In this document: positions 1 to 64,000 of the stretch, piece by piece
Layout: the number at the start of each line of letters is the position of its first letter
How positions within the stretch are numbered: the stretch's first letter is position 1
Source of the DNA: a virus
Reading direction: 5' to 3' (one strand)
Length of the DNA: 64,000 nucleotides
IMG/VR virus record: IMGVR_UViG_3300033153_013649
Coordinates: 64,001 to 128,000 of that record
The notes under the pieces: generated by a model
Databases searched by the model: none
Told to the model about the DNA's origin: nothing
Seen by the model: only the letters and a program-made list of their open reading frames with translations
Position numbers and translations under genes: made by a program

Positions 1-410
1 TCAAAAGAGTTTTAGAAGACGAAACTTTTACTAAACAATTCTTTTTTTGTAATTATAATTGGATTCATATTCCTAATCTTTATAATTATTTAAATCAGGG
101 GAACGTTCTATTTTTTATGGATCCTCCTTATTATAATTCTCAGATACAAACGTATGGTAAAAATAATTTTAATAGAAACGATTTAATTAAATTTCTTAAA
201 TTGATTAGTAATGCTAAAAGTAGAATTATATACACAGATATTCTAAATGAATATAATAAAGAATATTTAAAAAATTGGAATAGAATTTCTATTCAAAAAA
301 ATATGAAAAATGTAGGTCCAAATAAAATTAAAAGAAGTGGGAAGGAAGAATATTTATTTTATAATTTTAATTCTAATAAATTCAGGGAATTAATAAATGA
401 AAGAATGTAA
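1..410 (+). CDS. dam: DNA adenine methyltransferase (Dam/D12 class), 5'-truncated by window edge
   Basis: Frame is open from base 3; FFMDPPYY catalytic motif; C-terminal EEYLFYNF resembles Dam ends. Confidence 0.7.
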   Translation, partial: KRVLEDETFTKQFFFCNYNWIHIPNLYNYLNQGNVLFFMDPPYYNSQIQTYGKNNFNRNDLIKFLKLISNAKSRIIYTDILNEYNKEYLKNWNRISIQKNMKNVGPNKIKRSGKEEYLFYNFNSNKFRELINERM

Positions 411-576
411 ACATTTATCTATAAGATTTGAAGAATGGGCTACTGTAAAAACATGGGTTCATAAACCTGGTTCTAAAACGGATTTAAAATCAAATAAAAA
501 CGGTTTTTATAGGATTAGAACATATCCTTTGCATCGATGTGAAACATGTGGGCAATTATTACTTATCAAACGTTGA
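397..576 (+). CDS. small Zn-ribbon-like protein (59 aa, not in ORF track)
   Basis: MKECKH...HRCETCGQLLLIKR*; fills the gap between dam and gp47. Confidence 0.5.
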   Translation: MKECKHLSIRFEEWATVKTWVHKPGSKTDLKSNKNGFYRIRTYPLHRCETCGQLLLIKR

Positions 577-601
577 GGAATTTCTAAAAAATAATTTAAA
601 T

Positions 602-1684
602 ATGAGAATAGTAATTGGAGATGTACATTGGGGCGTTAGAAATGCGTCTGAATATTATTTAAATAAGCAATTAGAATTCTTTAAGAAGCTTTTTAAAGAT
701 ATAGATAATAAGTATATTGATGAACTTGAAATGATTATTTTTCTTGGCGATTGGTTAGAAAACCGTCGTTCCTTGAATATTTTAATTCAAAATCATGTTA
801 TTAAAATTCTAGATAAGTTCGAATCTTATGGAGTTCCTGTTATTCATATATTAGGAAATCACGATGTTTATTTTAAAAATACTAATAAGATAAACGGTCT
901 AAGACCATTATTAAAGAAATATAAAAATCATATCTTAGTTGATAATGATTTATATATTCATAAATTTGATAACGAATATTATTTATTTGTTCCCTGGATT
1001 AATAAATCGAATGTTCAAGATTTTGCAAGAAAAATAAGAGGATTAAAAAATAAAAGAAGAACAATCGTTTTTGGGCATTTTAACTTTTCAGAATTTACTA
1101 AATTTTCAAGACAAGAAGAAGAAAATATAATTTGCTTTTCTAGTTTTAATCAATTTGCTCATGTATATTCCGGTCATTTTCATTTATACATTAATAAAGG
1201 AAAGGTAACTTATATTGGCTCGATTCTTGATTATAGATGGGGGGAGGAATTAACCCCTCATGGATATATGATAATTGAACCTAATTCAATATCTGACAGG
1301 GGGAATATTATAGATGAAAAAGTAAAAATGGTTTTAAATGAAGAAAATATCCATAGAAAATATATTATTGGATCAAAAGAAGATCGAAAGGAAGTTTTAA
1401 AAACCTGTAAAGATAAAGAAGTAAAAATAGTTCTCCTTAAAAATTTTGAAATGACAAATAATGAATATGATAATTTTATATTTGAAGTTGATAAAAAAGC
1501 TCATTATATACAAGTTCTTTTAGCAAATGACATATACGAAGATGGTAAAGGGGAATTAGTTAATATGGAGTCCTTTGAAGATTTTATTGTTGAGTATTTT
1601 AAAGACAAAAAATACGAAGGAAATATTAATACTAAATTATTAATTAAGATCTTTTTAAATCTATATAAATCAGTGAAGGAATAA
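602..1684 (+). CDS. recombination endonuclease subunit, T4 gp47/SbcD/Mre11-like
   Basis: GDVHWG, FLGDW, GNHD, GHF and SGHFH metallophosphoesterase motifs; start moved to ATG 602. Confidence 0.9.
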   Translation: MRIVIGDVHWGVRNASEYYLNKQLEFFKKLFKDIDNKYIDELEMIIFLGDWLENRRSLNILIQNHVIKILDKFESYGVPVIHILGNHDVYFKNTNKINGLRPLLKKYKNHILVDNDLYIHKFDNEYYLFVPWINKSNVQDFARKIRGLKNKRRTIVFGHFNFSEFTKFSRQEEENIICFSSFNQFAHVYSGHFHLYINKGKVTYIGSILDYRWGEELTPHGYMIIEPNSISDRGNIIDEKVKMVLNEENIHRKYIIGSKEDRKEVLKTCKDKEVKIVLLKNFEMTNNEYDNFIFEVDKKAHYIQVLLANDIYEDGKGELVNMESFEDFIVEYFKDKKYEGNINTKLLIKIFLNLYKSVKE

Positions 1685-1938
1685 TGAAAAATAAATTATC
1701 AAATCAAAGCGTCAAAGAAATTCCTGGAATTAATAAAGCAAATTATAATTCTAGAGAAAAGAAATTCAAGACCCCTATTTCAACCGAAAACGGATTAAAT
1801 TATAATCAAACTTGGCAGACTAGAAAATTAGTTGCTATTGGTCTTTCAGAATTGCCAGAAGATCGATGGCCATTTAAACACAAGGGAGAAACAGACGAAG
1901 AATTCAAAAAGAGAATAGAAAAATTAAAAAGAGGTTGA
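1684..1938 (+). CDS. hypothetical protein
   Basis: ORF coupled to gp47 stop. Confidence 0.6.
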   Translation: MKNKLSNQSVKEIPGINKANYNSREKKFKTPISTENGLNYNQTWQTRKLVAIGLSELPEDRWPFKHKGETDEEFKKRIEKLKRG

Positions 1939-1963
1939 CAAATTCGGTTTTATTTAGTATATT
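1935..1963 (+). promoter_or_regulatory. sigma70-type phage early promoter
   Basis: TTGACA-17-TATATT with conserved TTTAG before the -10. Confidence 0.8.
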
Positions 1964-1982
1964 ATAATAAAAAGAGGTAAAG

Positions 1983-2723
1983 ATGTTTTTATTAAATAAA
2001 GAAATAGTAATTTTAGGAGACGTCCATGGGAATTTTAAAGAACTTAAATATATTCTTGAAGACTGGATTCAACCGAAACCTAAATTAGCAATACTTTGTG
2101 GAGATATTGGATTATTTTGGCCGAGAAGTCTTCCGGAGCATAATAAAATATTTTCTGATATTGATATGAAAATATTATTTATTGATGGAAATCATGACCG
2201 ACATGATATTTGGCAGACAGAAAACAGTCCAATTATAGATTCGCTTAAAGCTTCCGGGAAATATTATATGCCAAGAGGTTCTATAGAAAGAATAATGAAT
2301 CAAAATTTTTTATTCCTCGGTGGAGCTCTTTCGATAGATAAATTATTTCGTCTTCCTTATATTTCTTGGTGGCCCGAAGAAGAATTATCTCAAAAGGATT
2401 ATGAAAAAATTGATAAGAATGTTCCAATTGATGTTGTAATTTCTCATGATATTCCAAATTCGTTTAAATTTAAACAATTAGATAGATTTGAAAAACAAGA
2501 TGAACAAACAAGACGGATTCTTGATATTATTCTTCATGAAAAGAAACCGAAAGAGTGGTTTTTTGGCCATCATCATATACAAACTTCAGGAAGATTTGAG
2601 CATGATAATGGTTTGATTACTGATTGGGTTGGATTAACAGATATTCCTAGTTTTCGTCCTGGAGAAGATTATCTTAAAAATTTTAAAAGAGAATATTCTG
2701 AAAAACAAATGTGGCAAGAATGA
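1983..2723 (+). CDS. calcineurin-like metallophosphoesterase
   Basis: GDVHG, CGDIG, DGNHD, GGALSID, SHD and GHHH motifs. Confidence 0.9.
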   Translation: MFLLNKEIVILGDVHGNFKELKYILEDWIQPKPKLAILCGDIGLFWPRSLPEHNKIFSDIDMKILFIDGNHDRHDIWQTENSPIIDSLKASGKYYMPRGSIERIMNQNFLFLGGALSIDKLFRLPYISWWPEEELSQKDYEKIDKNVPIDVVISHDIPNSFKFKQLDRFEKQDEQTRRILDIILHEKKPKEWFFGHHHIQTSGRFEHDNGLITDWVGLTDIPSFRPGEDYLKNFKREYSEKQMWQE

Positions 2724-2724
2724 A

Positions 2725-3834
2725 ATGGAAAAAAATTCCGATATATCTTTAAAAATAGATAAATTAAAACGAGAAATTTCAATTTTAAATCAAAAACAGC
2801 ATGCTTTTAAAATCTTGCTCAATGCAGGATACGGTGCTTTAGGAAGTGTATATTTTTCTCATTTTGATATTAGATTAGCAGAAGCTGTTACTTATACTTC
2901 TCAACTAGTAATTAGATATATGATTCAATATCTAGAAAAAAATCTTGGAATAGAAATTATATATTCTGACACTGACTCCCTTTACCTTTCTGTAGAACCT
3001 CAAGTTAGAAAATATTGTAAAAAGACAGGTAAGAATTATGAAGATCTGACTTATGAACAAAAGCGAGAAATATATGATTTATTAGATAAGAAGATTTCTA
3101 AAGTTATTAAAAGAGGATATGAATTATTAAGTAAAAGATTAAATGTTCGAGAAAATGATTTTAAAATGGTACGGGAAATTTATGGAAATAAAGCAATTTG
3201 GCTAGGTAAGAAAAATTATTTAATAAAGATGATAGATAAAGATGGAAATTTAAAATCCCCTGAAACTCCTCCTTATGTAAAAGGATTTGATATTGTAAAA
3301 TCAGGAGCTACTACAAAATGGATAATAGAAGCTTTAAAGGAATATGCTGAACTTATATTTACAGAAGATAAAGAAGGGGTAGTTAAGTTCGAAAAAGAAA
3401 AATTCCAAGAATATAAAAAGCAAAATCCATTTTCTCTTTTTAAACCAAAATCTTTATCTTCTATGAATAAATATACTTTCAATTCGAAAGGATGTCCGAT
3501 TCATATTAAAGCGGCTTTAGTTTATAATATGGTAGTAAAAGAACATAATCTTCAAGCGGATTTTCCTGAAGTTTCAGAAGGAAATAAAATTTTATTTGCA
3601 TATATTCAAAAACCTAATAGATTTAATTCTCATGTTATTGGATATTCAGATCAGATAAATGAAGAAAAATTTTGGGAATTCGTGATTAAACATTATACTA
3701 TAAAACTTGATTATCAAAAAATGTGGGACACTGATTTTATTTCTCCAGCAAGAAGATTAACGGATGCTTTAAAATGGGATATATCTAATTTTAATAAATC
3801 AAATTTTGCTAATTTACTAAAGGAAAAGAAATGA
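2725..3834 (+). CDS. family B DNA polymerase, C-terminal subunit (gp43B-like: fingers helix P, palm, thumb)
   Basis: Motif B QHAFKILLNAGYG, motif C YSDTDS, KKNY, KGFDIVKS; no exonuclease domain or motif A. Confidence 0.92.
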   Translation: MEKNSDISLKIDKLKREISILNQKQHAFKILLNAGYGALGSVYFSHFDIRLAEAVTYTSQLVIRYMIQYLEKNLGIEIIYSDTDSLYLSVEPQVRKYCKKTGKNYEDLTYEQKREIYDLLDKKISKVIKRGYELLSKRLNVRENDFKMVREIYGNKAIWLGKKNYLIKMIDKDGNLKSPETPPYVKGFDIVKSGATTKWIIEALKEYAELIFTEDKEGVVKFEKEKFQEYKKQNPFSLFKPKSLSSMNKYTFNSKGCPIHIKAALVYNMVVKEHNLQADFPEVSEGNKILFAYIQKPNRFNSHVIGYSDQINEEKFWEFVIKHYTIKLDYQKMWDTDFISPARRLTDALKWDISNFNKSNFANLLKEKK

Positions 3835-3835
3835 A

Positions 3836-4039
3836 ATGAATTTGAAATATAATTATATTGATTTGAATGAATTTAGTATTTTTTTGACTAAAACTATAGA
3901 TGAATCAGAAAAACTTAAAGAAATAGTTGAACAGATTAATTGGAGATATGCAGATGAAAATAAGCTGCAATTAATAATAAAAATCTCTTGCCTTGAACAA
4001 AGACTTGCAGAATTGAGAAATAAAATCCAAAGGAGTTAA
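3836..4039 (+). CDS. hypothetical protein
   Basis: ORF in operon spacing. Confidence 0.55.
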   Translation: MNLKYNYIDLNEFSIFLTKTIDESEKLKEIVEQINWRYADENKLQLIIKISCLEQRLAELRNKIQRS

Positions 4040-4040
4040 T

Positions 4041-4304
4041 ATGTGGATGGAAATTATAGGAATATCTACCCCTCTGATAGTTATACCTCAAATAATACGA
4101 ATATTAAGAAGAAAATCGGCTGAAGATATAAGTAAATGGTTTTATGTTTTGCTTTTATTTTTTCAAGCAAATTGGTTTAGATATGGAATAATAATAAAGG
4201 ATGTACCTTTAATTCTCAGTGGAGGTATTTCTTGTATTTCTTGTTTAATTGTATTATTCTTTTGTTTTAAATATACTCTCTATAAAAAACGGACATATTT
4301 TTGA
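4041..4304 (+). CDS. SemiSWEET/PQ-loop family 3-TM transporter
   Basis: IPQIIRILRRKSAEDIS, WFRYG and DVPLI; three hydrophobic helices in 87 aa. Confidence 0.85.
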   Translation: MWMEIIGISTPLIVIPQIIRILRRKSAEDISKWFYVLLLFFQANWFRYGIIIKDVPLILSGGISCISCLIVLFFCFKYTLYKKRTYF

Positions 4305-4332
4305 TTTTAAATTATTATAAAGGGGATAAATT

Positions 4333-4668
4333 ATGTACGAAGAAATGATATCAAATCCTTCCTGGGAATGTAAACGATTACTTATTGAAATATTTGAGAA
4401 GGGACTTAGAAATTTAGTTGCAAAGGGAGATACTAATTGGGATACTTTAAGTGCTAGAAGTCATGTTATTAATGCAGTAATACGTTTTAGAGATTTTGAA
4501 AATCTCATTTATTGGGAAGAGAATATGTGTAAAGATATAGAAGGAAATTCCTCTTTAGTTAATTTTTCAGATGAAGAATTGGATCTATTAGTAGACGGTA
4601 TAACATCAGCAGTGTTTGCATATTATCAATTAATAAAACAAAAAGGGAAAATAGATGAACAATGCTAA
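4333..4668 (+). CDS. hypothetical protein
   Basis: ORF with AGGGG RBS. Confidence 0.6.
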   Translation: MYEEMISNPSWECKRLLIEIFEKGLRNLVAKGDTNWDTLSARSHVINAVIRFRDFENLIYWEENMCKDIEGNSSLVNFSDEELDLLVDGITSAVFAYYQLIKQKGKIDEQC

Positions 4669-5143
4669 TTTCGAAACTTTCTTTTTAGGAGAAAAAGAGA
4701 AAAAATATCAAATTATGGGGGCTAGTGTTGTAGATACTTTAATTGATGAAATTCCAAACGACGGAAAATTTTATGCTCTTTCGTATGAAGATAGAGCTTG
4801 GAGATTGTCGAAAAGAGTTCATGGAAGTATTGAAAAAAAAGAAGAAATTAAACTCACAACAGGTTTTACTTTTCGCCATTTTTCAATGTCAAAAAACGAT
4901 AAGAAATTTAAAATTTATTTTCCAGGAACTTTAATACTATGCCCTTCTGGATTTAATTTAGAAGGGGGAACAAATTATTCAGATGGTTCTTCGAAAGTAT
5001 TATGGTTGGGCCAGAATTCTGAAATTCAAACTGTATCTTATTCTGGAGATATTAATCAGGGGGTTTATCATCCGCTTGGTTGTATAATTCAATCGGGGAT
5101 TATGTTATTTCGTCCTTCTCTTCCGACCTTTGAATTTATATAA
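4655..5143 (+). CDS. hypothetical protein
   Basis: ORF overlapping the upstream stop. Confidence 0.6.
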   Translation: MNNANFETFFLGEKEKKYQIMGASVVDTLIDEIPNDGKFYALSYEDRAWRLSKRVHGSIEKKEEIKLTTGFTFRHFSMSKNDKKFKIYFPGTLILCPSGFNLEGGTNYSDGSSKVLWLGQNSEIQTVSYSGDINQGVYHPLGCIIQSGIMLFRPSLPTFEFI

Positions 5144-5151
5144 AAATAATG

Positions 5152-5180
5152 TTGACAAACTATTATAAGATTTAGTATAT
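5152..5180 (+). promoter_or_regulatory. sigma70-type early promoter
   Basis: TTGACAAA..TTTAGTATATT. Confidence 0.8.
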
Positions 5181-5201
5181 TATATTTTAAAGGAGAAAAG
5201 A

Positions 5202-5789
5202 ATGTCTAATATATATGCGTTTACAGATTTTGAAACAACAGGGGTTAACCCTCTTGTTGATCTTCCGATTGAGATAGGAATAATTTTTACAGATTATAAT
5301 TTTAATATTCTTACTTCGTACGAAGCGCTTATTCGTCAAAAAAAGGTTTTAGTTAGAATTAACGGAATTCCGAAATGGAAACCAGAATTCAGAGAAGCTT
5401 TCGAAGTTCATAATATTTCCCCAGAAGAATATATCAAAAAAGCAAAACCTCCTCAAGCTGTTTGTACTGAAATAAGAATGTTTTGTCAATCTTTATCGAA
5501 AAATCCTTCTAAAGAAATATATATAGTTTCAGATAATCCGTATTTTGAACAAACTTTTATACGTAAACTTTTTGGTCAATCTCAAACTCCTTTTCCTTTT
5601 CATTATAATGCAAGAGGAACTTTGATGATTACTGATCTCGCGGGCGTACGCTCGCACGCGCATACACATAGAGGATTAGAAGACATCAAGGGAACTTATA
5701 TGGATTTTATTGAAGCGTGTAAAAAATTAAATCTGCTTAAAGAAGAAAAAGAAATTTTCAAATTAACGAAAGGAGAAATACTTGGCTAA
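5202..5789 (+). CDS. DEDDh 3'-5' exonuclease
   Basis: DFETTG, IEIG and HRGLEDI motifs. Confidence 0.85.
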   Translation: MSNIYAFTDFETTGVNPLVDLPIEIGIIFTDYNFNILTSYEALIRQKKVLVRINGIPKWKPEFREAFEVHNISPEEYIKKAKPPQAVCTEIRMFCQSLSKNPSKEIYIVSDNPYFEQTFIRKLFGQSQTPFPFHYNARGTLMITDLAGVRSHAHTHRGLEDIKGTYMDFIEACKKLNLLKEEKEIFKLTKGEILG

Positions 5790-6315
5790 GAAAAACAAAT
5801 GTAAAGATTTAGAGATAAAAGACGTATATAAGGATATCCATCTTAATAATTTACTGCATGCGGGAGATTTAGATGATATAAAAGATCCTCTTCAAGAAAT
5901 GCTTAATCTTCAAAAGAAACTTCAGAAACATATAGCAAAGTCAAAACCAGAATATCAAAAATTATTCGGGAAAGATCTTGGTCCGAAAATGACAGTTACT
6001 AATATGGCTTTATTTTTTATGTTTCAGAATCAATCTATGCTAGATGAGCAACAAGAAGAATTAGAAGCTATCGGTGGGGAAAGATTTGGAAATGCTTCTT
6101 GGAAATATTGGAAGAAAGATCATAAAAATGCTCAGTCTCTAAGATTCATTGACCTTTCTCCGGAAGAGATTCTTGAAGCTAAATATGAATGGATTGATTC
6201 TTGGCATTTTATGATGAATAAAGCAATAGCTCTTGGTTTAACTTCTCAAGAAATAACTAATTTATATTTCGCAAAAAACGCTGAAAATATAAGAAGACAG
6301 AACGAAAATTATTAA
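5782..6315 (+). CDS. dCTP/dUTP pyrophosphatase (T4 gp56-like, all-alpha NTP-PPase)
   Basis: DEQQEELE, WKYWKK, EWIDSWHF, LYFAKNAENIRRQ. Confidence 0.85.
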   Translation: MAKKNKCKDLEIKDVYKDIHLNNLLHAGDLDDIKDPLQEMLNLQKKLQKHIAKSKPEYQKLFGKDLGPKMTVTNMALFFMFQNQSMLDEQQEELEAIGGERFGNASWKYWKKDHKNAQSLRFIDLSPEEILEAKYEWIDSWHFMMNKAIALGLTSQEITNLYFAKNAENIRRQNENY

Positions 6316-6328
6316 TTAAGGAAAAAAT

Positions 6329-6520
6329 ATGAGTTCTATTAGAATATATTCTCCAATAGGAGAGGAACTTTTTTCTTCTGAAAAAGTAATAGAGATTGAA
6401 TATAAAGTTGATGCTGAATTATTCACGATTCAATTTGTTGATATAACAGAGGAGAAACGTCAGGAATATATTTTTAAAGGAAGAAATCTTATAATTCAGG
6501 AAAAGAGAAATGTCAAATAA
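6329..6520 (+). CDS. hypothetical protein
   Basis: ORF with RBS. Confidence 0.55.
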   Translation: MSSIRIYSPIGEELFSSEKVIEIEYKVDAELFTIQFVDITEEKRQEYIFKGRNLIIQEKRNVK

Positions 6521-7037
6521 TAAATATAAAACCCGAATATTAGCAGGGGAAACGTTTCTTAATAATTGTTATTCCCAGTTTTATATGAGAGAAACAGAAG
6601 AAGAGAGTCGTAGAAAAGCAAGGGGTTTTAAAGAATTAAAAGAGCATATTGAAAAAAACGGAATGATTCATCCACTTATTTGTTATTATGGTGATACAAA
6701 ACATCCATTTCTCGTTCATATAGGAATGAGGCGATTAGTAATATTAAGAGATTTAAAATATGAAAAAGCAAAAATAATTTTAATGGACTCCCCTAAAATT
6801 ATAGCAGAAGGAAAAAAGATTCCTGACTATGATTGTAAAAATTTAATTTATCATTCTATATTTGAAGGATTATTTCCAATTAGAACAGAAAAAGAACTTT
6901 TTAAATTTCATGGAATGGAATCTGATTTATATTTTCCAGCAAAAGATTGGAAGAAATTACCGGATGGACTTGTATTTATTAGAAATCATATTATATCTTA
7001 TGGATTAGAAAGTAATCTTAATTTTAAAAAGAAATAA
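6510..7037 (+). CDS. ParB/Sulfiredoxin-like N-terminal domain protein
   Basis: LKEHIEKNGMIHPLI...IGMRRL. Confidence 0.7.
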   Translation: MSNNKYKTRILAGETFLNNCYSQFYMRETEEESRRKARGFKELKEHIEKNGMIHPLICYYGDTKHPFLVHIGMRRLVILRDLKYEKAKIILMDSPKIIAEGKKIPDYDCKNLIYHSIFEGLFPIRTEKELFKFHGMESDLYFPAKDWKKLPDGLVFIRNHIISYGLESNLNFKKK

Positions 7038-7072
7038 TAATAAGTATGGACTTAAATTAGGATTAATGTTTA

Positions 7073-7600
7073 TTGGAAACGAAAAAAAGTAATATAATTG
7101 GAATTACTGGTACTCATGGGGTAGGAAAATCTTATTTTGCTTTTGAAGAAGCTTTAAGACAGAAAGATTTAAATCCTATAGCAAAGATTACTTTAATAGA
7201 AGAACAGGGGATACTTGATAATCCATTTCCAATTAATAAAAGAGCACAAAATGAATCTCAGATGTGGGTAATGTGCGCAGAGATGATGCAACATTTTTTG
7301 AATTATGCAAACAAAAAAATCGATTTAATAATTACAGATAGAACTATATTCGATTGTATTCCTTATTCAATGGTAAACGGTTTACCATTTGCAAAAGCTT
7401 TATATGATATTACTAAGCATTTTGGATATATGTATAAAAAGATTTATATTTTAGATCCACGAAAAAGAAAATATGTTTTTGATAACGGAATAAGGTCAGT
7501 TGATAAAAATTACCGATCTGAAGTACATGAAAAATTTATAGAATTATTCAAAAGATTAAAAAATAACAATTATATAAAACATTATGAGGTAGTAGGATGA
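7073..7600 (+). CDS. P-loop nucleotide kinase-like protein (AAA_28/NadR-like)
   Basis: GTHGVGKS Walker A, ITDRTIFD, DNGIRS. Confidence 0.75.
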   Translation: METKKSNIIGITGTHGVGKSYFAFEEALRQKDLNPIAKITLIEEQGILDNPFPINKRAQNESQMWVMCAEMMQHFLNYANKKIDLIITDRTIFDCIPYSMVNGLPFAKALYDITKHFGYMYKKIYILDPRKRKYVFDNGIRSVDKNYRSEVHEKFIELFKRLKNNNYIKHYEVVG

Positions 7601-8277
7601 GATTTATAAATCCGAGTTTTTCAATCGAAGATGAGAAATATCTTGATCCTATTAGAATAATGAAACTTATTGAACGAGCAGGAAGAAATTGTTATAAATC
7701 AGAGAAAAAGATAACAAAGGATTCTTATATCAATTTTATTAAAATGCTCGTTCAGAATTATAAGCATCTTTCTGTAATTGAGCATGGGAATATAACAGTA
7801 AGATTTATATGTAATCGAGGATTTACTCATGAACTAGTTCGTCATAGATTAGCAGCTTATTCTCAAGAATCAACAAGATATTGTAATTATTCTAAAGGAA
7901 AATCCCCTCATATTACTTTTATAATTCCTTCAATATATCAGGATATTCTAAAACCTGGAGAATATGATTTTGATTGTTGGTTTAGTAATGAATTTTCTGA
8001 AACCCCTGGGTTAATTGATTGGATATTAGCGATGGCGTCAGCAGAAGAAAGTTATTTTACTTTAATTAATAACGGTTTAAAACCTCAAATTGCTCGAGGG
8101 GTATTACCAATTGATTTGAAAACTGAAATTGTAATGACTTGTAATCTTCGTGAATGGAGGCATATTTTTAGTTTAAGAACTTCAGAAGCAGCTCATCCTT
8201 CAATGCATCAACTTATGAGGCCGCTTCTTAAAAAGTTTAAAGAAATGTTTCCTCCAATTTATGAAGATATAATATAG
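7597..8277 (+). CDS. thyX: FAD-dependent thymidylate synthase
   Basis: HLSVIEH, HELVRHRLAAYSQESTRY, ARGVLP, NLREWRH..LR. Confidence 0.95.
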   Translation: MRFINPSFSIEDEKYLDPIRIMKLIERAGRNCYKSEKKITKDSYINFIKMLVQNYKHLSVIEHGNITVRFICNRGFTHELVRHRLAAYSQESTRYCNYSKGKSPHITFIIPSIYQDILKPGEYDFDCWFSNEFSETPGLIDWILAMASAEESYFTLINNGLKPQIARGVLPIDLKTEIVMTCNLREWRHIFSLRTSEAAHPSMHQLMRPLLKKFKEMFPPIYEDII

Positions 8278-8396
8278 GAAAGTAAAAAAATTTTTAAATT
8301 TAAAATTATATATAATTATGAATAACAACTATTCGACTGTAAATAAAAATTACACAGGGATTAGTCGGTTCCTGGTTAAAAAATAGGAGGTTAAAA

Positions 8397-9320
8397 ATGA
8401 CATTTGCAAACAACTTCGTAGTAGTCATCAAATTTGATGGCAAATTCCATAGACCTGATGAAAACGGAAATGTTAAAATTCCTTTCGGAAAACCTTATTC
8501 AATTTACCTCAAAAATTTCGATTCAAGAGATGCTTGTGTTGATATTCTTATCGACGGAATTCCAATTGTAAAAGACACCGATATTTTTATTAAAGGAAAT
8601 TCTTCTGCTGATATAAAAGGATTTATTAATAAAAATGGAAAGGTTGAACATGAATTTGTTTTTGTTAAAAAAACAAAAGATAATATAAAAGTTGTAGGAG
8701 ACAGAGTAGAAGATGGAATTATTTCAGTTAATATTAGACACATGAAAAGGATTTCTGAAAAAATCGAAAAGATTCATAAAGTAATTGATTATGATTGGGA
8801 TGATATATTTGTCTGGCCGAGAAGATATTATCGAATATATTATCCTCATCCCTGGTGGCCTTCTTGGTGGAAATCACCTTATTTTACAACATATAGCGCT
8901 ACCTCTGAAATTGATTCTTCGTTTGTTTTAAATGATTCAGGTTCCCAAAAAGAGGATCCTTCTATTTTATATTCTTCTTCTTATTCTTCTTATAAAGATT
9001 CTAATGGGAATACTTTAAAAACTAAAGACGGAGAAATCACAGAGATGAAAGATGGAAATCCAACAAAGGGAGAAGGAATTACAGTTCGTGGAGACAAAAT
9101 AAACGAACAATTAGATAAAATTCGAATTGATGAAAACGATTTTGAGAATATTAGTACTACTATTAATATCAAATTGGTTGGGTTCGAACCTAAAGAACAG
9201 GAAAAGAAACCTAAAACAGTAAGACCGGAAAAAACACATAAAAAGATGTTTTGTCCTAATTGTGGTTTAAAAATTCGAACATATTATAAATTCTGTCCTG
9301 AATGTGGTTTAGATTTATAA
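8397..9320 (+). CDS. hypothetical protein with C-terminal Zn ribbon
   Basis: CPNCG...FCPECG at C-terminus; GGAGG RBS. Confidence 0.7.
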   Translation: MTFANNFVVVIKFDGKFHRPDENGNVKIPFGKPYSIYLKNFDSRDACVDILIDGIPIVKDTDIFIKGNSSADIKGFINKNGKVEHEFVFVKKTKDNIKVVGDRVEDGIISVNIRHMKRISEKIEKIHKVIDYDWDDIFVWPRRYYRIYYPHPWWPSWWKSPYFTTYSATSEIDSSFVLNDSGSQKEDPSILYSSSYSSYKDSNGNTLKTKDGEITEMKDGNPTKGEGITVRGDKINEQLDKIRIDENDFENISTTINIKLVGFEPKEQEKKPKTVRPEKTHKKMFCPNCGLKIRTYYKFCPECGLDL

Positions 9321-9769
9321 ATACTTATGAAATGGAAAGCTTCGAAAGAAAAGATATGGGTGATTTAAATAATAATCAGTTTCAAAATCATAATCATCCA
9401 AAACATAAAAAAGAAGAATGTTTAATTTGTTCCTTAAAATGGGGTTTTCCCGAAGGAAAGGATCCTCTTAAACAATGTGATATTCTTTTTAATCTTCAAA
9501 AATTTGATAGAAGCTTTCCATTTAATATTCTTCGATGGACTGAATTAACCCCTATTAGAGTATTATGTATAGATATTATTTGGTATCCTAATTCTTTTAA
9601 AGCTGTGGGAATTTTTCCGATGTATTTTATTTTGAATTCGAAATTACCTGGTTATATTTCAGGGGAAGGAGATAGATTTCTTGGATTTCCTATGGGGGGT
9701 AGAAAAAAAGGATCAAATAATCTTGATAGATTTGATCCTTCTGATGATGGTGAAGATTGGAAAAAATAA
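9302..9769 (+). CDS. hypothetical protein (true start probably a downstream ATG)
   Basis: ORF. Confidence 0.5.
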   Translation: MWFRFINTYEMESFERKDMGDLNNNQFQNHNHPKHKKEECLICSLKWGFPEGKDPLKQCDILFNLQKFDRSFPFNILRWTELTPIRVLCIDIIWYPNSFKAVGIFPMYFILNSKLPGYISGEGDRFLGFPMGGRKKGSNNLDRFDPSDDGEDWKK

Positions 9770-9774
9770 AGATG

Positions 9775-9803
9775 TTGACAAATACGAAATAATTTAGTAT
9801 ATT
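9775..9803 (+). promoter_or_regulatory. sigma70-type early promoter
   Basis: TTGACAAA..TTTAGTATATT. Confidence 0.8.
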
Positions 9804-9838
9804 AAAATAAGAAAAATTAATTAAAGGGGATATTTTTT

Positions 9839-10054
9839 GTGAAAAAAGAAATAATCCGAATTCCTCGTAGACTTTACAAACCTCGTACTAAATTTAGACC
9901 TACTTTAGTACATCAAAGTGCAAAACAAAAAAAGTATAGAGAAATTGAACATATTCATTTAAAAGAAATAAGAAATGCTGAAGAGGAAAGATTAAGAGAA
10001 ACAGCTGAACTTGCAAGTCTATTAGATGATTATGATAGAGATTATAACGTTTAA
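9839..10054 (+). CDS. small basic hypothetical protein
   Basis: ORF after promoter with AGGGG RBS. Confidence 0.6.
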   Translation: MKKEIIRIPRRLYKPRTKFRPTLVHQSAKQKKYREIEHIHLKEIRNAEEERLRETAELASLLDDYDRDYNV

Positions 10055-10073
10055 TATATAAGAAAAATAGATA

Positions 10074-10622
10074 ATGAAAATTCTTGTAAATAGCCTATTA
10101 TTTTATGGTATAATATTTGATGAAAATGTTATTTTTGAAGATGCTTTTGTATCTGAAGAGTCTTATCTTGATTATGAAGATTTCGTAGAGAAATGCCGAA
10201 AAAATGATGAATTTATTTATGAAAATTCTGATTTTCTAAAGATATATTGGTATCATAAATTAGGTTATAAATTCGAACGTTATTCGGAAATTTCTATTCC
10301 AGAGGATAAAGGAAAAATTACTTATGAATGTAAAAGAAAAATTGCAGAGAAATTTCTTAAAGAAACAGGGATTGCTTTTGATGTGTTTCGTATGAGTTTT
10401 GGCCCTGAAGGTTTAATTATTGGAATAAAAGATACCTTTCTTAGAGTAGATTCTGGTGATTCACCTATTGATATATTTAAAGAATTCAAAAAGAAAGAAA
10501 TTAATTTTCCGGGGGATCAAAAGAAAAAAACCTTTTGGAACAGTCAAATTAGGGACTTTTGTAATGTTATTGGTCTGAAATTTGTTCAACCGAAATGGTT
10601 ACTTACTTTATATTGTTATTAA
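10074..10622 (+). CDS. hypothetical protein
   Basis: ORF. Confidence 0.6.
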   Translation: MKILVNSLLFYGIIFDENVIFEDAFVSEESYLDYEDFVEKCRKNDEFIYENSDFLKIYWYHKLGYKFERYSEISIPEDKGKITYECKRKIAEKFLKETGIAFDVFRMSFGPEGLIIGIKDTFLRVDSGDSPIDIFKEFKKKEINFPGDQKKKTFWNSQIRDFCNVIGLKFVQPKWLLTLYCY

Positions 10623-10641
10623 AAGGAGAAAAATAGAAATT

Positions 10642-11103
10642 ATGTTAAAGGAGAAAGATTTAAACACTTATAGAGAAATTCTTAAAGTGTTTCAGAAAAG
10701 AAGTACTTGTAAATCTCTAAAAGTATCAGCAATAATTATTAAAGACGGTCGTATTATTTCAACTGGATGGAACGGAGTACCTTCTGGATTTAAACATTGT
10801 GAAGATAGAGATTGGTCTGATTGTAAAAATCATGATGAATGGAGAAGGAAGCATTTAGAATTCCAAAAGAAATATGAAACCCATGCCGAAATGAACGCGA
10901 TTGCGTTTGCTGCAAAAAATGGAATTAAAACCGAAGGATCTGTAATTTTTTCATCAATTTCTCCCTGTAATGATTGTGCAAAATTAATTCTTCAATCGGG
11001 TATTAAAGAGGTTTATTATATAAAAAAATATGATCGACCTGATTTTGATGGATTATCTTTGCTTAAAAAAGCGAAGATAAGATGTTATAAAATAGAAGAA
11101 TAA
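10642..11103 (+). CDS. cd: dCMP deaminase
   Basis: RSTC, STGWNG, HAEMNAI and SPCNDCAK Zn motifs. Confidence 0.93.
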   Translation: MLKEKDLNTYREILKVFQKRSTCKSLKVSAIIIKDGRIISTGWNGVPSGFKHCEDRDWSDCKNHDEWRRKHLEFQKKYETHAEMNAIAFAAKNGIKTEGSVIFSSISPCNDCAKLILQSGIKEVYYIKKYDRPDFDGLSLLKKAKIRCYKIEE

Positions 11104-11119
11104 TATTATTAAATTTATG

Positions 11120-11148
11120 TTGACAAACTATTTTTAAATTTAGTATAT
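11120..11148 (+). promoter_or_regulatory. sigma70-type early promoter heading the modification cluster
   Basis: TTGACAAA..TTTAGTATATT. Confidence 0.8.
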
Positions 11149-11152
11149 TTTA

Positions 11153-11425
11153 TTGAAGAGAAAAAATGGGAAATTCAGAATGAAACAATATCTTAAAAAT
11201 CTCATAAAAGAACAACAACAAAATTTTCTTTTTATTATAGGTCTTTGGATCGGTATAATTGTAGCAAGTATTATATTTAGAACTAGTTGGGAATATGTAG
11301 TAGTTTGCTTGATTGGATTTGTTTGTAATATTATGGCTATATTTGTTATTGCGTTTATTATAAAGGTTGTTGTATGGTTTTTGCAATGTATCTTTTTAAG
11401 GAAAAGAGGAAAAAATGAGTATTAG
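11153..11425 (+). CDS. small 2-TM membrane protein
   Basis: Two hydrophobic stretches. Confidence 0.6.
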   Translation: MKRKNGKFRMKQYLKNLIKEQQQNFLFIIGLWIGIIVASIIFRTSWEYVVVCLIGFVCNIMAIFVIAFIIKVVVWFLQCIFLRKRGKNEY

Positions 11426-12041
11426 TTGCTTTCTTTCTAATAATGTAATTATTTCTGTAATGGGGCCAAGAAATACAGGAAAATCAACTTTAGTAGAAGC
11501 TTTACGATTAAATACAGGTATTAAAGTTAGAAAATTTCCCTTTAAAGATTATGTTACAAAAATTTTAGACAGAAAATCAGCAGAAACCGGAGGATTTTCA
11601 CTAGGAAAAGATTTACAGCTTTATTCTTTAATTAGTGATGGTTTGATTAAAACCCCTCTTATTCTTGATCGAGGAGATTTTTTTACTTCTTCTGTATATG
11701 GACTTTTAGATCAACGAATTTCTAGAAAAGTAGCCATAGAACATATTGAATATATGACAGAAAAATTTTTTCTTAGAGGGGATCCGATACCCGTTTATTT
11801 TATTTATTGTGAAATAGATGAATGTGTACCAGGAAACGAAATTCCAGAGAGGATGAGGAAAGATTCTTGGGATGATATGAAAAATTGGAAAGAAGAATCA
11901 GATTTATATAAAGAGATGGTTGAGATTTTTGAAAATAAAGTTCAAGATAGAATAATTAGATATAAAAACAATTTCGAATTTGATGCTCTTCTAAATATAG
12001 TAGAAACTCTTAAAATGATCTTACCAAAAAATGAATACTAA
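11415..12041 (+). CDS. dNMP kinase-like P-loop protein
   Basis: GPRNTGKST; LILDRG..TSSVYG (thymidylate-kinase-like). Confidence 0.75.
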   Translation: MSISCFLSNNVIISVMGPRNTGKSTLVEALRLNTGIKVRKFPFKDYVTKILDRKSAETGGFSLGKDLQLYSLISDGLIKTPLILDRGDFFTSSVYGLLDQRISRKVAIEHIEYMTEKFFLRGDPIPVYFIYCEIDECVPGNEIPERMRKDSWDDMKNWKEESDLYKEMVEIFENKVQDRIIRYKNNFEFDALLNIVETLKMILPKNEY

Positions 12042-12708
12042 TGATTTTATTCCATACAAATATTTTGGATTAAAAGAAGCTTTTGAAGAAATATTTGAAA
12101 AACAGGGGAAATTGTTTTGGAAATATATAGCTTCAGAAACTTCTTATGAAATAAACTCTCCGAAAGATTTGGATTTTGATATTAATATTTATCAAGATCA
12201 ACAATTATTTAAAGATATGCTTCAAATTAGATTCACAGAAGAATTAACTGAAGCTACAGAAGATTTAAAACATTATGATCATTTTGAAGAAGAAATAATA
12301 GATGCTTTTAATTTTTTAGTTTCGACCTATATTCTTTATGGCTGGGGAATCAAAGATCTTAAAAAATGGAATTCTAATAAGAAAATATTATATACTAATC
12401 TTCGATATATTTCTTCTTATTCAGAAATTAAGTCTAAAGAATTTTTAATCAAATTAGAAAATGAATTAAAAATCAAGATGTATGAAATAATAAAAGCAGT
12501 AGGGGAAACGTGTAATCTTCTTAAAAATAGGCCTTGGCGGGGAACTCAATATCTTGTAGATTTATATAAATTCGAACCCAGATTTAGAAAAATATGGATA
12601 GAATTTAATGATTTATGTAATGAATTATTAATAAGTCCTAAACGATTATTTGAATTATGGTCTTTGAAATTTCAATGTAACTTGTATAGGATAGATACAA
12701 ACTATTAG
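12031..12708 (+). CDS. all-alpha NTP pyrophosphatase (dimeric dUTPase/MazG-like)
   Basis: EELTEA, EEIIDAFNF, LLKNRPW and K..CN..R...NY ending. Confidence 0.75.
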   Translation: MNTNDFIPYKYFGLKEAFEEIFEKQGKLFWKYIASETSYEINSPKDLDFDINIYQDQQLFKDMLQIRFTEELTEATEDLKHYDHFEEEIIDAFNFLVSTYILYGWGIKDLKKWNSNKKILYTNLRYISSYSEIKSKEFLIKLENELKIKMYEIIKAVGETCNLLKNRPWRGTQYLVDLYKFEPRFRKIWIEFNDLCNELLISPKRLFELWSLKFQCNLYRIDTNY

Positions 12709-12774
12709 TTTTACTTGTTTTTTAATCTATATTTAAAGTAAGATATTAATCCGAATTTACAAAGGAGAAATAAA

Positions 12775-14208
12775 ATGTGTGGTTTTGCTTTAATAAAAGC
12801 AAATATAGAAAAAGGAAATCTTATTCGTCATAGAGGCATAGAAAAATCTTCGGTTCCAATGAATTCAATTTGTGATAGCGATAAATTCATAGGATTAAGA
12901 GATTATTATATTGCTGTTCATCATCGTCTTCCTATTCAAACTATTGAAGGGGATGAATGGAAACAACCAATTGAAGTAGATGATAATGTTTGGATGATGT
13001 ATAATGGAGAAATATTTAATTATGATACTAATTATTATGAAAACGACGTACATTATTTAGTCGAATTTTTTAAAAATATTAATTGGCTAAAATTTTTTCT
13101 TGATAGTTATTACAGGAGAAGATTTCTTTTAGAGATAAATTCATGGGATGGATTTTGGTCTATTTTCTTAATTGATAGTAAAAATGGAATAACTGTAACT
13201 TTTACTGATCCTCTTGGAAAGAAACAACTTTATTATAATGATGATTTTGAATTTGCTTCTGAATTGAAACCTCTTATTATAGAAGACAGATGTAATTATG
13301 ATTTAATATTTAAATCTCAAATTGCAAAATGGGGTTATAATACAAACGAGAGAACCCCTTATAAAAATATTAAAAGGATATTACCAAATACGATTTATTT
13401 ATTTTTTTCAGGAAGAACAGATTTAATTACTACGATTCCGAATTATTATTCTTTTGAATCTAATAATATTACACCTTTTAGATTGAAAGCTCTTCTTGAA
13501 AAATCAGTAGAAAGAAGATTACTTTCTAAAAAATATAAAATAGGGGTTTTACTTTCTGGAGGATTAGATTCTTCTATAATAGCTACTATTCTAGAAAAAC
13601 GATTTGAAAAAACTGATGTTATATATTATTCTGTTGATAACGAAGAAAGAAAATATGTTGAAATTCTTCAAAAAGAATTAGGAATAAAGGTTAATTTCTT
13701 TGAATATAAAATAGAAGATTATGATCTTTATAATGTATATGTTAATGATTACGAATTTCCTATTGATCTTGGGTCTTGTATTCCTCAATTAAAATTATTT
13801 GAAAATATTAAAGAAAAAATTGTACTTTCTGGTGATGGAGCAGATGAATTATTTGGAGGTTATAGAAGAATTGATGAATATGATTCTCAAAGATCAGATA
13901 TATTTGATGAATTATCTTATTTTCATCTTCCTAGATTAGATCGAGCTTCAATGAAATATACTATTGAACTTAGGAATCCTTATCTTGGACATGATATAAT
14001 TCGCAAAGCTTTGAAATTACCGATAGAAGAAAGAAAAAATAAAGCAATTCTTAAAAAGGAATTTTCTAATGACCTTCCACCTGAAATAATTTTTAGAAAA
14101 AAACATCCTCTTAAAAATCCTGAAATTGTTAAGGATAAAATAGCTTATAGATTCAAAGTTTTAGAAGCCTTTTATGGAGAAAATAACGGAAGATATTTCA
14201 ATGTCTAA
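12775..14208 (+). CDS. asparagine synthetase B-like glutamine amidotransferase/amide ligase
   Basis: N-terminal MCG (Ntn Cys), HRG, YNGEIFN, D.LGKKQLY, LSGGLDSS, SGDGADELFGGY. Confidence 0.92.
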   Translation: MCGFALIKANIEKGNLIRHRGIEKSSVPMNSICDSDKFIGLRDYYIAVHHRLPIQTIEGDEWKQPIEVDDNVWMMYNGEIFNYDTNYYENDVHYLVEFFKNINWLKFFLDSYYRRRFLLEINSWDGFWSIFLIDSKNGITVTFTDPLGKKQLYYNDDFEFASELKPLIIEDRCNYDLIFKSQIAKWGYNTNERTPYKNIKRILPNTIYLFFSGRTDLITTIPNYYSFESNNITPFRLKALLEKSVERRLLSKKYKIGVLLSGGLDSSIIATILEKRFEKTDVIYYSVDNEERKYVEILQKELGIKVNFFEYKIEDYDLYNVYVNDYEFPIDLGSCIPQLKLFENIKEKIVLSGDGADELFGGYRRIDEYDSQRSDIFDELSYFHLPRLDRASMKYTIELRNPYLGHDIIRKALKLPIEERKNKAILKKEFSNDLPPEIIFRKKHPLKNPEIVKDKIAYRFKVLEAFYGENNGRYFNV

Positions 14209-15205
14209 ATTTCGAAATGAAATAGGTATTACTGAAAAATTGAGAATGATTTCAGACGAAATTCCAAAGGATTATCATTGTACTTGTAAATATTGTTCTT
14301 CTGATAATTTTATTGGTGAAATATATGATTGGTCTATTAATAAGTATTATTCTCAATTAGCTAGAAATAAATATTACTTTCCTCTTTCAAAGGATATAAA
14401 AAAACATCTTTGTCCTGGACAGTGGCAAGGTTATCGTTGGGCAGTTCAAAATTTTACTGATTCCGGAGACTGGACTTTCGATCCAACTGTAGGAACAGGA
14501 ACCTCTATGATTGAATCGTTGATTCATAGAAGAAACGCAGTTGGAATAGAATTAGAATATTCTTCTATTACTAGAATGAATTTAAATCATATTTATAATA
14601 CAATTGGAAAATCTGTATCTTATAAAACAAATCCTCTTGGGGTTAGTCATCTTATTAATGGAAATGCTCGAGATTTGAAAAAGTTATTAATCGATCTTGA
14701 AAAAAGAATATTCGGAACTTTTAATTTTCGATTAATTATGAATGGACCTCCTTATCCAATATTATCAGGGAAAAATGTTTCTTCGGATGCGCCAGAGCGT
14801 AAGATTTTTAAAGATAAAAATGGCAAGAAAGTAACTAAAATATCAAATGCAAAATTAGAAAAAGATCAATCCTTTGATTATCAAAATCCAGATAATTTTG
14901 GATCTAAAAGGGGAGAAGAATATTGGAATTTTATTACTAAAATGTATCTTGATTGTATTCCATTTATGGTCAAAAAGGGGAAGATGGTAATAATTATTAA
15001 AGATCTAGTTAATAAGAAAAAACCTTATCTTCTTCATAAAAAGGTTATAGATAATATTTTAAATCAGACAGATTTACTTAAATATTATGGATGGTATATT
15101 CATAAGCATATTCCAAGAACTATGTTTATGAATACTTATCCAAAAAGATTCCCTGAAGTAAAAATTCCTTTATATCAAACGGCAATAGTATTGGAAAAAA
15201 TATGA
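14201..15205 (+). CDS. N4/N6-type DNA methyltransferase-like protein
   Basis: FDPTVGTGT (motif I), GIELE, NGPPY (motif IV variant). Confidence 0.8.
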   Translation: MSKFRNEIGITEKLRMISDEIPKDYHCTCKYCSSDNFIGEIYDWSINKYYSQLARNKYYFPLSKDIKKHLCPGQWQGYRWAVQNFTDSGDWTFDPTVGTGTSMIESLIHRRNAVGIELEYSSITRMNLNHIYNTIGKSVSYKTNPLGVSHLINGNARDLKKLLIDLEKRIFGTFNFRLIMNGPPYPILSGKNVSSDAPERKIFKDKNGKKVTKISNAKLEKDQSFDYQNPDNFGSKRGEEYWNFITKMYLDCIPFMVKKGKMVIIIKDLVNKKKPYLLHKKVIDNILNQTDLLKYYGWYIHKHIPRTMFMNTYPKRFPEVKIPLYQTAIVLEKI

Positions 15206-16413
15206 AGATATTAGGAATTCATGCTGGTGTAGGATCGATGATAATTCCAGCTAAAGAATTAAGATTGAATATAGTAGGAAATATTGAACCTCGCCGAATA
15301 TTTCATTATGGAGAACCCTTTCAAAGGTATTTTAATGCCCCAATGTATAAGAACTTTGATGATGTTTTTGCATTTCAAAATCAAGATATTCATATTGTAA
15401 TTGGTCATCCGGAATGCGGAGACTTTTCTAATTTAAAAATTAAGAAAAGTAATACGTATACCGTAAATGATATACGTCAATGGATGAAGATGACGCAAAT
15501 TATTAACCCTTTATATTTTGTTATGGATAATCTTCCTGGGGCAATGGATAAAATTACAGCAAAAGAATGGAACAAAATGTTTCCCGATTATGATATTTTC
15601 TTTGAATATATTTCAAATTATGATTATGGAAACGTTCAAAGGAACAGAAATCGATTATTTGTTATTGGAGCAAAAAGATTTTTAAAATTCACTTTTATCC
15701 CAGGAGGAAATCTTAATAATCTTACAACTAAAGAGGTAATATCGGGTCTTACAGAAAAAGACAAAAATCACGTTTTTCTGAAACCTGACGATGATATTCG
15801 TGGTTGGTCAACTTATAATATTCCATTACCGAAATTTCGTAATATAATTTCTAGGAGGATTAAATTTAAGGAATTCCAAAAATATTTGAATAGTATTCCA
15901 AGTAGTGAATACAATAAGAAATTATGGTACATAAACAAAAAAAATGAAAAGAAGAAAAGACCTATTTTATTAGTTACTTTAGATAAACCTTCTTATCTTT
16001 TAACTGGATCTAGTGGATTTGATAATATTTGGATTGCTGTAGAAAATAGACCGTTTACGATTAGAGAAAAATTGAGGATTCAAGGAGCTCCGGATGATTT
16101 TGTTCTTTATCCAACTGAATATGATTCAGGGGGAATTGTTCGGATGAAACATAATATACAAGTTGGTAAATTTATGCCAGTTCAAGCTTGTAGATATATT
16201 TTAAATCAGATTATGATTAATTGGTATAAAGATTCTCCGATAGAAGAAAAAAAGCAAACTGAATTAGAAAAAAATTATTTCAGGAGAACTATTTTTTCTT
16301 CTTCAATTAACAAGGCGAAAAGAGAATATTGTAATATAACTAATTATACTGATCAAGATAAAGCTTGTAAGTTTTGTTGGCTTAAAAAAGGATGTGTAAT
16401 TAAATTACATTAA
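15202..16413 (+). CDS. atypical C5-cytosine methyltransferase-fold enzyme
   Basis: AGVGS, GHPECGDFS, MDNL (for ENV), QRNRNRLF, RPFTIRE.LRIQG.PDDF, QVGK (for Q.GN); Cys-rich tail. Confidence 0.85.
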   Translation: MKILGIHAGVGSMIIPAKELRLNIVGNIEPRRIFHYGEPFQRYFNAPMYKNFDDVFAFQNQDIHIVIGHPECGDFSNLKIKKSNTYTVNDIRQWMKMTQIINPLYFVMDNLPGAMDKITAKEWNKMFPDYDIFFEYISNYDYGNVQRNRNRLFVIGAKRFLKFTFIPGGNLNNLTTKEVISGLTEKDKNHVFLKPDDDIRGWSTYNIPLPKFRNIISRRIKFKEFQKYLNSIPSSEYNKKLWYINKKNEKKKRPILLVTLDKPSYLLTGSSGFDNIWIAVENRPFTIREKLRIQGAPDDFVLYPTEYDSGGIVRMKHNIQVGKFMPVQACRYILNQIMINWYKDSPIEEKKQTELEKNYFRRTIFSSSINKAKREYCNITNYTDQDKACKFCWLKKGCVIKLH

Positions 16414-16427
16414 AAGATATTTTTATA

Positions 16428-16456
16428 TTGACAAAATACATTTAATTTTGTATATT
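16428..16456 (+). promoter_or_regulatory. sigma70-type early promoter
   Basis: TTGACA-17-TATATT. Confidence 0.75.
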
Positions 16457-16511
16457 ATAATTGATGAATAATAAACAAAAGAAGATGAAAAATTAATTTA
16501 GGGGAAAGATT

Positions 16512-16700
16512 ATGAATGAAAATATTATGAGAAAAGTTGGCTTTGGTGATGAAATGGATCTTATTAAAAAAGGTCAATGTCCGCTTTGTCATGAAAAAGT
16601 TGATGTGAAAAATTTCCGGGATGAACTTTCAGTACGAGAGTTTAAAATTTCGGGTCTATGCCAGAAATGTCAAGATGATATATTCGAAATAGGTGAATAA
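16512..16700 (+). CDS. small Zn-finger protein
   Basis: CPLC...FRDELS.REF.ISGLCQKCQD..F. Confidence 0.75.
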   Translation: MNENIMRKVGFGDEMDLIKKGQCPLCHEKVDVKNFRDELSVREFKISGLCQKCQDDIFEIGE

Positions 16701-16724
16701 TAAATAATTGGAGAATTTAAATAT

Positions 16725-17456
16725 ATGAGAATATTTCGTGATTGTGAAGAAATGATAAAAGAAATAGATCGAGAATTACTTGTTTGTGGTATATCTTGTC
16801 CCGTGAAACATTATCAGAATAAAAAACTTCATGGCGAAGATCAAATTACTAAAGAATTAATTGGTTTAGGGTTTGTGATTGGGAAGCCTTTAAAAAAACG
16901 AGATGAAATGATTAAATTCGTTTTTGGGGACGAATGGGAAAAAATTAAAGCTTATTGTGAACAAGAACATTTAGATCGAGTTTGTGGTAAGCCATTAAAT
17001 CCAGGGCATTCATATAAAATCCGTCAGGATATGTGGCAAAAGTTTATGATTAATGACGAAACAGCTTTTGATTATACTTATTCCGAGCGTATATATTGGC
17101 AGATAGAAAATGTTTTGGAAGCTTTAAAAGAAGATAAACATACCCGTCAAGCTGTTATTCAAGTTTTTCAAGCTCAGATTGATAATAAGAAATTCGGTGG
17201 AGACACTCGAATTCCTTGTTCAGTAGATTGGCAATTTTTAATTAGAAATAATCGTTTAAATGTTATTTATCACATGAGATCGAATGATTATTATGGTCAC
17301 TTTCCTATTGATATATATTTATCAGCTTCTTTGATGCAATATTTTCGATCAAGATTGTTGGATTTTTATCCAGATCTTAAAACAGGGGCTCTAACTTATT
17401 TTGCTGGCAGCTTACACGCATATAGTTGGGATTTAAAAGAACACGTTGTGTTTTAA
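16725..17456 (+). CDS. thymidylate-synthase-fold enzyme, probably dCMP hydroxymethylase (gp42-like)
   Basis: YTYSER, TRQAV, IPC catalytic Cys, MRSNDYYGHFPID with Asp at the Asn177/Asp179 specificity position, GSLHAY. Confidence 0.8.
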   Translation: MRIFRDCEEMIKEIDRELLVCGISCPVKHYQNKKLHGEDQITKELIGLGFVIGKPLKKRDEMIKFVFGDEWEKIKAYCEQEHLDRVCGKPLNPGHSYKIRQDMWQKFMINDETAFDYTYSERIYWQIENVLEALKEDKHTRQAVIQVFQAQIDNKKFGGDTRIPCSVDWQFLIRNNRLNVIYHMRSNDYYGHFPIDIYLSASLMQYFRSRLLDFYPDLKTGALTYFAGSLHAYSWDLKEHVVF

Positions 17457-17472
17457 GAGGAGGAAATTTATA

Positions 17473-17850
17473 GTGAGAGTAATAATTGCTGGGAGTGAGT
17501 ATTATTTAGATGGAAGAGAATTTGACGATTATTTTTTCGTATCTAAAACTATAACTAAATCTCCATTTCGTCCTTATATTAAGGAAATAATAGTAGGAGG
17601 AGCAAAAGGAGTTGATTCTCTTGGTGAAAGATATGCTAGAGAACATTCTTTTAAACTTCGAATTATTGCAGCTGATTGGAATAAATATGGGAATAGTGCT
17701 GGGATGATAAGAAACAGAGAAATGGCTGAAAATGCTGATGCTTTAATTGCTATAAAATTACCCGATTCTAAAGAGATAGTTAATATGATTAAGGTTGCAG
17801 TAGATCATAATTTGCATATACTATCAATAACTTATAGGCTAGAAAAATAA
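17473..17850 (+). CDS. SLOG/YspA-like (DUF2493) protein
   Basis: VIIAGS, GGAKGVDSLGE, ADWNKYG.SAGMIRN.EMA. Confidence 0.85.
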   Translation: MRVIIAGSEYYLDGREFDDYFFVSKTITKSPFRPYIKEIIVGGAKGVDSLGERYAREHSFKLRIIAADWNKYGNSAGMIRNREMAENADALIAIKLPDSKEIVNMIKVAVDHNLHILSITYRLEK

Positions 17851-17851
17851 T

Positions 17852-18055
17852 ATGCCAACCTATGATTTTAAATGTACAAAATGTAAAAACGAATGGGAAG
17901 AATTTTTTAAATCAATGAATTTTAAAGTGCCAAAATGTCCAATATGCGGAGCTTTAGCAAAAGAAATAATTTCTGCACCCGTTGGATTTAAATTTATTGG
18001 TCCCGGGTTTTATGAAACAGATTATAAAGAAAAAAAGAAAAAGGATGACCTATAG
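17852..18055 (+). CDS. FmdB-family Zn ribbon protein
   Basis: MPTYDFKCTKC...CPICG...F.GPGFYETDY. Confidence 0.9.
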   Translation: MPTYDFKCTKCKNEWEEFFKSMNFKVPKCPICGALAKEIISAPVGFKFIGPGFYETDYKEKKKKDDL

Positions 18056-18237
18056 AGATGGGGTAAAAATTAAATTTGAATATCTTTGAGCGAATGGCGC
18101 AAATGGTATACGCAGTGGATTACGCAGACAGTTCTAGACCTCTGGCGTGTTGATTATTAAACGAAAAACAAGTAATAATTAATAGATAATATGAGAAGCT
18201 TGATAAATTATTAAAAACAAAAGAAAGGAAATAACTA

Positions 18238-18498
18238 ATGTTAGAAAAAGAAAGTGTAGAAGAGTTAAATCTTTTTAAGCTTGTTGAAAGGGGTGATGCG
18301 GTATGCAGCAAAGCCAAAGAGCTTACAAACCGCGTAGATCATGTGGTTTCTAGACTAATAGGTAGTAGTCAAAAAACAAATAAAAAAGAGGAGGCAAAAC
18401 CAACGTGTCCTAATAATTTGTTTGATTTATTAGATGACCATTTTAATAGAATCATGGAAAGTTTAGTTAAAGCTATAAATGGGCTTGATAAATTATAA
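18238..18498 (+). CDS. hypothetical helical protein, paralogue 1
   Basis: Similar to 18607..18870; shared leader AAACAAAAGAAAGGAA. Confidence 0.65.
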   Translation: MLEKESVEELNLFKLVERGDAVCSKAKELTNRVDHVVSRLIGSSQKTNKKEEAKPTCPNNLFDLLDDHFNRIMESLVKAINGLDKL

Positions 18499-18606
18499 TA
18501 TTAGTTGAGAGAGTAGCGAAAGATTATAGGGGATGCTTGGTGGATGTGTTAAGTTACGTTAAATAGTTAAGGAAATGTTCTTACAAACAAAGAAAGGAAT
18601 TAAACA

Positions 18607-18870
18607 ATGTTATCATCAGATGAAAAAACAAAGGATACTATGAAGATTATAGAACTTGTTGAGCAGGCTAGGATTGTATTGAATTGTTCGTGTTCTCTTA
18701 GTGAAATCGCAAGAACTAAAGTATCTACATTGATAGGTCGTGGACCAGAAGCTCCAGAGGAGAATAAAAAAGAAGAGAATCCTGATAATCTATATGATAA
18801 TGTCATGCATTTACTTAAAAGAACCCTTGAGAGTTTACACGAGATCGAATATGAGCTTGATAGATTGTAA
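18607..18870 (+). CDS. hypothetical helical protein, paralogue 2
   Basis: LVE..LIG..P.NL.D..R.LESL..LD.L shared with the previous ORF. Confidence 0.65.
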   Translation: MLSSDEKTKDTMKIIELVEQARIVLNCSCSLSEIARTKVSTLIGRGPEAPEENKKEENPDNLYDNVMHLLKRTLESLHEIEYELDRL

Positions 18871-18878
18871 ACTTTATT

Positions 18879-19016
18879 GAACGAGTGGCGGAATAGGTAG
18901 ACGTTACCATCTGGACTTGGTTAGAGCTTTGGCTTGGGGTGACCGTGGTAAGAGGGGTTCGACTCCCCTTTTAAACAGATAGTTTAACCATGCAGGCTCG
19001 AGTCCTGCCTCGTTCT
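18879..19016 (+). ncRNA. tRNA-like RNA with a second tRNA-like element nested in the anticodon arm
   Basis: Acceptor GAACGAG/CTCGTTC, D-arm TGGCGGAATAGGTAGACG, T-arm GCAGG-CTCGAGT-CCTGC, internal T-arm AGGGG-TTCGACT-CCCCT. Confidence 0.6.
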
Positions 19017-19224
19017 TTAAGGTAATAATTGGTAGTGAGAAGGAAGTCAATTAAACAATTAAAATTATTGAATAACAAATGTATCATCTGGGAGTAAGTT
19101 GATTTTTGGTCAGGTTGTATTTATTGTAACGGTCAGATCTATGAATATGTTCAGATTGATATTTTATAGGATGAAAATTGGAAAGAAGAGTTTAGATTCA
19201 AATATATTATAGGAATAAAAAAAG

Positions 19225-20346
19225 ATGAGCACATTAATTTCTGAAGTAACAACTATTAATTCTATTCGTTCTCATCCAAACGCGGACAGACTTGAAATTG
19301 CTACAGTAAAGGGCTGGGATTGTATTGTTCCAAAAAACAAATATGAGACCGGGGATAAAATCATTTATATTCCTATTGATGCAGTATTAACTCAAGAATT
19401 TGCGGAGTTAATAGGGGTAGATAATTATCTTTCTAAAGGAAGAGTTCGAACCATAAAACTTCGAGGTGAATATTCCCAGGGATTAATAATCGATGTTGTT
19501 CATTATTGTAATAAATTTATGGAAAAAAATCCGAACGCTACTCCAGTATTTCCAGATCAGATTGCGCTTGGAACAAATGTAACAGAAATGCTCGATATTA
19601 CAAAATATGAACCTCCGCTCCCTCCAGTTGAATTCCGTGGAAAAATGAGAAATAGAAATCCATTTTTCAGTAAATATATAAGCATTGAAAATATTAAGAA
19701 TTTTCCAGATATATTTAAAGAGGGAGAAGAAGTATTAATTAGTGAAAAGTTACATGGAACAAATAGTAGATTCGGGATTGTTAGAAATGAAAATGATCCA
19801 GAAGTTTTAGAATTTCGTGTTGGTTCTCATAATATAGATTTATGTGAAACAGAATCTAATATATATTGGAAGATCGCTAGAAAATTTGATATAAAGAAAA
19901 GATTAATTTCTTGGGTTGATTCTTATAATAAACGGTTAGATATATTTCCTCTTCCCGGAGTTGAAAAGATAAAACAATTTATTTTTTATGGTGAAATCTA
20001 TGGTCCTGGAATTCAGAAAGGAATGCATTATGGTCTTTCTGAACCCGGTATAAGATTTTTTGACATTGAATTTAATGGTAAATATCTCGAAACAGATCAA
20101 ACTAGATTAATTCTTGATTCTCTTAATTTAGATTATGTACCAGTACTTTATGAAGGACCTTGGAAAAAGGAATTAATGGATCTTGCAAATGGCTTATCTA
20201 CTATTTGTAAAGATCATATTCGAGAAGGAATTGTTATTCGTCCTAAGATTCAGAATAAAAGCTGGGAACATATAAAATTAAAGAAGAAGATTTTAAAACA
20301 TATTTCTGAAAAATACCTACTTAAAGATTATGGAGATAATCATTAA
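19225..20346 (+). CDS. RNA ligase, DRB0094 family (N-terminal OB domain plus Rnl2-like)
   Basis: HPNADRLE, LRGEYSQGL, EKLHGTN, YGEIYGPGIQ, FFDI, REGIV. Confidence 0.92.
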   Translation: MSTLISEVTTINSIRSHPNADRLEIATVKGWDCIVPKNKYETGDKIIYIPIDAVLTQEFAELIGVDNYLSKGRVRTIKLRGEYSQGLIIDVVHYCNKFMEKNPNATPVFPDQIALGTNVTEMLDITKYEPPLPPVEFRGKMRNRNPFFSKYISIENIKNFPDIFKEGEEVLISEKLHGTNSRFGIVRNENDPEVLEFRVGSHNIDLCETESNIYWKIARKFDIKKRLISWVDSYNKRLDIFPLPGVEKIKQFIFYGEIYGPGIQKGMHYGLSEPGIRFFDIEFNGKYLETDQTRLILDSLNLDYVPVLYEGPWKKELMDLANGLSTICKDHIREGIVIRPKIQNKSWEHIKLKKKILKHISEKYLLKDYGDNH

Positions 20347-20386
20347 ATACTTTTTCTATAGAAAATCTTAATTAATAAATATTAAT

Positions 20387-21235
20387 ATGAAAAAGTTTAG
20401 TAAAATTCTTTTAGAAAAAGAAACTACCGATCGAAAAATTCGCAAAGAAGCCGAAACTATTTACAACAAAATTATTCGGATTATAAACTCCAAAAAGGAA
20501 AAAATTCAACAATATCAAGAAGGATTTAGTTTAGAATTAGGAAAAATTGATCCTAAATATAAAAAAACGGGGTTAATATTTCAAGTTGGTAGAATTTCAG
20601 ATAAGCCAGGGGAGCTTGCTGTTTTTGCTAGTCCTGGTGCACTAGCTGGACCAGTAAATAATATTCCTTCTATTAATATGTTTATTCTTCCGGACAAATG
20701 GGATTATCTTATAGCATTAAAAGAAATAAAATCTGATCGATCTAAAGTAGCTTTTATTCATGAGTATATTCATTATTATGATTGGTCAAATCATCCAGAT
20801 GCTTTTGAAAAGGAATCTAGAATATCTGCAATGTCGTACATGAAAAGCTCTGAAAAACTCAATTATTATAATTCAAATCCAGAATTTAATGCTTATTATC
20901 AAACAGGTATCAAATGTATAGAATTACAACTAAAAGAACTTCTTAAATCAAAATATAAAGAGTATGGTATTGAACTTGCTTATAAAGTGTTTCCTATAGA
21001 TATTAATGATTTCCTTCATAATAATATTGATAAATATTTTCATGTTCCATGGCTTAAAGCTTTGAATTTTAAGAATCAAAAGAAGTTTTTAAAGAGATTA
21101 GCAGATTATTATATTGATCTTCACGAAAGACTTTCTAGAACTTATAATGAAGGTCAGAAAAAACTTCCTAAGATTAAAAAATTTGCTAAAAACGCAGATC
21201 CAAAAAAATTCAAAAATAATCAAAAAAAGTGTTGA
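20387..21235 (+). CDS. HExxH metallopeptidase-like protein, probable internal head protein
   Basis: FIHEYIHYYD, Y.S.PEFNAY; N-terminus MKKFSKILLE. Confidence 0.55.
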   Translation: MKKFSKILLEKETTDRKIRKEAETIYNKIIRIINSKKEKIQQYQEGFSLELGKIDPKYKKTGLIFQVGRISDKPGELAVFASPGALAGPVNNIPSINMFILPDKWDYLIALKEIKSDRSKVAFIHEYIHYYDWSNHPDAFEKESRISAMSYMKSSEKLNYYNSNPEFNAYYQTGIKCIELQLKELLKSKYKEYGIELAYKVFPIDINDFLHNNIDKYFHVPWLKALNFKNQKKFLKRLADYYIDLHERLSRTYNEGQKKLPKIKKFAKNADPKKFKNNQKKC

Positions 21236-21260
21236 CAAGTACAGGATTTTTTAGTATATT
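21232..21260 (+). promoter_or_regulatory. sigma70-type early promoter
   Basis: TTGACA..TTTAGTATATT. Confidence 0.8.
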
Positions 21261-21310
21261 ATATACGATTGATTAAGAGAGAAGAAAAATCCAACAAGAG
21301 GAGAAGAAAA

Positions 21311-21769
21311 ATGGCTGGTAAAATAACCAAACTTACTCGTAATAATGTTGACAAGATTTATGATGAACTTCAGGCCGAATTGGATAAAGTTGGCAATAGG
21401 ATGGGTGTTAGTTTAAAACTTGGAAATTGTACTATTGATCTCGATGAAGGTTCAATAGTTTTTAAGAAATTCCGGCTTCAGGTTGATGATCAGATCGATG
21501 AATCAGTTCCTGAAAATTGGCGCGATAATCCAAAAATGGTCAGTCATTGGAACGAGTATAGAGATACAGCTTCTCGTAAAGGTCTCCCGGCGACAGCTCA
21601 GGGAAAAACTTTCGAGCATAGAGGTGACGTAGTTATGGTAGCTGGTTATAATAGAAAAGCTTATAAAAGACCGGTTATGCTTCTGATCGTTGGTGATAGA
21701 AATGGCGCATATTACTCATTACCGCTGGAATACGCAAAGAAAATTTTTAAAGAAAAAGGTCTTTGTTAA
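21311..21769 (+). CDS. hypothetical early protein
   Basis: GAGGAG RBS before ATG 21311. Confidence 0.7.
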   Translation: MAGKITKLTRNNVDKIYDELQAELDKVGNRMGVSLKLGNCTIDLDEGSIVFKKFRLQVDDQIDESVPENWRDNPKMVSHWNEYRDTASRKGLPATAQGKTFEHRGDVVMVAGYNRKAYKRPVMLLIVGDRNGAYYSLPLEYAKKIFKEKGLC

Positions 21770-21975
21770 TGACTCGTTATAATAAAAAGTTTGAAAAGAA
21801 TTCATCGGTCGTCGCAGTTAACGAAATTGATTGCGGCGGCTACACTGTTCCGAAAGGATCAGTAGGTCGTTTTATCTGGGAAAGAGATTTCGATCCCGGA
21901 AAGGGTGGACAAGACGTAGCTATATTTTTTCCTTGTATTGAAAAAAAGGTTATAGTTGATAAATTGACAAATTGA
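21763..21975 (+). CDS. hypothetical protein
   Basis: ORF coupled to the previous one. Confidence 0.55.
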   Translation: MLMTRYNKKFEKNSSVVAVNEIDCGGYTVPKGSVGRFIWERDFDPGKGGQDVAIFFPCIEKKVIVDKLTN

Positions 21976-21988
21976 TAATCATATTTAG

Positions 21989-22223
21989 GAGAATATTCTC
22001 CGCGCGACTTCTCAGTATGGAATCCTGAAGTTGACAATTAAGAGATCACGCCTGGGAGTAGTGTTAGTAGGAATTGGGAAGTTCCGAAATCATCGCGAGA
22101 TGAGCGTACTGATTTCCACCATAGGCCTGGTGTTTGACCAGCGTCCTATGCGGTTAGAATCATCTTTATCTGGAGAGAGCATGGTACCTACTCGAATCCA
22201 GGGTCTGCGCGGAGAATATTCTC
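21989..22223 (+). ncRNA. candidate ~235 nt structured ncRNA of unknown class
   Basis: Perfect 17 bp terminal stem GAGAATATTCTCCGCGC/GCGCGGAGAATATTCTC, several internal hairpins, GC-rich, followed by a T-tract. Confidence 0.6.
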
Positions 22224-22242
22224 ATTTTTTTGCAAAAAAGTA

Positions 22243-22271
22243 TTGACAAATACGAAATAATTTAGTATATT
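22243..22271 (+). promoter_or_regulatory. sigma70-type early promoter
   Basis: TTGACAAATACGAAATAATTTAGTATATT, identical to the 9775 copy. Confidence 0.8.
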
Positions 22272-22299
22272 ATATAGAAGATAATAAAACGAGAAGAAA

Positions 22300-22476
22300 A
22301 TGGAAATCAAATATTTCAAAAATGATCGGAAAACATCGATCATTAAAGATATTGGATTAAAAGATGCACGATCTTTAATAGAAAAGCGCTCCCTTAATTC
22401 CAGAAACTTTACTTCCTATTTTCGTTCGAAAGTAAAATCAATAGTTTATAAAGAATATATTGGTAATATTAACTAA
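22300..22476 (+). CDS. small hypothetical protein (58 aa, not in ORF track)
   Basis: ATG after promoter with GAGAAG; MEIKYFKNDRK... Confidence 0.5.
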   Translation: MEIKYFKNDRKTSIIKDIGLKDARSLIEKRSLNSRNFTSYFRSKVKSIVYKEYIGNIN

Positions 22477-22545
22477 TTAAAGAGAAAAAAAGTTCCGAAT
22501 TCTCTTCGAACCGGGAAAGAAAAAGAATATTAAATAATTAATTAT

Positions 22546-23940
22546 ATGAAGAAATCAACTACAGAAAAAGAAACTAAACTTCTTGATCTTATTAGAAGAG
22601 AAATTAAAGGAACTAAATTTGAAGATAAAGTATTCCTCGTAGGGGGAGCTGTAAGAGACGAAATTATGGGAAGTAAAAATTTTAAAGATCTTGATTTTAT
22701 AGTAAATCTTGAAAACGGAGGAATTCTTTTTGCTGAATGGATTACTAAAAGATTCAATTCTTTTAAAGATAGATCAAATCCAATAATTTTTCCGAAATTC
22801 GGAACAGCTAAATTTAATCTTTATATCTGCGGATATGAAGATATTGAAATTGAAGCTGTTATGCCTCGTCAAGAGAATTATGCAAATTCAAGAAAACCAG
22901 AAGTTCAATTTGCTAGTCTTCGCGTGGACGCGCTTAGACGGGATTTTAGTATGAATACTCTTATGAAAAACATTTCTACTAGAAAAATTATTGATCCTCT
23001 TGGAAAAGGATTTAATGATATACATGATCAAATAATCGATACTTCTTCCGATCCAGATATTATTTTTAAAGATGATCCTCTTAGAATGCTTAGAGCTATT
23101 AGATTTTATGCTAAACTCGGTTTTAGAATTTCTGATAGACTTCTTAATGGAATCAAAAGAAATTCTCATTTTCTTGAAAGTATTTCTCAAGAAAGAATTC
23201 AAGAGGAATTTAATCAAATTCTTCTTACTAATAGAACTTCTGAAGCATTAAGAATCATGCTTTCAACTGGACTTATGAATTATATAATTCCTGAATTACT
23301 CGAATTAGATGGTCTAGAGCAAACTTATCACCATCAATGGGATGCTTTAGAACATACTCTTAGAACTGTTGAAAATACTTCTCCCAAATTGATGAGAAGA
23401 ATGGGAGCTCTTCTTCATGATATTGCTAAGGCAAGAGTTAGATCTATTACTGAAGACGGTAAATTTCATTTTTTTGATCATCAAACAGAAGGAGAAAAAC
23501 TTGCTGAAGAAATTCTTATTAGATTGAAATATTCTAGTAATTTTATTAAAGGAATAAAAACGATTGTTAAGAATCACATGAGATTTAAAATGAGTAAGAC
23601 TCATTCTGATAAATTACTTAGAAAATTTAGAACGGATGTTGGAGAATATTTTGAAGCAGTTCTTGATGTTATTCATGCAGATAATATTTCTCATGGAAAC
23701 GGGTTTAATTTGCCAAATCAAATTCCTGAAATCAGGAAAAGATTTATTAATCTTGATGATCAAAAATCTGAACCTAATCTTCCGATCAATGGTAATGATA
23801 TAATGGAGATTCTTAGAATTTCTCCTGGTCCTGAAGTTGGGAAAGTTCTTAATCTTGTAAAAGAAGCTTGGTTTGAAAATCCTGATATAACGAAAAAAGA
23901 GGCAATTGAAATAATTAAAAGAGTCGTAAAGAAGACATAA
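22546..23940 (+). CDS. cca: class II tRNA nucleotidyltransferase (CCA-adding) with HD domain
   Basis: VGGAVRD..DLD, RRDFSMN, DDPLRMLRAIRF, SQERI.EE, LLHDIAK. Confidence 0.92.
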   Translation: MKKSTTEKETKLLDLIRREIKGTKFEDKVFLVGGAVRDEIMGSKNFKDLDFIVNLENGGILFAEWITKRFNSFKDRSNPIIFPKFGTAKFNLYICGYEDIEIEAVMPRQENYANSRKPEVQFASLRVDALRRDFSMNTLMKNISTRKIIDPLGKGFNDIHDQIIDTSSDPDIIFKDDPLRMLRAIRFYAKLGFRISDRLLNGIKRNSHFLESISQERIQEEFNQILLTNRTSEALRIMLSTGLMNYIIPELLELDGLEQTYHHQWDALEHTLRTVENTSPKLMRRMGALLHDIAKARVRSITEDGKFHFFDHQTEGEKLAEEILIRLKYSSNFIKGIKTIVKNHMRFKMSKTHSDKLLRKFRTDVGEYFEAVLDVIHADNISHGNGFNLPNQIPEIRKRFINLDDQKSEPNLPINGNDIMEILRISPGPEVGKVLNLVKEAWFENPDITKKEAIEIIKRVVKKT

Positions 23941-23962
23941 TATTCTTTTTATAGTAATAAGA

Positions 23963-24496
23963 ATGGCTAAAATATTTTTTTCAAAAGATGGTAAATATCG
24001 ATATTTTATTATTAAAACTTGGGATAAAAGTAAGCCTAGAATTATGTTTATTATGCTTAATCCCTCAACAAAGCACGATTTAGATTCGCCTAATGCTCTT
24101 TCAAAGTGTATTGAATATGCTAAAATTTGGGATTATGGGTCGATTTGTATTGTTAATATATTTGCCTTTCGATCAAATACCCCTACTGGATTATATTCTG
24201 AAAGGGATCCAATCGGTCCGGAAAATGATAAATTTATAAAAATATTTGCAAAACATGTTGATATGATTTTACTTGGTTGGGGAAATCATGGAATCTATAA
24301 GAATAGAGGAAAAGAAATATTAAAATTATTAAAACCTTTTGAAAATAAATTATATTGTCTAGATTTGAATAAAAGCGGGGAACCTCGTCATCCTTTATAT
24401 CTTTCCGAAAGTTTAATTCCTAGAAAATATGAATTAGAAAATAAACTTCATGTTAAATCAAAATTTTCAAAATTATTAAAAAAGGAGAAATTATGA
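23963..24496 (+). CDS. DUF1643 family protein
   Basis: FS.DGKYRY, FIMLNPST, VNIFAFRS, GWG, PRHPLY. Confidence 0.9.
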   Translation: MAKIFFSKDGKYRYFIIKTWDKSKPRIMFIMLNPSTKHDLDSPNALSKCIEYAKIWDYGSICIVNIFAFRSNTPTGLYSERDPIGPENDKFIKIFAKHVDMILLGWGNHGIYKNRGKEILKLLKPFENKLYCLDLNKSGEPRHPLYLSESLIPRKYELENKLHVKSKFSKLLKKEKL

Positions 24497-24750
24497 AAGT
24501 GATTGGTAAAACCTTGATTCTAGAAGACACTGATATTTGTAAAGCTTCTAAAGATAAGAGTTTAGGGGAACTTTTGTTGGAAGATTTTAAAGTTTCAGTA
24601 AATTCTATTTATGATTATGATACGATTCTTCTTCAATATGGAAGGATGATTGTATTTTTCAAATTCCGGAACGATAAAAATATTATGAAAATGGGAGAGG
24701 TTTTCGCTAATATTTCAGATCTTAAATTAATCGATCGCGAATATGTCTAA
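24493..24750 (+). CDS. hypothetical protein
   Basis: ORF with AGGAG RBS. Confidence 0.6.
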   Translation: MKVIGKTLILEDTDICKASKDKSLGELLLEDFKVSVNSIYDYDTILLQYGRMIVFFKFRNDKNIMKMGEVFANISDLKLIDREYV

Positions 24751-24757
24751 AAAAAGG

Positions 24758-24787
24758 TTGACAAACTAGACTAAATTAAAGTATATT
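24758..24787 (+). promoter_or_regulatory. sigma70-type promoter for uvsX/gp41
   Basis: TTGACAAA...AGTATATT. Confidence 0.7.
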
Positions 24788-24813
24788 ATTATATTATAAT
24801 ATAGAGGATAATT

Positions 24814-26016
24814 ATGCTTGAAAGTAAATTTTTAAAAGATTTAAAAAAATCTCAAGGGGAAAGAACAATAATAGGATTCAATATGGCGCCAGAAGTAGCT
24901 GACGATAATTGGTTTTCTACTGGTTCTAAGATGCTTGATATGCAAATGAACGGGGGGAAATTAAATTTAGGAGGAGTTCCCGGAGGAAAGATTTCAGTTT
25001 TTGCTGGTCCAAAAACTTGTGGAAAGACTTATTTTGCTTCTCAAGTAATAAAGGATTTTTTGGAAAAAGAACCCCTCGGAATAGCTTTGTATTATGATAC
25101 AGAGGAAGCAATGACTCCAGCGAGACTTTTTAATTCTGGAATTTCGAAAGAAAACATCGAAAGATGTATTATTGTTCCGATTGTTACTCAAGAAGAATTA
25201 TGGTTAAAAGTTGCAGAAGCTTATAGAAATATTGAAACAGAAAACGTAAGGATCATGATTGTTGTAGATTCAGTTGGTGGGTTATCTTCTCAAGCTGCTT
25301 TTAATGATATTGAAATAGGGAATATTCCAAAAGCTTCTATGGGTAGAGAACAAAAAATGAACAAAGAAATCGCAAAATATATTATGCATAAAGCAAATTC
25401 TGGAAATCATGGTCCTTGTATTCTTATTTCTCATGTTTATAAAGATCTTAATGCTCCAAATCCAAAATATGCTACGAATGTTATTTCAGGGGGAGAAGGG
25501 ATTGGATATTTTAATTCGAACACTGTAATTTTTACTAGATCAAAATATAAAGAAGAAAAAGATTCATCAATACATGAAGTAAATGGAATTTTAGTAAGAT
25601 CAATTATTACTAAATCTAGACTTGCTCGAGAAGAAACGATTACTCAATCTCTTATTCATTTTAACAGAGGTGTTATTCCATATTTCGGATTCGTTTCAAT
25701 GTTAGAACAAGCCGGATTTTTATGGAAAGCCGGAAATAAATATCAGCTCGATGGTCCGAATCCAGATTATGTAAAAAATTCTAAGAAACCAAATGAAAGA
25801 TACCCGGGTCTTGGACCAACATATTGGGCAAAAGAATTAAACGCGAATGCTTCTCTTATCCAAGAGCCTCTCAAAAAACTTGAACCTTGGACAATTAAAC
25901 AATTTGCAATTGGAAAATTAAGTATGTCTACAAATGACGAATCTCTCGAAGTTCCTGAAAGTACTTTGGATTTTAGTAGAGTTGATGAAGATGAAATTTC
26001 AAGTACAGGGAAATAA
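24814..26016 (+). CDS. uvsX: RecA-like recombinase
   Basis: STGS, AGPKTCGKT, YDTE, VVDSVGGL, SGGEG, KSRL. Confidence 0.92.
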   Translation: MLESKFLKDLKKSQGERTIIGFNMAPEVADDNWFSTGSKMLDMQMNGGKLNLGGVPGGKISVFAGPKTCGKTYFASQVIKDFLEKEPLGIALYYDTEEAMTPARLFNSGISKENIERCIIVPIVTQEELWLKVAEAYRNIETENVRIMIVVDSVGGLSSQAAFNDIEIGNIPKASMGREQKMNKEIAKYIMHKANSGNHGPCILISHVYKDLNAPNPKYATNVISGGEGIGYFNSNTVIFTRSKYKEEKDSSIHEVNGILVRSIITKSRLAREETITQSLIHFNRGVIPYFGFVSMLEQAGFLWKAGNKYQLDGPNPDYVKNSKKPNERYPGLGPTYWAKELNANASLIQEPLKKLEPWTIKQFAIGKLSMSTNDESLEVPESTLDFSRVDEDEISSTGK

Positions 26017-27398
26017 TGATAGAATTAAACGGTATTATAATAAGTAAGTTGCTTTCTGATAAGGAATATGCTAAAGATGTAATTCCTTATCTTAAAGAGG
26101 AATATTTTGATGAACCAAATGATAAAAGAATAGTTAAACTTATTCTCGAACATTATCATCAATTTAAAACTTCTCCTTCTTCTGATGATATTGAACTTGA
26201 TCTTAGAAAATTACCAGAAAATTTAGTTGAAGATGCAATAAGTAGACTATTAGAAATTAAAGAAATTCATAATACTGAATTAAATAAAGAAAAACTTCTT
26301 AAAAATACAGAAAGATGGATTCAAGAAACTTCTGTTCAGAATGCTATTATAAAATGTGCAAGAGAAATTCAAGAAGGAAATGTTAAATCTTTTGATCATT
26401 TTCCAAAAGTTCTAAAAGAAGCTTTATCAGTAGCTTTTGATAAATCGATCGGTCTAGATTTCAAAGATCCGAATTGTATAAGGGAAAGATATAAAAAATA
26501 TGTAATAAAACCAGAAAAAATAAAATTAGGAATTGATAGATTCAATTTTATAACTGATGGTGGATATGAATATTCGACTCTTAATCTTTATATAGCTCCA
26601 ACAAATGTTGGGAAAACCTGGAAATTAATTGATGATTCAGCTTCTTTAATTAAACTTGGATATAATGTATTATACGTAACCCTTGAGATGTCAGAAGATA
26701 ATATAATGCAAAGAATAGAAGCTAATCTATTCGAATTACCAACTTCTGAATTTAAGAATTTAACACTTAAGGAATATGCTAACTATTTAAGATCAATTAA
26801 AGCAAAAGCAGGGAAAAAGTTGGGAAGATTATTTGTAAAAGAATATCCTACTGGATATGCTACAGTAGCAAATTTAAGTCTTCTTTTAGATGAACTTGAG
26901 CTGAAGAAAAATTTTATTCCTCATGTTTTAATAGTTGATTATATGGGAATTATGAAACCCTTAGAACCTCGATGGGCGAATTCGTATGAAAAACAAAAAA
27001 TTATATCAGAAGAACTTAGAGGATTAATGGTAGAAAGAAAAATTTGTTGTATTTCTGCTATTCAAACAAATAGAGAGGGATATAATGTTTCTGATTTTAA
27101 TCTTACAGCTACTTCTGAATGCCTTGACTTTTCGACATTAGTAAAAAAGAAAGTTAATAATAAATATGAAAATATTAAAATAATTGATTTAAAAGAAGGA
27201 GATATAATAAAGGGAAATAATAAAGATGTTAAGGTTAAAAGAATTTTCCCTATAAAAATTAAGAAAGCTTATAGGATTAAATTAAAATCAGGAAAAGAAA
27301 TTATTTGTTCAGCAGATCATAAATTTCCAACATCTGAAGGTATTGGAACAATTAATAATGGGAAAATAAAAATAGGAACAAAACTTAATTCCCAATAA
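26016..27398 (+). CDS. DnaB-like replicative helicase gp41, N-fragment ending in split intein IntN
   Basis: APTNVGKT, TLEMSE, KEYPT, VDYMGIM, SAIQTNREG, then TSE|CLDFST...CSADHKF. Confidence 0.93.
   Translation: MIELNGIIISKLLSDKEYAKDVIPYLKEEYFDEPNDKRIVKLILEHYHQFKTSPSSDDIELDLRKLPENLVEDAISRLLEIKEIHNTELNKEKLLKNTERWIQETSVQNAIIKCAREIQEGNVKSFDHFPKVLKEALSVAFDKSIGLDFKDPNCIRERYKKYVIKPEKIKLGIDRFNFITDGGYEYSTLNLYIAPTNVGKTWKLIDDSASLIKLGYNVLYVTLEMSEDNIMQRIEANLFELPTSEFKNLTLKEYANYLRSIKAKAGKKLGRLFVKEYPTGYATVANLSLLLDELELKKNFIPHVLIVDYMGIMKPLEPRWANSYEKQKIISEELRGLMVERKICCISAIQTNREGYNVSDFNLTATSECLDFSTLVKKKVNNKYENIKIIDLKEGDIIKGNNKDVKVKRIFPIKIKKAYRIKLKSGKEIICSADHKFPTSEGIGTINNGKIKIGTKLNSQ
27120..27395 (+). other. 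split intein N-part (92 aa), gp41-1-like
   Basis: Block A CLDFSTLV; block B GKEIICSADHKFPT. Confidence 0.9.
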
Positions 27399-27458
27399 TT
27401 GCTCGTTTAAAAATCTTAATATTGATTATTATTAATAAAGGTAAGGGGTTTATTTTAA

Positions 27459-27854
27459 ATGCAATGGAATGATGAAATAGTTTCGATTGAAGAATTAGAT
27501 GAAAGAGAATTAATTGACATTGAAGTATCAGGTGATCATTTATTTTATGCAAATGGAATCTTAACAAAAAATAGTATCGGAACTCCCATGATCGCTGATT
27601 TTATTGCAGCAATGATTAGAAGTGAAGAACTTGACGAAGTAAATGAAATATTTATAAAAGTTTTAAAAAATCGTTATTCCCCTTTTGTAAATAGAAAATT
27701 TATTCTTGGAACAAATCTAGTACTTCAAAAATTTTTCGATATAGATCAAGATCCAAGTTCAGATTTATCAGAAGAAGCTATAAAGAAATTTAAAAATAAT
27801 ATAAAAGAAAAGGTTTCAAAAAAGAAATTTGAAATTGAAAAACCAGGAAGATAA
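27459..27854 (+). CDS. split intein IntC (38 aa, 27459-27572) plus gp41 helicase C-fragment
   Basis: IEELDERELIDIEVSGDHLFYANGILTKN|SIGTPMIADF...LKNRY. Confidence 0.92.
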   Translation: MQWNDEIVSIEELDERELIDIEVSGDHLFYANGILTKNSIGTPMIADFIAAMIRSEELDEVNEIFIKVLKNRYSPFVNRKFILGTNLVLQKFFDIDQDPSSDLSEEAIKKFKNNIKEKVSKKKFEIEKPGR

Positions 27855-27923
27855 CGTATAGAGAAATTTTAAATAGAATTTTAATAAGTCGATAAATTAA
27901 ATAGTTAAATAAGAGGGGATATT

Positions 27924-28382
27924 ATGAATATTGGATTTTGTTTCTATCGTTTTGGTATCGATTTTGGTATCGGTATAGGGACTAGTAAAGACGACTACTT
28001 TTTTAGATTATCGATTGGTCGTTGGGATTTCTATAAATGGTCTTTGTTTAAAAGAAGTTTCGTACATTTTTGGCAAAGAATAAGATGGGGATTCGATGAT
28101 TCAGATCTCTGGAGTTTATGTGATACCTTTACTAAATTTATTCTTCCTCGTTTAAAAAGATTTGTAGATTCTGGACCGGGTGGATATCCAGGAGGGCCTG
28201 GATTCGAAGATCCAGGAGGATATGAAAAATGGGTAGTTATTCTTAATAAAATGGTTAGAGCTTTTGAATTAATGGAAGCAGATGAATTTCTTGATACTCG
28301 GGAGGAAAGAAATAAAAGAAATGAAGAAATTCAACTAGGCTTAAAATATTTTGCAAAATATTATCAACAACTTTGGGATTAA
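27924..28382 (+). CDS. conserved phage hypothetical protein
   Basis: QRIRWGFDDSDLWSL...GLKYFAKYYQQLWD. Confidence 0.7.
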   Translation: MNIGFCFYRFGIDFGIGIGTSKDDYFFRLSIGRWDFYKWSLFKRSFVHFWQRIRWGFDDSDLWSLCDTFTKFILPRLKRFVDSGPGGYPGGPGFEDPGGYEKWVVILNKMVRAFELMEADEFLDTREERNKRNEEIQLGLKYFAKYYQQLWD

Positions 28383-28395
28383 TGAAATCAAAATT

Positions 28396-28403
28396 TATAA
28401 ATA
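28396..28403 (+). promoter_or_regulatory. T4-type late promoter
   Basis: Intergenic TATAAATA. Confidence 0.55.
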
Positions 28404-28426
28404 AATAATATAAAAGAAGAAAAGTA

Positions 28427-28804
28427 ATGATGTATAATATTCTGGAATATTCTCATAAGAAAATTGTTCCGAAATCGCTTAATAATTTTAAAGATTCTGA
28501 TTTTAGAAAACAAGTAGTTTTAAATTTTAGAGGAGAAGTTTTTTCAGAATATAATATGAATATGTTTTACAAGCATATTCGTAATATAAATTTATGTTTG
28601 AATAAGTTAGCAAAACAATTTAAAGCTTCAACGTTTGAGAGTTTAAAAAATTCTGTAACGTTTCTTTATTTAAATTATCTAGAGAGTTTCATAGATTCTA
28701 TTTTAGGACATTATTTTCATACTACTTCTAAAGATCCGGAAAAACAGAAAATATTAGATAAAATAATAAAAGACATTTTTAATGAAGGTTGTTTAGATGG
28801 ATGA
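28427..28804 (+). CDS. hypothetical protein
   Basis: ORF after late promoter. Confidence 0.6.
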   Translation: MMYNILEYSHKKIVPKSLNNFKDSDFRKQVVLNFRGEVFSEYNMNMFYKHIRNINLCLNKLAKQFKASTFESLKNSVTFLYLNYLESFIDSILGHYFHTTSKDPEKQKILDKIIKDIFNEGCLDG

Positions 28805-29210
28805 AGGGGAAAAAATAAGAATAACTAGTAATTTAACTTTTAAACAAGTTTATGATCTATCTAGGTTAATGTATGCTGATTTTAAAGATTGGAATGCGTA
28901 TGCTCAAGGGATAATCGACGAGGAAGGTAAACTTTTAATAAAAGGTCGACTTAATTGGGCAGAAATCTGGGTTAGAAATTTAAAATTACTTCTTCTGAAG
29001 TCGACCATCGTTAAGGGACGTTGGGGCCAGCGTATTTTCGATGCTAATACTTGGAGATTTATCAGATTCCTGAAGGAATCTAAGAAGATTGATCCATTTT
29101 TAGCAACTACTTCTTTAACTGAAGCTGAAGCGCAGAAATTTATTTTTACTGAAAAAGGAAAGAAATTGAATCAGTTATTAGAAGATATAAAATACGATAG
29201 ATATAGGTAG
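28797..29210 (+). CDS. T4-like conserved hypothetical protein
   Basis: F.DW.AY..GIIDEEGK motif typical of a T4-like conserved ORF. Confidence 0.6.
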   Translation: MDEGEKIRITSNLTFKQVYDLSRLMYADFKDWNAYAQGIIDEEGKLLIKGRLNWAEIWVRNLKLLLLKSTIVKGRWGQRIFDANTWRFIRFLKESKKIDPFLATTSLTEAEAQKFIFTEKGKKLNQLLEDIKYDRYR

Positions 29211-29256
29211 CTAAAAATACAGATTTCATAAATAGTTGTATAGAAAGAAATTTTAT

Positions 29257-30669
29257 ATGATTATTTATGAGGCTTTTAATAAAGTTACTTGTATGTCTTA
29301 TGTGGGCAAAACCGTTCAAGTAATAGAGGATCGAATTGTACAACACCTTCGATCTGCTAATAAGGGTAAGAAAGGTTATTTTTATAATGCGATAAGAAAG
29401 TATAATAAAGAATGTTGGATCTGGAGTATTGTTGAAGTAATCAACCCTTTGGATAAAAAGAAAATATTAGAAAATAAAGAATATTGGAAACAAAAATTAA
29501 ATGATCGAGAGATATACTGGATCGCCACAAAAAATTCCATGGTTCCAAACGGATATAACTTAACTAAGGGGGGAGATGGTGGTCATACTGGTCCATTATC
29601 AGAAGAAAAGATTGAGTATTTGAGAAAAATAAATATCGGCAAGAAGCTTTCCGAGAGGCATAAAAGAAAAATAAGTGAAAGTAATAAAGGAAAATATCCA
29701 TCTAAAGAAATAAAAGATAAAATATCCAAATCCCTTAAAGAATTTTATAATACTGAAGAAGGAATTAAAAATAGAAAAAAATTATCGAATATTAAAACTG
29801 GTAAAAAATTTACTGAAGAACATAAAGAGAAAATAAGTAAAGGTAGTAAGGGGAGAGTAGTATCCCAGGAAACCAGAAGAAAAATTAGTCTTGCTCAAAA
29901 AGGAAAAAAACTTACTGAAGAACATAAAGCTAAACTTAGAAAACCAAAAAGGAAAAAAATTAAACGAATTATTGGAGAATATATAATGGCCTATGATATT
30001 ATTGAAGATTTATTACAAAGTCAAATAAATGAAGAGGAATTTCCGGATGAAGTATTACTTTCTTGTCCGTTTTGTTTAGCAGATTCTTCTTATATCGATA
30101 CGTATGAAATTGAAGAAGATGACGAGGGAGAACTAGATCCAATCGAACAACCGTTTGTTGCTGCTGATCCTATACATTATTCTCATGATGATTCTTCCTT
30201 TCTTCCTGCTGATCAAGGGATAGGATTATATCCGAATACTGAATTTTATTGTAATAAATGCAAAAGAACTTTCATTTTTTCAAAAGACGGGGAAGCGCTT
30301 GAATTAGCAGATGAAATTGATGACGGAGATCTAGTAAGAACAGGAGATCTTACTTATTTGCTTCCAAATTGGCTTCAACATGAAATCAAGACAAAGAAAT
30401 CTAATATTGCTAGAGAAGAAGTAGAAGTTACTGAAGTAGTTGGTAAGCGCATGCGTAGACGCGCGCGAAAGAAATCTAATCCTAAACAACGAAGAGCTAA
30501 TCTTAAAATGGCTCGAATAAAACGCAAAAAAGAAAGTCAAGGAGAGAGATTACGAGCTAAAGTTTCAGGATCTAAGAATAAGAAAGTCGTGTTTAGAGAA
30601 GGAAAATATAAGATTGTTAAAAAGGATTTCCGAGGTCGTGTAAAGAAAACAGGGGCTAAGAAAAAATAA
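29257..30669 (+). CDS. GIY-YIG/NUMOD3 homing endonuclease read in-frame into a downstream Zn-finger/basic protein (second start 29986)
   Basis: IIYEAFNK..YVGKT, LNDREIYWI, PNGYNLT.GG, repeated (S/T)EE(H/T)KxKIS; internal GGAG plus ATG 29986 then CPFC...CNKC. Confidence 0.8.
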   Translation: MIIYEAFNKVTCMSYVGKTVQVIEDRIVQHLRSANKGKKGYFYNAIRKYNKECWIWSIVEVINPLDKKKILENKEYWKQKLNDREIYWIATKNSMVPNGYNLTKGGDGGHTGPLSEEKIEYLRKINIGKKLSERHKRKISESNKGKYPSKEIKDKISKSLKEFYNTEEGIKNRKKLSNIKTGKKFTEEHKEKISKGSKGRVVSQETRRKISLAQKGKKLTEEHKAKLRKPKRKKIKRIIGEYIMAYDIIEDLLQSQINEEEFPDEVLLSCPFCLADSSYIDTYEIEEDDEGELDPIEQPFVAADPIHYSHDDSSFLPADQGIGLYPNTEFYCNKCKRTFIFSKDGEALELADEIDDGDLVRTGDLTYLLPNWLQHEIKTKKSNIAREEVEVTEVVGKRMRRRARKKSNPKQRRANLKMARIKRKKESQGERLRAKVSGSKNKKVVFREGKYKIVKKDFRGRVKKTGAKKK

Positions 30670-30695
30670 GAAAGAATTTAATAAAAGGTTTTTCT

Positions 30696-30965
30696 ATGGT
30701 TAAATTCAAATATGTTTTCAATAGAGAAAAAGCAAAAGAAAATATAACAGAGGTTAGACGTATTCTTAAAGAATCAAAATTTGATTATTATAAGATTACT
30801 TCTAATAAATTTACTGGAAATATTATTGTAGCTTCTAATGAAAAATATCGATCTGAAGAATTTTTATTAGAAAGATCTAAATTCAATTCTCTGAAATTTA
30901 ATCAACCATTAAAAGAAATTCTTTTTTTTATATCTCAAGAGGAATTAAACGAGGCTTTAGAATAA
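30696..30965 (+). CDS. hypothetical protein
   Basis: ORF. Confidence 0.6.
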   Translation: MVKFKYVFNREKAKENITEVRRILKESKFDYYKITSNKFTGNIIVASNEKYRSEEFLLERSKFNSLKFNQPLKEILFFISQEELNEALE

Positions 30966-30967
30966 AA

Positions 30968-31099
30968 ATGGAATTATGGATTATAATATTAATAATCTTT
31001 TTAGCTGTTATTGGAATTAGTGGATTTGCCACATTTCGTGATAGAAAAAAAGAAAAAGAAAGAAAAATAAGAAGAGAAAATTCTCTTCTAAGAAAATGA
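30968..31099 (+). CDS. small single-TM protein (not in ORF track)
   Basis: MELWIIILIIFLAVIGISGFATFRDRKK... Confidence 0.5.
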   Translation: MELWIIILIIFLAVIGISGFATFRDRKKEKERKIRRENSLLRK

Positions 31100-31413
31100 A
31101 ATTTAAAGAAATATATGAACAGATAAATTACAAAGAAATCCACGGTCATGACCGAGTTGAATCAAATACTGTTGAATGGTACTTTCATAATTATGAACAT
31201 GGATATAAACACTGCATTGGTAGTGAAAAGAATCCTTATAAAATAAAACATATTAACGGAAAGCATGGTATTAATAAAAAATATGCTCGGGGGCACGGAA
31301 TTAATAGTAATCCTCAATGGTTTAAATTTACTAAAAAATTAGATGATCGTTGGTGGGATTTATCAACAGGTAAAAGAATTGAGATTTCAGAAGTACCCAA
31401 GGAATTAAAATGA
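31096..31413 (+). CDS. putative internal head protein
   Basis: N-terminus MKFKEIYE. Confidence 0.55.
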   Translation: MKFKEIYEQINYKEIHGHDRVESNTVEWYFHNYEHGYKHCIGSEKNPYKIKHINGKHGINKKYARGHGINSNPQWFKFTKKLDDRWWDLSTGKRIEISEVPKELK

Positions 31414-32120
31414 TAATTTTCCCTAGACGATGGAATATAGATTATTTTTCATTTACATTATTAGAATCTCTTTTTATTGAAGAAGGGGTAATTCAGAAAT
31501 TTATTGATATTCTTCGAAATATTTTAGAAGAATTAAAAATTAAAAATCTTGCGTATAGTGGAGGTATAGATTCTACAATAATACTTGCTTTATTAACTGA
31601 ATTATTTGGGAAGGGACATATAACAACTTATGTAATAGCTTCAAGGAAAAATCATCCTGACGTTTTATATTCTAAAATCGGTAGTAATTATTATGGTTCT
31701 AATCATGTAAAATTTATAGGGGAACAAATATATAATTCTATATATAAGCAATTTTTTAATATATTGTCTATTGATGAAATTATTTGTTGTGACGGCATTG
31801 ATGAATTTATGTGTGGTTATTATTCTCATCAGAAAGATCATAGGAAAACGTATGAGTTATCTATTAGAGATCTTGTTATAAATCATTTAATATCTCTTAA
31901 TTTGAATTCTGGTGTAGCTAAAGTTTTTTTACCTTATTTAGATGAAAAACTCATTAGATTAATGGCTAAGATTCCATTAAAATGTAAAGTGGATACTAAG
32001 ATTAGAAAAAAAGTTGTAGTAGAAATTGCTAGAAAACTTAATATACCTCAAGAGATTATAGAACGAAATAAATATGGTTTTTGTGATGCTTTTTTAATGA
32101 AAGATAAAGGAAGAAAATGA
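31410..32120 (+). CDS. asparagine synthetase C-terminal (PP-loop) domain protein
   Basis: AYSGGIDS, DGIDEFMCGY, LPYLD, R.KYGF; no glutaminase domain. Confidence 0.85.
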   Translation: MIIFPRRWNIDYFSFTLLESLFIEEGVIQKFIDILRNILEELKIKNLAYSGGIDSTIILALLTELFGKGHITTYVIASRKNHPDVLYSKIGSNYYGSNHVKFIGEQIYNSIYKQFFNILSIDEIICCDGIDEFMCGYYSHQKDHRKTYELSIRDLVINHLISLNLNSGVAKVFLPYLDEKLIRLMAKIPLKCKVDTKIRKKVVVEIARKLNIPQEIIERNKYGFCDAFLMKDKGRK

Positions 32121-32323
32121 AATCCTTGAAATTAAATAAAGAGAAAGACGAGATTAGAAAGCCTCAAGATAAAGATAAACCGGAAAAAATTGATAAAAAA
32201 GACAAGGATTTTGAAGTTGAAAAAAAGAAGATCAAAAAAGAAATAAAAGAAAAGATTCAAAAGGTTGAACTTTCGTTTGGAGATTTGATTGAAGAAGAAA
32301 TAGAAAAGAGAGAAAAGGGGTAA
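32117..32323 (+). CDS. small charged hypothetical protein
   Basis: ORF. Confidence 0.55.
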   Translation: MKSLKLNKEKDEIRKPQDKDKPEKIDKKDKDFEVEKKKIKKEIKEKIQKVELSFGDLIEEEIEKREKG

Positions 32324-32327
32324 AATT

Positions 32328-32555
32328 ATGCCTTATACAAAAACTGATTATCCGGATGCAATAAAAAATCTCAAAGAAGGAGCAAGAAATAAATGGATTG
32401 AGGTTTTTAATGCCGTTTTTGACGAAAAGGGAGACGAAGATACAGCAAGAATGGCTGCTTGGAAAGTAGTTAAAGACAAATACGGAAAAGATTATATGAA
32501 AGAATCAATAACCTTTGAAGAAGTTATTAGAGAACAACTAAGAAAAATTAAATAA
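32328..32555 (+). CDS. ChaB-like protein
   Basis: MPY...P.AIKNL...W.EVFNA...ARMAAW..VKDKY. Confidence 0.75.
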   Translation: MPYTKTDYPDAIKNLKEGARNKWIEVFNAVFDEKGDEDTARMAAWKVVKDKYGKDYMKESITFEEVIREQLRKIK

Positions 32556-32569
32556 AGGAAAAATATATT

Positions 32570-32761
32570 ATGAGATATTCGGAATTAATTAGAGAAGCAA
32601 TACACGAAGAAAAAGGCGATAAGAAGGAATATCAAGCATTTTTCAGAAAAGCTCTCAAAAAATTTGGTGTAACTGAACCAGATCAATTAGAAGGAGATAA
32701 GAAGAAAGAATTTTTTGATTATATCGATAAGAACTGGAGCGCGAAATCAGAAACTGATTAG
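32570..32761 (+). CDS. putative internal head protein
   Basis: MRYSELIRE; YQAFFRKALKKFGV..P..L...KKEFFDYIDKNW. Confidence 0.7.
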   Translation: MRYSELIREAIHEEKGDKKEYQAFFRKALKKFGVTEPDQLEGDKKKEFFDYIDKNWSAKSETD

Positions 32762-32780
32762 AAAATTTATAAGGAAAAAT

Positions 32781-33008
32781 ATGAAATATAGAGAAATATT
32801 AAATGAAGGATTCTTTTCAGAATTTCAAATTGTAGCTGGGGATTATTTCGGGGATAAATTCGTAAAAGATATGATGAAGATCAGCCGGAAAGAATCAGAT
32901 TTAGTAAAAATCATATTAGCTACGGCTAAAAAACATAAAATTGAAAAAGATAATCAGAAACTTAAAGCTTTATTAAAGATGGCTGGTATGGTAAAAGGAA
33001 ATATATAA
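32781..33008 (+). CDS. putative internal head protein
   Basis: AAGGA RBS, MKYREILNE (start corrected from 32715). Confidence 0.65.
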   Translation: MKYREILNEGFFSEFQIVAGDYFGDKFVKDMMKISRKESDLVKIILATAKKHKIEKDNQKLKALLKMAGMVKGNI

Positions 33009-33130
33009 TGAATCATTCAGAAATATTAGAAGCAGAATTAAAAGATGAAAAATTTTTTATTTATTTGATCAAAAACCGAATTATTAGAAAAAAATCAAAA
33101 GATCTTTTTAAAAAGAATAACAGAACTTAA
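33008..33130 (+). CDS. putative internal head protein (40 aa, not in track)
   Basis: MNHSEILEAE. Confidence 0.45.
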   Translation: MNHSEILEAELKDEKFFIYLIKNRIIRKKSKDLFKKNNRT

Positions 33131-33133
33131 AAA

Positions 33134-33376
33134 ATGAAATATCAAGAAGCTTTAGAGAGTAGATTTGATATGAGTAGTCGTAAAAGGATTAAAAGAGATC
33201 CCAAAAAGATTATGGTTACTTTAAAAAAGAATTATCCAAATATTAAATTTGAATTGAAAGATAATGTTTTATATGGAAATAAAAATCAATTAGGATCTTA
33301 TCATTATGGATCTGGAAACGAATCGATTCAAGCTATTATAGCTAAAATGAAAATGTTAGGACTTATTAAAAAGTAA
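33134..33376 (+). CDS. putative internal head protein
   Basis: MKYQEALE. Confidence 0.65.
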   Translation: MKYQEALESRFDMSSRKRIKRDPKKIMVTLKKNYPNIKFELKDNVLYGNKNQLGSYHYGSGNESIQAIIAKMKMLGLIKK

Positions 33377-33392
33377 AGGACCGAAAAATATT

Positions 33393-33815
33393 ATGAAATA
33401 TAGAGAAATACTTGAAGGATTGAATCTTTCAGCTGCAATTAAATCTCTTAAAATGGAAGAAGATCTTAAAACTCTTGCTAAAAAAAATCCGGGTAAAACA
33501 GGGAAACAATTAAAAAGAGAAATCATAACAATTGCTTCTAAATATATTGGAAAGTCTGAAATTAAAGATGTACATATTAAAGATCTAACACAGGAAGCTA
33601 TAAAAGAATTTGATCGGATAATTAAAAAAGAAAAAATAAGTGAAAAACTCGAACCTAATTGGATTATAGTTTTTAAGAATGGAAAAACTTTAGATATTAA
33701 TAATGAACCAACAAACGTACCTTCTGAAACAGAGTATTTTCAAACAGAGAAGGAAGCAATTAAGAGATTTAACAAGTTGAAGCTAAAAGGAAAAGCGGAA
33801 ATAATAGAGGTATAA
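33393..33815 (+). CDS. putative internal head protein
   Basis: MKYREILE; internal ISE site. Confidence 0.65.
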   Translation: MKYREILEGLNLSAAIKSLKMEEDLKTLAKKNPGKTGKQLKREIITIASKYIGKSEIKDVHIKDLTQEAIKEFDRIIKKEKISEKLEPNWIIVFKNGKTLDINNEPTNVPSETEYFQTEKEAIKRFNKLKLKGKAEIIEV

Positions 33816-33821
33816 AATAAA

Positions 33822-33971
33822 ATGAAATTCGGGGAGATTGTGAATGAAGTAAATATTGATGCTATTAGATTAAATCAACTTACTAAATATGCTAGAACTA
33901 ATAAAAAAGCTAAATATCAGATTTTAAAAAAGTTAAAAGAATTAATATTAAATATTGAAAAGGAAATCTAA
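33822..33971 (+). CDS. putative internal head protein (49 aa, not in track)
   Basis: GAGG RBS, MKFGEIVNE. Confidence 0.55.
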   Translation: MKFGEIVNEVNIDAIRLNQLTKYARTNKKAKYQILKKLKELILNIEKEI

Positions 33972-34156
33972 TGAATTTTGGTGATATTATAAACGAAGCT
34001 GCTTATCCAGGAAATATTGGATTTCAAGAATTAATAAATTTTTATCGTGTAGCAAATAAAACTCAGATGAAAAAAATGCAAAACCTTATCGAAAAAGAAG
34101 ATTGGTTAGGATTTAAAAAATTAATTCGAAAAACCTTAGGGATTAATTTACAATAA
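33971..34156 (+). CDS. putative internal head protein
   Basis: MNFGDIINEAAYPGNIGFQEL. Confidence 0.65.
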   Translation: MNFGDIINEAAYPGNIGFQELINFYRVANKTQMKKMQNLIEKEDWLGFKKLIRKTLGINLQ

Positions 34157-34177
34157 AATACAAAGAAGTTTTTTATT

Positions 34178-34429
34178 ATGAGATATTCGGAGATAATCGA
34201 AGAAGAAATTTTAAATGAAGGTAAACTCCTTACAGGAATTATGATAGCTTTGGTATTATTTAAAGCTGCTGGAATGATTAATCGTACTGAATCAGATCCT
34301 ATTACTCGTAAAGTTGCAGCAAAAATAACTAAATTATCAGATGAAGAATTAGAAAAATTAAAATATAAATTTAATTTTAAAATTGATAAAAAAGAAGCAA
34401 TTAAAACCTTAAAAAAATTGGGGTTCTAA
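34178..34429 (+). CDS. putative internal head protein
   Basis: MRYSEIIEEEILNEG. Confidence 0.65.
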   Translation: MRYSEIIEEEILNEGKLLTGIMIALVLFKAAGMINRTESDPITRKVAAKITKLSDEELEKLKYKFNFKIDKKEAIKTLKKLGF

Positions 34430-34710
34430 AAATGAAATTAAATAATTATCAACCGAATTTATGGGATACCCCCGAATTGTATAGAAATTCAAAGAAATCC
34501 TCGAGAGAGGAATACTGAAGATAATTTAAATTGTAATGATCTTAATGGAATCTTCAGTTAGAGAATTCCATTTTTTATTTGAATAAAATTAAAATATAAA
34601 GGAAATAATATGAGTTCAGGACGTACAGCTAAAATAAAGAAACGGGAAAAGAAAAGGGTTCATCTTGAAAATATTAAACGAAAAAAAGAAATCAAAAAAG
34701 CAAAAAAAGA

Positions 34711-34760
34711 TTGACAAATAAAGAATTATTTAGTATATTTAGTACATGGGTTCTTTGAAA
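34711..34760 (+). promoter_or_regulatory. sigma70-type promoter plus boxA-like antitermination motif for the tRNA operon
   Basis: TTGACA-17-TATATT followed by GTTCTTTGAAA. Confidence 0.7.
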
Positions 34761-34765
34761 TTTTA

Positions 34766-34926
34766 AGCTATAGTTTAATATAGATTCAAGAGACATACTG
34801 GTATAACTATAGCTAGGCCAAACTATAGTTTGGCTTCCGGGATGAAGGAAGATTTGGCGGTACTAAATAATTAATCTAACTTGAATCGGATTTAAAAACC
34901 GACCTTCTAAAAAAAGGTAACCGCCA
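34766..34926 (+). ncRNA. candidate structured leader or ncRNA
   Basis: Several perfect stems (AGCTATAGTT/AACTATAGCT, GCCAAACTATAGTTTGGC, TGGCGGT/ACCGCCA). Confidence 0.45.
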
Positions 34927-34929
34927 TTT

Positions 34930-35001
34930 GGAATCGTGGATCATTGGTAGATCACCTGTCTGTCGAACAGGTTTAAATGGGTTCGATTCCCATCGATTCC
35001 G
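34930..35001 (+). tRNA. tRNA-Asp(GTC)
   Basis: GGAATCG/CGATTCC acceptor; CCTGT-CTGTCGA-ACAGG; TTCGATT. Confidence 0.92.
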
Positions 35002-35037
35002 CTTCCGCAAACATATAAGTTTTTTATCAAATTTTTT

Positions 35038-35111
35038 GCTGCCGTAGCTCAAGAGGGTAGAGCGTCTCACTTGTAATGAGAAAGTTGGGGGATCGTGGCC
35101 TCCCGGTAGCT
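35038..35111 (+). tRNA. tRNA-Thr(TGT)
   Basis: GCTGCCG/CGGTAGC; TCTCA-CTTGTAA-TGAGA; atypical T-loop ATCGTGG. Confidence 0.88.
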
Positions 35112-35122
35112 CGAGAATTATT

Positions 35123-35200
35123 CTAGAAGTGAAGGAGTCTGGCTTTCCTTGTCCGCTTTGGAAGCGGGATATCTCGTCGGTTCGAATCCGGCCTTCTAGA
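35123..35200 (+). tRNA. tRNA-Pro(TGG)
   Basis: CTAGAAG/CTTCTAG; TCCGC-TTTGGAA-GCGGG. Confidence 0.9.
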
Positions 35201-35290
35201 CAAAGGTTTCGAGGGTTAAATCCTTGAAATTATTAATTTCTAAAATAAAACCCCTTAAGATTAATAGATCCGTAGACAACTACATAATTC

Positions 35291-35371
35291 GGAACGGCGT
35301 TCAACGGTGAGATAAGCTGACTGTAAATCAGTGGCCTACGTGCTTTGATGGTTCGAATCCATCCCGTTCCA
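35291..35371 (+). tRNA. tRNA-Tyr(GTA)
   Basis: GGAACGG/CCGTTCC; GCTGA-CTGTAAA-TCAGT; long variable arm. Confidence 0.9.
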
Positions 35372-35376
35372 CAATT

Positions 35377-35449
35377 TCCTGGGTAGTTTAATTGGAAGAA
35401 CGCTGCACTGTTAATGCAGATGATGAAAGTTCGATTCTTTCCCCGGGAG
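35377..35449 (+). tRNA. tRNA-Asn(GTT)
   Basis: TCCTGGG/CCCGGGA; CTGCA-CTGTTAA-TGCAG. Confidence 0.92.
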
Positions 35450-35457
35450 CTTTTATT

Positions 35458-35865
35458 ATGATAAAATATTTTAAAAAAAATCCTCATATTCTTAAAGCGA
35501 TAAATATTTTAGAAATAAATTATAGAGCTGGATCTGATATTTTATTTGGTATAAATAAATTCAAAGAATTATTTATTAATATTCAAAAGGAAGGAATAAA
35601 ATATCCTATAATTTGTGTTCTAGATATTAATAAAGATTTTAAAATAAGATTTGGTAATAGAAGAGTAATTATAGCAAGACTTCTAAGAATTAAAGAAGTT
35701 CCAGTTCTTTTATATTATAATAAAAAAGAAAAGGGAATTCTGCCTATTGATAATATAAAAGGGAGGACTGTTACTAAAGAAGAATTATGTATGTTCTTTG
35801 AAAACGATAAAAATATTCCTGGACTAAAATATCTTTTGGAGATTTTTAATGATAGTATATGCTGA
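35458..35865 (+). CDS. ParB/Srx-like protein
   Basis: IQKEGIKYPII...FGNRRVIIAR.L; start moved out of tRNA-Asn. Confidence 0.7.
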   Translation: MIKYFKKNPHILKAINILEINYRAGSDILFGINKFKELFINIQKEGIKYPIICVLDINKDFKIRFGNRRVIIARLLRIKEVPVLLYYNKKEKGILPIDNIKGRTVTKEELCMFFENDKNIPGLKYLLEIFNDSIC

Positions 35866-36334
35866 ACCGGAAGTTAAAGAAGTGATATTAAGATTTTCTT
35901 TTAAAAAAGAGAATTATAATAAAACTCAAACTCTTGATATAGAAATAAAGAATTATAAAAAGTTAAAAAGTAATATTATAAAATACGGAATAGTTCATCC
36001 TTTAATTGGTAATAGTTTATATAAAAATAATAGAAATTATCCTTATGTTATAAAATATGGAATTAGAAGATTTCATATTGCAAAAGAACTCGGTATACAA
36101 AGAATTCCAATATTGATATATGATTTACCTATATTAGAAGAATCCAAGAAGATAAATTGTAAATATAAATATAAAATCAATAATATGGAAGATTTATCAA
36201 AGTTATTTAAAGCTCATATTTCTAATTATCAAGTTCCAGATAATCTTATTACTCCAGGGTATGAAAATATTCCAGCAGGATTAAAAATTTTTATTAATTT
36301 ATATAATACTTATCAAGAGGATTTATTCAAATGA
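35849..36334 (+). CDS. ParB/Srx-like protein, MIVYAEP family
   Basis: GIVHPLIG...YGIRRFHIAKELG. Confidence 0.75.
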   Translation: MIVYAEPEVKEVILRFSFKKENYNKTQTLDIEIKNYKKLKSNIIKYGIVHPLIGNSLYKNNRNYPYVIKYGIRRFHIAKELGIQRIPILIYDLPILEESKKINCKYKYKINNMEDLSKLFKAHISNYQVPDNLITPGYENIPAGLKIFINLYNTYQEDLFK

Positions 36335-36789
36335 TAGTATACGCTGAACCAGATCCTTGGAAAGCTCAACCTAAAGATATATTTCGAAAAGATTTTAATA
36401 TCGGTGGTCCGACAATGACTTCGAAAGAAGGATTTCAGAAATTAGAAAATAATATCAGAGAAAATAGAATGTTTCATCCTTTGATAGGAATAGCTTTACA
36501 AAATTGTCCATGGATTATTCAAATGGGAAATAGAAGACTACTGATCGCTCGAAGATTAAAAATGGAAAAAGTTCCGATGATTATATATAGCCTTCCCCCT
36601 CTTGTACATCCTCGAGTGCATCCAAAACCAGGAACTTATATAAAAAGAATTAAAGATTTTGAAGAAATTACAGCTTTGTTTTGTAAGGAAGGATTAGATT
36701 TTCCCGAAGAGAGTCGACGCAGAGACGGAGTCCCGCATGGATTACAATTAATGAAAGATTTATTTAGAAAATGTGTTGACTTTGATTAA
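36331..36789 (+). CDS. ParB/Srx-like protein, MIVYAEP family
   Basis: MFHPLIG...MGNRRLLIARRL. Confidence 0.75.
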   Translation: MIVYAEPDPWKAQPKDIFRKDFNIGGPTMTSKEGFQKLENNIRENRMFHPLIGIALQNCPWIIQMGNRRLLIARRLKMEKVPMIIYSLPPLVHPRVHPKPGTYIKRIKDFEEITALFCKEGLDFPEESRRRDGVPHGLQLMKDLFRKCVDFD

Positions 36790-36867
36790 GTACTCGTAGC
36801 CAAGTGGTTTCACGGCAGCGGTCTGCAAAACCGTTATATATCGCGGGTTCGAATCCCGCCGAGTACT
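36790..36867 (+). tRNA. tRNA-Cys(GCA)
   Basis: GTACTCG/CGAGTAC; GCGGT-CTGCAAA-ACCGT. Confidence 0.92.
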
Positions 36868-36884
36868 CTATTATATTTCTAAAC

Positions 36885-36953
36885 GTGCCTGAGCTAAAAC
36901 AGCTAATAATATTTCAAATCTCGTGAAGGTGGGTTCGATTCCTCCCAGGCGCG
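36885..36953 (+). pseudogene. tRNA-like remnant with no clear anticodon arm
   Basis: GTGCCTG/CAGGCGC acceptor and GGGTTCGATTCC T-arm. Confidence 0.5.
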
Positions 36954-36974
36954 CAAAATTAATTAAAAAAGAGG

Positions 36975-37003
36975 TTGACAAACTATTATAGGATTTAGTA
37001 CAT
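36975..37003 (+). promoter_or_regulatory. sigma70-type early promoter
   Basis: TTGACAAA..TTTAGTACATT. Confidence 0.75.
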
Positions 37004-37018
37004 TATTATAAAAATTAT

Positions 37019-37155
37019 AAGGCATAGAGAGTTCCTTTTAATTATCACTCCCATAGAATAATACTCTCCGCCTTTAAATTTTTAGAGTAAAAACAAAAGG
37101 GGTTCCTATTTGAATCGATTGAGAGTCAACAATTACCCCTCGTTTGAAACTCTAA
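37019..37155 (+). promoter_or_regulatory. two tandem related RNA hairpin motifs in a 5' leader
   Basis: GAGAGT-TCCT...ACTCTC and AGGGGT-TCCT...ACCCCT with outer stems. Confidence 0.5.
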
Positions 37156-37173
37156 TAAAGGGGAAATAAAAAA

Positions 37174-39093
37174 ATGAAAGCAACAATAAAATTATTTAGA
37201 GCTGTTGAAATCAAAGATAAATATAAGACACGCTTAAATAAAAGATTATTGCCAAAAACTGTAAGATCTGGATTTATATTTGCCCCTGAAGTAATCGGAA
37301 ATTATTCTGAAGAGGAACTCGATGATTTATTTGAAATAGTAGATAAAGAAATCGGATTATCTGCTGAACAAATGAATACATCCTTTCATAAATCTTGGAA
37401 TAAAGTAAAAGAAGCAAGTATCGAACAATTAGTTTTAGAACAATTAGTTCACTATATTACGACTTATGGTTTCGAACACGCGGGACTTTATGATAAAGAT
37501 TCTGTATATATTCCTAATGAAATTCTTGAAGTTCCAGAACTTGAAGATGGTATACGCTTAAGAGTTATCAAAGGATATACAAAAGAAGAATTAAAAGATA
37601 AATTGTTATCTTTGATCGGTTCAGGAATAGCTCTTAAAGAAGATACAGTAAATGATATACTTGAAGTTGCTGTTCAAATTGGAATAAATGAAGAAGATAT
37701 AGATCAGATAAAGAATAAAGAAATTAAAGTTGCTCTTTATGACCGTTTAGGATTATTTCCAGAAAATCCAATTGAATTTTTAAGATATGTTGTTTATAAA
37801 ACCATCGGAAAAACTCTTTTAATTAAAGATAATGATACTATAACAGCAATTAAAGAAGCAGATATAGGAAAAAACTCAGACTTATTTTTTGAATATATAA
37901 ATAAGTACGGTTTAGAAAAATTAGCTCAAGTATTCTTTAGATTTAAACCAATTTTTCTTGCTTTCAAAACAGATAATAAAATAAGAGAAAGCGGAATCAT
38001 TAATAGAATAAGAAAACTTGCTAATATATATCATAAACCAATGCCAGAAGATTTTTTGAATGAAATTACTTCTAAGATTGCAAAAAAAGAAGAAATTGAT
38101 ATTAATAAATTAAATAAAGAACTTGATAGAGTAAATATATTTAGAAAAATCCGATTAGCTTATGCTTTAAAATACAGAACTTTAGAAACTGAATCAATTC
38201 TTTATAGACTTAGAAACGGGAAAGGATATGCTAAACCTTTTTCATATACAGGTAGCAAAACAGTTGTAAATAATATATTAAATCTTATACTTAATTCAAT
38301 TTCTAATGATATTGCAAAAAACGTAAAAGGAAAGAAAATATATATTCCTGACAATATGATTTATGCTCTTCCAGCAACAGAAAAACAGTTTACAGGGGAA
38401 TTTCCTTCTGGTAGTTACATTTCAATTCCAAAAGATATGGTAATGGGGATATTTTGGAAGAATGTTAAAAAAGATGGAATTAGACATAGAATCGATTTAG
38501 ATCTTTCAATAATAAATGCAACAGATAAATTTGGATGGGATGCTGATTACAGATCACCTACTAGAGAGATTCTTTTTTCTGGAGATATAACAGATCCTCC
38601 AAAAAAAGGAGCTACCGAATTATTTTTTATTGCAAAACAAAGTTTAGATTTTTATATTGTTTTTGTAAATTATTATAATTTTCTAGAAAATTCAGGAATA
38701 GAAGTTCCAATGCAAATATTAATTGCTCAAGAAGAAATAAAAGATAAAAAAGCAGCTCGTAATTATACTGTTAATCCTAATAATGTAATAGCTACAGCAA
38801 ATACTTCGATTAATAAAAGTCAGAAACTGTTAGGCTTTCTTGTTACAACTACTGGAGGATCGAAATTCTATTTTGCGGAAACATATTTAGGAAAAACAAT
38901 AACTGCTGATTCTACATGTGAACTTGTTAAACACGGAAGACAGTTTCTTTTTGATTTTTATAGAAATACTATTAATTTAAATGATATGTTGTGCGATGCA
39001 GAGGCTGAAATTGTAGAAGATAGGGAAGAAGCTGATATTGATTTATCTCCAGAAAATCTTGAAAAAGATACAATAATCAATTTGATTAGTTAA
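37174..39093 (+). CDS. large helical protein with C-terminal TerD-like domain
   Basis: C-terminal W..RIDLDLS..GWD..FSGDITD..GATE pattern. Confidence 0.65.
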   Translation: MKATIKLFRAVEIKDKYKTRLNKRLLPKTVRSGFIFAPEVIGNYSEEELDDLFEIVDKEIGLSAEQMNTSFHKSWNKVKEASIEQLVLEQLVHYITTYGFEHAGLYDKDSVYIPNEILEVPELEDGIRLRVIKGYTKEELKDKLLSLIGSGIALKEDTVNDILEVAVQIGINEEDIDQIKNKEIKVALYDRLGLFPENPIEFLRYVVYKTIGKTLLIKDNDTITAIKEADIGKNSDLFFEYINKYGLEKLAQVFFRFKPIFLAFKTDNKIRESGIINRIRKLANIYHKPMPEDFLNEITSKIAKKEEIDINKLNKELDRVNIFRKIRLAYALKYRTLETESILYRLRNGKGYAKPFSYTGSKTVVNNILNLILNSISNDIAKNVKGKKIYIPDNMIYALPATEKQFTGEFPSGSYISIPKDMVMGIFWKNVKKDGIRHRIDLDLSIINATDKFGWDADYRSPTREILFSGDITDPPKKGATELFFIAKQSLDFYIVFVNYYNFLENSGIEVPMQILIAQEEIKDKKAARNYTVNPNNVIATANTSINKSQKLLGFLVTTTGGSKFYFAETYLGKTITADSTCELVKHGRQFLFDFYRNTINLNDMLCDAEAEIVEDREEADIDLSPENLEKDTIINLIS

Positions 39094-39132
39094 TATAATA
39101 AATAATATCGTCTATTGGATTTAAAATTATAT

Positions 39133-39207
39133 GGTATTCGTAGACAAACAGGTAAAGTCGTTCGGCTGTGACCCGAATCAATATGGGTTCGAATCCCATC
39201 GAATACC
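39133..39207 (+). tRNA. tRNA-His(GTG)
   Basis: G-1 with C73; TTCGG-CTGTGAC-CCGAA. Confidence 0.92.
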
Positions 39208-39240
39208 CACCAAGAAGGTTAAAATTACAAAGAGAAAATT

Positions 39241-39537
39241 ATGGATATTATAGAAAATGGAACGAGAGTATTTGTAGTAAATTTTGAAGATAATGAATTA
39301 GAAATTTTTGATGGAACTATCGAAGGACCGACTTTTTTAAAAGATGAATTAACTCATTATGGAATAAGATTACCTCAAGTATATCAACAACCGGCGGAGA
39401 TTGTACAGAGTCTTAAAGAAAACGTATTTGTTACTAAAAAATTAGCTTATGAAAGGGCAATATATCTTTTAGAAGAAAGAATTAAAGATTTTTCAAAAAA
39501 AATCGAAGTTCTTAGTTCACAATTAAGGTCAGAATAA
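39241..39537 (+). CDS. hypothetical protein
   Basis: ORF. Confidence 0.6.
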   Translation: MDIIENGTRVFVVNFEDNELEIFDGTIEGPTFLKDELTHYGIRLPQVYQQPAEIVQSLKENVFVTKKLAYERAIYLLEERIKDFSKKIEVLSSQLRSE

Positions 39538-39556
39538 AATATATAGGAGTTTTATA

Positions 39557-40018
39557 ATGTTTTTATTTTCATATATGTTATTACTTAGCTTGTTTTCTAT
39601 TATTATTGGATTATTTTTTGGAATAACGGATGCTTATATATCAAGAAGAAAAGAAGATTCAGATAATATAGGATGGGATTATCCTTTTTGGGTTAAAAAA
39701 TATATTCATATTTGGTGGCTAGGGGGTTTGATATTAAACTTTTCTTTTATTTATTGGTTAGCTATTTTATCTCCGTTTAATATAATAAAAACTTTTTTGA
39801 TAATGATGACGATTTTTTTTGCATTATCTGGATTATGTTGGGATATAACTTTTGCATATATCAAAACTGGAAAATTAATAACGGAGAAAACGATGCAATG
39901 GTGGTTAAGTATTCCGGGGATTATTAGAATAAGTTTTAAGACAAGAAAAGATGTAATAAGATTTCATATTATGAGAATAATTATTTTATTAGGTATGTGG
40001 GTATATGCATATATTTAA
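39557..40018 (+). CDS. multi-pass membrane protein
   Basis: About four hydrophobic helices; AGGAG RBS. Confidence 0.7.
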   Translation: MFLFSYMLLLSLFSIIIGLFFGITDAYISRRKEDSDNIGWDYPFWVKKYIHIWWLGGLILNFSFIYWLAILSPFNIIKTFLIMMTIFFALSGLCWDITFAYIKTGKLITEKTMQWWLSIPGIIRISFKTRKDVIRFHIMRIIILLGMWVYAYI

Positions 40019-40141
40019 ATAAAACCAAAGTTTCTATTTATTGTTCAAAGAATTATATTGTAATAATACGTGTTGGGTCTTCTCATTCGATTTCGATGAA
40101 GGGGAAGATCCAACTCGTTGAATTAATATGGTTTAAAGAAT

Positions 40142-40597
40142 ATGATAGTATATGCAGAACCAAAAACAAATCAAGTTCAGCCAAAATTTTCTTTAATTGA
40201 TAAACAACGAGAATTTTATAATAAAAGAATCTTAACTAATAAAGGATATCCAGCATTAAAAGAAGATATTAAAAAAAATGGAATAGTTCATCCTTTAATT
40301 GGTAATAGTTGGAAGGGTTTTCCTTATACTGTTAAAATTGGTTTAAGACGATTTTGGGCAGCAAGAGAACTAGGTATAGAAAGAATTCCGATATTAATAT
40401 ATGATTTACCGATATATACTTGGATTCCCGAATTTAAAGTTAATTGTGAATATAAATATAGATTAAAAAATATGGAAGATATATATGAATTATTCAAAGC
40501 TGTTGGAAAAAATTATCCAAAAGAAGATTTAATACCGGCCGGACAAAAATATTTTGTAAATTTATACGGTCAACATGGAATGAATATATTTAGATGA
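40142..40597 (+). CDS. ParB/Srx-like protein, MIVYAEP family
   Basis: NGIVHPLIGNS...IGLRRFWAARELG; close paralogue of 35849. Confidence 0.75.
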   Translation: MIVYAEPKTNQVQPKFSLIDKQREFYNKRILTNKGYPALKEDIKKNGIVHPLIGNSWKGFPYTVKIGLRRFWAARELGIERIPILIYDLPIYTWIPEFKVNCEYKYRLKNMEDIYELFKAVGKNYPKEDLIPAGQKYFVNLYGQHGMNIFR

Positions 40598-40607
40598 AAA
40601 TAAAAAA

Positions 40608-40681
40608 AACCTTGGTCCAATTGGAAAAGACAGCAGATTAAAACTCTGTAAGTTATAGAGGTTCAAATCTCTTCAAAGATA
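40608..40681 (+). pseudogene. degenerate tRNA
   Basis: D-arm GTCCAATTGGAAAAGAC, GCAGA/TCTGT stem, GAGGTTCAAATCTCT; weak acceptor stem. Confidence 0.5.
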
Positions 40682-40696
40682 CTAAACTAATAAAAT

Positions 40697-40770
40697 ACTC
40701 CTGTACCAGAATTGGGATATGGGCTGGATTTAGATTCCAGAGTTTATGGGTTCGATTCCCATCAGGAGTA
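40697..40770 (+). tRNA. tRNA-Leu(TAG) with short variable loop
   Basis: ACTCCTG/CAGGAGT; CTGGA-TTTAGAT-TCCAG; A73. Confidence 0.85.
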
Positions 40771-40799
40771 CTCCTATAAAAAGAAAGGAAAAGGATATC

Positions 40800-41402
40800 A
40801 TAAAAGATTATTTTTTAATCGGTCATCCGAGGTCTGGAAACGGTTTAATTAGAAATACTTTACAAGAAAATTTTCCAGAATTAAACTTTGTTCATTTTTC
40901 TCATTTAATTTTTACGCCAAGAAAAGATTTGAAATATGTTTTTATTCAAAGACAGTTTGAATCTGTTTTGAATTCAATGTATAATATGTGGATTAATGAT
41001 TTTCCTAAGAAATATATGAGCTTAGATGATTTTAGAAATATTAAATATTCTAAACTTCCTTTTGATCCAAAAGTGCAAAGAAAAGCTAAATATAATGATA
41101 AAGGAAACAAAGTAGAAATAAGAAATTCTCAATTTGGCTGGCAATGGCTAATAAGAATAAACAGAACCCCTCGAGAATGGTATGATTATTATAATAATTA
41201 TTGGCATCAACAAATCAATATGAATACTTCATTTATTCATCCAGTATTATATGAACAATTAATAGATCCAAAACTATTCCGTGAAATCATGGATAAGCTT
41301 TCAATATTTTTAATACATAAAACAAAAAGTACGTATGCTTGGTCGCAAATTACAGATAAAAGAATTGGAATATATCCGATAAATTATTCAGATAAAATTT
41401 AA
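40800..41402 (+). CDS. sulfotransferase-fold protein (start uncertain, possibly ATA)
   Basis: LIGHPRSGN (5'-PSB), FIQR..SVLNS (3'-PB), VLYEQL; the track's ATG lies inside tRNA-Leu. Confidence 0.7.
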   Translation: MKDYFLIGHPRSGNGLIRNTLQENFPELNFVHFSHLIFTPRKDLKYVFIQRQFESVLNSMYNMWINDFPKKYMSLDDFRNIKYSKLPFDPKVQRKAKYNDKGNKVEIRNSQFGWQWLIRINRTPREWYDYYNNYWHQQINMNTSFIHPVLYEQLIDPKLFREIMDKLSIFLIHKTKSTYAWSQITDKRIGIYPINYSDKI

Positions 41403-41418
41403 ATTTTGTAAAAAGTTA

Positions 41419-41447
41419 TTGACAAATTCGATTTTATTTAGTATATT
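41419..41447 (+). promoter_or_regulatory. sigma70-type promoter driving the rnpB-like RNA
   Basis: TTGACA-17-TATATT. Confidence 0.8.
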
Positions 41448-41750
41448 ATAAATGAAAGGAACTTTAAAACATCAAAGAATGGAGGGCTGAATTAAATCAG
41501 GCGAGGTAACTCGACGGAAGGTACAATAGAAACTATACCGCCACGTTTGCCCACGTGGTAAGGGTGAAAAGAGAAGGCCTAAGAATCTTCTCTATTATCG
41601 GTAACGATTAATAGACGTAAACCTTCCCCCTCCCTTCTTTTTGATGTAATTTCAAATAAGTTAAGAGAATTTGGACTAATGAATAAGAAGGCTAAAATAA
41701 ATGTTATTTTTAATAGAATTTCGGGTACAAATCTCTTTAAAGATTTATAT
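41447..41750 (+). ncRNA. rnpB: RNase P RNA homologue (divergent)
   Basis: GGCGAG-GTAA-CTCGACGGAAGGTACAATAGAAA..ACCGCC..GGTAAGGGTGAAA..GGTAAC..GTAAACC..TAAATAAATG..AGAATTTCGG in canonical order. Confidence 0.8.
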
Positions 41751-41764
41751 AAAAGAGAGGTAAC

Positions 41765-42136
41765 ATGAAAACATCAAAAAGATTTGGCGATTTATTTAGA
41801 GAATTACGCCTTAAAAACAGATATACACTAAGGGCATATTGCAGAAAGTTCAACCGTGATCCTGCTTATATTAGCAGAATTGAAAGAGGAATAACTCCCC
41901 CACCGGAAAACAGTGAAGAAATCGAAAATTATGCTAGATCATTTAATTTAGAAGAAGGATCAAGACAGTGGATTGAATTTTATAATTTGGCTGTAGTTAG
42001 TAGAAAGAAAAAATCAGAACCCATATTATCCGAGAAAGAACTTGTTGGTAAATTACCATTATTTGTAACAACAACTAGCGGAAAGCCTCTTGATAATGAT
42101 AAGTTAGATAAATTGATTGATATAATAAGAGATTAA
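41765..42136 (+). CDS. XRE-family HTH transcriptional regulator
   Basis: FGDLFRELRLK..TLR...DPAYISRIERG..PPP. Confidence 0.88.
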   Translation: MKTSKRFGDLFRELRLKNRYTLRAYCRKFNRDPAYISRIERGITPPPENSEEIENYARSFNLEEGSRQWIEFYNLAVVSRKKKSEPILSEKELVGKLPLFVTTTSGKPLDNDKLDKLIDIIRD

Positions 42137-42144
42137 ATATTAAC

Positions 42145-42223
42145 GGGGCACAGGACTGCTAGGGGTGGTCGTCTCATTTGCGATGAGAAAAATTTCAGGT
42201 GGGTTCGAATCCCACGTGCTCCA
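42145..42223 (+). tRNA. tRNA-Ala(TGC)
   Basis: GGGGCAC/GTGCTCC with G3:U70; TCTCA-TTTGCGA-TGAGA. Confidence 0.9.
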
Positions 42224-42273
42224 CAGATGGAAATTATAGATCAGAAAAAAGAAAGAATAAAAAGGAAAAACTT

Positions 42274-42618
42274 ATGATTGAATTCAAAAATGAAATTGGG
42301 CTTTTAAAATCTATAAAAAAATCTCTGCAAGAATTTCAGGAGGAAAATAAAAGTCATGAATATTCTCATGAAAAAAAAGAAGAGAAAACGGAAAATTATT
42401 TGGATGAAATGATACTTTATGCATTTCGATATTGTCTCGGAAGGTCAAGTTATGCAGTTGGAATTTGTATCGAGTATCTTATTGATAATTGGGATAAGAT
42501 CTCAAAGAAAAATAAGGCATTGATTCATAAAGAAATTAATCAAGCAATTGCTGATAATGATGCTGGTTGGGGATGTGATATTGAAGCATGGAAAAAGATC
42601 TTAAAACTTGAAAAGTAG
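42274..42618 (+). CDS. conserved phage hypothetical protein
   Basis: AFRYCLGRSSY motif; start moved out of tRNA-Ala. Confidence 0.65.
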   Translation: MIEFKNEIGLLKSIKKSLQEFQEENKSHEYSHEKKEEKTENYLDEMILYAFRYCLGRSSYAVGICIEYLIDNWDKISKKNKALIHKEINQAIADNDAGWGCDIEAWKKILKLEK

Positions 42619-42708
42619 GAATCATATTTTAGATTCTAGATTGAAATTCTGGGAATTAGAGATAAGATTCAATTCGGTGGTATTACTAAAGAGAAAAAGG
42701 ATTATATT

Positions 42709-43026
42709 ATGCTACCAAAATTAAAAAAAATCGATTTATCGAAAAGATACCATGGCCCAAAAGATGTTAAGATTGGATGTGGAAAGCGACATGATGATAT
42801 AAAGCCGAGTATTTTTACTCAATATTTAGCTAAAATTAATGGGTTTTGGCACGTTGTAAACTTTTCTGAACAATGGCATGGATTGATAGCTAAGGAGAAT
42901 AATGATCGGCGGTTTGATTTAGATTCGGGGCGGCGGTTTGATTTAGATTCGGGGCAGAAAAACGATGGATCTGATTGGGAAGAATTATATGAAATTATAG
43001 ATCAGAAAGGAGAAGAAAATGACTAG
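42709..43026 (+). CDS. hypothetical protein
   Basis: ORF with AAGGA RBS. Confidence 0.6.
   Translation: MLPKLKKIDLSKRYHGPKDVKIGCGKRHDDIKPSIFTQYLAKINGFWHVVNFSEQWHGLIAKENNDRRFDLDSGRRFDLDSGQKNDGSDWEELYEIIDQKGEEND
42907..42954 (+). repeat. perfect 24 bp in-frame tandem duplication
   Basis: CGGCGGTTTGATTTAGATTCGGGG x2 (RRFDLDSG x2). Confidence 0.9.
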
Positions 43027-43134
43027 TCCTTATGCAAAGAAACATTATCCGAAAAAGAAAAAACTTGGAAGAAAAAGTTTTAGGTATCTTCAATTACACG
43101 GAGAAAAAGCAAAGAAAAAATAATAAAAGAAATA

Positions 43135-43383
43135 TTGAAGAAGTTATCATTTTTTGAAATATTTATAACTTTTATTTTAGTATTTATATTTATTAAATTG
43201 GATACTTATAATTTCTATAAGGAATATTATGAAAAATATAAGAAAAGAAAAGATGTTGAACAAATTGAAGAAAAGCTGGAATTAAAGGTTTATGAATTTT
43301 ATGATATATCTGTTGATATGGATTTAAGAGTTACCTTTTTAGGTGATTCTTTACTTGCAATTGATACTTTGAAAATTTATTAG
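43135..43383 (+). CDS. small protein with N-terminal TM helix
   Basis: Hydrophobic N-terminus. Confidence 0.5.
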   Translation: MKKLSFFEIFITFILVFIFIKLDTYNFYKEYYEKYKKRKDVEQIEEKLELKVYEFYDISVDMDLRVTFLGDSLLAIDTLKIY

Positions 43384-43396
43384 AATAAGAAATTTT

Positions 43397-43472
43397 GCGG
43401 GATAGGCTGAAAAGGATTAGGCGCCTGGCTTCCAACCAGGAATATTAATCGGTTCGATTCCGATATCCCGCT
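43397..43472 (+). tRNA. tRNA-Gly(TCC)
   Basis: GCGGGAT/ATCCCGC; CCTGG-CTTCCAA-CCAGG. Confidence 0.92.
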
Positions 43473-43491
43473 CTAAAATAATTATATAAAA

Positions 43492-44103
43492 ATGGAGATA
43501 ATAAATAAAAGAGTACTTTTGATAAATATTTCTTATGAACCAATTACTGTAATTAATGTAGCAAGATCGATTCTTCTTATTTATAAAGGAAAAGCTCAAA
43601 TAATTGAACATGAAGAAGAAATCAAACTTAGATCTAGTGGAAGATTTAATCCAAAAACAAATAAAAGAGAAAATTGGGAAATCAACTGTCCTACAGTTTT
43701 AAGATTAAAGAAATATGTTAAAGTTCCGAGAAGAAATTTATTACCAGTTAAAAGTAATATTTGCCAAAGAGACAGATATATCTGTCAATATTGTGGGATT
43801 GAACTCAATTTTATAGATCTTACTTTAGATCATGTTATTCCTTATAGTAAAGGAGGGAAAAGTACTTGGGAAAATTTAGTTGCTTCTTGTAGTAGATGTA
43901 ATAATAAAAAAGGGGATAGAACTCCAAAACAAGCGGGAATGAAATTACTTTCTAAACCGAAAAAACCCCATGCGTTTCAAACTTTGAGATTTTATATCAA
44001 GACAATTAGAAGTCCCTGGAAACCATATTTATTTATGGAATCCTTTCCTGTTGAAAACACAGTATCTCAAGAAGATATTGCTATTGTAGAACGTTCTTTA
44101 TAA
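43492..44103 (+). CDS. HNH endonuclease (McrA/HNH_5 type)
   Basis: RD..ICQYCG, LTLDHVIP.SKGG..TWENLVASC..CN..KG. Confidence 0.92.
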   Translation: MEIINKRVLLINISYEPITVINVARSILLIYKGKAQIIEHEEEIKLRSSGRFNPKTNKRENWEINCPTVLRLKKYVKVPRRNLLPVKSNICQRDRYICQYCGIELNFIDLTLDHVIPYSKGGKSTWENLVASCSRCNNKKGDRTPKQAGMKLLSKPKKPHAFQTLRFYIKTIRSPWKPYLFMESFPVENTVSQEDIAIVERSL

Positions 44104-44199
44104 GAGGGGTGGTGGAGTCTGGATTAATCACACTGGTCTTGAAAACCAGTAAATGTTGTAAAAGCATCATTTCGTGGGTTCAAATCCCACCCCCCTCTG
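44103..44199 (+). tRNA. tRNA-Ser(TGA)
   Basis: AGAGGGG/CCCCTCT; CTGGT-CTTGAAA-ACCAG; long variable arm. Confidence 0.9.
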
Positions 44200-44211
44200 C
44201 AAAATTAATCT

Positions 44212-44219
44212 TATAAATA
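44212..44219 (+). promoter_or_regulatory. T4-type late promoter for the transferase cluster
   Basis: TATAAATA. Confidence 0.5.
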
Positions 44220-44224
44220 GTTTT

Positions 44225-44842
44225 ATGAATGTTGAAATAGTTGAAAAGAAAATAGACAAAAACAATTTAAGAAAAAATTGGGCAATTTGTTCATTCTATA
44301 CCCCTGAATATTCAAAAGTAATATTAAATCTTATTGATTCTATTCAAAATTTAAATTTAAATTACATAATTCATCAAGTTAGATTATCCAATAATTGGAC
44401 AGCTAATACTCATTATAAACCCTTCTTTCTATTAGATGTATTAAACGAACATCCAGAGTTGAAAGCAGTTGTTTGGGTAGATGCAGATGCAGTAATTATT
44501 CGGTATCCAAAACTTTTTGATAATTTAGAATGTGATTTTGCAGCTCATATTCATAAAACAAAGAATCAATTACTTTCTGGAACTCTATTTTTCAAAAACA
44601 ACAATTCTGCTAAAACTCTTTTACGAATGTGGATAAAAGAATCGAGTAACAGACGAGGCCAATGGGATCAAAAAATATTACAAGAGACTAAAAATCAATG
44701 GAAAGGAAATTTCTATAATCTTCCCCCTCAATATTGTTTAGTTTTTGATAATATGAAACAATGGGGACCTCCGGTTATAGAACATTATCAATTTTCTAGA
44801 AAAATACGAAGAAAAGAAGTTACGATAAGGTCAGGAATTTGA
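44225..44842 (+). CDS. nucleotide-diphospho-sugar (GT-A) glycosyltransferase
   Basis: YKP.F, WVDADA (DxD), SGTLFF, WDQ..LQ, HYQ.SR. Confidence 0.85.
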   Translation: MNVEIVEKKIDKNNLRKNWAICSFYTPEYSKVILNLIDSIQNLNLNYIIHQVRLSNNWTANTHYKPFFLLDVLNEHPELKAVVWVDADAVIIRYPKLFDNLECDFAAHIHKTKNQLLSGTLFFKNNNSAKTLLRMWIKESSNRRGQWDQKILQETKNQWKGNFYNLPPQYCLVFDNMKQWGPPVIEHYQFSRKIRRKEVTIRSGI

Positions 44843-45540
44843 TACTTGAAAATTTAAAAGACGGAGCTTGGAAAGGACATCGAGCATTTATTATTGGAGG
44901 GGGTCCTTCTTTAAAAGGATTCGATTGGAAATTACTTCGAAGGGAAAAGACAATTGGCGTTAATAAAGCAATATTGAAAATCTTTCCTGATATTATGATA
45001 GGAATGGATTATCGGTTTTGGAATAAGCTTTTATCCGGTGATTTAGGTGATGTTATTCTTAGAAGAGTTAAAAGAATGAAAGGCTTAAAAATATATTTTC
45101 GAACCGGTAAATCTTTAGCTAATAAATTTTCATGGGCAAATTTAATCGAAATTGTTCCTAATCAAAACAATAAAAATGCTTTTACTACTTCTTTTAGTAA
45201 AGGATTAGGACATGGAAAAAATTCAGGATTTACTGCTTTAAATGTTGCAGTTAATCTTCGAGCAAATCCAATTTATTTACTTGGTTTTGATATGAAAGGA
45301 CATCCATCTACTAAAAAACAAGTTTGGTGGCACGAAGGATATCCATTTTCAGTAAATGATGAAAGTATATACAGACAATATATAAGAAATTTTGAAGTTC
45401 ATGCTTTACCTGTAATAAATAAATTGGATTTGAAAGTTATAAATCTAAATCCAGCAAGTGAATTAAAATGTTTTGAATTTGCTAAACCGGAGGATATATT
45501 TGAAAATAATGAGATTCTTGAAGATGAATCCCTCTTATAA
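44839..45540 (+). CDS. MAF_flag10/DUF115 (sialyltransferase-like) protein, copy 1
   Basis: FIIGGGPSL, IGVN, NSGF.ALN.A, IYLLGFDM. Confidence 0.8.
   Translation: MILENLKDGAWKGHRAFIIGGGPSLKGFDWKLLRREKTIGVNKAILKIFPDIMIGMDYRFWNKLLSGDLGDVILRRVKRMKGLKIYFRTGKSLANKFSWANLIEIVPNQNNKNAFTTSFSKGLGHGKNSGFTALNVAVNLRANPIYLLGFDMKGHPSTKKQVWWHEGYPFSVNDESIYRQYIRNFEVHALPVINKLDLKVINLNPASELKCFEFAKPEDIFENNEILEDESLL
44868..44941 (+). repeat. 74 bp perfect direct repeat, copy 1 (copy 2 at 46498-46571)
   Basis: TTGGAAAGGACATCGAGC...ATTACTTCGAA identical in both paralogues. Confidence 0.9.
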
Positions 45541-46411
45541 GAAATTTATCTATTGTATAGTTAGTTGGCTGATACTTATATTAATAATGGCTACTGTTAA
45601 ATTTAAAATCGATGAGATTTCCCTTAGATATAAAATAGAAACGCTTCAGGCTGAATATGAAGTAAAAAGCCAAGGATATGATGTTTTGAAAGCGCAGTAT
45701 ACTGCTGCGGCGAATGACTATCTCGCCGATCGGAAAATAGGGAGAGTCGTTCGCTCTGTTAATCCATGGCTAGACGATGAGCACGTTCAACTTTGGATCA
45801 AGATGCTTAAAGAAAGTGGAGACGGTATTCTTGCTGGTTTAAACAATTTTTCATTGAAGAAATTAGGCACCGGAGATTCGCTGTATTCTCTAAGACCAGG
45901 AATAGCTTTGCTCATTTCTGTTGGCGCATTCGAAAGTGATTTTAGGTTGTTTTCTGATAGTGGTAAGGGAGCATACGGTCCTATGCAGTTGAAAAAAATA
46001 ACAGCTGTTCAGGTTGGCATCAAGGACCGTCAAGATCCAGAGGAAAATATAAGAGGTGGAGCATTACATCTTGTTTCATTATTACAAAAATACTACCAGT
46101 ATCCAGATCAGCTCGAATTGGCGCTTGCCACTTACAATGCGGGCGCCTCGCGTGTAAAAGGAAGATGGATTCCGGAATGGGGCGCCGAATGGCATGCAAT
46201 ATATTCCGGACTTTCTGCGGACATGACATTCAAGGAGACGCGCACTTATGTTACGGCGGTGATGGAGCTAACCCGGCTCTTTGCCTCCGGTAGATGGAAC
46301 TCCCTGGATCAGAACTTCTGGAGCAACTACCGGCAGTTTATTTTCCGCGCCGATTATGTCACTGTTTTCGACGAAGAAAAGATGCAGATTACGGAACAGG
46401 ATGATTCATAA
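45500..46411 (+). CDS. membrane-anchored lytic transglycosylase (SLT)
   Basis: N-terminal TM; ES, GAYGPMQL, ALATYNAG, ETRTYV; GC-richer than its neighbours. Confidence 0.88.
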   Translation: MKIMRFLKMNPSYKKFIYCIVSWLILILIMATVKFKIDEISLRYKIETLQAEYEVKSQGYDVLKAQYTAAANDYLADRKIGRVVRSVNPWLDDEHVQLWIKMLKESGDGILAGLNNFSLKKLGTGDSLYSLRPGIALLISVGAFESDFRLFSDSGKGAYGPMQLKKITAVQVGIKDRQDPEENIRGGALHLVSLLQKYYQYPDQLELALATYNAGASRVKGRWIPEWGAEWHAIYSGLSADMTFKETRTYVTAVMELTRLFASGRWNSLDQNFWSNYRQFIFRADYVTVFDEEKMQITEQDDS

Positions 46412-46459
46412 TATTGTAGTAGATAGTCTGAATAATTCGAACGATAAAACATTTTAAAT

Positions 46460-47128
46460 TTGAGGATATATTTGGGAATAAAAATAAAAGATAATATTTG
46501 GAAAGGACATCGAGCATTTATTATTGGAGGGGGTCCTTCTTTAAAAGGATTCGATTGGAAATTACTTCGAAATGAGAAAACAATCGGAATCAATAAAGCA
46601 ATTATAGCTTTTGAACCAGATGTTCTTTTTTCAATGGATAAATTATTTTGGAGTGTTGTATATCCAAACTTAGGAATTATTCCTAGATGTACTAAAATTT
46701 ATTTAGATGGGAATATAATACCAAAATGTTCTCCTAAAATTACAAAATTAGGGATCATAAAATATCTAAGATATAAGGAAAGTCCTAAATTTTCGAAATC
46801 ACTGAAAGATGGATTATCTAGTGAAGTTGATTCAGGATATGCGGCTTTAAATTTAGCTCTTTTACTTGGTGCAGATCCGATTTATTTGCTCGGATATGAT
46901 ATGAAATTAAATAAAAATTCTGAACAAATATGGTGGCATGATGGATATAAAAAATATTTTTTAAAGAACGCTATAGAAAATTATAAAAAAAGAATCTTTG
47001 CTTATGAGAAATATGCTAAACCGATAATAGATGATTATTTTAAAGTTAAAGTTATTAATTTAAATATAAATAGTAATATAAAATGTTTTCCGTTTGCAAA
47101 AAGAGAGGAAATCTTTGAAAAGAGTTGA
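46460..47128 (+). CDS. MAF_flag10/DUF115 (sialyltransferase-like) protein, copy 2
   Basis: FIIGGGPSL, DSGYAALNLA, IYLLGYDM. Confidence 0.8.
   Translation: MRIYLGIKIKDNIWKGHRAFIIGGGPSLKGFDWKLLRNEKTIGINKAIIAFEPDVLFSMDKLFWSVVYPNLGIIPRCTKIYLDGNIIPKCSPKITKLGIIKYLRYKESPKFSKSLKDGLSSEVDSGYAALNLALLLGADPIYLLGYDMKLNKNSEQIWWHDGYKKYFLKNAIENYKKRIFAYEKYAKPIIDDYFKVKVINLNINSNIKCFPFAKREEIFEKS
46498..46571 (+). repeat. 74 bp perfect direct repeat, copy 2
   Basis: Identical to 44868-44941. Confidence 0.9.
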
Positions 47129-47729
47129 TATAGTAATACCGAGTAAAAACAGGAGAGAAAAATTAGGAGTAGCAATTGAATCAATCGGAAAGGCTAAAGC
47201 CGACGATTACGATCTTCGAACAATTATTATTCAAAGAAAAGACATGAGATCTTTTGCTTGTTGGAATCTATATTGTCAAACTATGCAAGCAGATGCAGTT
47301 TTATTTTCTACAGACGATGTTGAATTTTTACCTAATGGAATAGAAATAGGATTTAAGAAATTTTTTGAAATATTTCCAGATACAGATGGAATATTAGGAT
47401 TTCATCAAGCAAATATTGGATTTTCGAATGAGGGGCATAAATATGCCTTTGGAATGATGGGAAAAAAGTTTTTAACTAGATTTCCAAATAAAAATCCTTT
47501 TTGTCCTGATTATATAGTATTTTGTGCAGAAACTGAATTATGTAGATATGCTAATTCTATCGGTAAATATTATTTTGAAGAAAAAGCTAAGTTAAATCAT
47601 TATCATCCTTCTCATGGAGGTACATGGGATGAGACAGGAAGAAAATACAGAGATCCAAAATTAACATCTATTGATCATAGAAATTCTGCTTTGAGAAAAC
47701 AGAAAGGATTCCTTTGGGGAAAGAATTAA
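47115..47729 (+). CDS. GT2-family glycosyltransferase
   Basis: DIVIPS.NR, WN, STDDVEF, ETEL, HYHP; TTG start after GAGG. Confidence 0.8.
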   Translation: MKRVDIVIPSKNRREKLGVAIESIGKAKADDYDLRTIIIQRKDMRSFACWNLYCQTMQADAVLFSTDDVEFLPNGIEIGFKKFFEIFPDTDGILGFHQANIGFSNEGHKYAFGMMGKKFLTRFPNKNPFCPDYIVFCAETELCRYANSIGKYYFEEKAKLNHYHPSHGGTWDETGRKYRDPKLTSIDHRNSALRKQKGFLWGKN

Positions 47730-47808
47730 GCGCCTGTATACCCTCTCGCTACGAACGAGTAGAAAGGTTAACTAGGATTCCATATCGGTTCGATTCCGAT
47801 CAGGCGTT
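47730..47808 (+). tRNA. non-canonical tRNA-Arg(ACG)-like RNA lacking a normal D-arm
   Basis: GCGCCTG/CAGGCGT; CTCG-CTACGAA-CGAG; ATCGG-TTCGATT-CCGAT. Confidence 0.65.
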
Positions 47809-47817
47809 CAAAATATT

Positions 47818-48012
47818 ATGGTAGAAAATCATTCTTGTGCAATGTGTTGTCATTTTGTTTTGCAAATGGCGTGGTCGTCTCGTTGCCAAATAATATCTAA
47901 GGAAGAAAAAGAAAGAGAAAAAATGATTTCTTATAGTATAAGATCTCGTGAGAAAAACAGTTGTAGAAATTTTTGCTATAATCCTGGATGGTATTTGACT
48001 GAAAATTATTAA
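47818..48012 (+). CDS. small Cys-rich protein
   Basis: CAMCCHF...C...CRNF. Confidence 0.5.
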   Translation: MVENHSCAMCCHFVLQMAWSSRCQIISKEEKEREKMISYSIRSREKNSCRNFCYNPGWYLTENY

Positions 48013-48019
48013 AAAATTG

Positions 48020-48048
48020 TTGACAAACGTCTTTTAATTTAGTATATT
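48020..48048 (+). promoter_or_regulatory. sigma70-type early promoter
   Basis: TTGACAAA..TTTAGTATATT. Confidence 0.8.
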
Positions 48049-48423
48049 ATAATAAAAAGGAGAGGAATTGATTATGAATAATAATATGAAAATAGCTACT
48101 TATGTTAAACTCCGGGTTTCACTTTTTGGATTTTTTAGTGGAATATTAGTTATCATGTTTATTCTTTTGGTTTTTGCAAAATTAAAATCTTGTTTTAAAA
48201 TTAAATAAAATTTTAAAAGGAAGGATTTAAACTATGAAAGAACGTTCTGATATTTCAAATAAGATTTTAGATAATCATTATCGTCTACTTTCTCTCGAAA
48301 AGAGAATTGATATTCTTGAAAAGGAACTTAAGGTTTTAAAGGAATCTGCGCCTACTAAAACAAATTTAGTAAATCCTATTAATCCTAACGACGGAATCTT
48401 ATAAATATAACGCAAAATAAAAA

Positions 48424-48609
48424 ATGAAGATTAAACTTACTAAATTTTTAGTTAATAATAATTTTGCATGTGATTATAATCATGCTCGGGAGTTAATAAA
48501 AGACGGGAAAATTATATATAATTCTGTACCAGTTGATCTAGAATGGTTTGTTGTTAATTATCATTCAAAGATTGCTAAAATAGGAACGTTCATTGATATA
48601 AGAAGCTAA
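48424..48609 (+). CDS. small S4-like RNA-binding domain protein
   Basis: KLTKFLV..FA...HARELIKDGKI.YN..PV resembles the S4 motif. Confidence 0.55.
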   Translation: MKIKLTKFLVNNNFACDYNHARELIKDGKIIYNSVPVDLEWFVVNYHSKIAKIGTFIDIRS

Positions 48610-48676
48610 TTAAGATCTTTATATCGATATAAAAGCTAATAAAAAAGATAATAAAGGAATTTTAAAAGACAATAAA

Positions 48677-48755
48677 GGCCCATTAGTTTAATGGAAAAAC
48701 AATCGTCACATCGGCTTTTTACAGATAATTACCGGTTCGATTCCGGTATGGGTCT
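48677..48755 (+). ncRNA. tRNA-like RNA with expanded, irregular anticodon loop
   Basis: GGCCCAT/ATGGGTC, GTTT-AATGGAA-AAAC and ACCGG-TTCGATT-CCGGT are intact; 14 nt anticodon loop. Confidence 0.6.
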
Positions 48756-48765
48756 CTCGTACTTT

Positions 48766-48836
48766 TGGCCTATAGTGAAACAGAATCACATGAGACTTTG
48801 AATCTCATATTCTTGGTGCAATTCCAAGTGGGCCAG
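48766..48836 (+). tRNA. tRNA-Gln(TTG)
   Basis: TGGCCTA/TGGGCCA; TGAGA-CTTTGAA-TCTCA. Confidence 0.85.
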
Positions 48837-48843
48837 CAAAAAT

Positions 48844-48914
48844 TGAGATATAGTTAAAGGGAATAACTATTGTTTCTGAAACAATTATTCTAGGTTTGAT
48901 TTCTAGTGCTTCAA
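48844..48914 (+). tRNA. tRNA-Gln(CTG), probably decaying
   Basis: ATTGT-TTCTGAA-ACAAT; acceptor mismatch; T-loop TTTGATT. Confidence 0.6.
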
Positions 48915-48924
48915 CTACAAATTA

Positions 48925-49040
48925 TTTAGGGATCCACGGCCAAGCAAAATTAGATACGCACTTGGGTATTCATTAATAAAGCTTTATTTCGAATACGTAG
49001 GATGCTAACAGGTCGGTGAAAGACCGGCTGGATTCTTAAA
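48925..49040 (+). ncRNA. structured tRNA-like ncRNA of unknown class
   Basis: TTTAGGGATCCA/TGGATTCTTAAA closing stem, CCAAG/CTTGG, GTATTC/GAATAC, GTCGG-TGAAAGA-CCGGC. Confidence 0.55.
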
Positions 49041-49049
49041 TAATATTAT

Positions 49050-49123
49050 ATTGAAATAATTCAAAAAGAAGAACGTTCGGTTTATATTCGAAAGGTCACA
49101 AGTTCGATTCTAATTCTTCACGA
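49050..49123 (+). pseudogene. degenerate tRNA (Met/Ile-like)
   Basis: TTCGG-TTTATAT-TCGAA-AGGTC..AGTTCGATTCT; broken T and acceptor stems. Confidence 0.45.
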
Positions 49124-49149
49124 TACAAACTCAAAAATTTAAAAAATTT

Positions 49150-49866
49150 ATGGATATTAAATTACTTAATCAAACCAGAAAATTTTGGAGAACTAGAAAT
49201 ATTGATTATGCTAAATTTTCTAGAATATTAGTTAGTCCAGAAACTCGCAAGAAATTGTTAATTGGAGACAAAAAAGGTCTTAATAAACTTTGGGAAAAAC
49301 AGACCAAAAAGGATTTTCAAAAAATATTTAAAGATATAGATTGTCTTTCAATCAATTCTGTTTTAGAAATTGGATGTGGAGTTGGAAGAATATTAAAGGT
49401 ATTAGAAGAACATAAATTATTTTCTAGAATTATAGGTGTTGATATATCTCCAAAAATGATTCAATATGCCGAAGAATATCTTAAACTTCAAGATAGTTCA
49501 ACTATTGAATTATATCTTACCGATGGAGAAAATTTACCAATAAAAGATAATTCAATTGATTTTGTTTTTTCAATAGTTACCTTTCAACACATGACTACTA
49601 AATCGATTGTAAAAGCTAATTTGAAAGAAATTTATAGGGTTCTTGTTCCAAAAGGTCTTGCGAGAATTCAAACAATAGAACATAAAAATCCAAATATAAA
49701 ATCAGAAAATACTATTGCTGGATACAATGGATATTTTTTAAACGTTCGCGATAAAAAAGAAATGTTTCAAGAATATGGATTAAAAGTAATTAACTGGAGA
49801 TATGATAAAGAGGTAAAACCGGCTAATCCCGAACTCCAATGGATTTGGTTAACTCTAGAGAAATAA
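49150..49866 (+). CDS. class I SAM-dependent methyltransferase
   Basis: VLEIGCGVGR, GVDIS..MI, DFVFS..TFQH, EIYRVLVPKG. Confidence 0.9.
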   Translation: MDIKLLNQTRKFWRTRNIDYAKFSRILVSPETRKKLLIGDKKGLNKLWEKQTKKDFQKIFKDIDCLSINSVLEIGCGVGRILKVLEEHKLFSRIIGVDISPKMIQYAEEYLKLQDSSTIELYLTDGENLPIKDNSIDFVFSIVTFQHMTTKSIVKANLKEIYRVLVPKGLARIQTIEHKNPNIKSENTIAGYNGYFLNVRDKKEMFQEYGLKVINWRYDKEVKPANPELQWIWLTLEK

Positions 49867-49902
49867 TAGCTATTATTAGGATTATATTTTAAAGGAGAGA
49901 CT

Positions 49903-51363
49903 TTGTATATAGCGGTTGATTCTACTAACGAGAACTTTTTAGTTCGAAAACTAGGTCAAGATGGCAAATCATCAATTACAAAGATGCCATTTCGAGCCTC
50001 TTTGTTTATAGCTTCAGAAAAAGCTTCGAAAGAATATATAGGATTTAAAACTGGAAAGCATCTCAAAAGATTTGATTTCTTTTCTAGACAAAATTACTGG
50101 GATTTTAAAAATAAAATGAAAGATGTTGGAATATATGGAGATATTTCTCCGATATTTCAATTTATACCAAAACTTAATATTAGATCCGAGAATATATCTT
50201 TTCTTCGTCCTTGGGGATTAGATATTGAGGTTTATTCAGAAAAAGAATTTCCTTATCCAGAAAGAGCTATAATTTATCCTATTGTATCTTTAACTTTAGG
50301 GGATTTAAGAAAAAAGAAATATTATACTTTCGTATATGATATGGACGGAAAATGTACCCTTAAATCTCAACCGAATTGGGAAATTTTCGTTTATAGAAGC
50401 GAAGAAGATATGATGAATTCTTTTTCAAAATTCTGGAGACAAAACATAGCTAATATTCATATTCTAACAGGCTGGAATATTAATAAATTTGATATTCCTT
50501 ATATAATTAGAAGAATGAATTATCTTTTTACTGGAGATCCAGAAAAAATTTGTAAAGAGGTTCGGCTTCTTTCTCCGTTTAGAAATATCAAAAATAAAAC
50601 AACAAAATATTCAGAAACAGAATATATTATTGCTGGAATTCCGATTCTTGATTATTTAGCAGTATTTAAAAAATTCAATTTTCAATCCCGTCGTTCTTTT
50701 AAACTCGAAAATATAGCTCAAGAAGAACTAGGTCATGGAAAACTTGAAAATCCTTATTCTTCACTTCATGAATTATACAGAAAAGATATAAATACTTTTA
50801 TAAATTATAATAGAAAAGATACAGAACTTCTTGAAGAAATCGATAATAAATTCAATTATTTGAATTTTATGATTACAATTGCTCTTATTACTAAAATCAA
50901 TTATGAAAACGTTTTTAGTCCTATCCGCTGCTGGGAATCTCTTATATATAATAAATTAATAGAGCAAAATATTGTTACTAATCCAGCTAGAAGATTTACT
51001 AAAACACGTGAATATCTCGGGGCCTATGTAAAACTTCCAGAGACTAAAATGTATAGAGATATTATTTCGTATGATCTTGTACAGCTCTATCCTTCAGTAA
51101 TTAGGGCAGCAAATATATCTCCTGAAACTCTTATTGAAGGAGATTATGAAGAGAATGTAACGATTGAAAAATTTATGCTTGATGAATTCGAATCTAAAAA
51201 AGCACATAAAAATAACCAGATTTTACTTCCAACCGGAAATTATTATAAAAAAGAACCTCAAGGGGTATACCCTATTTTAATGGAAGAATTGTTCTTCAAA
51301 AGAATAGCTATTAAAGAGCAAATCAAAGAAAAAGAAAGAGAATTAAAAAAATTATTACAATGA
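49903..51363 (+). CDS. family B DNA polymerase, N-terminal subunit (gp43A-like: NTD, 3'-5' exonuclease, motif A)
   Basis: ExoI LDIEV, ExoII GWNINKFDIPY, ExoIII YNRKD, YLGAYV..P, SYDLVQLYPS, NISPET; stops in the fingers. Confidence 0.92.
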   Translation: MYIAVDSTNENFLVRKLGQDGKSSITKMPFRASLFIASEKASKEYIGFKTGKHLKRFDFFSRQNYWDFKNKMKDVGIYGDISPIFQFIPKLNIRSENISFLRPWGLDIEVYSEKEFPYPERAIIYPIVSLTLGDLRKKKYYTFVYDMDGKCTLKSQPNWEIFVYRSEEDMMNSFSKFWRQNIANIHILTGWNINKFDIPYIIRRMNYLFTGDPEKICKEVRLLSPFRNIKNKTTKYSETEYIIAGIPILDYLAVFKKFNFQSRRSFKLENIAQEELGHGKLENPYSSLHELYRKDINTFINYNRKDTELLEEIDNKFNYLNFMITIALITKINYENVFSPIRCWESLIYNKLIEQNIVTNPARRFTKTREYLGAYVKLPETKMYRDIISYDLVQLYPSVIRAANISPETLIEGDYEENVTIEKFMLDEFESKKAHKNNQILLPTGNYYKKEPQGVYPILMEELFFKRIAIKEQIKEKERELKKLLQ

Positions 51364-51599
51364 AAAATTTTTCTGCAGAAAATAAAGCAATGATTCTTGA
51401 TTTTCTTGAAAAATCTGAAATAGGATCTATAGGAGATAAAGATGATTTTTCTCTTTATACTTGGATGGAATGGTATATTTCAGAAGAAAATTTAGATTCG
51501 AATCAAAAGAAGGTATTAGAAGAATTTATTGAATGGATATATTCTCAAAAAAGAATAAAGATAGAGGATCTCATAAGTAAATATTTTGATTTTAATTAA
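51360..51599 (+). CDS. hypothetical protein
   Basis: ORF coupled to the polymerase stop. Confidence 0.55.
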   Translation: MKNFSAENKAMILDFLEKSEIGSIGDKDDFSLYTWMEWYISEENLDSNQKKVLEEFIEWIYSQKRIKIEDLISKYFDFN

Positions 51600-51611
51600 A
51601 AAGGAGAAATA

Positions 51612-52370
51612 ATGTCAGAAATAGCGAAACGTAAAGATATGAAATTACCGATTCATACTTTCTCTTCTCGGACATTCGAATTACTTGATATGTTAGAAGA
51701 TGAAAGTTTGATTAATCGAGAAGATATTATACATAATCTTGCAATTTTTCCTAGATGGAACGGTGCATCAATATATCCATATACTATTGGCCAACATACT
51801 TTAGTAGCTCTTGAGATTCTCCAAAATTATTATGGATTTCTTAAACCAAAAAAGAATAAAAAAAGAATTTTTCTTAATACTAATTCTGAATCAGAATTTA
51901 ATCAGCTAAAATTAATGGCTCTTCATGATGCATCAGAAGCTTATATTGGAGATATTATTTCTCCTTTAAAAGAATTTTTGTATATTAAAATTCCAAAAAA
52001 CGGAAAGATGGAGAAACTCGTAGAGAAAGGAAAGAAAAATTTAATTTCAATGGAAGAATTTGAGCTTAGTATTTCTAGAGCTATATATAATCGGTTTCAT
52101 GTGATTTGTTATGATCCAAAGAAAACTAAATATGGAGAATTATTTGGAGATTCTCTTAGAATCCTTGATGTTGCTATGGCTTTTTATGAGGCAAAATATA
52201 TATTTAATCCTCCACTTGATACTACTAAATGGAATTGTAGAGAACTTGAGAAAGTTCAAGACCTTAATGATCATATAGAACAAAATAAAGATTATTATTT
52301 TAGAGAAATGCATAGAAACGAAGTAAAAGAAAGATTAATAAAAGAATTCGATAAACTTCAAATAATATGA
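51612..52370 (+). CDS. HD-domain 5'-deoxynucleotidase/dNTPase (YfbR/YfdR-like)
   Basis: DI.HNLA..RWNG..YTIGQH, LHDASEAYIGDI.SPLK. Confidence 0.88.
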   Translation: MSEIAKRKDMKLPIHTFSSRTFELLDMLEDESLINREDIIHNLAIFPRWNGASIYPYTIGQHTLVALEILQNYYGFLKPKKNKKRIFLNTNSESEFNQLKLMALHDASEAYIGDIISPLKEFLYIKIPKNGKMEKLVEKGKKNLISMEEFELSISRAIYNRFHVICYDPKKTKYGELFGDSLRILDVAMAFYEAKYIFNPPLDTTKWNCRELEKVQDLNDHIEQNKDYYFREMHRNEVKERLIKEFDKLQII

Positions 52371-52846
52371 AAACACAATACGGAGATATTTTTTCTATTA
52401 GAACAGAAAATGATTTTTTAGTAGTTCCTACAAACGTTGGATGGAAAAGAAATAATCACAATGTTATGGGTGCAGGTATTGCTAGAAGAGCATCTATCAT
52501 ATATCCGGATTTACCGTTAAGTTATGGATGGCATTGTAAAAAGTATGGAAATAAAATATTTGTAAGTAAAAGAAATCATATTATTTGTCTTCCTTCTAAG
52601 CCTTTATTATATCCAAGAAAACCGCATTTAAGTTGGACAGGGAATTCGAATAAATCTACAATTTCTAATTCTTACAGACAATTAAAATATTTTGCTAAAA
52701 ATTATCCGGAAGAAAAGATTTATACCCCTTTATTTGGTACGGGAAATGGAAATATTCCTTTTAATATTGGAATGAAATTAATTAATTCAGCGAATTTACC
52801 CGATAATATAATTTTAATATTACCTCACGAATCCGCAGAGAAATGA
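52367..52846 (+). CDS. macro domain (ADP-ribose processing) protein
   Basis: GDIF, PTN, VMGAGIA, P.FGTGNG. Confidence 0.82.
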   Translation: MKTQYGDIFSIRTENDFLVVPTNVGWKRNNHNVMGAGIARRASIIYPDLPLSYGWHCKKYGNKIFVSKRNHIICLPSKPLLYPRKPHLSWTGNSNKSTISNSYRQLKYFAKNYPEEKIYTPLFGTGNGNIPFNIGMKLINSANLPDNIILILPHESAEK

Positions 52847-52915
52847 TAAAATAGAATTAATTTATATTAACAAATAAGAATTGAATTATTATATCATAAT
52901 AATACGAAATAGAAG

Positions 52916-54049
52916 ATGGAAAAAATACATTATAAAAACTTTGATAGACTAGAAAAAGAATATGTACAAAAAGGATTAATTCGCAAAAGTTATCATCCAA
53001 TTTTTGATTTTGCAATTTATAATTATGGAATTAAAGTTCAATTTGAAGCTTTATGGGATGAAATAACTTTAGAAGTTCGGGGATTAATCCTAGATTCTAA
53101 AGGAAACATTATTGCTAGACCTTTTGATAAATTCTTTAATTATGAAGAACTAGTTTCTGGAGATGAAAATAAAAGACTTAAAATTAGGATTCCAAATGAA
53201 AGGGTAAAAAGGATCACAGAAAAAATAGACGGATCTCTTGGAATTCTTTATAAAGGATTAGACGGGAAACATTATATTGCAACTAGAGGATCATTTAATT
53301 CTGATCAAGCAATTAAAGCAAATGAAATTTTAAATAAGAAATATAATAATGAAGATTTTATGGATGGGTATACATATTTATTTGAAATTATTTATCCAGA
53401 AAATCGAATTATTATTAATTATGGAGAAACAGAAGATCTTATTCTTTTGGCTGTTCGAAATAATAAAACAGGAGAATATTTAGACTTATATGAAAATTTT
53501 GATTCATCTAATTTTAATTTAGTTGTTTCAATTGAAACAACAGATTATTGTAATCTCACAAAAGAAAATAAGATTAATAATGAAGGTTATGTAATTGAAT
53601 TCGAATCAGGATTTCGAATGAAAATGAAATTTGAAGAATATGTTAGATTACATAAATTTGTATCCGGATTTTCTAATATTAGTATTTGGGAAGTTTTGGC
53701 TTCTGGAGGAAATATATATGATCTTATTGAAAATATTCCGGACGAATTATATAATTGGATAAATAAACAAATCAAACATTTTAAATTCGAATTTGACAAA
53801 TTATGTAATTTCTATTTTGAAGTTTTTAAAAATACTAAAGAAAAAATAACAAATTTATATGGAAAAGAATTAAATACTATTTTTTCCGATAAAGATATAA
53901 GAAAAATCTATGCAGATTTCTTTATTCGATCAGTAAAAAATCCTAATATTCTTTTTATGATGCTTGATAAAAAAGATTGGAAAAAAGCTATTTGGAAACA
54001 ACTTAAACCTCAAGATAAAGAAATTTTTAGAAAGGAATTTATTAAATGA
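52916..54049 (+). CDS. rnlA: RNA ligase 1 (T4 RnlA family)
   Basis: RGLI, ARPFDKFFN, EKIDGS, ATRGSF, FEII, EGYV, KMK..EY. Confidence 0.9.
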   Translation: MEKIHYKNFDRLEKEYVQKGLIRKSYHPIFDFAIYNYGIKVQFEALWDEITLEVRGLILDSKGNIIARPFDKFFNYEELVSGDENKRLKIRIPNERVKRITEKIDGSLGILYKGLDGKHYIATRGSFNSDQAIKANEILNKKYNNEDFMDGYTYLFEIIYPENRIIINYGETEDLILLAVRNNKTGEYLDLYENFDSSNFNLVVSIETTDYCNLTKENKINNEGYVIEFESGFRMKMKFEEYVRLHKFVSGFSNISIWEVLASGGNIYDLIENIPDELYNWINKQIKHFKFEFDKLCNFYFEVFKNTKEKITNLYGKELNTIFSDKDIRKIYADFFIRSVKNPNILFMMLDKKDWKKAIWKQLKPQDKEIFRKEFIK

Positions 54050-54543
54050 GTAAAGAATTAACAATTATTGAAGAAGAAAAATCTGTTGAAGAACCATGGA
54101 AAATGACAAGAGAAGATGCATATTGGAAAGAAATTGATTTAAGGCAAGATCGCAGTTTAACAATCGGTGCAGCGGAGGTAAAGTTGCGAAGTGCTATCGG
54201 TCGGAAAAGAATTTTTGCATATAGCTCCGAGGTACAACTTGCATCTAATAGGAATAAAATTATTAAATTTGAAGGTAGATATGTATTTAAAGATAAACTT
54301 ACCCCCGAAATAAGAGAAGCAATGGAAAATCTTAAAAAAGTTAGAAAAGAAGCAGATGAGAAATACATAAGAGAAGCTACCCCTCTTAATGCTCATTATG
54401 AAACAGTTAAAAAAGCTGTATACGAAGGTAAGCCCGTTCCGCGAAAGGTACTTGAAGAATATAAGGATGAAAAGTGGGCGGATGAAGCTCTTGCTAAATT
54501 GTTAAAAGTTGAGAAAAAAACTTCTGAACTTGGTAAGGAATAA
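54046..54543 (+). CDS. hypothetical protein
   Basis: EPWKMTRE...HYE.VKKA..EGKPVP..VL.EY. Confidence 0.6.
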   Translation: MSKELTIIEEEKSVEEPWKMTREDAYWKEIDLRQDRSLTIGAAEVKLRSAIGRKRIFAYSSEVQLASNRNKIIKFEGRYVFKDKLTPEIREAMENLKKVRKEADEKYIREATPLNAHYETVKKAVYEGKPVPRKVLEEYKDEKWADEALAKLLKVEKKTSELGKE

Positions 54544-54599
54544 ATAGACTGAAGACTTTTAATAAAATAAAACTTATAAAAAATAAACGGAGGATTTAA

Positions 54600-55835
54600 T
54601 TGGACATATCTCAAGAAATCTTATCGGATATTATTGTTTATATGAAATACGCTCGTTACAATGATAAAAAACAAAGAAGAGAAACCTGGGAAGAAGTAGT
54701 AAGACGTAATAAAAGAATGCATCAAAAAAAATTTCCTGAATTAAAAGAAGAAATTGAAGAAATTTATAAATTAGTCTTAGATAAAAAAGTTTTGCCTTCA
54801 ATGCGTTCAATGCAATTTGCTGGGAAATCAATTGAGATTTCTCCAAATAGAATTTATAATTGTGCTTATTTACCAATTGATAGTATTGATGCTTTTCATG
54901 AAATTATGTTTTTGCTCCTTGGAGGTACAGGAATTGGAATTTCTGTTCAAAAACATCACGTAGAAAAACTCCCGAATATTATTAGACCTTATACTAAAAG
55001 AACTAAACGATTTCTTATCGGAGATTCTATAGAAGGATGGGCAGAATCTATTAGAGTATTAATTAAATCTTATTTTCATGGCGGATCTACAATTAGATTT
55101 GATTTTTCTGATATTCGTCCTAAAGGAGCAAGATTAATTACCTCGGGGGGAAAAGCTCCCGGGCCTCAACCTCTTAAAGAATGTCTTTTGAAAATTAGAG
55201 GATTATTAGATGAAAAAGAAAACGGGGATAAATTACAGCCAATAGAAGTTCATGATATAATATGCTATATTGCTGATACAGTACTTGCAGGTGGAATTAG
55301 ACGAGCAGCTTTAATTTCTCTTTTCTCTGCTAAAGATATGGATATGATGAATGCCAAAACAGAAGAATGGTTTACTCATTATCCTCATAGAGGCAGAGCT
55401 AATAATTCTGTTGTTTTAGTTCGTCATAAGATCAAGAAAGAATATTTTGATGAAATATTTGAAAGAATGAAATTATCTCGATCCGGAGAGCCTGGAATAT
55501 TTTTTACAAATGATCAAGATATTGGGACCAATCCGTGTTTAACTGGGGATATGTTAATATCTACTGAAAGTGGAAATATTTCTATAAAGGAATTAGTTGA
55601 ATCAGAATTTGATTTACCTAAAGTTTATACTTATAATGAAGCTTCAAAACAAGTTGAATTGAAAAAGATTAAAGATAAACTCCTTACAAAGAAAAATGCT
55701 AATATTATTAAACTTGAATTAGAAGATGGAAGTGAAATTAAATTAACCCCAGATCATAAAGTATATACAGAAAACCGTGGATGGATTGAAGCTGCTCAAT
55801 TAACAAATAAAGACATTCTTTTTCAAATCGATTAA
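54600..55835 (+). CDS. nrdJ: class II (B12) ribonucleotide reductase, N-fragment ending in split intein IntN (55536-55832)
   Basis: RRETWEE, LPSMR, YNCAY, GGIRRAALI, R.RANNS, SGEPG, GTNP|CLTGD..TPDHKVYT. Confidence 0.93.
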   Translation: MDISQEILSDIIVYMKYARYNDKKQRRETWEEVVRRNKRMHQKKFPELKEEIEEIYKLVLDKKVLPSMRSMQFAGKSIEISPNRIYNCAYLPIDSIDAFHEIMFLLLGGTGIGISVQKHHVEKLPNIIRPYTKRTKRFLIGDSIEGWAESIRVLIKSYFHGGSTIRFDFSDIRPKGARLITSGGKAPGPQPLKECLLKIRGLLDEKENGDKLQPIEVHDIICYIADTVLAGGIRRAALISLFSAKDMDMMNAKTEEWFTHYPHRGRANNSVVLVRHKIKKEYFDEIFERMKLSRSGEPGIFFTNDQDIGTNPCLTGDMLISTESGNISIKELVESEFDLPKVYTYNEASKQVELKKIKDKLLTKKNANIIKLELEDGSEIKLTPDHKVYTENRGWIEAAQLTNKDILFQID

Positions 55836-55839
55836 AATT

Positions 55840-55885
55840 AAAAACCCCTATATTATAAATATATAAAAAAGACATAGGGGTTTTT
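55840..55885 (+). promoter_or_regulatory. RBS-sequestering hairpin with a T4 late promoter in its loop
   Basis: AAAAACCCCTAT/ATAGGGGTTTTT 12 bp inverted repeat; TATAAATA at 55854-55861. Confidence 0.8.
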
Positions 55886-56710
55886 ATGAAAACTTTAATT
55901 CAAAAATTTTATTTAGATTTTTCGAAAGGAAATATATTTGAAATACCAGAAGAATTAAATATTGAATTTCAAATATATCTTTTAAAAGAAATAGATAAAC
56001 ATGGAAAATCAGCATATAGTTATTCTAAAAGAATATTTCTTAGAAATAAATATATTAAAGAAAATTATTCTGAATTTTTAATATTAAAAAAAGAATTAGA
56101 AGATCTTTATAATAGTGGATATGGATTTAAAAGAATCGCAAAACTAATAGATCTTTCTTATACAAAAACCAGATTTTTATTTTCTCTTTGTGAAATAAAA
56201 ACAAGAAAAGGTCAATCGATTGTAACAGATGAACTCAGGAAATTAAGATCTGAAAATAGTAAAAAACATTATAAAAATAGAACTGGATATTTTAAAACAT
56301 TTGAAAGACGAACAAATAAATCAATAAGAGGTGTTCAAGGATATTATTATAATAAATGGTTTAATAAATATGTTTGGTTGAGAAGTACTTATGAATATAT
56401 CTTTGCTAAATGGTTAGATTTTCAAAATATTAAATGGGATATTGAAGTTGAAATGTTTAAACTTAAAGATTCATGGTATAGACCAGATTTTTTTATATAT
56501 AAAAATAATAAAGTTGTAAAAATTGTAGAAATTAAAGGATATAAATATAGAGAAAATGAAAAATCTAATGAATTAAATAAACAATTAAATATTGATGTTA
56601 TTCAAATTGAAAATATTAATCCTTATATAATAAATTCAAGTTATGGGAAGGAATTAAAACTTTGGAAAAAAGTACGTTTAAACGAATTAGAATTAAAAGA
56701 ATTACAATAG
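55886..56710 (+). mobile_element. free-standing PD-(D/E)xK homing endonuclease between the split intein halves
   Basis: LRSTYE..FAKWLD, YRPDFF, VEIKG. Confidence 0.8.
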
Positions 56711-57711
56711 AAAAAAATGAAGATGTATATGATTTAAAGATAAAAGATAACCATAATTTTTTCGCTAATGGATTATTAGTACATAATTGCGGGGAAATTT
56801 CTCTTCGTCCCTTTCAATTCTGTAATGTAGTTGAAATAAATGCTTCTGATATTGAAACACAAGAAGAATTAGAAAATAGAATAAAAGCAGCAGCTTTTAT
56901 TGGAACTCTTCAAGCAACATATACGGATTTTCATTATCTTCGAGATATTTGGCAAACAACAACAGAAAAAGATGCATTGCTTGGAATAGGAATGACTGGA
57001 ATAGCTTCTGGAAGAGTTCAAAAGCTCGATATTGAATCTGCTGTACGAAAAGCATTGTATCAAAATACTAGACTAGCAAATAAAATTGGAATTAATAAAG
57101 CTGCAAGACTTACAACTATAAAACCAGCTGGTTCTTCTTCTATAGTTCTTGGTACTTCTTCTGGCATCCATCCATGGCATTCTCAATATTATATTAGAAG
57201 AATCAGAGTTGGAAAAAACGAAGCAATTTATAAATATCTTTCTAAAAATCATCCAGAATTATTAGAAGATGATAAATTTCGTTCTCATGATCGATCAATA
57301 ATTTCTATTCCTCAAAAAGCTCCAGAAGGAGCAATAACAAGAGAAGAAACTGCAATCGAATTATTGGAAAGAGCTAAAGATATTCATCTAAGATGGATTC
57401 GTCCTGGACATAGATCTGGATCTAATTATAATAATGTATCTATTACTGTTTCCGTTAAAGATGATGAATGGGAAGATATAAAGAAATGGATGTGGAAAAA
57501 TAGAGAATATTATAATGGAATAACAGTTCTTCCCTATGATGGAGGAACATATATTCAAGCTCCGTTTGAAGAATGTTCGAAAGAATATTATGAAGAATAT
57601 TATAATAAATTAAAAAAAATTAATACAAAAGAAATTATTGAATTTCAAGATAGTACAAATTTATCAGGGGAAGTGGCTTGTGGGGGAGGAATGAGTTGTG
57701 AAATAATTTAG
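56662..57711 (+). CDS. nrdJ: split intein IntC (56662-56787) plus NrdJ C-fragment
   Basis: EDVYDL..HNFFANGLLVHN|CGEISL..QFCN, TIKPAGS, SSGIHP, ACGGGMSCEI. Confidence 0.92.
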   Translation: MEKSTFKRIRIKRITIEKNEDVYDLKIKDNHNFFANGLLVHNCGEISLRPFQFCNVVEINASDIETQEELENRIKAAAFIGTLQATYTDFHYLRDIWQTTTEKDALLGIGMTGIASGRVQKLDIESAVRKALYQNTRLANKIGINKAARLTTIKPAGSSSIVLGTSSGIHPWHSQYYIRRIRVGKNEAIYKYLSKNHPELLEDDKFRSHDRSIISIPQKAPEGAITREETAIELLERAKDIHLRWIRPGHRSGSNYNNVSITVSVKDDEWEDIKKWMWKNREYYNGITVLPYDGGTYIQAPFEECSKEYYEEYYNKLKKINTKEIIEFQDSTNLSGEVACGGGMSCEII

Positions 57712-57724
57712 GTTTAATTAAAAA

Positions 57725-58312
57725 ATGATAAATAAAATAATTTGTGGAGATTCTTTGAAAGTTCTTACGGGTTCAGAACATGTAGATTTGATAATTTCAG
57801 ATCCTCCGTATCCAGATTTTTATACATCTGAATTCAATTACAAAGACGAATTAATAGAAATATTCAATAGATATAATTGCCGGCAGTTTATTTTTTGGAG
57901 TGCTAAAGTTTCTTTTCCTTTATCTTATACTGCTCGACATGTATGGGATAAAATTACTGGAGCAGCTTGTCAATATGATTTCATTTATGAAAGAAATGGA
58001 TATAAAAAACAGAAAGTATTTAGAGGACATAGAATTAATTCAACAGTGTCTGCACAATTTGCAAAAGAAAAATTCTATGGTCAAAAAGCTCAAAAGCCAT
58101 TAAGTGTATTAATAAAATTAATAGAATATGCCTCGTCTAAAGAAGATTTAATACTCGATCCTTTTATGGGAACAGGTACTACTTGTATTGCATCAAAAAT
58201 ATTAGGACGAAAATATATCGGTATCGATATTAATCCAAAATGCTATAAAATAGTTCAAGAGCGTCTAACAAAGGTTCAACCAAAAGGAGATTGGAAAAGA
58301 TTATTAGATTAA
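57725..58312 (+). CDS. beta-class N4/N6 DNA methyltransferase
   Basis: ISDPPY, QKP, LDPFMGTGTT, GIDIN. Confidence 0.9.
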   Translation: MINKIICGDSLKVLTGSEHVDLIISDPPYPDFYTSEFNYKDELIEIFNRYNCRQFIFWSAKVSFPLSYTARHVWDKITGAACQYDFIYERNGYKKQKVFRGHRINSTVSAQFAKEKFYGQKAQKPLSVLIKLIEYASSKEDLILDPFMGTGTTCIASKILGRKYIGIDINPKCYKIVQERLTKVQPKGDWKRLLD

Positions 58313-58342
58313 GATTTTTTATTTAAAATTCTTTCTTCCTAG

Positions 58343-58371
58343 AAATTTGCTACCTGATAGCAAATTTTTTT
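58343..58371 (+). terminator. intrinsic terminator
   Basis: AAATTTGCTA-CCTGA-TAGCAAATTT plus T-tract. Confidence 0.7.
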
Positions 58372-58394
58372 GTTTTAATAAAACTTCTTAATAT

Positions 58395-58402
58395 TATAAA
58401 TA
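58395..58402 (+). promoter_or_regulatory. T4-type late promoter
   Basis: TATAAATA ahead of the structural/lysis genes. Confidence 0.55.
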
Positions 58403-58422
58403 ATAATAAAAGGAGAAAGGTA

Positions 58423-58767
58423 ATGTTAATGCTATATATTCATTCGTTTGTGAAATCGTTGCTGCCATATATAGCATTACTGCATCGTAAAAACTGGTTG
58501 TTTGACAGAAGAGAGTATCCGCAATTATGGCACACATGGAGTTGGATTGCACCCCGCGGAACAAGAAGAAGGGAATTGCTTTATAGAATTTGCGGAATTT
58601 TGACCGGGCACGAAATTAGTAAAACGGAATGGGGATATGGAGGGGGAAATTTTGTTGATCGACATTGTCGATGGTGTGATAAATTGATGCGAGTTCATAA
58701 ACTTGAAGACAAACCACCCGATTCCTTACAGGACTTGGTTGGACCATTGGGATTTTATGATAAATAA
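58423..58767 (+). CDS. hypothetical protein with possible Zn site
   Basis: C...GH...CRWC; AGGAG RBS. Confidence 0.6.
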   Translation: MLMLYIHSFVKSLLPYIALLHRKNWLFDRREYPQLWHTWSWIAPRGTRRRELLYRICGILTGHEISKTEWGYGGGNFVDRHCRWCDKLMRVHKLEDKPPDSLQDLVGPLGFYDK

Positions 58768-58789
58768 TATGAGGATAAAAGGTATATTG

Positions 58790-60952
58790 ATGCATAAATA
58801 TCTGATTATAATATTAATATTACTGCTGCCGTGCGGTGTTATCGGGCAGACGGCGGTGCATGATACGAGCACCGCATTCGATGCTGGATACATATACAGT
58901 AGGGATTCGCTTTACAGTGTAGCGCGAGGATCGACGACCGGTAATAGTTCTGGCACCACCCTTCTCTGGTTCGGGCAGAACGACAATCTCGGCGGAGATA
59001 ATTTTATTTCGCGTGCATTTTTCACTTTTGTTTTTAGTGACATTCCGGGAAGCGCAATCATTGATTCCGCAAAAATTGTATTAGATGGCAATAACGCTAA
59101 TTATGGTACTCATTTTTGGTATAATATTTATGTAGCGACATATTCCTCAATTGCTACGTCGGAGTTTGATGCGTTCATTGGCTGGCAAAGCGGAGTGCAA
59201 ACATATACTGGAGACTCGCTGGCATTTTCACTTTATACGGGGGATTATTCAGATGGCGACAATGTGATGTATATGAGGCAATCAGGATTAGATAGCATTA
59301 CGGCTCACATCGGAGACAGCCTAAAATTAGTGATACTGAGCCGCGAAGATGTGGTGGCATCGGAGCCGACCAATAACGAGCATGTCCGATTTGAGATTAA
59401 CCCAGAAATAATTGTTTCATATCATACGGCAGCTGGTGATTCGCCTCGCACTCTTACAAACTTTGATGTTTATGATGCCGGGCAGGATACAGCACTTTAT
59501 ACAGTTCATCCCGATACCGGCGATTTTTCCATGTGGGATAGCATTGTTGTGTACGATGCGACAGATACGGCTACAGTTTACGGCGCATTCACAAGCGGCT
59601 CTCTGGCGGACACGGCGGGCACATTAAGCAATCTGACAATCGGCGTCCTCGATACCCTGATTGCGGTGATGTACGCCCCGGTCGATACAATAGCTTATTC
59701 GCTGATTGATACCGTTACTACACTTTCAATATCTTCACCAACTGCTCATTATGTTTTTGCGGGAGCTACTGGTAACAATGATGGCTCTGACTGGACAAAC
59801 GCGTGGACTGAATTGCCTGCGACTTTAATACGAGGAGACATATATTATGTTGGCGCCGGCACGTATAGTTCATATACTTTTGACGATGCTGTTTCCGGGA
59901 CAGACAGTATTAAGATTTTATTTGCCGATTCTGCGAGTACTCCAGCTATTGCGTCAATAAATGGCTGGACTACGGCGATTGATGATAGCAATGCGGTATG
60001 GACTGCACCAACAACTTTTACGTCTAATTATTGGGTTATGGACGGGCAGGTTGGCGGCGGCCCTGGTAATTGGACGTCGGGACACGGTTTTAGAACTAAG
60101 GGTACGAGTGGGGGACAAAGATTGATATTTTTCGACAACGGTGCAAGTAATATTACAATAAGTCATTTTAATTTAGAGCATCGTGGATTAGATACTGAAA
60201 CTGGCGATGATGGCATTTATCAAGCAGATAGTACTGTACAAAATATTACTATTGACCATTGTTATTTACATGATTTCGGGAGAGTGCCTTTATTAACGAG
60301 ATTCACGGATAATTGGTTGTTTGAATATAATTATGTTGCAAGAAATTCATCATCTCCGGCACAACACGCTGAAGCGTGGTCTGACCAGGGTAGCGATGAT
60401 ATGATTGTGAGATATAACATGTGGGCTGATATAGAGGGAACTGCCTTTTTAGCATTTCTTGGACAAGATGTCACCGCAGAGAGATGGGAGATTTATGGAA
60501 ATGTATTTTTCTATACAACTGATAATTCTACTAATCGTGAAGGAATAGCATCAGGAACAATTATCACACGAGAATCTTGTTTTTCCAATAATATAAAAGT
60601 GTATAACAATACATTTATCAATATACCCGCACAAAGCGCTGGTATTTATTTATTCGGAACTGGAAATGAAATATATAATAATATTTGGTATAACTCTAAT
60701 ATGATTTTAACACTTCAAGGACAAGGAACATTTGATTATAATTGGTATTATGGAAATACAGATTATAGAGATAGTAGTAATACAGATGCTTCTTTGGCTG
60801 GAGACGAAACTAATGGCGTTGTCGGAACTGGCGATCCATTTGTAGACTGGCAGAATGGGAACTTCAGACTTAAAAAGGCGCCGATGGTTTTTGGGACAGG
60901 GGAGCTTATGAATATACCGCCGGAGGTTTTAATGTGTACAATGTTGCTGTAA
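58790..60952 (+). CDS. large surface/virion protein with signal peptide, beta-sandwich domains and right-handed beta-helix; frameshifted near 60875
   Basis: MHKYLIIILILLLPCGVIGQ; GNNDGSDWTNAW; YNNTF/YNNIW repeats; continues in the -1 frame. Confidence 0.75.
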   Translation: MHKYLIIILILLLPCGVIGQTAVHDTSTAFDAGYIYSRDSLYSVARGSTTGNSSGTTLLWFGQNDNLGGDNFISRAFFTFVFSDIPGSAIIDSAKIVLDGNNANYGTHFWYNIYVATYSSIATSEFDAFIGWQSGVQTYTGDSLAFSLYTGDYSDGDNVMYMRQSGLDSITAHIGDSLKLVILSREDVVASEPTNNEHVRFEINPEIIVSYHTAAGDSPRTLTNFDVYDAGQDTALYTVHPDTGDFSMWDSIVVYDATDTATVYGAFTSGSLADTAGTLSNLTIGVLDTLIAVMYAPVDTIAYSLIDTVTTLSISSPTAHYVFAGATGNNDGSDWTNAWTELPATLIRGDIYYVGAGTYSSYTFDDAVSGTDSIKILFADSASTPAIASINGWTTAIDDSNAVWTAPTTFTSNYWVMDGQVGGGPGNWTSGHGFRTKGTSGGQRLIFFDNGASNITISHFNLEHRGLDTETGDDGIYQADSTVQNITIDHCYLHDFGRVPLLTRFTDNWLFEYNYVARNSSSPAQHAEAWSDQGSDDMIVRYNMWADIEGTAFLAFLGQDVTAERWEIYGNVFFYTTDNSTNREGIASGTIITRESCFSNNIKVYNNTFINIPAQSAGIYLFGTGNEIYNNIWYNSNMILTLQGQGTFDYNWYYGNTDYRDSSNTDASLAGDETNGVVGTGDPFVDWQNGNFRLKKAPMVFGTGELMNIPPEVLMCTMLL

Positions 60953-61563
60953 GTGACACAACGTACCGGTCGGCAATTATTTCTTTCGATACGGCAGCAA
61001 CGACGGGGCTGGATTCGTTTGTTGTGATTTCGGCGTCGGACAGCAGCGAGCTTGAGAATTTCTGGCATTCGACCAGCGGGATGCTGGACTCGGCAAAAAC
61101 GCTGACGAAAGATTCTCTTTACAACTATCGGATTGTGGCGTACTATGACGGCGTTGACACTTTTTATACTGGTCCGCTCAGCTTTACAACACTGGACGAC
61201 CGGTACATTAATAATCTAAGATTGACAAATATCACAGATACTACGGTGACGGCTGAATGGGACACGTCTTACGGCGCGGTTAAATCAGCGTTTGACAGTA
61301 TGAGAGCAATCAACGATGCGGATTCAACTTTGCTTGCATCTTTTGGCACCGATACGACCGGCGTTATAGATAATCTTACTGCAGGTACGACATATTATAT
61401 CAGAATCGTGGGATATGCCAGTGATACCTTATATTATACTGAAAAGAGTACCTTTAAAACTAAATCATCAATTATTACTAAATGGGGATTTAATGCTGCT
61501 CCATGGAAAAAAGTCAAACAACTTATAATTTCATGGGGTAAATCGATATGGAGAAAATATTAA
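60874..61563 (+). CDS. C-terminal continuation (-1 frame): DxGAYEY motif plus FN3-like domains
   Basis: -1 frame reads KGADGFWDRGAYEY; LTAGTTYYIRIVGY and TDTTVTAEW. Confidence 0.65.
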   Translation, partial: KGADGFWDRGAYEYTAGGFNVYNVAVSDTTYRSAIISFDTAATTGLDSFVVISASDSSELENFWHSTSGMLDSAKTLTKDSLYNYRIVAYYDGVDTFYTGPLSFTTLDDRYINNLRLTNITDTTVTAEWDTSYGAVKSAFDSMRAINDADSTLLASFGTDTTGVIDNLTAGTTYYIRIVGYASDTLYYTEKSTFKTKSSIITKWGFNAAPWKKVKQLIISWGKSIWRKY

Positions 61564-61578
61564 AAAAAGGAATAAAAA

Positions 61579-62109
61579 ATGAAAATTTTATTAACTATAA
61601 TAACAGCATTACTTTTTGCCGTTAATTCTTTTGGACAAACTATTCCCGTCGAGGGAAAGATTAACAATAATATATTAGAATTAAACCGACCGCTCGTTGC
61701 TAGATCAAGTACTATTGTTGCTAATTGGGGAAATAGTATTCTTGTTGATACGTTAAGATTATCTACATCTAGTTCTGTTGATTCATCTATAGCATACGTC
61801 TCTTTTGAACAATCGGGGGCTATTTTTCATGCAACTCAAGCTAACGATTCAACAGATTTTATGATATATCTATATGCAGGGGTATGCGAAGATGCTTCAA
61901 ATAGAACAGTAATTTTAATAGATTCACTCGATACTTCTGGAGATATTGATGAAGATGACGGATTTTGGAAAAATAATTCAGGAGATTATGTTTGGCATCA
62001 TAATGTTCCTTTAAGTTCTCACTTTTTTTATGAAATTAAAGCTACAGTAAAAACAGGAACAGATACAAAAATATTTAATTCATACGTACTTAGATATAGG
62101 AGTAGATAA
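61579..62109 (+). CDS. hypothetical protein with signal peptide
   Basis: MKILLTIITALLFAVNSFG-Q. Confidence 0.7.
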   Translation: MKILLTIITALLFAVNSFGQTIPVEGKINNNILELNRPLVARSSTIVANWGNSILVDTLRLSTSSSVDSSIAYVSFEQSGAIFHATQANDSTDFMIYLYAGVCEDASNRTVILIDSLDTSGDIDEDDGFWKNNSGDYVWHHNVPLSSHFFYEIKATVKTGTDTKIFNSYVLRYRSR

Positions 62110-62639
62110 TGAACTGGAAAGAATTAGGTGAAGGTATTTCCAAAAAAGTTCCCTTGATTGGAAATATTTTAAAAAATGCAACCTTCGAAGTAGGAGAATC
62201 GATTGGAAATATTATTTCTTCTGCTTTAGGTATTGAAAACGATGTAAATTTAATTTATAAATATTTGCAAGATAATCCAAATGCTATATTAAAATTACAA
62301 GAATTAGAAATGAAGCATAGGGAAAAAATTTACGACCTTGCTTTTGTTTCAGAAGAATTACGATTAAGAGATGTACAAAATGCTCGAAAAAGAGAACTCG
62401 GAATGGCAAAACTTACGGGTTCTAAAGATGTTCATTTATATATCTTTAGTTATATCGTTTCTATTGGATTTTTTGGTATTATGGTATATCTAATGACTAA
62501 ACCCCTTCCAGAAGGAAGTAGTGAAGCTGTTCTTATGTTATTTGGTGGATTAATTGGAGCGTTTACTTCTATTATATCTTATTTCTTTGGTTCAAGTAAA
62601 TCAAGTGCGGAAAAAACAAATTTACTTGCTAAAAAATAA
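62109..62639 (+). CDS. holin-like protein
   Basis: DVQNARKRE followed by two TM helices and SYFFGSS. Confidence 0.75.
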   Translation: MNWKELGEGISKKVPLIGNILKNATFEVGESIGNIISSALGIENDVNLIYKYLQDNPNAILKLQELEMKHREKIYDLAFVSEELRLRDVQNARKRELGMAKLTGSKDVHLYIFSYIVSIGFFGIMVYLMTKPLPEGSSEAVLMLFGGLIGAFTSIISYFFGSSKSSAEKTNLLAKK

Positions 62640-62651
62640 TTTAAAAAAAGA

Positions 62652-62680
62652 TTGACAAAGCATTTTTAAATTTAGTAAAT
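62652..62680 (+). promoter_or_regulatory. sigma70-type promoter
   Basis: TTGACAAA..TTTAGTAAATT. Confidence 0.6.
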
Positions 62681-62709
62681 TGTTACATATTTAATTTTCT
62701 TCTCCTCAA

Positions 62710-62740
62710 GAGGCTAACTTTCGGGTTAGCCTCATTTTTT
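62710..62740 (+). terminator. intrinsic terminator
   Basis: GAGGCTAAC-TTTCGG-GTTAGCCTC plus T-tract. Confidence 0.85.
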
Positions 62741-62801
62741 GTTTTTTAATATTATAAATTATACATAAAGAAAAATTAACGAGGAAGAGGGGGTAAATTA
62801 A

Positions 62802-63098
62802 ATAAAACTTTATACAAAAGAAATTCAAGAATATGATTATGAAAATAAAGATTCGAATTTAGATCTTTTAAAAATAATCGTTCGAAAATATGTTGATTAT
62901 CAATCTGAATATTTTATACAATTTTTTAGTGATTTTTATATTTATGGAATTGATAAAGCAATAATATATCTCAAAAAATATAATGAAGAACCTCTTCTTC
63001 CAGATCAAAGACCTTTCCGAGATGATATTTTTCCTGAATTAGAAAAAACAGTTAATGAAATAAAAAATAAAGTAATTAAATGGCTAGAAAAGAAATAA
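62802..63098 (+). CDS. paralogue of 63171..63476 with ATA start (not in track)
   Basis: IKLYTKEIQEYD...VDYQSEY..QFF.DF.IYGIDKAII.LK; GAGGGGGT RBS. Confidence 0.6.
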   Translation: MKLYTKEIQEYDYENKDSNLDLLKIIVRKYVDYQSEYFIQFFSDFYIYGIDKAIIYLKKYNEEPLLPDQRPFRDDIFPELEKTVNEIKNKVIKWLEKK

Positions 63099-63110
63099 TT
63101 CTCTTTTTTA

Positions 63111-63139
63111 TTGACAATCTCTTTTTTTATTTAGTATAT
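63111..63139 (+). promoter_or_regulatory. sigma70-type early promoter
   Basis: TTGACA..TTTAGTATATT. Confidence 0.75.
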
Positions 63140-63170
63140 TATAAAGATTAATAGAATAAGGATTATAATA

Positions 63171-63476
63171 ATGAAACTTTATACAAAAGAAGTTCAAGAA
63201 TATGATCATAAAACAGGAAATTCAAATTTTCGTTTAATTGAGACGATCGTTGAACGTGTAGTAGATTATCAATACGAATATTCTACACAATTTTTTCAAG
63301 ATTTTGAAATTTATGGAATCGATGAAGCGATTATTTCTCTCAAATATTATGATAAAAATCCAGTGATGTTGAATCATCGCCCGTTCAATCAAGAAGAAAT
63401 TAAAAAACTTAAAGAGATAATAGAAAGAATAAGGAAAGAAATAAATGAATGGAAAGAAAAGACAACAAAAATTTAA
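63171..63476 (+). CDS. hypothetical protein
   Basis: MKLYTKEVQEYD... Confidence 0.65.
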   Translation: MKLYTKEVQEYDHKTGNSNFRLIETIVERVVDYQYEYSTQFFQDFEIYGIDEAIISLKYYDKNPVMLNHRPFNQEEIKKLKEIIERIRKEINEWKEKTTKI

Positions 63477-63484
63477 AAAAGGTG

Positions 63485-63513
63485 TTGACAAGCTCCGTTT
63501 TATTTAGTATATT
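63485..63513 (+). promoter_or_regulatory. sigma70-type early promoter
   Basis: TTGACA..TTTAGTATATT. Confidence 0.8.
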
Positions 63514-63548
63514 ATATGGATTTTAATCTTTAGATAAAGGAGAAGAAA

Positions 63549-63887
63549 ATGAAAAATTTCAAAGATTCCGGCCAAGGGATTACTAAAGAATCCTTCGATC
63601 TTGTAAATGAAAAAATAAACGAGATAGGTAATCTTATAACAATTCGAATATTATGGGACGGAAAAGGGGAGTGTGACACCATTTTTTTTGGTACTGAGGG
63701 AAGAATAAAATGTACTGGATTCGCAGTTGGATATCTAGGACAAGGTCCGAAAGTATTAGTAGATATTTTACAAAAAGTTACTAATATACCCTTCGTAAAT
63801 CTTTCTATGACCGTATATTATTCCAATTGGAATAAATCGGGCGAGATAGAAATACAAGTCGAAAACGGTTATGTTATTATAAAATAA
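63549..63887 (+). CDS. hypothetical protein
   Basis: AGGAG RBS; GF..GY.GQGP motif. Confidence 0.65.
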   Translation: MKNFKDSGQGITKESFDLVNEKINEIGNLITIRILWDGKGECDTIFFGTEGRIKCTGFAVGYLGQGPKVLVDILQKVTNIPFVNLSMTVYYSNWNKSGEIEIQVENGYVIIK

Positions 63888-64000
63888 ATAGAACGTTCAA
63901 AATTAAAAGGGGAAGAAAATGAAAAGAGTAAAAATGAATATAGACAAAGATGATGTAATTATTAAAGATCCCCCTGTTGAGAACGAACCCGATCATGTCT

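Follow-up and report, generated by a model that had tools for sequence, protein, structure and literature searches.

The family B DNA polymerase of an uncultured T4-like phage, known from metagenomes only (IMG/VR record IMGVR_UViG_3300033153_013649), is encoded by two genes that lie far apart and in reverse order. In the window, the stretch of 64,000 nucleotides (positions 64,001 to 128,000 of the record) analysed here, the C-terminal half 43B (positions 2725 to 3834, plus strand, 369 aa) precedes the N-terminal half 43A (positions 49903 to 51363, plus strand, 486 aa, TTG start), and the 46,068 bp between the stop of 43B and the start of 43A hold 14 tRNA genes and about 61 ORFs of 80 aa or more on the plus strand. 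The single polypeptide of ~830-900 aa that makes up an unsplit gp43 was not encountered; two ORFs take its place. An earlier note on this DNA had placed both ORFs at these coordinates, with their end sequences quoted correctly, and had described unlinked genes about 46 kb apart in B-then-A order, all of which is borne out. Because the sole replicative polymerase resides in two distant, intein-free genes, two proteins made separately must come together to form the enzyme, which we consider likely to be an obligate, non-covalently assembled heterodimer with a composite active site. The break point at the tip of the fingers is already known; the unlinking of the halves is new for a phage, and we found no unlinked fingers-split phage polymerase in the literature.

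The division of domains between the two genes follows from Pfam and PHROGs searches, alignment with RB69 and T4 gp43, and structure models of the single halves. 43A contains the N-terminal domain, the 3'-5' exonuclease (Exo I-III) and the palm's N-terminal part with motif A, and its C terminus is the first fingers helix (predicted at residues 455-485). 43B opens with the second fingers helix (predicted at residues 4-33) and continues into motif B, the C-terminal part of the palm, which holds motif C (YSDTDS) and KKxY, and the thumb. In Pfam, 43A matches DNA_pol_B_exo1 (PF03104, E=3e-21) at residues 99-271 and positions 21-148 of the DNA_pol_B profile, of which 43B matches positions 141-255. 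On phrog_262, a full-length polymerase profile of 856 positions, 43A covers 10-492 and 43B 498-845, and the two halves thus tile full-length gp43 without overlap, with nothing lost except the fingers tip. In the alignments with RB69 and T4 gp43 (E-values of 2e-46 and 2e-28), 43A is aligned as far as about residue 483-490 and 43B from about 538-555, which puts the break at the fingers tip with ~30 RB69 tip residues absent; on RB69 numbering, 43A ends near 500 and 43B starts near 532-538. The break lies upstream of motif B and separates the two long fingers helices, as in the gp43A/gp43B class. In alignments, the C-terminal SF..LL tail of 43B pairs with the L..FF tail found in other gp43 proteins, and its end (..SNFANLLKEKK) with the SL..FF tails of other B halves; it is a candidate sliding-clamp-binding tail.

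In clade alignments, the invariant positions of 43A include D107/I108/E109 of Exo I (DxE), N192..D197 of Exo II, Y302/D306 of Exo III (YxxxD), and D391 and Y396 of motif A (DxxSLYPS, D391-S398); those of 43B are N33/Y36/G37 of motif B (KxxxNSxYG, with K29), D82/T83/D84/S85 of motif C (DTDS), and K162/K163/Y165 of KKxY. Invariance of the catalytic motifs at only 39-52% identity among clade members points to purifying selection on both halves. It also weighs against the alternative in which one or both halves are decaying remnants or do separate work, 43A perhaps as a free-standing exonuclease, with another polymerase replicating the genome. Such a reading could appeal to phage RM378, which has exonuclease and polymerase as separate genes, to a DnaQ-like exonuclease gene near 43B (5202-5789), and to short stop-containing insertions in motif B of the 43B halves of two relatives, L003 and L004, copies that may need recoding or may be defective. 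However, the genome (159,837 bp, ~160 kb, with direct terminal repeats and rated 100% complete) encodes a whole T4-type replisome, including gp32, gp44, gp62, primase, gp41 and uvsX, and searches of this complete genome for PolB returned 43A and 43B as the only matches, which also disposes of the other gp43A/gp43B partners that the earlier note had allowed for; neither PolA nor Pol III alpha was found in it. Moreover, motifs A and C, partners at the active site, sit on different chains. We therefore regard remnants or separate jobs as quite unlikely, although an additional stand-alone role of 43A alongside its part in the heterodimer is conceivable. Pfam searches for gp45 and regA were silent in this genome and in control genomes too; a 237-aa ORF adjoining gp44 is a candidate gp45.

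Another possibility is covalent joining of the halves after synthesis, through RNA trans-splicing or a split intein that escaped recognition. Split inteins do serve topoisomerase II, gp41 and RNR of the same genome, and in L003 and L004 motif C of 43B is the site of a split intein, so that their polymerase comes in three pieces (B1/B2 junctions ..DTDS/CDGDT.. and ..LLHN/SIY.. in L003). Against this, intein/Hint models gave no match to 43A or 43B at E<=1, while the same search detected all three positive controls, the split-intein pieces of gp41, RNR and the L003 polymerase. Inspection of the 43A and 43B ends showed no Cys/Ser/Thr at +1 and no HN junction motif. Polymerase homology extends to 3 residues from the C terminus of 43A and starts at residue 10 of 43B, leaving no room for intein halves, and the termini differ in length from one relative to another, as is usual for free ends. 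Adjacent splits without an intein are numerous at this same site, which further indicates that the break is tolerated without ligation. Covalent joining is accordingly very improbable, and we infer that 43A and 43B stay separate polypeptides; together with the alignments and profile tiling above, these results uphold the intein-free fingers-tip split described in the earlier note.

Relatives and split loci were surveyed by scans of IMG/VR and JGI contigs. A scan of viral contigs with the single 43A sequence found nothing, and clade alignments were required. Unlinked halves recur in five independent contigs of the same clade from other samples, each holding one half without the other: G001 (18.9 kb) and G002 (18.5 kb) have the B half and lack the exonuclease domain, and G004 (21 kb), G003 and L251 have the A half and lack the B half. 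Both halves occur together in one complete genome only, the relatives being fragments in which distances and gene order can be followed for about 5-15 kb. The flanks are conserved, B being preceded by gp47 plus a small ORF, and A by uvsX, gp41 and likewise a small ORF. In the window the former correspond to a gp47/SbcD-like nuclease gene plus small ORF at 539 to 1938 (plus strand), also found upstream of 43B in L003 and L004, and the latter to a block at 24814 to 28804 (plus strand), in which gp41 is fractured by a split intein. This uvsX-gp41 block lies ~1.5 kb upstream of 43A in L083/L084 and 21 kb upstream in the window, where the spacer includes a tRNA island (34930 to 48915, plus strand) of 14 tRNA genes and small ORFs; the island-bearing 21-kb spacer belongs to this genome only. 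That a chimeric or mis-joined contig has parted halves that are truly adjacent, a worry raised beforehand in the earlier note and natural for a metagenome assembly judged at contig level with promoter-like sequences repeated in it, can be dismissed almost entirely, since synteny is conserved in the independent contigs, the record closes on its terminal repeats, and both ORFs start and stop cleanly and are packed tightly against their neighbours.

A neighbour-joining tree recovers the unlinked clade as monophyletic, and no polymerase of a cultured phage is more than 34% identical to that of the clade. In the other lineages surveyed, 55 of 55 split loci are adjacent, A then B, and no more than 1.7 kb apart, in agreement with the statement in the earlier note that known gp43A/gp43B pairs are close together in this order. 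Most loci of the first survey are fused, as are 178 relatives of about 830-980 aa in the later surveys. Cyanophage-like B halves of 387 aa were set aside, being adjacent splits; the cultured relative RB11-B is fused. The survey shows that, among environmental T4-like phages, splitting at the fingers tip is far commoner and more labile than one would expect from the five cultured cases.

43B follows a metallophosphoesterase gene (1983 to 2723, plus strand) whose TGA stop is 1 nt ahead of the 43B ATG, a spacing that suggests translational coupling; the gene is missing at the corresponding spot in L003/L004. A Shine-Dalgarno-like AAAGGAGAG (49891 to 49899, plus strand), read from the sequence, stands 4 nt (3 bases) ahead of the 43A TTG. 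From these separate ribosome-binding arrangements and the 46-kb distance, independent transcription of the two halves is plausible. The best sigma-70-like matches upstream of 43B (1935 to 1963, plus strand, 11/12) and of 43A (48020 to 48048, plus strand), consensus matches only, share hexamers and spacing (TTGACA-17-TATATT), but scans upstream of both genes were not enriched over shuffles, so that the two identical best sites are at most a hint.

As to how the enzyme would come together, the N-terminal domain, the exonuclease for proofreading and the aspartate of motif A would come from 43A, along with the first fingers helix; 43B would add the thumb, the second fingers helix bearing motif B, the aspartates of motif C, the primer-binding element KKxY and the putative clamp-binding tail. 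With motif A and motif C on different chains, the active site would be composite and neither chain would polymerise alone. The earlier note had the halves reassembling through a coiled coil of the fingers, and this part of its reading found no support: the hydrophobic moments of the terminal helices are not above those of shuffles (z of 0.7 and 0.1), and both helices are net positive, without charge complementarity. A fingers zipper as the driver of reassembly is thus unsupported. In the isolated halves, pLDDT falls below 50 in the palm segments A 364-412, B 27-45 and B 163-193, values that may partly stem from shallow alignments (12 and 16 sequences). Since the palm is split between the chains and predicted to be disordered in each isolated half, fragment complementation by co-folding of the palm is the more likely driver. 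By analogy with phage 25 gp43A/B and split Pfu, the chains would join non-covalently, the palm-sheet pieces co-folding and the two fingers helices packing antiparallel.

The closest known counterparts are the gp43A/gp43B splits of Aeromonas phages 25, 31, 44RR2.8t and 65 and Acinetobacter phage 133 (Petrov et al. 2006, 2010, as reported in PMC3061061, PMC2988022 and PMC2677866), in which, as here, a T4-type family B polymerase is divided at the fingers tip between two ORFs that lack inteins. In those phages the halves are adjacent, A then B, and 2 bp to 3 kb apart, whereas here they are in B-then-A order with 46 kb and ~60 genes between them, and, unlike in the cultured split phages, the unlinked layout is kept across a deep clade. 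The split 43A and 43B of phage 25 co-purify and are polymerase-active (PMC2988022). Engineered Pfu, broken at the same position, regains full activity from its fragments, the C fragment folding only with the N fragment (PMC3061061), but it is an artificial bicistronic construct, whereas the present pair is natural and unlinked. PolB of Methanobacterium thermoautotrophicum is likewise a family B polymerase without an intein whose two genes are unlinked; they lie ~85 kb apart, and their products assemble into active enzyme (Kelman et al. 1999, as described in PMC3061061). That enzyme is archaeal and cellular, and it is broken within the palm, ~83 residues on the C-terminal side of the fingers-tip site. 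Halves of a replicative polymerase at separate loci are also found for Nanoarchaeum equitans PolB and cyanobacterial DnaE, an end state termed "genomic uncoupling" (step IV of the fractured-gene model; PMC2677866), but these are religated by protein trans-splicing, and the present pair has no intein. The fractured-gene layout of a split intein plus a free-standing homing endonuclease (Dassa et al. 2009, PMC2677866) has its like in gp41, RNR and topoisomerase II of the same genome and in 43B of L003/L004 at motif C, in contrast to the fingers-tip break, which has neither intein nor adjoining endonuclease. The "split DNA polymerase" of a Nature 2025 paper was rejected as a precedent, being a T7-like PolA.

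The present layout may have arisen in steps. The gene would have broken at the fingers tip, where breaks recur and are tolerated, and one half would then have relocated in the ancestor of the clade, leaving 43A a short way downstream of uvsX-gp41 and 43B beside the gp44/gp62/primase/gp47 cluster. Later, in this genome, the tRNA island would have displaced 43A by a further 21 kb. A stronger version, which we think rather unlikely, has the unlinking as a stable, selected state, rather than a neutral accident, in which separate transcription units for the proofreading/N-terminal subunit and the catalytic/thumb subunit let the phage set subunit ratio or timing, with a three-piece enzyme in some members (43A and, linked through a split intein, 43B1 and 43B2) and possibly a short translational bypass in motif B. 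Were it so, separate control of the halves could tune fidelity or give 43A a second role.

If the heterodimer is real, it provides a natural, long-evolved two-chain family B polymerase for enzyme engineering, which matters because splitting Pfu at the same site altered its tolerance of nucleotide analogues. Annotation pipelines and marker-gene surveys based on gp43 would miss or miscount such phages. The end state of genomic uncoupling, seen in archaeal PolB and split-intein DnaE, would extend to an intein-free phage enzyme, and an essential viral replicase would have survived breakage and the scattering of its pieces with no splicing element to rejoin them.

Re-reading of the window DNA located both polymerase ORFs, with the sequences quoted earlier, at the coordinates that had been claimed for them. 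The A half (43A, 49903-51363, + strand) encodes 486 amino acids from a TTG start and contains the family B exonuclease domain together with the initial portion of the polymerase domain, the next portion being in the B half (43B, 2725-3834, + strand, 369 aa). On phrog_262, a full-length phage polymerase profile of 856 positions, 43A covers positions 10-492 and 43B 498-845; separate half-polymerase families are also present in PHROGs (phrog_2062 and phrog_1918). Alignment to the RB69 and T4 gp43 structures ends 43A at about residue 483-490 and begins 43B at about 538-555, which places the break at the tip of the fingers, where ~30 RB69 residues have no counterpart in either half. The structure models predict a 31-residue helix (43A 455-485) reaching the extreme C-terminus and a 30-residue helix near the N-terminus of 43B (4-33) leading into motif B.

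One catalytic aspartate, in motif A, lies on 43A and the others, in motif C, on 43B, which also bears motif B, KKxY and the thumb, so that, judging from these motifs, the active site must combine both chains. The two would associate non-covalently, as suggested by phage 25 gp43A/B, which is active and co-purifies (PMC2988022), and by split Pfu, which has full activity and whose C fragment folds only with the N fragment present (PMC3061061). In single-chain models from shallow alignments the exonuclease and thumb are predicted confidently and three palm segments (A 364-412, B 27-45, B 163-193) score below pLDDT 50, which fits co-folding of the palm from both chains. The fingers coiled-coil zipper proposed in the earlier note found no support, the hydrophobic moments being within shuffle range and both terminal helices net positive. 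As to expression, the 43B start codon lies 1 nt beyond the stop codon of the preceding gene, and a Shine-Dalgarno sequence of its own (AAAGGAGAG) precedes the 43A TTG by 4 nt; the best sigma-70-like sites upstream of the two halves have identical hexamers and spacing, a match that is only suggestive.

The source virus is a T4-like phage, with gp32, gp44, gp62, primase, gp47, uvsX, gp41, uvsY, gp55 and topoisomerase II genes in a record of 159,837 bp that has direct terminal repeats and is rated complete (the window is bases 64001-128000). The only PolB matches in the whole genome are 43A and 43B, and a search of all 159,837 bp found neither PolA nor Pol III alpha. A functional two-chain replicase is the most likely reading of these sequences. 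The unlinked, B-then-A layout claimed previously is borne out: 43B comes first on the same strand and 46,068 bp separate the halves, with ~61 ORFs of at least 80 aa and 14 tRNA genes in between, or ~111 kb by the other arc of the circular map. A homologue of a DnaQ-like "DNA polymerase exonuclease subunit" (5202-5789) lies 1.4 kb 3' of 43B, with a MazG/dUTPase-like gene next after it. Beside two tRNA-Gln genes, ARAGORN predicts a further tRNA (48677-48756) whose two-base anticodon is undetermined.

Misassembly is excluded by related contigs, and the separated layout is real and conserved. Protein searches recovered clade A halves of 482-501 aa (42-48% identity) and B halves of 363-371 aa (49-52%), the nearest relatives outside the clade being full-length proteins at ~33%; within the clade no catalytic residue of either half varies. 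Its contigs in IMG/VR and JGI carry one half only: G001 (18.9 kb) and G002 (18.5 kb) have a B half and no exonuclease domain anywhere, and G004 (21 kb), G003 (5.5 kb) and L251 (4 kb) an A half without a B half. The window and the clade loci L003 and L004 share a gp47/SbcD gene and a small ORF upstream of 43B. In two others, L083 and L084, the A half lies ~1.5 kb after uvsX, gp41 and a small ORF; the window has 21 kb extra between the uvsX-gp41 block and 43A, made up of a tRNA island, numerous small ORFs and a gene for a homing endonuclease. That gene (29236-30669, 477 aa, GIY-YIG/homing-endonuclease-like) directly follows the block, in the spot held by 43A in L083/L084.

In all, 322 related loci were classified. 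Those retrieved with other split B halves comprised 113 fused loci and 43 split ones, every split one in A-then-B order on one strand with gaps of -30 to +995 bp, besides 6 cut at a contig edge; an initial scan had given 3 more adjacent splits (gaps at most 1.7 kb). An A-anchored scan of JGI metagenomes returned 65 fused loci and 9 adjacent splits (170-880 bp), and just two A halves in it stood alone with real 3' sequence, L250 (the same contig as L084) and L251, both of the window's clade. In a neighbour-joining tree, a crude method, the unlinked forms make up a deep, monophyletic clade beside fused forms, and adjacent splits are dispersed among the fused forms, often in close pairs, which argues for a fingertip break that recurs and is labile. 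Whether gp43 is fused or split at the fingers tip differs within the close pairs of environmental T4-like phages L060/L061, L170/L200, L171/L208, L178/L184 and L095/L096, often with overlaps of 3-30 bp; the implication is that the split is often gained or lost, and some of the differences could be assembly frameshifts.

In the cultured split phages 133, 44RR, 31, 25 and 65 the halves lie 2 bp to 3 kb apart (PMC3061061, PMC2988022, PMC2677866), as against 46,068 bp here. Methanobacterium PolB has similarly distant halves (~85 kb), but its break is in the palm (PMC3061061). In the literature we found no phage polymerase split at the fingers with its halves unlinked, deposited genomes having been screened in part. 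The break point and the two-chain principle are already known, and the unlinked, reversed layout is new for a phage.

An intein at the break, which the earlier note had denied, is indeed absent: intein/Hint models gave no match in 43A or 43B at E<=1, and the same search detected N- and C-intein halves in all three fractured genes used as positive controls (window gp41 helicase, window ribonucleotide reductase and the L003 43B pieces). Polymerase homology runs to within 3 residues of the 43A C-terminus and begins at residue 10 of 43B, leaving no space for intein parts. Neither of the ORFs flanking the halves, one for a metallophosphoesterase and the other of 79 aa and unannotated, encodes a homing endonuclease. 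Elsewhere in the window, the gp41 (DnaB-like) helicase consists of two ORFs (26016-27398 and 27459-27854) with Pfam Intein_splicing at residues 382-440 and 4-38, respectively; its L084 homologue is one undivided 451-aa ORF. The ribonucleotide reductase (region ORFs 54600-55835, 55886-56710 and 56662-57711) is also fractured by a split intein (N-intein residues 325-408, C-intein 10-42), with a 274-aa ORF between the pieces that has a weak PDDEXK-like match.

Its C-intein resembles that of the polymerase in L003 (8088-10861) and L004 (8242-10861), distinct clade relatives whose B half is itself interrupted at motif C by a split intein (junctions ..YSDTDS|CDGDT.. and ..NILLHN|SIY..); a free-standing, endonuclease-like ORF of 384 aa separates the pieces (L003 8746-9900). 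Counting the unlinked A half, the polymerase would be in three pieces. Their motif B coding DNA carries differing stop-containing insertions of 7 nt (L003:8205-8214, GGA[TAGTGGA]AGT) and 8 nt (L004:~8307-8320, AAC[AGGTAAAT]GCC). These resemble the T4 gene 60 take-off/landing bypass in much shortened form, in that matched codons flank each insertion (GGA..GGA and AAC..AAT) and skipping it would restore the conserved protein exactly; alternatively, they could mark a frameshift site, the footprint of an insertion or a pseudogene.

Cyanophage RB11-B has the order clamp loader, regA, gp43, uvsX, helicase. Here the order is gp32, gp44, gp62, primase, methyltransferase, gp47, 43B, then, after ~20 kb of nucleotide metabolism genes, uvsX, gp41 and 43A, so each half retains one side of the classical gp43 neighbourhood. 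The simplest path would be a single translocation of 43A to the 3' side of gp41, though either half could have moved. The fractured-gene model predicts such uncoupling as an end state (PMC2677866), and this phage appears to have reached that same state, but without an intein at the break.

Follow-up and report, generated by a model that had tools for sequence, protein, structure and literature searches.

A T4-like phage gene set for the probable replacement of DNA cytosine by a decorated base includes a C5-methyltransferase-fold enzyme with a natural motif X lysine

Results

Organization of the locus

The window analysed here is a stretch of 64,000 nucleotides (positions 64,001 to 128,000 of the IMG/VR virus record IMGVR_UViG_3300033153_013649) from a T4-like phage with a complete genome of 159,837 bp. 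The following genes and sequence features were located, all on the plus strand:

10582..11103, plus strand: dCMP deaminase (Pfam dCMP_cyt_deam_1 1.2e-21, PHROG 174)
11120..11149, plus strand: promoter-like TTGACA-N18-TATATT, ahead of the gene run from the kinase to the C5 enzyme
11415..12041, plus strand: P-loop dNMP-kinase-like protein, 208 aa (PHROG 761, thymidylate kinase, 5.9e-12)
12031..12708, plus strand: all-alpha NTP pyrophosphatase, MazG/dUTPase_2-like (PHROG 12184)
12775..14208, plus strand: predicted Gln-dependent AsnB-type amide ligase, 477 aa (Pfam Asn_synthase and GATase_7)
13555-13572, plus strand: PP-loop SGGLDS of the AsnB-like ligase (sequence motif)
14174..15205, plus strand: amino-methyltransferase-like protein, 343 aa (motifs, partial Pfam N6_N4_Mtase match)
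14480-14503, plus strand: its motif I, DPTVGTGT, preceding motif IV
14741-14755, plus strand: its motif IV, NGPPY, downstream of motif I
15202..16413, plus strand: DNA cytosine-C5-methyltransferase-fold enzyme, 403 aa (Pfam PF00145, motifs, AlphaFold, Foldseek)
15415-15417, plus strand: its catalytic Cys72, in the GHPEC motif
16168-16170, plus strand: its motif X Lys323, in QVGKFMPV of the translation
16428..16456, plus strand: promoter-like TTGACA-N17-TATATT, ahead of a small Zn-ribbon ORF and the TS homologue
16725..17456, plus strand: dCMP-specific thymidylate-synthase (TS) homologue, 243 aa (nearest solved relatives, residue signature)
17208-17210, plus strand: its Arg162, equivalent to position 143 of E. 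coli ThyA
17217-17219, plus strand: its catalytic Cys165, in IPCS
17310-17312, plus strand: its Asp196, equivalent to position 177, in FPIDIY

The AsnB-like, amino-methyltransferase-like and C5-methyltransferase-like ORFs overlap by 35 and 4 nt, respectively, and the overlapping-gene block proposed in a first-pass annotation of this DNA was reproduced in both coordinates and motifs. Three identical 11-of-12 promoter matches were found, every one of them intergenic; the total number of promoter-like sequences did not exceed the shuffled expectation. A blastn search of the gene block against 50,697 cultured-phage records gave no match, and tblastn with the C5 enzyme returned only two matches in cultured phages, both partial and N-terminal, so that no cultured model phage is available. 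The scan of GTDB genomes yielded a single match, a 4.3-kb contig in a Woesearchaeota MAG. As this is probably a mis-binned phage contig, it is uninformative on the host. The literature searched yielded no description of the module, in agreement with the first-pass annotation, which could not match the coupling to a dCMP-hydroxymethylase, kinase and pyrophosphatase module to a characterised pathway; for the PDB entries 9IQC and 9IQU no associated paper was traced.

The C5-methyltransferase-fold enzyme carries a lysine in motif X

The C5-methyltransferase-like ORF matches Pfam DNA_methylase (PF00145) with an E-value of 9e-14. Its translation contains GVGS (motif I), GHPEC, MDNLPG, QRNRNR, TIREKLRIQGAPDDF and QVGKFMPV as well as TIREKLRIQG, and its tail is a C-terminal 4-Cys knuckle (CX11CX2CX5C), which confirms the catalytic Cys, the DNL sequence, the QVGK Lys codon at 16168-16170 and the Cys-rich tail read in the first pass. 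With an AlphaFold model of pLDDT 92.3, Foldseek ranked M.HaeIII and M.HhaI on top and the carboxymethyltransferase CmoX (8YF3) ninth. Model and matches support an intact C5-transferase fold, for which catalysis is predicted. The family profile matched M.HaeIII over the full length with 3.8e-29 and 8YF3 with 1e-10; judged by sequence, the family is not nearer to CmoX than to ordinary methyltransferases. The enzyme has the two domains of the PF00145 superfamily, one of them for target recognition, together with motifs I, IV (Pro-Cys), VI, VIII and IX, and the family retains the adenosyl-cofactor motifs (GxG, an acidic residue in motif II and Asp in motif III). The Gly-Asn of motif X, located beside the cofactor methyl in the superfamily, is absent; this position reads QVGK in the window and QTG[K/R] family-wide.

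In profile alignments, Lys323 coincides with the motif X Asn of M.HaeIII and, in a CmoX homologue that adjoins CmoA and a Gln-type ligase, with the carboxylate-binding Arg of the sequence IGR. Both alignments agree with the earlier proposal that the lysine occupies the position of M.MpeI N374K, the equivalence to M.MpeI being drawn via the motif X Asn of M.HaeIII. The CmoX Arg (SpCmoX R350, corresponding to HhaI Asn304) and M.MpeI N374K bind the carboxylate of carboxy-SAM (Cx-SAM) (PMC12783734).

About 100 family representatives share QTG[K/R] and G-H-P-x-C-G, hence the lysine is not a chance feature. The motif X position is basic: most members, among them the enzyme of the window, have Lys there and only a minority has Arg, and the catalytic Cys is invariant. 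Near-invariant new residues are His69 and Gly73 beside the catalytic Cys and Arg31 after motif II, and in at least 10 representatives an intein is inserted exactly at the catalytic Cys. The family is distinct, known from metagenomes only, and is not captured by the published CmoX search filter (SPPC plus Arg).

The C5 enzyme is linked to a dCMP-specific TS homologue

Of 30 well-flanked loci bearing the C5 enzyme, 29 have the TS homologue within 6 kb and 25 have AsnB; hence, the TS homologue is the stricter partner. The pairing is seen on several unrelated phage backbones, and the coupling to a dCMP-hydroxymethylase-like module that had been suspected from the window is thus real and conserved.

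The best solved relatives of the TS homologue are the CMP hydroxymethylase MilA and the T4 dCMP hydroxymethylase. Published position rules associate Asp177 with cytosine specificity, Asp/Glu143 with T4-type dCMP hydroxymethylases and Asn169 with the 5-hydroxy type (PMC13326640). As in the T4-type dCMP hydroxymethylase, the catalytic Cys (position 146) and Asp177 are present, the latter in 39 of 39 relatives. Position 143 is not the T4-type Asp/Glu but Arg, also in 38/39 and 72/77 relatives, and position 169 is Asp (Asp188 in the window; 39/39 relatives) rather than the Asn of the RB69/DLP3 type. Asp177 and a separate, phage-encoded ThyX rule out that the TS homologue serves as the phage's own thymidylate synthase. 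A role of Arg143 in binding a carboxylate that comes from the ligase or the C5 enzyme is likewise ruled out, because TS-only lineages show the signature as well, and so does a TS relative next to a glycosyltransferase, which in Clostridium perfringens phages occupies the tailoring-gene slot.

Homologues of the pyrophosphatase match dUTPase_2 in related loci and adjoin the TS homologue in most loci. By analogy to T4 gp56, we infer that it acts as a dCTPase. The slot of the kinase is filled by small N-terminal P-loop ORFs in 12 loci, and a dCMP deaminase is encoded in 23 of the 30 well-flanked loci.

The AsnB-like ligase and the amino-methyltransferase-like protein

The AsnB-like ORF begins with MCGF, providing the N-terminal nucleophile Cys2, contains the PP-loop SGGLDSS, and matches Pfam Asn_synthase (8e-35) and GATase_7; the match to NCBIfam asn_synth_AEB (4.9e-54) is under the family cut-off. 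The MCG start and the PP-loop are family-wide. An intact AsnB-type enzyme, as first annotated, is present, with predicted glutamine-dependent activity. It has the architecture of the Gln-dependent cluster of CmoY-type ligases, i.e. an N-terminal Cys glutaminase domain, a PP-loop and a gene beside the C5 enzyme, and is 22% identical to the CmoY-type ligase of phage TurkishDelight.

A modularity survey seeded from the TS homologue recovered all four gene sets: TS only, TS with AsnB, TS with the C5 enzyme, and TS with both. AsnB orthologues with 44-48% identity over 98% of the length stand beside the same TS homologue in phages whose records contain no C5-MTase gene; among these C5-MTase-free phages with AsnB and TS are 53 phages of one lineage and a complete genome of 48,966 bp. 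Conversely, some phages have the C5 enzyme but no AsnB gene, e.g. one with a 92%-complete genome. Since the ligase of the window is equally close to orthologues from phages with and without the C5 enzyme, it needs no C5 enzyme for its substrate. A CmoY-type ligase would receive its substrate from the neighbouring C5 transferase, which is at odds with orthologues in phages lacking a C5-MTase.

The amino-methyltransferase-like protein starts with DYHCxCxxC, and its NGPPY motif, noted before, was confirmed within 14174-15205. In many relatives it is fused to the C terminus of the C5 enzyme, and it adjoins it in 16 loci. Its model (pLDDT 81.7) found only generic Rossmann methyltransferases with TM scores of ~0.4; among these were Trm11, MnmM and an Asn-amide N-methyltransferase, matches too weak to name a target. 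Searches with the sequences of this protein, the kinase and the pyrophosphatase against solved structures gave nothing useful.

No Cx-SAM synthase accompanies the module

CmoA, the Cx-SAM synthase, was found in 0 of 33 records (the complete 159,837-bp genome and 32 related phage records), 13 of which are at least 90% complete; a phage CmoA served as positive control (E 2.6e-25). The remark that the window holds no clear CmoA thus extends to all 33 records. For comparison, 4257 CmoA genes were reported for 5615 CmoX sequences (PMC12783734). The generic class-I methyltransferase at 49150-49866 was rejected as a hidden CmoA, as its best matches are BioC/UbiE/ArsM with CmoA outside the top 25 families and as relatives do not keep the gene. 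Of 12 near-complete relatives, seven lack class-I methyltransferases altogether. Hence, any Cx-SAM would need to be of host origin.

Discussion

Comparison with known systems

In Synechococcus phage S-B43, CmoA, CmoX and CmoY produce 5-carboxymethylcytosine and its glycine amide (structure 8YF3; PMC12783734), and the second-largest cluster of CmoX-associated ligases consists of AsnB homologues with a glutaminase domain (PMC12783734). Streptomyces phage TurkishDelight encodes a cluster of CmoX (with GSPPC), a Gln-type ligase and CmoA in gp123-125. The system of the window shares with both that it is phage-borne, with DNA cytosine as the presumed target, a C5-MTase fold, a basic residue where motif X normally has Asn, and an AsnB-type ATP-dependent ligase encoded alongside. 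In contrast to CmoX, with which similarity is remote, its enzyme has Lys instead of Arg and GHPEC (G-H-P-x-C-G in the family) instead of SPPC, and in the family, fusions to an NPPY methyltransferase as well as inteins are frequent. Unlike in the Cmo systems, neither CmoA nor ParB neighbours are present, the ligase does not depend on the C5 enzyme, and the obligate partner is the dCMP-specific TS homologue. Engineered M.MpeI N374K carries the same Asn-to-Lys change, aligned through M.HaeIII, whereas the lysine of the window is natural and fixed across its family.

The T4 hydroxymethylcytosine pathway consists of the gp56 dCTPase, the gp42 dCMP hydroxymethylase, the gp1 kinase and the cd deaminase, followed by glucosyltransferases. 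With this pathway and the 5-hydroxycytosine pathway of RB69/DLP3 (PMC13326640), the locus shares the nucleotide-level enzyme set, Asp177 and adjoining tailoring genes. The TS homologue differs in having Arg143 instead of Asp/Glu, and Asp169, hence it is not of the 5-hydroxy type; the tailoring genes encode a C5-MTase fold, an AsnB-type ligase and an amino-methyltransferase instead of glycosyltransferases.

Proposed role of the gene set

Taken together, the gene set probably swaps DNA cytosine for a decorated base. We give about an even chance to the C5 enzyme being a working DNA cytosine-C5 transferase that performs an optional tailoring step in a T4-style, pre-replicative cytosine replacement, and not the first step of a CmoX-to-CmoY sequence. 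On the best reading there are three optional tailoring genes, those of the C5 enzyme, the AsnB-type ligase and the NPPY amino-methyltransferase. By analogy to T4, the dCTPase-like pyrophosphatase would yield dCMP, which the TS homologue (Asp177, Asp169, Arg143) would convert to a 5-substituted dCMP, most likely 5-hydroxymethyl-dCMP; the dNMP kinase would pass the modified dCMP toward DNA, and the dCMP deaminase and ThyX would keep up the dTTP supply. After replication, the C5 enzyme would flip a cytosine-type base, Cys72 would attack C6, and, with an adenosyl cofactor, a carboxylate-bearing group held by Lys323 would be handled. This group would most likely be carboxymethyl from host-made Cx-SAM, transferred to cytosines that escaped modification or to sites from which the TS-derived group was removed. 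If the TS pathway replaced all cytosine, plain C5 alkylation would be without a substrate because C5 is already occupied. The absence of CmoA and a C5 occupied by hydroxymethyl, both raised as caveats at the outset, are the main points after the analysis; they count against this role, as does the weaker match of the family to 8YF3 than to M.HaeIII.

The first-pass annotation had proposed that the C5 enzyme installs a carboxyalkyl group that the ligase then amidates, a logic that is not supported in this form, as each of the two occurs without the other and CmoA is missing from all 33 records. A self-contained pair of this kind, with the C5 enzyme carboxymethylating unmodified cytosine from host Cx-SAM, the ligase amidating the product with glutamine ammonia to 5-carbamoylmethyl-cytosine and the amino-methyltransferase as an accessory, would explain why Lys/Arg occupies the site of the Cx-SAM carboxylate, why the three genes overlap and why AsnB accompanies most of the well-flanked C5-enzyme loci (25/30); the glutaminase-type AsnB fits the second-largest CmoX ligase cluster (PMC12783734), as exemplified by TurkishDelight gp123-125. 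However, the orthologous AsnB stands with the TS homologue in the 48,966-bp genome and the 53-phage lineage without a C5-MTase gene, the C5 enzyme is found without AsnB and never with CmoA, and the TS homologue is the stricter partner (29/30), which makes such a pair quite improbable. Even less probable, to the point of being very unlikely, is an ordinary SAM-dependent 5-methylcytosine methyltransferase directed against restriction enzymes in which the lysine has no special role. All catalytic motifs are there and the closest solved relatives are M.HaeIII and M.HhaI, but ordinary relatives keep Asn, whereas Lys/Arg is fixed in about 100 divergent representatives; an anti-restriction role would not explain why the enzyme accompanies a dCMP-specific TS homologue in 29 of 30 loci. 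In addition, wild-type CmoX takes Cx-SAM only, and its R350N variant takes neither donor (PMC12783734).

That the C5 enzyme is almost always found with the TS homologue is easier to reconcile with action on the TS-derived base than with action on leftover cytosine and in this respect argues against the role proposed above. The C5 enzyme might act on the TS-derived base, most likely 5hmC in DNA: addition of Cys72 to C6 would activate the exocyclic carbon, and a carboxylate-bearing group, bound by Lys323 and the conserved His69, would replace or extend the hydroxymethyl group. C5-methyltransferases can remove or substitute the hydroxymethyl of 5hmC in vitro. To our knowledge, a 5hmC-directed exchange by a C5 transferase has no natural precedent. 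Independence of the C5 enzyme from AsnB and CmoA, the near-invariant His69 and Gly73 by the catalytic Cys and Arg31 after motif II, and the position of the gene between pyrophosphatase and TS homologue, i.e. in the glycosyltransferase slot of the C. perfringens phages, are in line with such a reaction, while the kept adenosyl-cofactor motifs favour a SAM-type donor over a free nucleophile; on balance we consider this exchange unlikely. A similarly small chance is given to a natural, non-CmoX transferase that would combine Cys-C6 catalysis on 5hmC in DNA with an adenosyl cofactor to attach a carboxylate side chain without a Cx-SAM synthase, the ligase and the NPPY methyltransferase being independent tailors that create combinatorial cytosine bases across phages. 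A candidate side chain would be the aminocarboxypropyl group of ordinary SAM, by analogy to diphthamide synthesis.

Hypermodifications of phage DNA determine which restriction and CRISPR defences are escaped and are a source of epigenome-mapping tools. The module occurs in dozens of phage lineages on several unrelated backbones and unites two routes so far known apart, the T4-type nucleotide-level replacement of cytosine and a C5-MTase-fold enzyme with a carboxymethyltransferase-type change. It makes available a natural Lys-type enzyme for comparison with the engineered N374K tool and a TS homologue with a hitherto undescribed Arg143 active site, and its mix-and-match gene sets predict several new bases.

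Organization of the gene block

The window covers bases 64001-128000 of a complete phage genome of 159,837 bp with terminal repeats. Its GC content is ~28%, and the phage is distantly T4-like, with a B-family DNA polymerase N-terminal fragment that is ~33% identical to cyanomyophage counterparts. Every gene of interest lies on the + strand of one block:

10582-11103, +, dCMP deaminase
11415-12041, +, P-loop kinase
12031-12708, +, MazG/dUTPase_2-like pyrophosphatase
12775-14208, +, AsnB-like ligase
14174-15205, +, amino-methyltransferase-like ORF
15202-16413, +, C5-methyltransferase-like ORF (C5 enzyme)
listed between the C5 enzyme and the TS homologue, +, Zn-ribbon ORF of 62 aa
16725-17456, +, thymidylate synthase (TS) homologue
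17446-17850, +, SLOG/YspA protein

Together with its relatives, the block represents a conserved, modular phage cytosine-hypermodification system built on a T4-style nucleotide pathway, a robust conclusion.

A promoter-like site (TTGACA, 17-18 nt, TATATT) occurs in three identical copies, all intergenic, at 9775-9803, 11120-11149 and 16428-16456, and may represent the early promoter type of the phage. They would divide the block into a unit from the kinase to the C5 enzyme and a TS unit; as promoter-like sites are overall no more numerous than expected by chance, this division is suggestive only.

Outside the block, a second dUTPase_2-like pyrophosphatase (5782-6315), homologous to the copy in the module, gives the phage two copies of this function. 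A 236-aa PP-loop protein with SGGIDS (31410-32120) aligns with the C-terminal region of Asn_synthase and, in addition, with NAD_synthase; it has no glutaminase domain and does not adjoin the module. A short, CcrM/Dam-like N6_N4 DNA methyltransferase (57725-58312; SDPPY before DPFMGTGT) is unrelated to the amino-methyltransferase of the module. Fourteen tRNA genes cluster at 34930-48915; one of them is an unusual prediction (48677-48756) whose anticodon has two bases.

The C5 enzyme carries a lysine in motif X

The sequence details described in the first-pass annotation are all found in the translations. The C5 enzyme contains GVGS, GHPEC with Cys72, MDNLPG, QRNRNR, TIREKLRIQGAPDDF, QVGKFMPV with Lys323 (codon 16168-16170), and a four-Cys tail. 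The ligase starts with MCGF and has SGGLDSS, while the amino-methyltransferase shows DPTVGTGT followed by NGPPY.

In agreement with the proposed replacement of the motif X Asn by Lys, a profile of 15 members of the C5-enzyme family, which gives a full-length match to M.HaeIII (3.8e-29), places the family G-K on the motif X G-N of M.HaeIII. In the alignment with a 44-member family profile, the Lys falls on the Arg of IGR in the CmoX homologue encoded by Streptomyces phage TurkishDelight, which adjoins a Gln-type AsnB ligase and CmoA (CmoA score 2.6e-25). This Arg corresponds to R350 of SpCmoX, which binds the carboxylate of carboxy-SAM (Cx-SAM) and mirrors the engineered N374K in M.MpeI (PMC12783734). 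The AlphaFold model of the C5 enzyme is confident (pLDDT 92.3) and shows a two-domain DNA C5-methyltransferase, with M.HaeIII and M.HhaI as top structural matches and CmoX (8YF3) as the ninth. The C5 enzyme is robustly predicted to be a catalytically intact, DNA-directed, optional component of the system.

An exhaustive search yielded 316 representatives of the family, 77 of them with E < 1e-30; no full-length member was found in cultured phages. Motif IV reads G-H-P-x-C-G and motif X Q-T-G-K in nearly all scorable members, with Arg in motif X in a minority and A, Q or N rarely; an ordinary methyltransferase in the same match list has GGPSCQ and QVGN. Conservation extends to the catalytic Cys, to acid-Asn-Leu in motif VI, to QxRxR and to the motifs for the adenosyl cofactor, namely GxG, the acid of motif II and the Asp of motif III. 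Among the residues that have become newly fixed are His69, Gly73 and Arg31. The amino-methyltransferase is the C-terminal fusion partner in many members. At least 10 (proteins P0033, P0047, P0049, P0064, P0071, P0083, P0086, P0093, P0095 and P0096) bear an intein whose insertion point immediately precedes the catalytic Cys: the N-extein ends in GHPE and the C-extein begins with CGxFS; some of these inteins contain DUF559/endonuclease inserts.

The nearest described system is CmoA/CmoX/CmoY (PMC12783734). Unlike CmoX, the present family fails the filter of that study (SPPC plus Arg), has neither CmoA nor ParB neighbours, and is no nearer to CmoX than to ordinary methyltransferases. A description of the TS/C5-enzyme/AsnB module was not found in the literature, and there is a real chance that new chemistry is involved.

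The TS homologue is directed at cytosine

The best solved relatives of the TS homologue are CMP and dCMP hydroxymethylases. Read by the rules of PMC13326640 (E. coli ThyA numbering), its diagnostic positions are Asp177, which stands for cytosine specificity, Asp169, and Arg143, a position held by Leu in thymidylate synthases and by Asp or Glu in hydroxymethylases. Asp169 indicates that the enzyme is not of the flavin-dependent 5-hydroxy type. The signature recurs in 38-39 of 39 relatives in a first set and in 72 of 77 in a second. As the phage also encodes ThyX (7597-8277; Pfam Thy1, 2.4e-44), dTMP is made by this flavin-dependent enzyme, and the TS homologue is an extra, cytosine-directed enzyme. 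One homologue of the same subfamily (locus L128, 8001-8747) has RSSN, i.e. Asn169, the signature of 5-hydroxy-dCMP synthases, in an Arg143 background.

Ligase, C5 enzyme and amino-methyltransferase are independent modules

Fifty loci were collected around the C5 enzyme (the window, 45 from IMG/VR and four fetched by protein look-up), 30 of them with at least 4 kb on each side. Among these 30, the TS homologue lies within 6 kb of the C5 enzyme in 29, and the AsnB-like ligase is present in 25, dCMP deaminase in 23, the pyrophosphatase in 21 and the amino-methyltransferase in 12. Small P-loop kinase ORFs hold the kinase slot in 12 of the 50. The loci are found on differing backbones, from ~45-kb PolA phages and 60-105-kb phages to the present 160-kb T4-like phage. 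A small DUF6378 protein stands beside the pyrophosphatase or the TS homologue in loci L005 (9146-9436), L002 (6502-6783), L095 (6948-7409) and ~20 others; no copy was recognised in the block of the window.

A TS profile scan of IMG/VR, with the best 80 of 519 relatives retained and collapsed at 80% TS identity, gave 38 lineages. All four gene combinations occur among them:

TS only: accompanied by pyrophosphatase and deaminase
TS and AsnB, without C5 enzyme: including a 53-phage lineage (~36 kb each) and a complete 48,966-bp genome
TS and C5 enzyme, without AsnB: including a 92%-complete genome
TS, AsnB and C5 enzyme

Across their entire records, 12 phages lacking the C5 enzyme contain no PF00145, and a genome with the C5 enzyme but without AsnB likewise has no PF00733 anywhere in its record. 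The window ligase shares 44-48% identity with ligases of phages lacking the C5 enzyme, in alignments that cover 98% of its length, and 46-50% with those of phages bearing it. One lineage (L060) has the amino-methyltransferase without the C5 enzyme. The three enzymes therefore tailor a common TS-derived base as modules independent of one another. Contrary to the initial proposal, the ligase can do without the C5 enzyme as the source of its substrate, given such ligases in TS and AsnB phages devoid of PF00145.

Possible donor and substrates

Lys or Arg at the site of the Cx-SAM carboxylate, together with the retained adenosyl-cofactor motifs, suggests a SAM-type donor bearing a carboxylate. In the simplest case, the C5 enzyme would transfer a carboxymethyl group from Cx-SAM made by the host. 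Three facts point instead to an enzyme that acts on the TS-derived base, to us a less likely reading: its near-obligate tie to the TS homologue, a C5 of cytosine that is likely already substituted, and the complete absence of CmoA (TIGR00740) from the genome of the window and 32 related records, 12 of them at least 90% complete. Seven of these 12 also have no Methyltransf_25-type gene.

The one class-I SAM methyltransferase of the genome (49150-49866; Methyltransf_11/25), directly upstream of the N-terminal fragment of the DNA polymerase and not conserved in related phages, was considered as CmoA and rejected, as it looks BioC/UbiE-like (best NCBIfam matches BioC, UbiE and ArsM).

In phages without the C5 enzyme, the ligase could target a carboxylate on the TS product. 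More speculatively, ammonia might displace the hydroxymethyl group after its activation by adenylylation, for which we know of no precedent in the AsnB family.

A TS relative with 30% identity and the same signature is found in Clostridium perfringens phages, in the order kinase, dUTPase, glycosyltransferase, TS homologue (locus L053, cultured Clostridium phage CPAS-15, 3991-6762). There a sugar transferase occupies the slot that holds ligase, amino-methyltransferase and C5 enzyme in the window. This row with its Arg143-type TS predicts an unreported glycosylated cytosine, and the C. perfringens phages offer a possible culturable model of the Arg143-type TS subfamily.

Follow-up and report, generated by a model that had tools for sequence, protein, structure and literature searches.

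An inverted repeat around an orphan GC-rich sequence at a possible terminator/promoter junction of a T4-like phage

The promoter-early stem-loops (PeSLs) of T4-type phages pair a strong sigma70-like early promoter, preceded by an AT-rich region, with a neighboring transcription-terminating stem-loop (Arbiol et al. 2010, PMC2839356; Comeau et al. 2014, PMC4122927). They flank ORFan cassettes in hyperplastic regions (PMC2839356; PMC4122927), and in phage RB49 one mapped recombination crossover falls inside a PeSL loop (PMC2839356).

We analyzed a stretch of 64,000 nucleotides (hereafter, the window; positions 64,001 to 128,000 of the IMG/VR record IMGVR_UViG_3300033153_013649), and coordinates refer to the window unless the genome is named. 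The virus record containing it is complete (159,837 bp, direct terminal repeats, 29% GC), and the gp23/gp13 neighbors in related contigs place the phage among the T4-like phages. At one intergenic position of the window, a non-random inverted repeat encloses an orphan GC-rich sequence at a putative terminator/promoter junction. A reading made from the letters alone (hereafter, the sequence-only reading) had proposed a candidate novel phage ncRNA or a MITE here, and in doing so over-read the feature. From its sequence context, we tentatively interpret the element as the stem-loop half of a composite terminator/promoter junction of the PeSL type, located within a hyperplastic region of this T4-like phage, with a probability of roughly 45%. 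All genes are on the same strand, and the locus is organized as follows.

19225-20346: Rnl-type RNA ligase gene, upstream of the element
Between the RNA ligase gene and the early promoter at 21232: 282-aa unknown ORF
21232-21260 (+): consensus early promoter, TTGACA-17-TATATT, which opens the upstream cassette (11/12 matches; repeat family D1/D2)
21311-21769 (+): 152-aa ORF, the first of the cassette (GC3 0.27, raised)
21763-21975 (+): 70-aa ORF, the last gene 5' of the element (GC3 0.30)
21964-21994 (+): putative degenerate copy of the early promoter, TTGACAAAT ... ATTTAG then GAGAAT, with a 19-nt spacer
21988-22224 (+): whole element, between two gene cassettes
21989-22005 (+): 5' arm of the closing stem P1 (pairing probability 0.99)
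22006-22206 (+): interior, 201 nt, 46.8% GC
22207-22223 (+): 3' arm of P1, whose last 13 nt (22211-22223) directly repeat 21988-22000
22224-22242 (+): A, T7 run (22225-22231) and GCAAAAAAGTA; the U-run after the stem and the A/T-rich stretch upstream of the next -35
22243-22271 (+): consensus early promoter, TTGACA-17-TATATT, of the next unit (58-aa ORF, CCA-adding enzyme)
Between the early promoter at 22243 and the CCA-adding enzyme gene: 58-aa ORF
22546-23940: CCA-adding enzyme with an HD domain, downstream of the 58-aa ORF
3' of the CCA-adding enzyme gene: DUF1643 gene, then UvsX-like recombinase gene

The perfect 17-bp stem claimed by the sequence-only reading was confirmed, with 21989-22005 pairing with 22207-22223 at a probability of 0.99, and it can be extended by GAC/GUC (22006-22008/22203-22205) past a one-base bulge. 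The palindrome described in the terminal stem is also there, as the outer 12 nt of the arm (GAGAATATTCTC). Because these 12 nt are palindromic, GGAGAATATTCTC is also repeated directly, over 13 bp, at the two ends (21988-22000 and 22211-22223). Elsewhere in the 159.8-kb genome the palindrome does not occur, and the 19-mer arm is found at these two sites only, with 0.02 matches expected by chance. Perfect inverted repeats of at least 16 bp within 600 nt number just two genome-wide, the element included. The second, also of 17 bp (45263-45279/45416-45432), is AT-rich (CAAATCCAATTTATTTA), sits within a 233-aa ORF (44839-45540) and may have arisen by chance in AT-rich DNA. An operator composed of two identical palindromes 223 bp apart was considered and rejected, as the identity continues as an inverted, not a direct, CGCGC.

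The element was correctly described as GC-rich (47.7% GC, compared with 29% for the genome). Since the ORFs upstream of it are GC-enriched too, the block 21280-22230 gives the impression of a recent acquisition with a higher GC content. Specifically, the 152-aa and 70-aa ORFs have an overall GC of 37-38% and a GC3 of 0.27-0.30, compared with a GC3 of 0.14-0.18 in the neighboring core genes (RNA ligase, CCA enzyme, DUF1643 and UvsX). Given its ORFan-like genes and foreign composition, the cassette looks recently acquired, and no close relatives were found for its ORFs. The 152-aa protein belongs, as a distant member with E-values between 1e-5 and 1e-3, to a family of ~130-aa proteins, labeled Y4mA_C in one source, and its tblastn search against phages returned no match. 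A confident model of this protein (pLDDT 85) had no match in a PDB fold search, and the 70-aa protein is predicted to be a small SH3-like barrel (structure-atlas look-up); these folds are uninformative about the element.

The family of the 152-aa protein is thinly populated, with G.TF...G....I.G.N.RA.K.PV conserved, and in another phage contig (L015, 3001-3399) a member follows a UvrD-type helicase. Relatives of the CCA enzyme with 45-50% identity were detected in T4-like phage contigs, some of them beside gp23/gp13. This enzyme (HD-domain type) belongs to a phage clade, with at most 37% identity to its best bacterial matches (Armatimonadota, Bacteroidota).

The interior, with 47% GC, exceeds the flanking foreign ORFs (37-38%) and equals the real RNAs of the phage. 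High GC is, however, no specific marker of RNA genes in this genome. Other GC-rich islands are protein genes, whose products are an SLT transglycosylase, a beta-helix protein of 749 aa and an fn3 protein. These protein-coding islands (45473-46408 and 58423-61560) reach 56-58% GC and seem to have been acquired recently from a donor richer in GC, which may be the host.

The T-tract and new promoter reported after the element are both present (T7 run, 22225-22231; consensus early promoter, 22243-22271), and they are the most informative feature that the sequence-only reading had pointed out. The genome contains 22 near-identical early promoters, and a stable hairpin running into a U-tract precedes two of them: one is the element, and the other is at genome 19101-19148, outside the window and 44.9 kb upstream of its start. 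The latter hairpin is compact (48 nt, -19 kcal/mol), with an 8-bp closing stem (AAGCCGUC/GACGGCUU) and a GGGUUUAAAUCC stretch inside, and is followed by AUUUUUGUGCAAAAAAA and then by a nearly identical promoter and leader. The sequences 3' of the two stems are likewise nearly identical: AUUUUU(U/G)UGCAAAAAA, then TTGACAAATAC[A/G]AAATAAT[A/T]TAGTATATTATATAGAAG.

The anatomy and uniqueness of the element and the absence of excess internal folding (described below) are observed directly. We infer further that transcription from the early promoter at 21232 would proceed through the 152-aa and 70-aa ORFs into the element, where the arms would pair into the 17-bp stem, or into 20-22 bp with one bulge. 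Together with the U7 run directly after it, this stem could stop or attenuate transcription before the promoter at 22243. It would leave a long double-stranded 3' end on the transcript, likely conferring exonuclease resistance, and its length would suffice for an RNase III substrate. The 201-nt GC-rich orphan "loop" would most likely be foreign DNA, which either accompanied the GC-enriched cassette on its arrival or was taken up into the stem-loop. The element and the promoter at 22243 would close the two-ORF cassette opened by the promoter at 21232.

Several features argue against the terminator reading. The 201-nt loop is atypical and kinetically poor for a terminator hairpin. Part of the T-run is a motif common to other promoters (D1), which leaves room for an origin other than as a terminator tail. 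A functionless insert of 235 bp is unusual in a compact phage genome, and the 47% GC of the interior, along with its two GNRA-type loops, would fit a selected RNA.

The repeats could also have been produced at the DNA level, by the insertion of a MITE-like non-autonomous element or a site-specific fragment into the palindromic GGAGAATATTCTC, duplicating the site. Short GC-rich terminal inverted repeats (CGCGCGAC ... GTCTGCGC) would then be left, and the RNA stem would be a by-product. Consistent with this, a 210-bp insert of foreign composition lies between the 13-bp direct repeats, its inner ends are inverted repeats and the palindrome is unique in the genome; recombination within PeSL loops has also been documented (PMC2839356). 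However, a duplication of 13 bp is unusually long, "direct" and "inverted" are indistinguishable for a palindromic repeat, and the phage encodes no transposase, serine or tyrosine recombinase, reverse transcriptase or TnpB. The element is moreover single copy and absent from all the collections searched (phage, plasmid, IMG/VR and metagenome), and we consider such an insertion quite unlikely. The MITE suggested by the sequence-only reading found no support as a multi-copy element, given the single copy and the lack of a clear target-site duplication outside the repeats: TTTAG on the left of the 17-bp arms compares with ATTTT on the right, and the 13-bp direct repeat is within the palindromic arms. 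An insertion origin and a terminator function are mutually compatible.

Promoter invertons (fimS-type, and the switches of Bacteroides and Clostridioides) typically have repeats and segments of comparable size. A recombinase-flipped segment of 201 bp between the 17-bp inverted repeats would match these dimensions, and the element is just upstream of a transcription unit. That unit, though, is served by a consensus promoter of its own lying beyond the segment, and no convincing promoter was found within the segment. Every gene is on one strand, and PF00239 and PF00589 are both absent from the complete phage genome (a host enzyme is still possible), making an inverton very improbable in our view. 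A search of the genome for RVT_1 detected no reverse transcriptase, which argues against a retron ncRNA. Together with the missing serine and tyrosine recombinases and TnpB, this speaks against retrons, invertons and guides of the omega-RNA type.

Two unusual RNAs are encoded in the window. The first is a stand-alone RNase P type-A specificity domain (S-domain RNA; 41474-41632, +), which matches positions 61-218 of RF00010 with 72.6 bits (E 3e-22). It is located behind a consensus early promoter at 41419 and has a new closing stem (CAUCAAAGAA/UUCUUUUUGAUG). The second is a tRNA-like RNA of 138 nt (18879-19016, +), just upstream of the RNA ligase gene, with a tRNA-Leu-like acceptor and D arm and two T-arm-like hairpins; it is not called by ARAGORN and scores only 13 bits with the Rfam tRNA model. 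ARAGORN also called a tRNA with undetermined identity and an odd anticodon loop ("ac") at 48677-48756, beside two tRNA-Gln genes.

The minimum free energy (MFE) of the whole element on the + strand was -87.9 kcal/mol (z -4.1), and the minus strand folds strongly too (z -5.4), as expected from an inverted repeat. The interior (22006-22206, + strand) had an MFE of -56.5, compared with -54.8 +/- 4.2 for its dinucleotide shuffles (n=200; z -0.40), and 67 of the 200 folded at least as well; the z of its minus strand was -0.68. The whole-element z of -4.1 thus derives entirely from the closing stem. In the same test, the S-domain RNA, used as a power control, scored z -3.28 (0/200 shuffles), indicating that the test has power in this genome, and the tRNA-like RNA with its flanks scored z -2.46. 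The interior contains the following local hairpins.

22070-22085: hairpin with a GGGA loop
22086-22116: hairpin; alternative at 22090-22103, with a GCGA loop
22120-22150: hairpin
22170-22201: hairpin

The internal hairpins reported by the sequence-only reading are therefore present (GGAAUU-GGGA-AGUUCC, UCAUC-GCGA-GAUGA and the one at 22120-22150), but the excess structure that they seemed to indicate is absent (interior z -0.40), and jointly they are the chance yield for a sequence of this length with 47% GC. The structure of the 5' third is ambiguous between the local hairpin proposed earlier and long-range pairing. These results have a corrective value, in that GC richness and hairpins visible by eye are not evidence for a structured RNA in this genome.

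An SRP helix 8, tmRNA ends and a group I/II intron core had been judged absent from the element, and this held: Rfam 15, which covers 6S, tmRNA, SRP, Y RNA, RNase P, group I/II introns, riboswitches and others, was without a match at gathering scores or at E<=10. The gathering-score scan of the window reported tRNAs only, and the E<=10 scan of the isolated region gave one noise match (cow-rumen-3, 12 bits) that is mostly outside the element. ARAGORN identified neither a tRNA nor a tmRNA in the element. No further copies of the element were found in the genome, in which it is single copy, and a 14-nt antisense match to it at genome 115434 had an E-value of 0.41. No match was obtained by blastn against 50,697 phage records and 72,556 plasmids, by nhmmer on 80 CCA-enzyme loci of T4-like phages (1.5 Mb), or with a single-sequence covariance model of the element on 50 whole IMG/VR records. 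Exact-word scans, three of IMG/VR (15-16-mers) and one of metagenomes (19-mer), yielded only chance matches once these were vetted by blastn or the covariance model. Close relatives of the phage were found neither in IMG/VR, via the CCA enzyme, the 152-aa ORF and UvsX, nor in JGI metagenomes, via the 152-aa ORF; strain-level variants may exist. When duplexes of the interior with the S-domain RNA, the tRNA-like RNA and 14 tRNAs were predicted, no significant signal emerged. The best partner among these 16 tests was tRNA-Gln(CUG) with z -2.8, full-length duplexes being uninformative, and a 7-nt complement between AAGUUCC in the element and GGAACUU in the leader of the S-domain RNA is at chance level by estimate.

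These results bear on whether the element is a stable stand-alone ncRNA of a new orphan class, with P1 as its closing or processing stem and a role in tRNA-centered RNA biology. Such an RNA would be excised from the early transcript, or else the degenerate promoter at 21964 would drive its synthesis. The element is a GC-rich island in non-coding DNA, with a GC content equal to that of the true RNAs of the phage, although the GC-rich islands here include protein genes and foreign ORFs as well. Its closing stem resembles the processing stems of stable RNAs and its hairpins have GGGA and GCGA loops, but the interior folds like its shuffles (z -0.40, vs -3.28 for the S-domain control). The neighboring genes encode the Rnl-type RNA ligase and the CCA-adding enzyme, and the same genome has the tRNA-like RNA and the S-domain RNA; no significant complementarity of the interior to the tRNAs or other RNAs of the phage was detected, however. 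Phage genomes rarely retain useless DNA, a 201-nt terminator loop is odd, and the overlapping 71-aa ORF (see below) has no conserved coding. On the other hand, the phage, plasmid, IMG/VR and metagenome searches provided no homologue and hence no basis for covariation.

The element also lacks a dedicated consensus promoter, which weighs against a stand-alone RNA. The degenerate copy at 21964 was read from the sequence and compared with the 22 consensus promoters, and a promoter scan lists weaker alternatives. Its -10 hexamer coincides with the six bases that begin the 5' arm of P1, and if active it would initiate inside the stem, which would not help this reading. The positive support for a stand-alone ncRNA consists of GC content and location; it is possible, and we hold it to be rather doubtful. 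None of the findings that the sequence-only reading had named as refuting its proposal turned up (no Rfam match, no further copies in the genome, no homologue of the 71-aa ORF), but the positive case for a structured ncRNA is weak, with an interior that folds like random sequence. It is unlikely that the interior is an orphan ncRNA of a new class which is freed by cleavage of the closing stem and works with the tRNA-repair enzymes and the tRNA-directed RNAs, for example as a decoy or scaffold. If the interior does accumulate as a discrete RNA, there would be three unusual RNAs around a tRNA-repair module, and this would be worth an experimental look.

The lone S-domain RNA raises a more specific idea, a naturally split ribozyme in which the element would supply the catalytic (C) domain that this RNase P RNA lacks and would work in trans with the RNA at 41474-41632. 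The S-domain was the only hit of RF00010 and RF00011 genome-wide, so that the phage has no C-domain elsewhere. The element is of a fitting size (~235 nt vs ~210 expected), its ends pair like P1, and a P4-like 8-bp helix can be drawn by eye (22048-22056/22197-22204), with a one-base bulge in the 5' strand and GAA before the 3' strand. It thus has a size similar to that of the C-domain (RF00010 positions 1-60 and 219-367), as well as paired ends and a bulged long-range helix adjoining the closing stem. The bulged base is G, however, not the universal U, and the blocks CGGCUUA, ACAGAA (ACA-AA) and AGAnnAAUG and GGAAAGUCC, which are invariant in 26 aligned type-A RNase P RNAs, are absent. In place of GGAAAGUCC (CR-I) and ACAGAAnnCGGCUUA (CR-V), which together with AGAnnAAUG ahead of P2 characterize the C-domain, the element has GAGAUCACGCCUGGG and ACUCGAAUCCAGGGUCU. 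HMMs of the C-domain halves, profiled from the same 26 RNAs, gave ~40 noise matches in the genome (nhmmer --max, E<=1000), and 30 came from a 3'-half covariance model scanned across 15 kb without filters; none of either set is on the element. Rfam at E<=10 found nothing, and the phage genome lacks a gene for RnpA. Without the invariant blocks and without an HMM or covariance-model match, the catalytic half is effectively refuted at the sequence level and is scarcely credible. The corrective value of this result is that the unusual S-domain RNA of the phage does not have its missing catalytic partner in the element.

An open frame does exist across much of the element, as a 71-aa ORF (22031-22246) or its 48-aa ATG-started version, and it could in principle be a small protein gene. 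The 71-aa ORF, however, begins with TTG without a Shine-Dalgarno sequence, crosses the stem and the T-run and enters the next promoter. It has no codon-position GC signal (0.50/0.42/0.42) and no Pfam or PHROG match. Conserved coding of this ORF had been named as a finding that would speak against an RNA; no homologue was detected in 5.8 billion proteins, where the ORF was never gene-called. A protein gene is extremely improbable.

If the terminator-junction reading is true, the locus would show T4-like phages bounding and shuffling their cassettes, with a stem-loop that swallowed ~200 bp of foreign DNA. This would be of modest interest, for specialists in phage genome plasticity.

Among the known systems, MITEs and Correia-type elements share with the element the terminal inverted repeats (17 bp and perfect here), a non-coding body of 100-250 bp and an intergenic site, and its transcript would form a long hairpin, like the RNase III-sensitive hairpin transcripts of the Correia type. 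In contrast to them, the element is single copy and without relatives in the searches, and the genome has no transposase. An intrinsic (Rho-independent) terminator is resembled in that a GC-containing stem directly precedes U7 at the end of a transcription unit. The stem spans 201 nt, however, compared with 3-8 nt in such terminators, and for this reason a simple terminator consensus scan does not call the element.

The comparison with PeSLs is mixed in its details. Published PeSL stem-loops are short, with loops of a few bases, whereas the loop here is 201 nt and GC-rich and the stem is 17 bp and perfect. The hairpin plus U-run is found at only two of the 22 early promoters, indicating that PeSL organization is not a general feature of the phage, and the sequences of the two stems are unrelated. 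The PeSL motif is ~100 bp and repeated; the element is 235 nt, its promoter part is repeated 22 times, and the flanked ORFs are ORFan-like. Like a PeSL, the element occupies an intergenic junction within a variable part of a T4-like phage genome, and its stem-loop is followed by an A/T-rich stretch (22224-22242) and a sigma70-like early promoter (22243-22271). It also delimits an ORFan cassette headed by a further copy of the promoter, and a second junction with the same layout is found in the genome (19101-19148).

Follow-up and report, generated by a model that had tools for sequence, protein, structure and literature searches.

The RNA element described here lies in a phage with a complete genome of 159,837 bp (about 160 kb) and direct terminal repeats, of which bases 64001-128000 form the 64,000-nucleotide window that was analysed; unless stated otherwise, coordinates refer to this window. 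The genome has a GC content of 29% and its large genes all share one strand. By gene content the phage is a distant T4-like myovirus of the virulent type, an assignment that is based on the major head protein, the terminase, two sheath paralogs, the portal, topoisomerase II and a gp46-like gene. Its major head protein is about 30% identical to the head proteins of cultured phages. The phage encodes 14 tRNA genes, a CCA-adding enzyme and two RNA ligases, providing a tRNA-centred setting, and the neighbourhood of the element is the tRNA, CCA-enzyme and RNA-ligase region of this genome. The element itself sits in a gap of 362 nt (41403-41764) that is flanked by two plus-strand ORFs. The downstream ORF (41765-42136, plus strand) encodes an XRE-family HTH protein of 123 aa (Pfam HTH_31, E 4.4e-7). 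Three homologues of this gene, among them one in a P22-like phage and one in a bacterial XRE-ImmA pair, are found in unrelated contexts and without the RNA. Eight nucleotides past the XRE stop codon begins a gene (42145-42224) that is called as tRNA-Ala(UGC) by ARAGORN alone; it escapes the Rfam tRNA model at a threshold as loose as E<=5.

Directly upstream of the element lies a plus-strand promoter of the form TTGACA-17-TATATT (41419-41447), which matches the sigma-70 consensus at 11 of 12 positions; it is preceded by an A-rich tract and has TTTAGTATATT as an extended -10 region. The promoter ends 20 nt ahead of the helix that closes the element. A 5' leader, GAAAGGAACUUUAAA (41454-41468), would follow if transcription starts where the position of the -10 hexamer predicts, and only about 14 nt then separate the likely start from the first helix, bearing out the remark in a preliminary description of this DNA that the promoter leaves almost no room for P2/P3. 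The three best promoter-like sites in 16 kb all read TTGACA-17-TATATT, and they stand before tRNA cluster 1, before the RNase P-like element and before the last tRNA cluster. Genome-wide, 11 near-identical copies of about 45 nt were found (A-tract, TTGACAA, TTTAGTATATT, then ATATAG), all of them on the plus strand; those within the window are at 1935, 9775, 21232, 22243, 34711, 41419, 48020 and 63485. Nine of the 11 stand ahead of an RBS or ORF, and the remaining two ahead of tRNA cluster 1 and of the element described here, respectively. They probably represent the early promoter class of the phage, read by the host sigma-70. The position of such a stereotyped promoter is good indirect evidence that the element is transcribed. 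A plus-strand terminator was not found after the element, and the RNA would thus be the 5' part of a transcript that reaches the XRE gene and the tRNA-like gene at 42145. The XRE gene, downstream and co-oriented, probably shares this transcript, and the tRNA-like gene is probably co-transcribed as well.

Nucleotides 41474-41632 (plus strand) match model positions 61-218 of the 367 positions of RF00010, the bacterial RNase P class A family, with 72.6 bits (E 3.2e-22 for a region of 451 nt and 4.6e-20 for the whole window), and the same match is returned in a scan of the whole genome. It was obtained in a permissive Rfam covariance-model scan; curated thresholds report tRNAs only. The score stays under the RF00010 gathering threshold of 100 bits, and it does so for no other reason than that half of the model is absent. 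Hence, what lies at 41474-41632 is the specificity (S) domain only, P7-P14, of a type A RNase P RNA. The RF00010 alignment assigns every part of this domain on the plus strand: P7 (41482-86 with 41628-32), P8 (41487-41500), P9 with a GUAA loop (41501-15), P10/P11 (41516-25 with 41616-27), J11/12 with T-loop 1 (41526-37, with AUAGAAAC at 41526-33), P12 (41538-63), J12/13 with T-loop 2 (41564-70, GUGAAAA, within GGUGAAAA at 41562-70), P13 (41571-92) and P14, again with a GUAA loop (41593-41613). Taken as a whole, the S domain spans 41482-41632, as indicated by RF00010 and by the fold z-score given below. The preliminary description had placed an RNase P RNA at 41447-41750 with a recognisable P8-P14 region. 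The latter is confirmed and extends to P7, and the family assignment holds for the S domain, but the element covers only 41469-41647, about 180 instead of 304 nt. The covariance-model search proposed at that time therefore did not come back empty; it returned a significant match, and one that covers the S domain alone.

The S domain is intact at the level of base pairing. In the rebuilt covariance-model alignment, 21 of 48 model pairs show the consensus bases, another 22 have both partners replaced and remain canonical, 2 are broken and 3 are gapped, and not a single pair is changed on one side only. All broken and gapped pairs are located at helix ends, and 43 of the 45 scorable pairs are canonical. 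Strongly conserved unpaired positions agree with the consensus in 35 of 44 cases; the nine differences include two in J5/6-P6, two in L8, two in L13 and one base of J11/12. A pattern with 22 two-sided and no one-sided changes is the hallmark of a long evolution under structural constraint, in which decay is not visible, and all 22 compensatory changes could predate the loss of the full-length ribozyme context. This bears on the possibility that the element is a relic. According to this explanation a full-length RNase P RNA gene, which the phage carried itself or had acquired from a host, was stripped of its catalytic half by recombination in the hypervariable tRNA island and a promoter landed alongside, leaving an RNA that is functionless or merely a stable 5' structure protecting the XRE mRNA. 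We regard such an origin as less likely than not, yet as the main rival of the explanation preferred below, and the undecayed pairing with both T-loops preserved is one of the arguments against it.

Six residues at the core of the double T-loop module, AG..A and UG..A, are nearly invariant (Lehmann et al., 2013; PMC3664808). All six are present in the phage element, within 41526-37 and 41564-70 (cores AGAAA at 41528-32 and UGAAA at 41565-69), and so are all helices that support the head-to-tail arrangement of the T-loops (P10/11, P12 and P13/14). The GNRA loops L9 and L14 are both kept as GUAA. Folding of 41466-41650 yields a z-score of -6.16, and none of 200 shuffled sequences folds as well. 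S domains of RNase P in isolation fold by themselves (PMC6783828, PMC8457005).

The real element, about 180 nt long (41469-41647), is somewhat larger than the S domain, and the additional nucleotides form a closing helix. Its 5' strand, ACAUCAAAGAAUG (41469-41481, plus strand), is paired in the minimum-energy and in the centroid fold; its 3' strand, CCUUCUUUUUGAUGU (41633-41647, plus strand), is defined by the folds and by comparison with the full-length alignment. Where this 5' strand lies, native RNase P RNA has J5/6 and one half of the P6 pseudoknot, its 5' strand. Native molecules use the 8 nt that precede P7 (AUA + GGGC + A) for J5/6 plus the P6 5' strand, which is one of the connections between the domains (PMC6783828). 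The phage has AAAGAAUG at these eight positions, and they pair with an additional segment on the 3' side, CUUCUUUUU; CAUC/GAUG comes next. Native type A RNAs, in which P5 abuts the 3' strand of P7, have no counterpart to the 3' closing strand of the element. The resulting pairing is an irregular helix of about 17 bp that is continuous with P7 and buries the strand that forms the interdomain P6 pseudoknot in native RNase P. The flank duplex has a predicted energy of -10.5 kcal/mol; among flank pairs with this geometry elsewhere in the genome 0.9% do as well, and among shuffles 0.5% (p ~0.005-0.01). S domain and closing helix are thus predicted to be a discrete folding unit. Sealing of the S domain exactly at its natural boundary is suggestive of adaptation, as far as a single sequence can tell. 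A helix that closes the domain with such precision, and a GC content of the S-domain region kept at 45-50% within a genome of 29% GC, also speak against a relic.

RNase P RNA is a textbook ribozyme of two domains, each of which folds without the other and can be isolated in vitro. One question is whether the other half is encoded nearby. Downstream of the closing helix an AU-rich, unstructured spacer of 117 nt (41648-41764, plus strand) leads to the RBS of the next gene, and 41648-41790 has no structure beyond chance (z +0.45, 133 of 200 shuffles fold as well) and a GC content of about 22%. In an nhmmer search of the element and its flanks, in which every filter was switched off and E values up to 100 were allowed, a profile built from 18 full-length RNase P RNAs aligned to 41498-41571 only, and the lack of any trace of a catalytic (C) domain in either flank at this permissive cut-off again argues against a relic. 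The C-domain helices P1-P3, P5, P15 and P18 are absent around the element, a P4 signature scan found no complementary pair of CR-I (GGAAAGUCC...) and CR-V (AGAAnnnGGCUUA) in the flanks or the genome, and a permissive Rfam scan (E<=5) with the RNase P families gave no C-domain match anywhere in the 160 kb. Likewise, a permissive Rfam scan of the GC-rich gap at 18000-19300 gave no RNase P catalytic half; this gap contains an unusual tRNA-like RNA. The preliminary description had proposed a divergent P4, built from CR-I at 41453-41469 and CR-V at 41717-41730. This cannot be upheld, because the best duplex between the two segments reaches only -5.5 kcal/mol and uses other bases. The first segment, which corresponds to the short 5' leader, does not match CR-I, and the spacer that contains the second shows no RNase P similarity. 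Nor is the minimal ribozyme variant supported, for which P4, P1-P3 and P15-P18 are missing from the flanks and from the 160 kb genome. That a minimal but complete ribozyme uses these two segments as its P4 is highly improbable: AGAAUUUCGGGUAC shares AGAA and a few further letters with CR-V, but the segments are unpaired, P1-P3, P15 and P18 are absent, all searches are empty outside the S domain and the tail is unstructured. The lack of P4 predicts that the RNA does not cleave pre-tRNA.

Protein partners of an RNase P are equally missing. RnpA, PRORP, PIN_5/HARP and PIN proteins were not found in the complete genome of 159.8 kb. In the structure of the Thermotoga maritima holoenzyme, RnpA touches the catalytic domain and the 5' leader rather than the S domain. 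An RnpA decoy, another function suggested in the preliminary description, is consequently not supported, since the phage has no RnpA and this protein contacts the part of the RNA that the element lacks.

An S domain without its catalytic half might still act in an enzyme made of two pieces, in which it joins an unrecognised catalytic-domain RNA in trans. Candidates for the second piece would be a structured RNA of 235 nt at 21989-22223 or a C-domain-only RNase P RNA that the host or a co-infecting phage supplies. An active enzyme can indeed be assembled from S and C domains provided as two RNAs, even across species (PMC6783828), and the phage keeps L9, the GNRA loop that docks onto P1 in the C domain, as GUAA. 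However, the genome has no C-domain match at E<=5, and the P6 strand, which holds two-piece enzymes together best, is locked in the closing helix. Two-piece enzymes of E. coli without the P6 link are barely active (PMC6783828). Of the S-domain features that contact the C domain, L9 keeps its GNRA loop, L8 is altered yet A-rich, and the P6 strand is part of the closing helix. A phage-encoded two-piece enzyme is not supported, and we consider an action in trans of this kind improbable altogether. The 235-nt RNA, whose presence is a point in favour of a second piece, has about 48% GC, a z-score of -4.74 and a perfect terminal helix of 17 bp with the palindrome GAGAATATTCTC. It lies directly upstream of a copy of the stereotyped promoter and the gene of the CCA-adding enzyme. 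It has no match among GenBank phages, and the sole IMG/VR match to one of its 19-mers (L247) is a chance match within a coding region. A second multi-branch RNA of about 120 nt (48921-49044), with a 16-bp closing helix and a z-score of -5.39, is found right after the last tRNA cluster; it contains a GGUC-GGUGAAA-GACC hairpin with a loop that resembles a T-loop. Neither RNA belongs to an Rfam family at E<=10 in a search of 472 nt, and both were therefore dismissed as hidden C-domains. For the 235-nt RNA this also follows from its few words resembling CR-I and CR-V, which cannot form P4.

A further question concerns relatives of the element. Blastn against GenBank phages found no similar sequence. 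The flanking proteins have no relatives in IMG/VR, the neighbouring genes are unique to this phage, and in two phages with a 55% identical capsid protein, both fragmentary, the S-domain RNA is absent. Motif scans for the S domain were run on IMG/VR (four scans), JGI metagenomes (two) and GTDB genomes (two), and matches were classified by RF00010 or nhmmer. Full-length RNase P RNAs made up about 60 of the matches, and the remainder were a few copies truncated at contig ends and chance matches; no other S-only copy turned up in the interior of a sequence. The stand-alone S domain is a singleton in the scanned collections; as the scans require exact conserved words, diverged S-only RNAs may have escaped them. 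The best identity of the S domain among 65 RNase P RNAs compared is about 65-70%, only a core of 43-73 nt aligns in 401 Bacteroidota genomes, and scanning GTDB genomes and metagenomes for the motif of the element itself gave no exact match. Thus, the element was not copied recently and unchanged from any of the lineages sampled. A singleton without conserved relatives, placed among genes that are likewise unique to the phage, with no terminator and no demonstrable partner, speaks for a relic, and a suitable ancestor is plausible because large viral records, such as that of a 420 kb phage, can carry full-length RNase P RNAs. The literature searched describes neither a natural stand-alone S domain nor an RNase P RNA encoded by a virus.

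The RNA of the large phage just mentioned (L123; IMGVR_UViG_3300044557_000292, 307574-307935, minus strand) is a full-length, divergent RNase P RNA that covers model positions 1-367 with 148 bits. Its record is a complete phage genome of 419,707 bp with terminal repeats. Full-length RNase P RNAs were also seen on viral records of 260-480 kb (L118, L139, L143, L176, L182, L186 and L196), part of which may be host DNA. A provirus record of 25 kb (G112; L200 and L183) has two RNase P RNA matches, one of 272 bits and a degenerate one of 115 bits, and may represent a duplication of rnpB at a prophage border. The two matches hint that rnpB can be duplicated at prophage borders, which would favour reading the element as an attP-type fragment of a host rnpB, carried for integration into that gene. 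This idea has next to no probability for the phage studied here. The genome encodes no tyrosine or serine recombinase, integrase or resolvase, the phage is a T4-like myovirus of the virulent type, and the fragment comes from the middle of the gene, not from its 3' end, and has no near-identical host counterpart. The lack of an integrase in itself effectively refutes it.

The most plausible explanation, to which we assign a probability of roughly one half, is that the element is an autonomous, non-catalytic tRNA-elbow-binding RNA of about 180-195 nt. A non-catalytic tRNA-elbow binder was among the options of the preliminary description, and it is the one we favour, since the double T-loop and the S-domain helices are intact and the domain is a separate folding unit. 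From the sequence we infer transcription of the element, the ends of the RNA, its binding to tRNA and its biological role. The phage's own stereotyped promoter of the sigma-70 type would drive synthesis of the RNA, and the compact S domain would probably be released or stabilised from the 5' part of the transcript. The double T-loop is a platform for the tRNA elbow that is shared by RNase P, the ribosomal L1 stalk and T-box leaders (PMC3664808). Because every helix of the S domain and both T-loops are kept, the element most likely docks the tRNA elbow without cutting. The G19:C56 face of the elbow of tRNAs, pre-tRNAs or tRNA-like RNAs of the phage would dock on the T-loops. The likeliest roles would then be to hold or escort tRNA-shaped RNAs during maturation or repair, or to compete with the host RNase P for precursors, roles that we derive from the presence of 14 tRNA genes, the CCA-adding enzyme and the two RNA ligases. 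Contact to the T-stem-loop accounts for only part of the substrate affinity of RNase P, and the isolated S domain may therefore bind tRNA weakly.

The element belongs to the XRE 5' UTR and no terminator intervenes, which also allows a regulatory function in cis. In this case the S domain would bind tRNA and control translation of, or read-through into, the XRE gene, comparable to stem I of a T-box. The sharing of the double T-loop module with T-box leaders (PMC3664808) fits such a sensor, as does a pyrimidine-rich 3' strand that can pair with the XRE RBS at -9.4 kcal/mol. Yet this pairing is nonspecific, as 24% of the RBS regions of other genes pair equally well, and it is far weaker than the native helix, which has -22 kcal/mol. 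The 117-nt spacer is not structured beyond chance and holds no terminator/antiterminator pair, and the XRE homologues are without such a leader, so the linkage is not conserved. A tRNA sensor in cis is therefore quite improbable.

Compared with the S domains of type A RNase P RNAs, such as E. coli M1 RNA and those of T. maritima and T. thermophilus, the phage element shares P7-P14, both T-loops, the GNRA loops L9 and L14 and the AA bulge of P11. In contrast to these RNAs it is not attached to a catalytic domain, and J5/6 and the P6 strand have become part of the closing helix. From the type A consensus it further deviates in L8, L13 and one base of J11/12, and its stems are AU-rich. Laboratory S-domain constructs (PMC6783828) have nearly the same boundaries as the phage S domain, which likewise is a separate RNA. 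However, those constructs are man-made and always paired with a C-domain RNA, whereas the phage element is natural and has no detectable partner. With the distal region of T-box stem I and with the ribosomal L1 stalk the element has the double T-loop in common, and T-boxes bind tRNA without cutting it, but the architectures are unrelated, and a specifier, discriminator or expression platform was not found in the phage element.

Tentatively, and with slightly less confidence than even odds would imply, we propose that the element is the first natural RNase P RNA domain that turned into an independent, non-catalytic binder of tRNA shape. It would escort the phage's own tRNAs and tRNA-like RNAs through CCA addition and ligase repair, or sequester host precursors; a less likely use would be to supply the missing half in trans to a catalytic-domain-only RNase P RNA. 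If this is true, the elbow-reading module of RNase P has a use of its own. The phage RNA would then be a small (about 180 nt), naturally optimised and self-closing tRNA-elbow binder, possibly suited as a tool, and could serve to gauge the affinity and specificity that the double T-loop platform alone provides. Should the element turn out to be a relic, it would be a clean case of a ribozyme domain boundary acting as a natural breakpoint.

Other parts of the window deserve mention. At 18879-19016, upstream of an RNA ligase gene (19225-20346), lies a tRNA-like RNA with an acceptor-like stem of 7 bp and two T-arm-like hairpins, GGGGTTCGACTCCCC and GCAGGCTCGAGTCCTGC, which is called neither by ARAGORN nor by the Rfam tRNA model. 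It could be a ligand of an elbow-binding RNA. A DnaB-like helicase and two pieces of ribonucleotide reductase match intein splicing domains (26016-27398, 54600-55835 and 56662-57711), and the ORF of a family B DNA polymerase (49903-51363) ends early within the polymerase domain, suggesting that several genes of this phage are split by inteins or introns.
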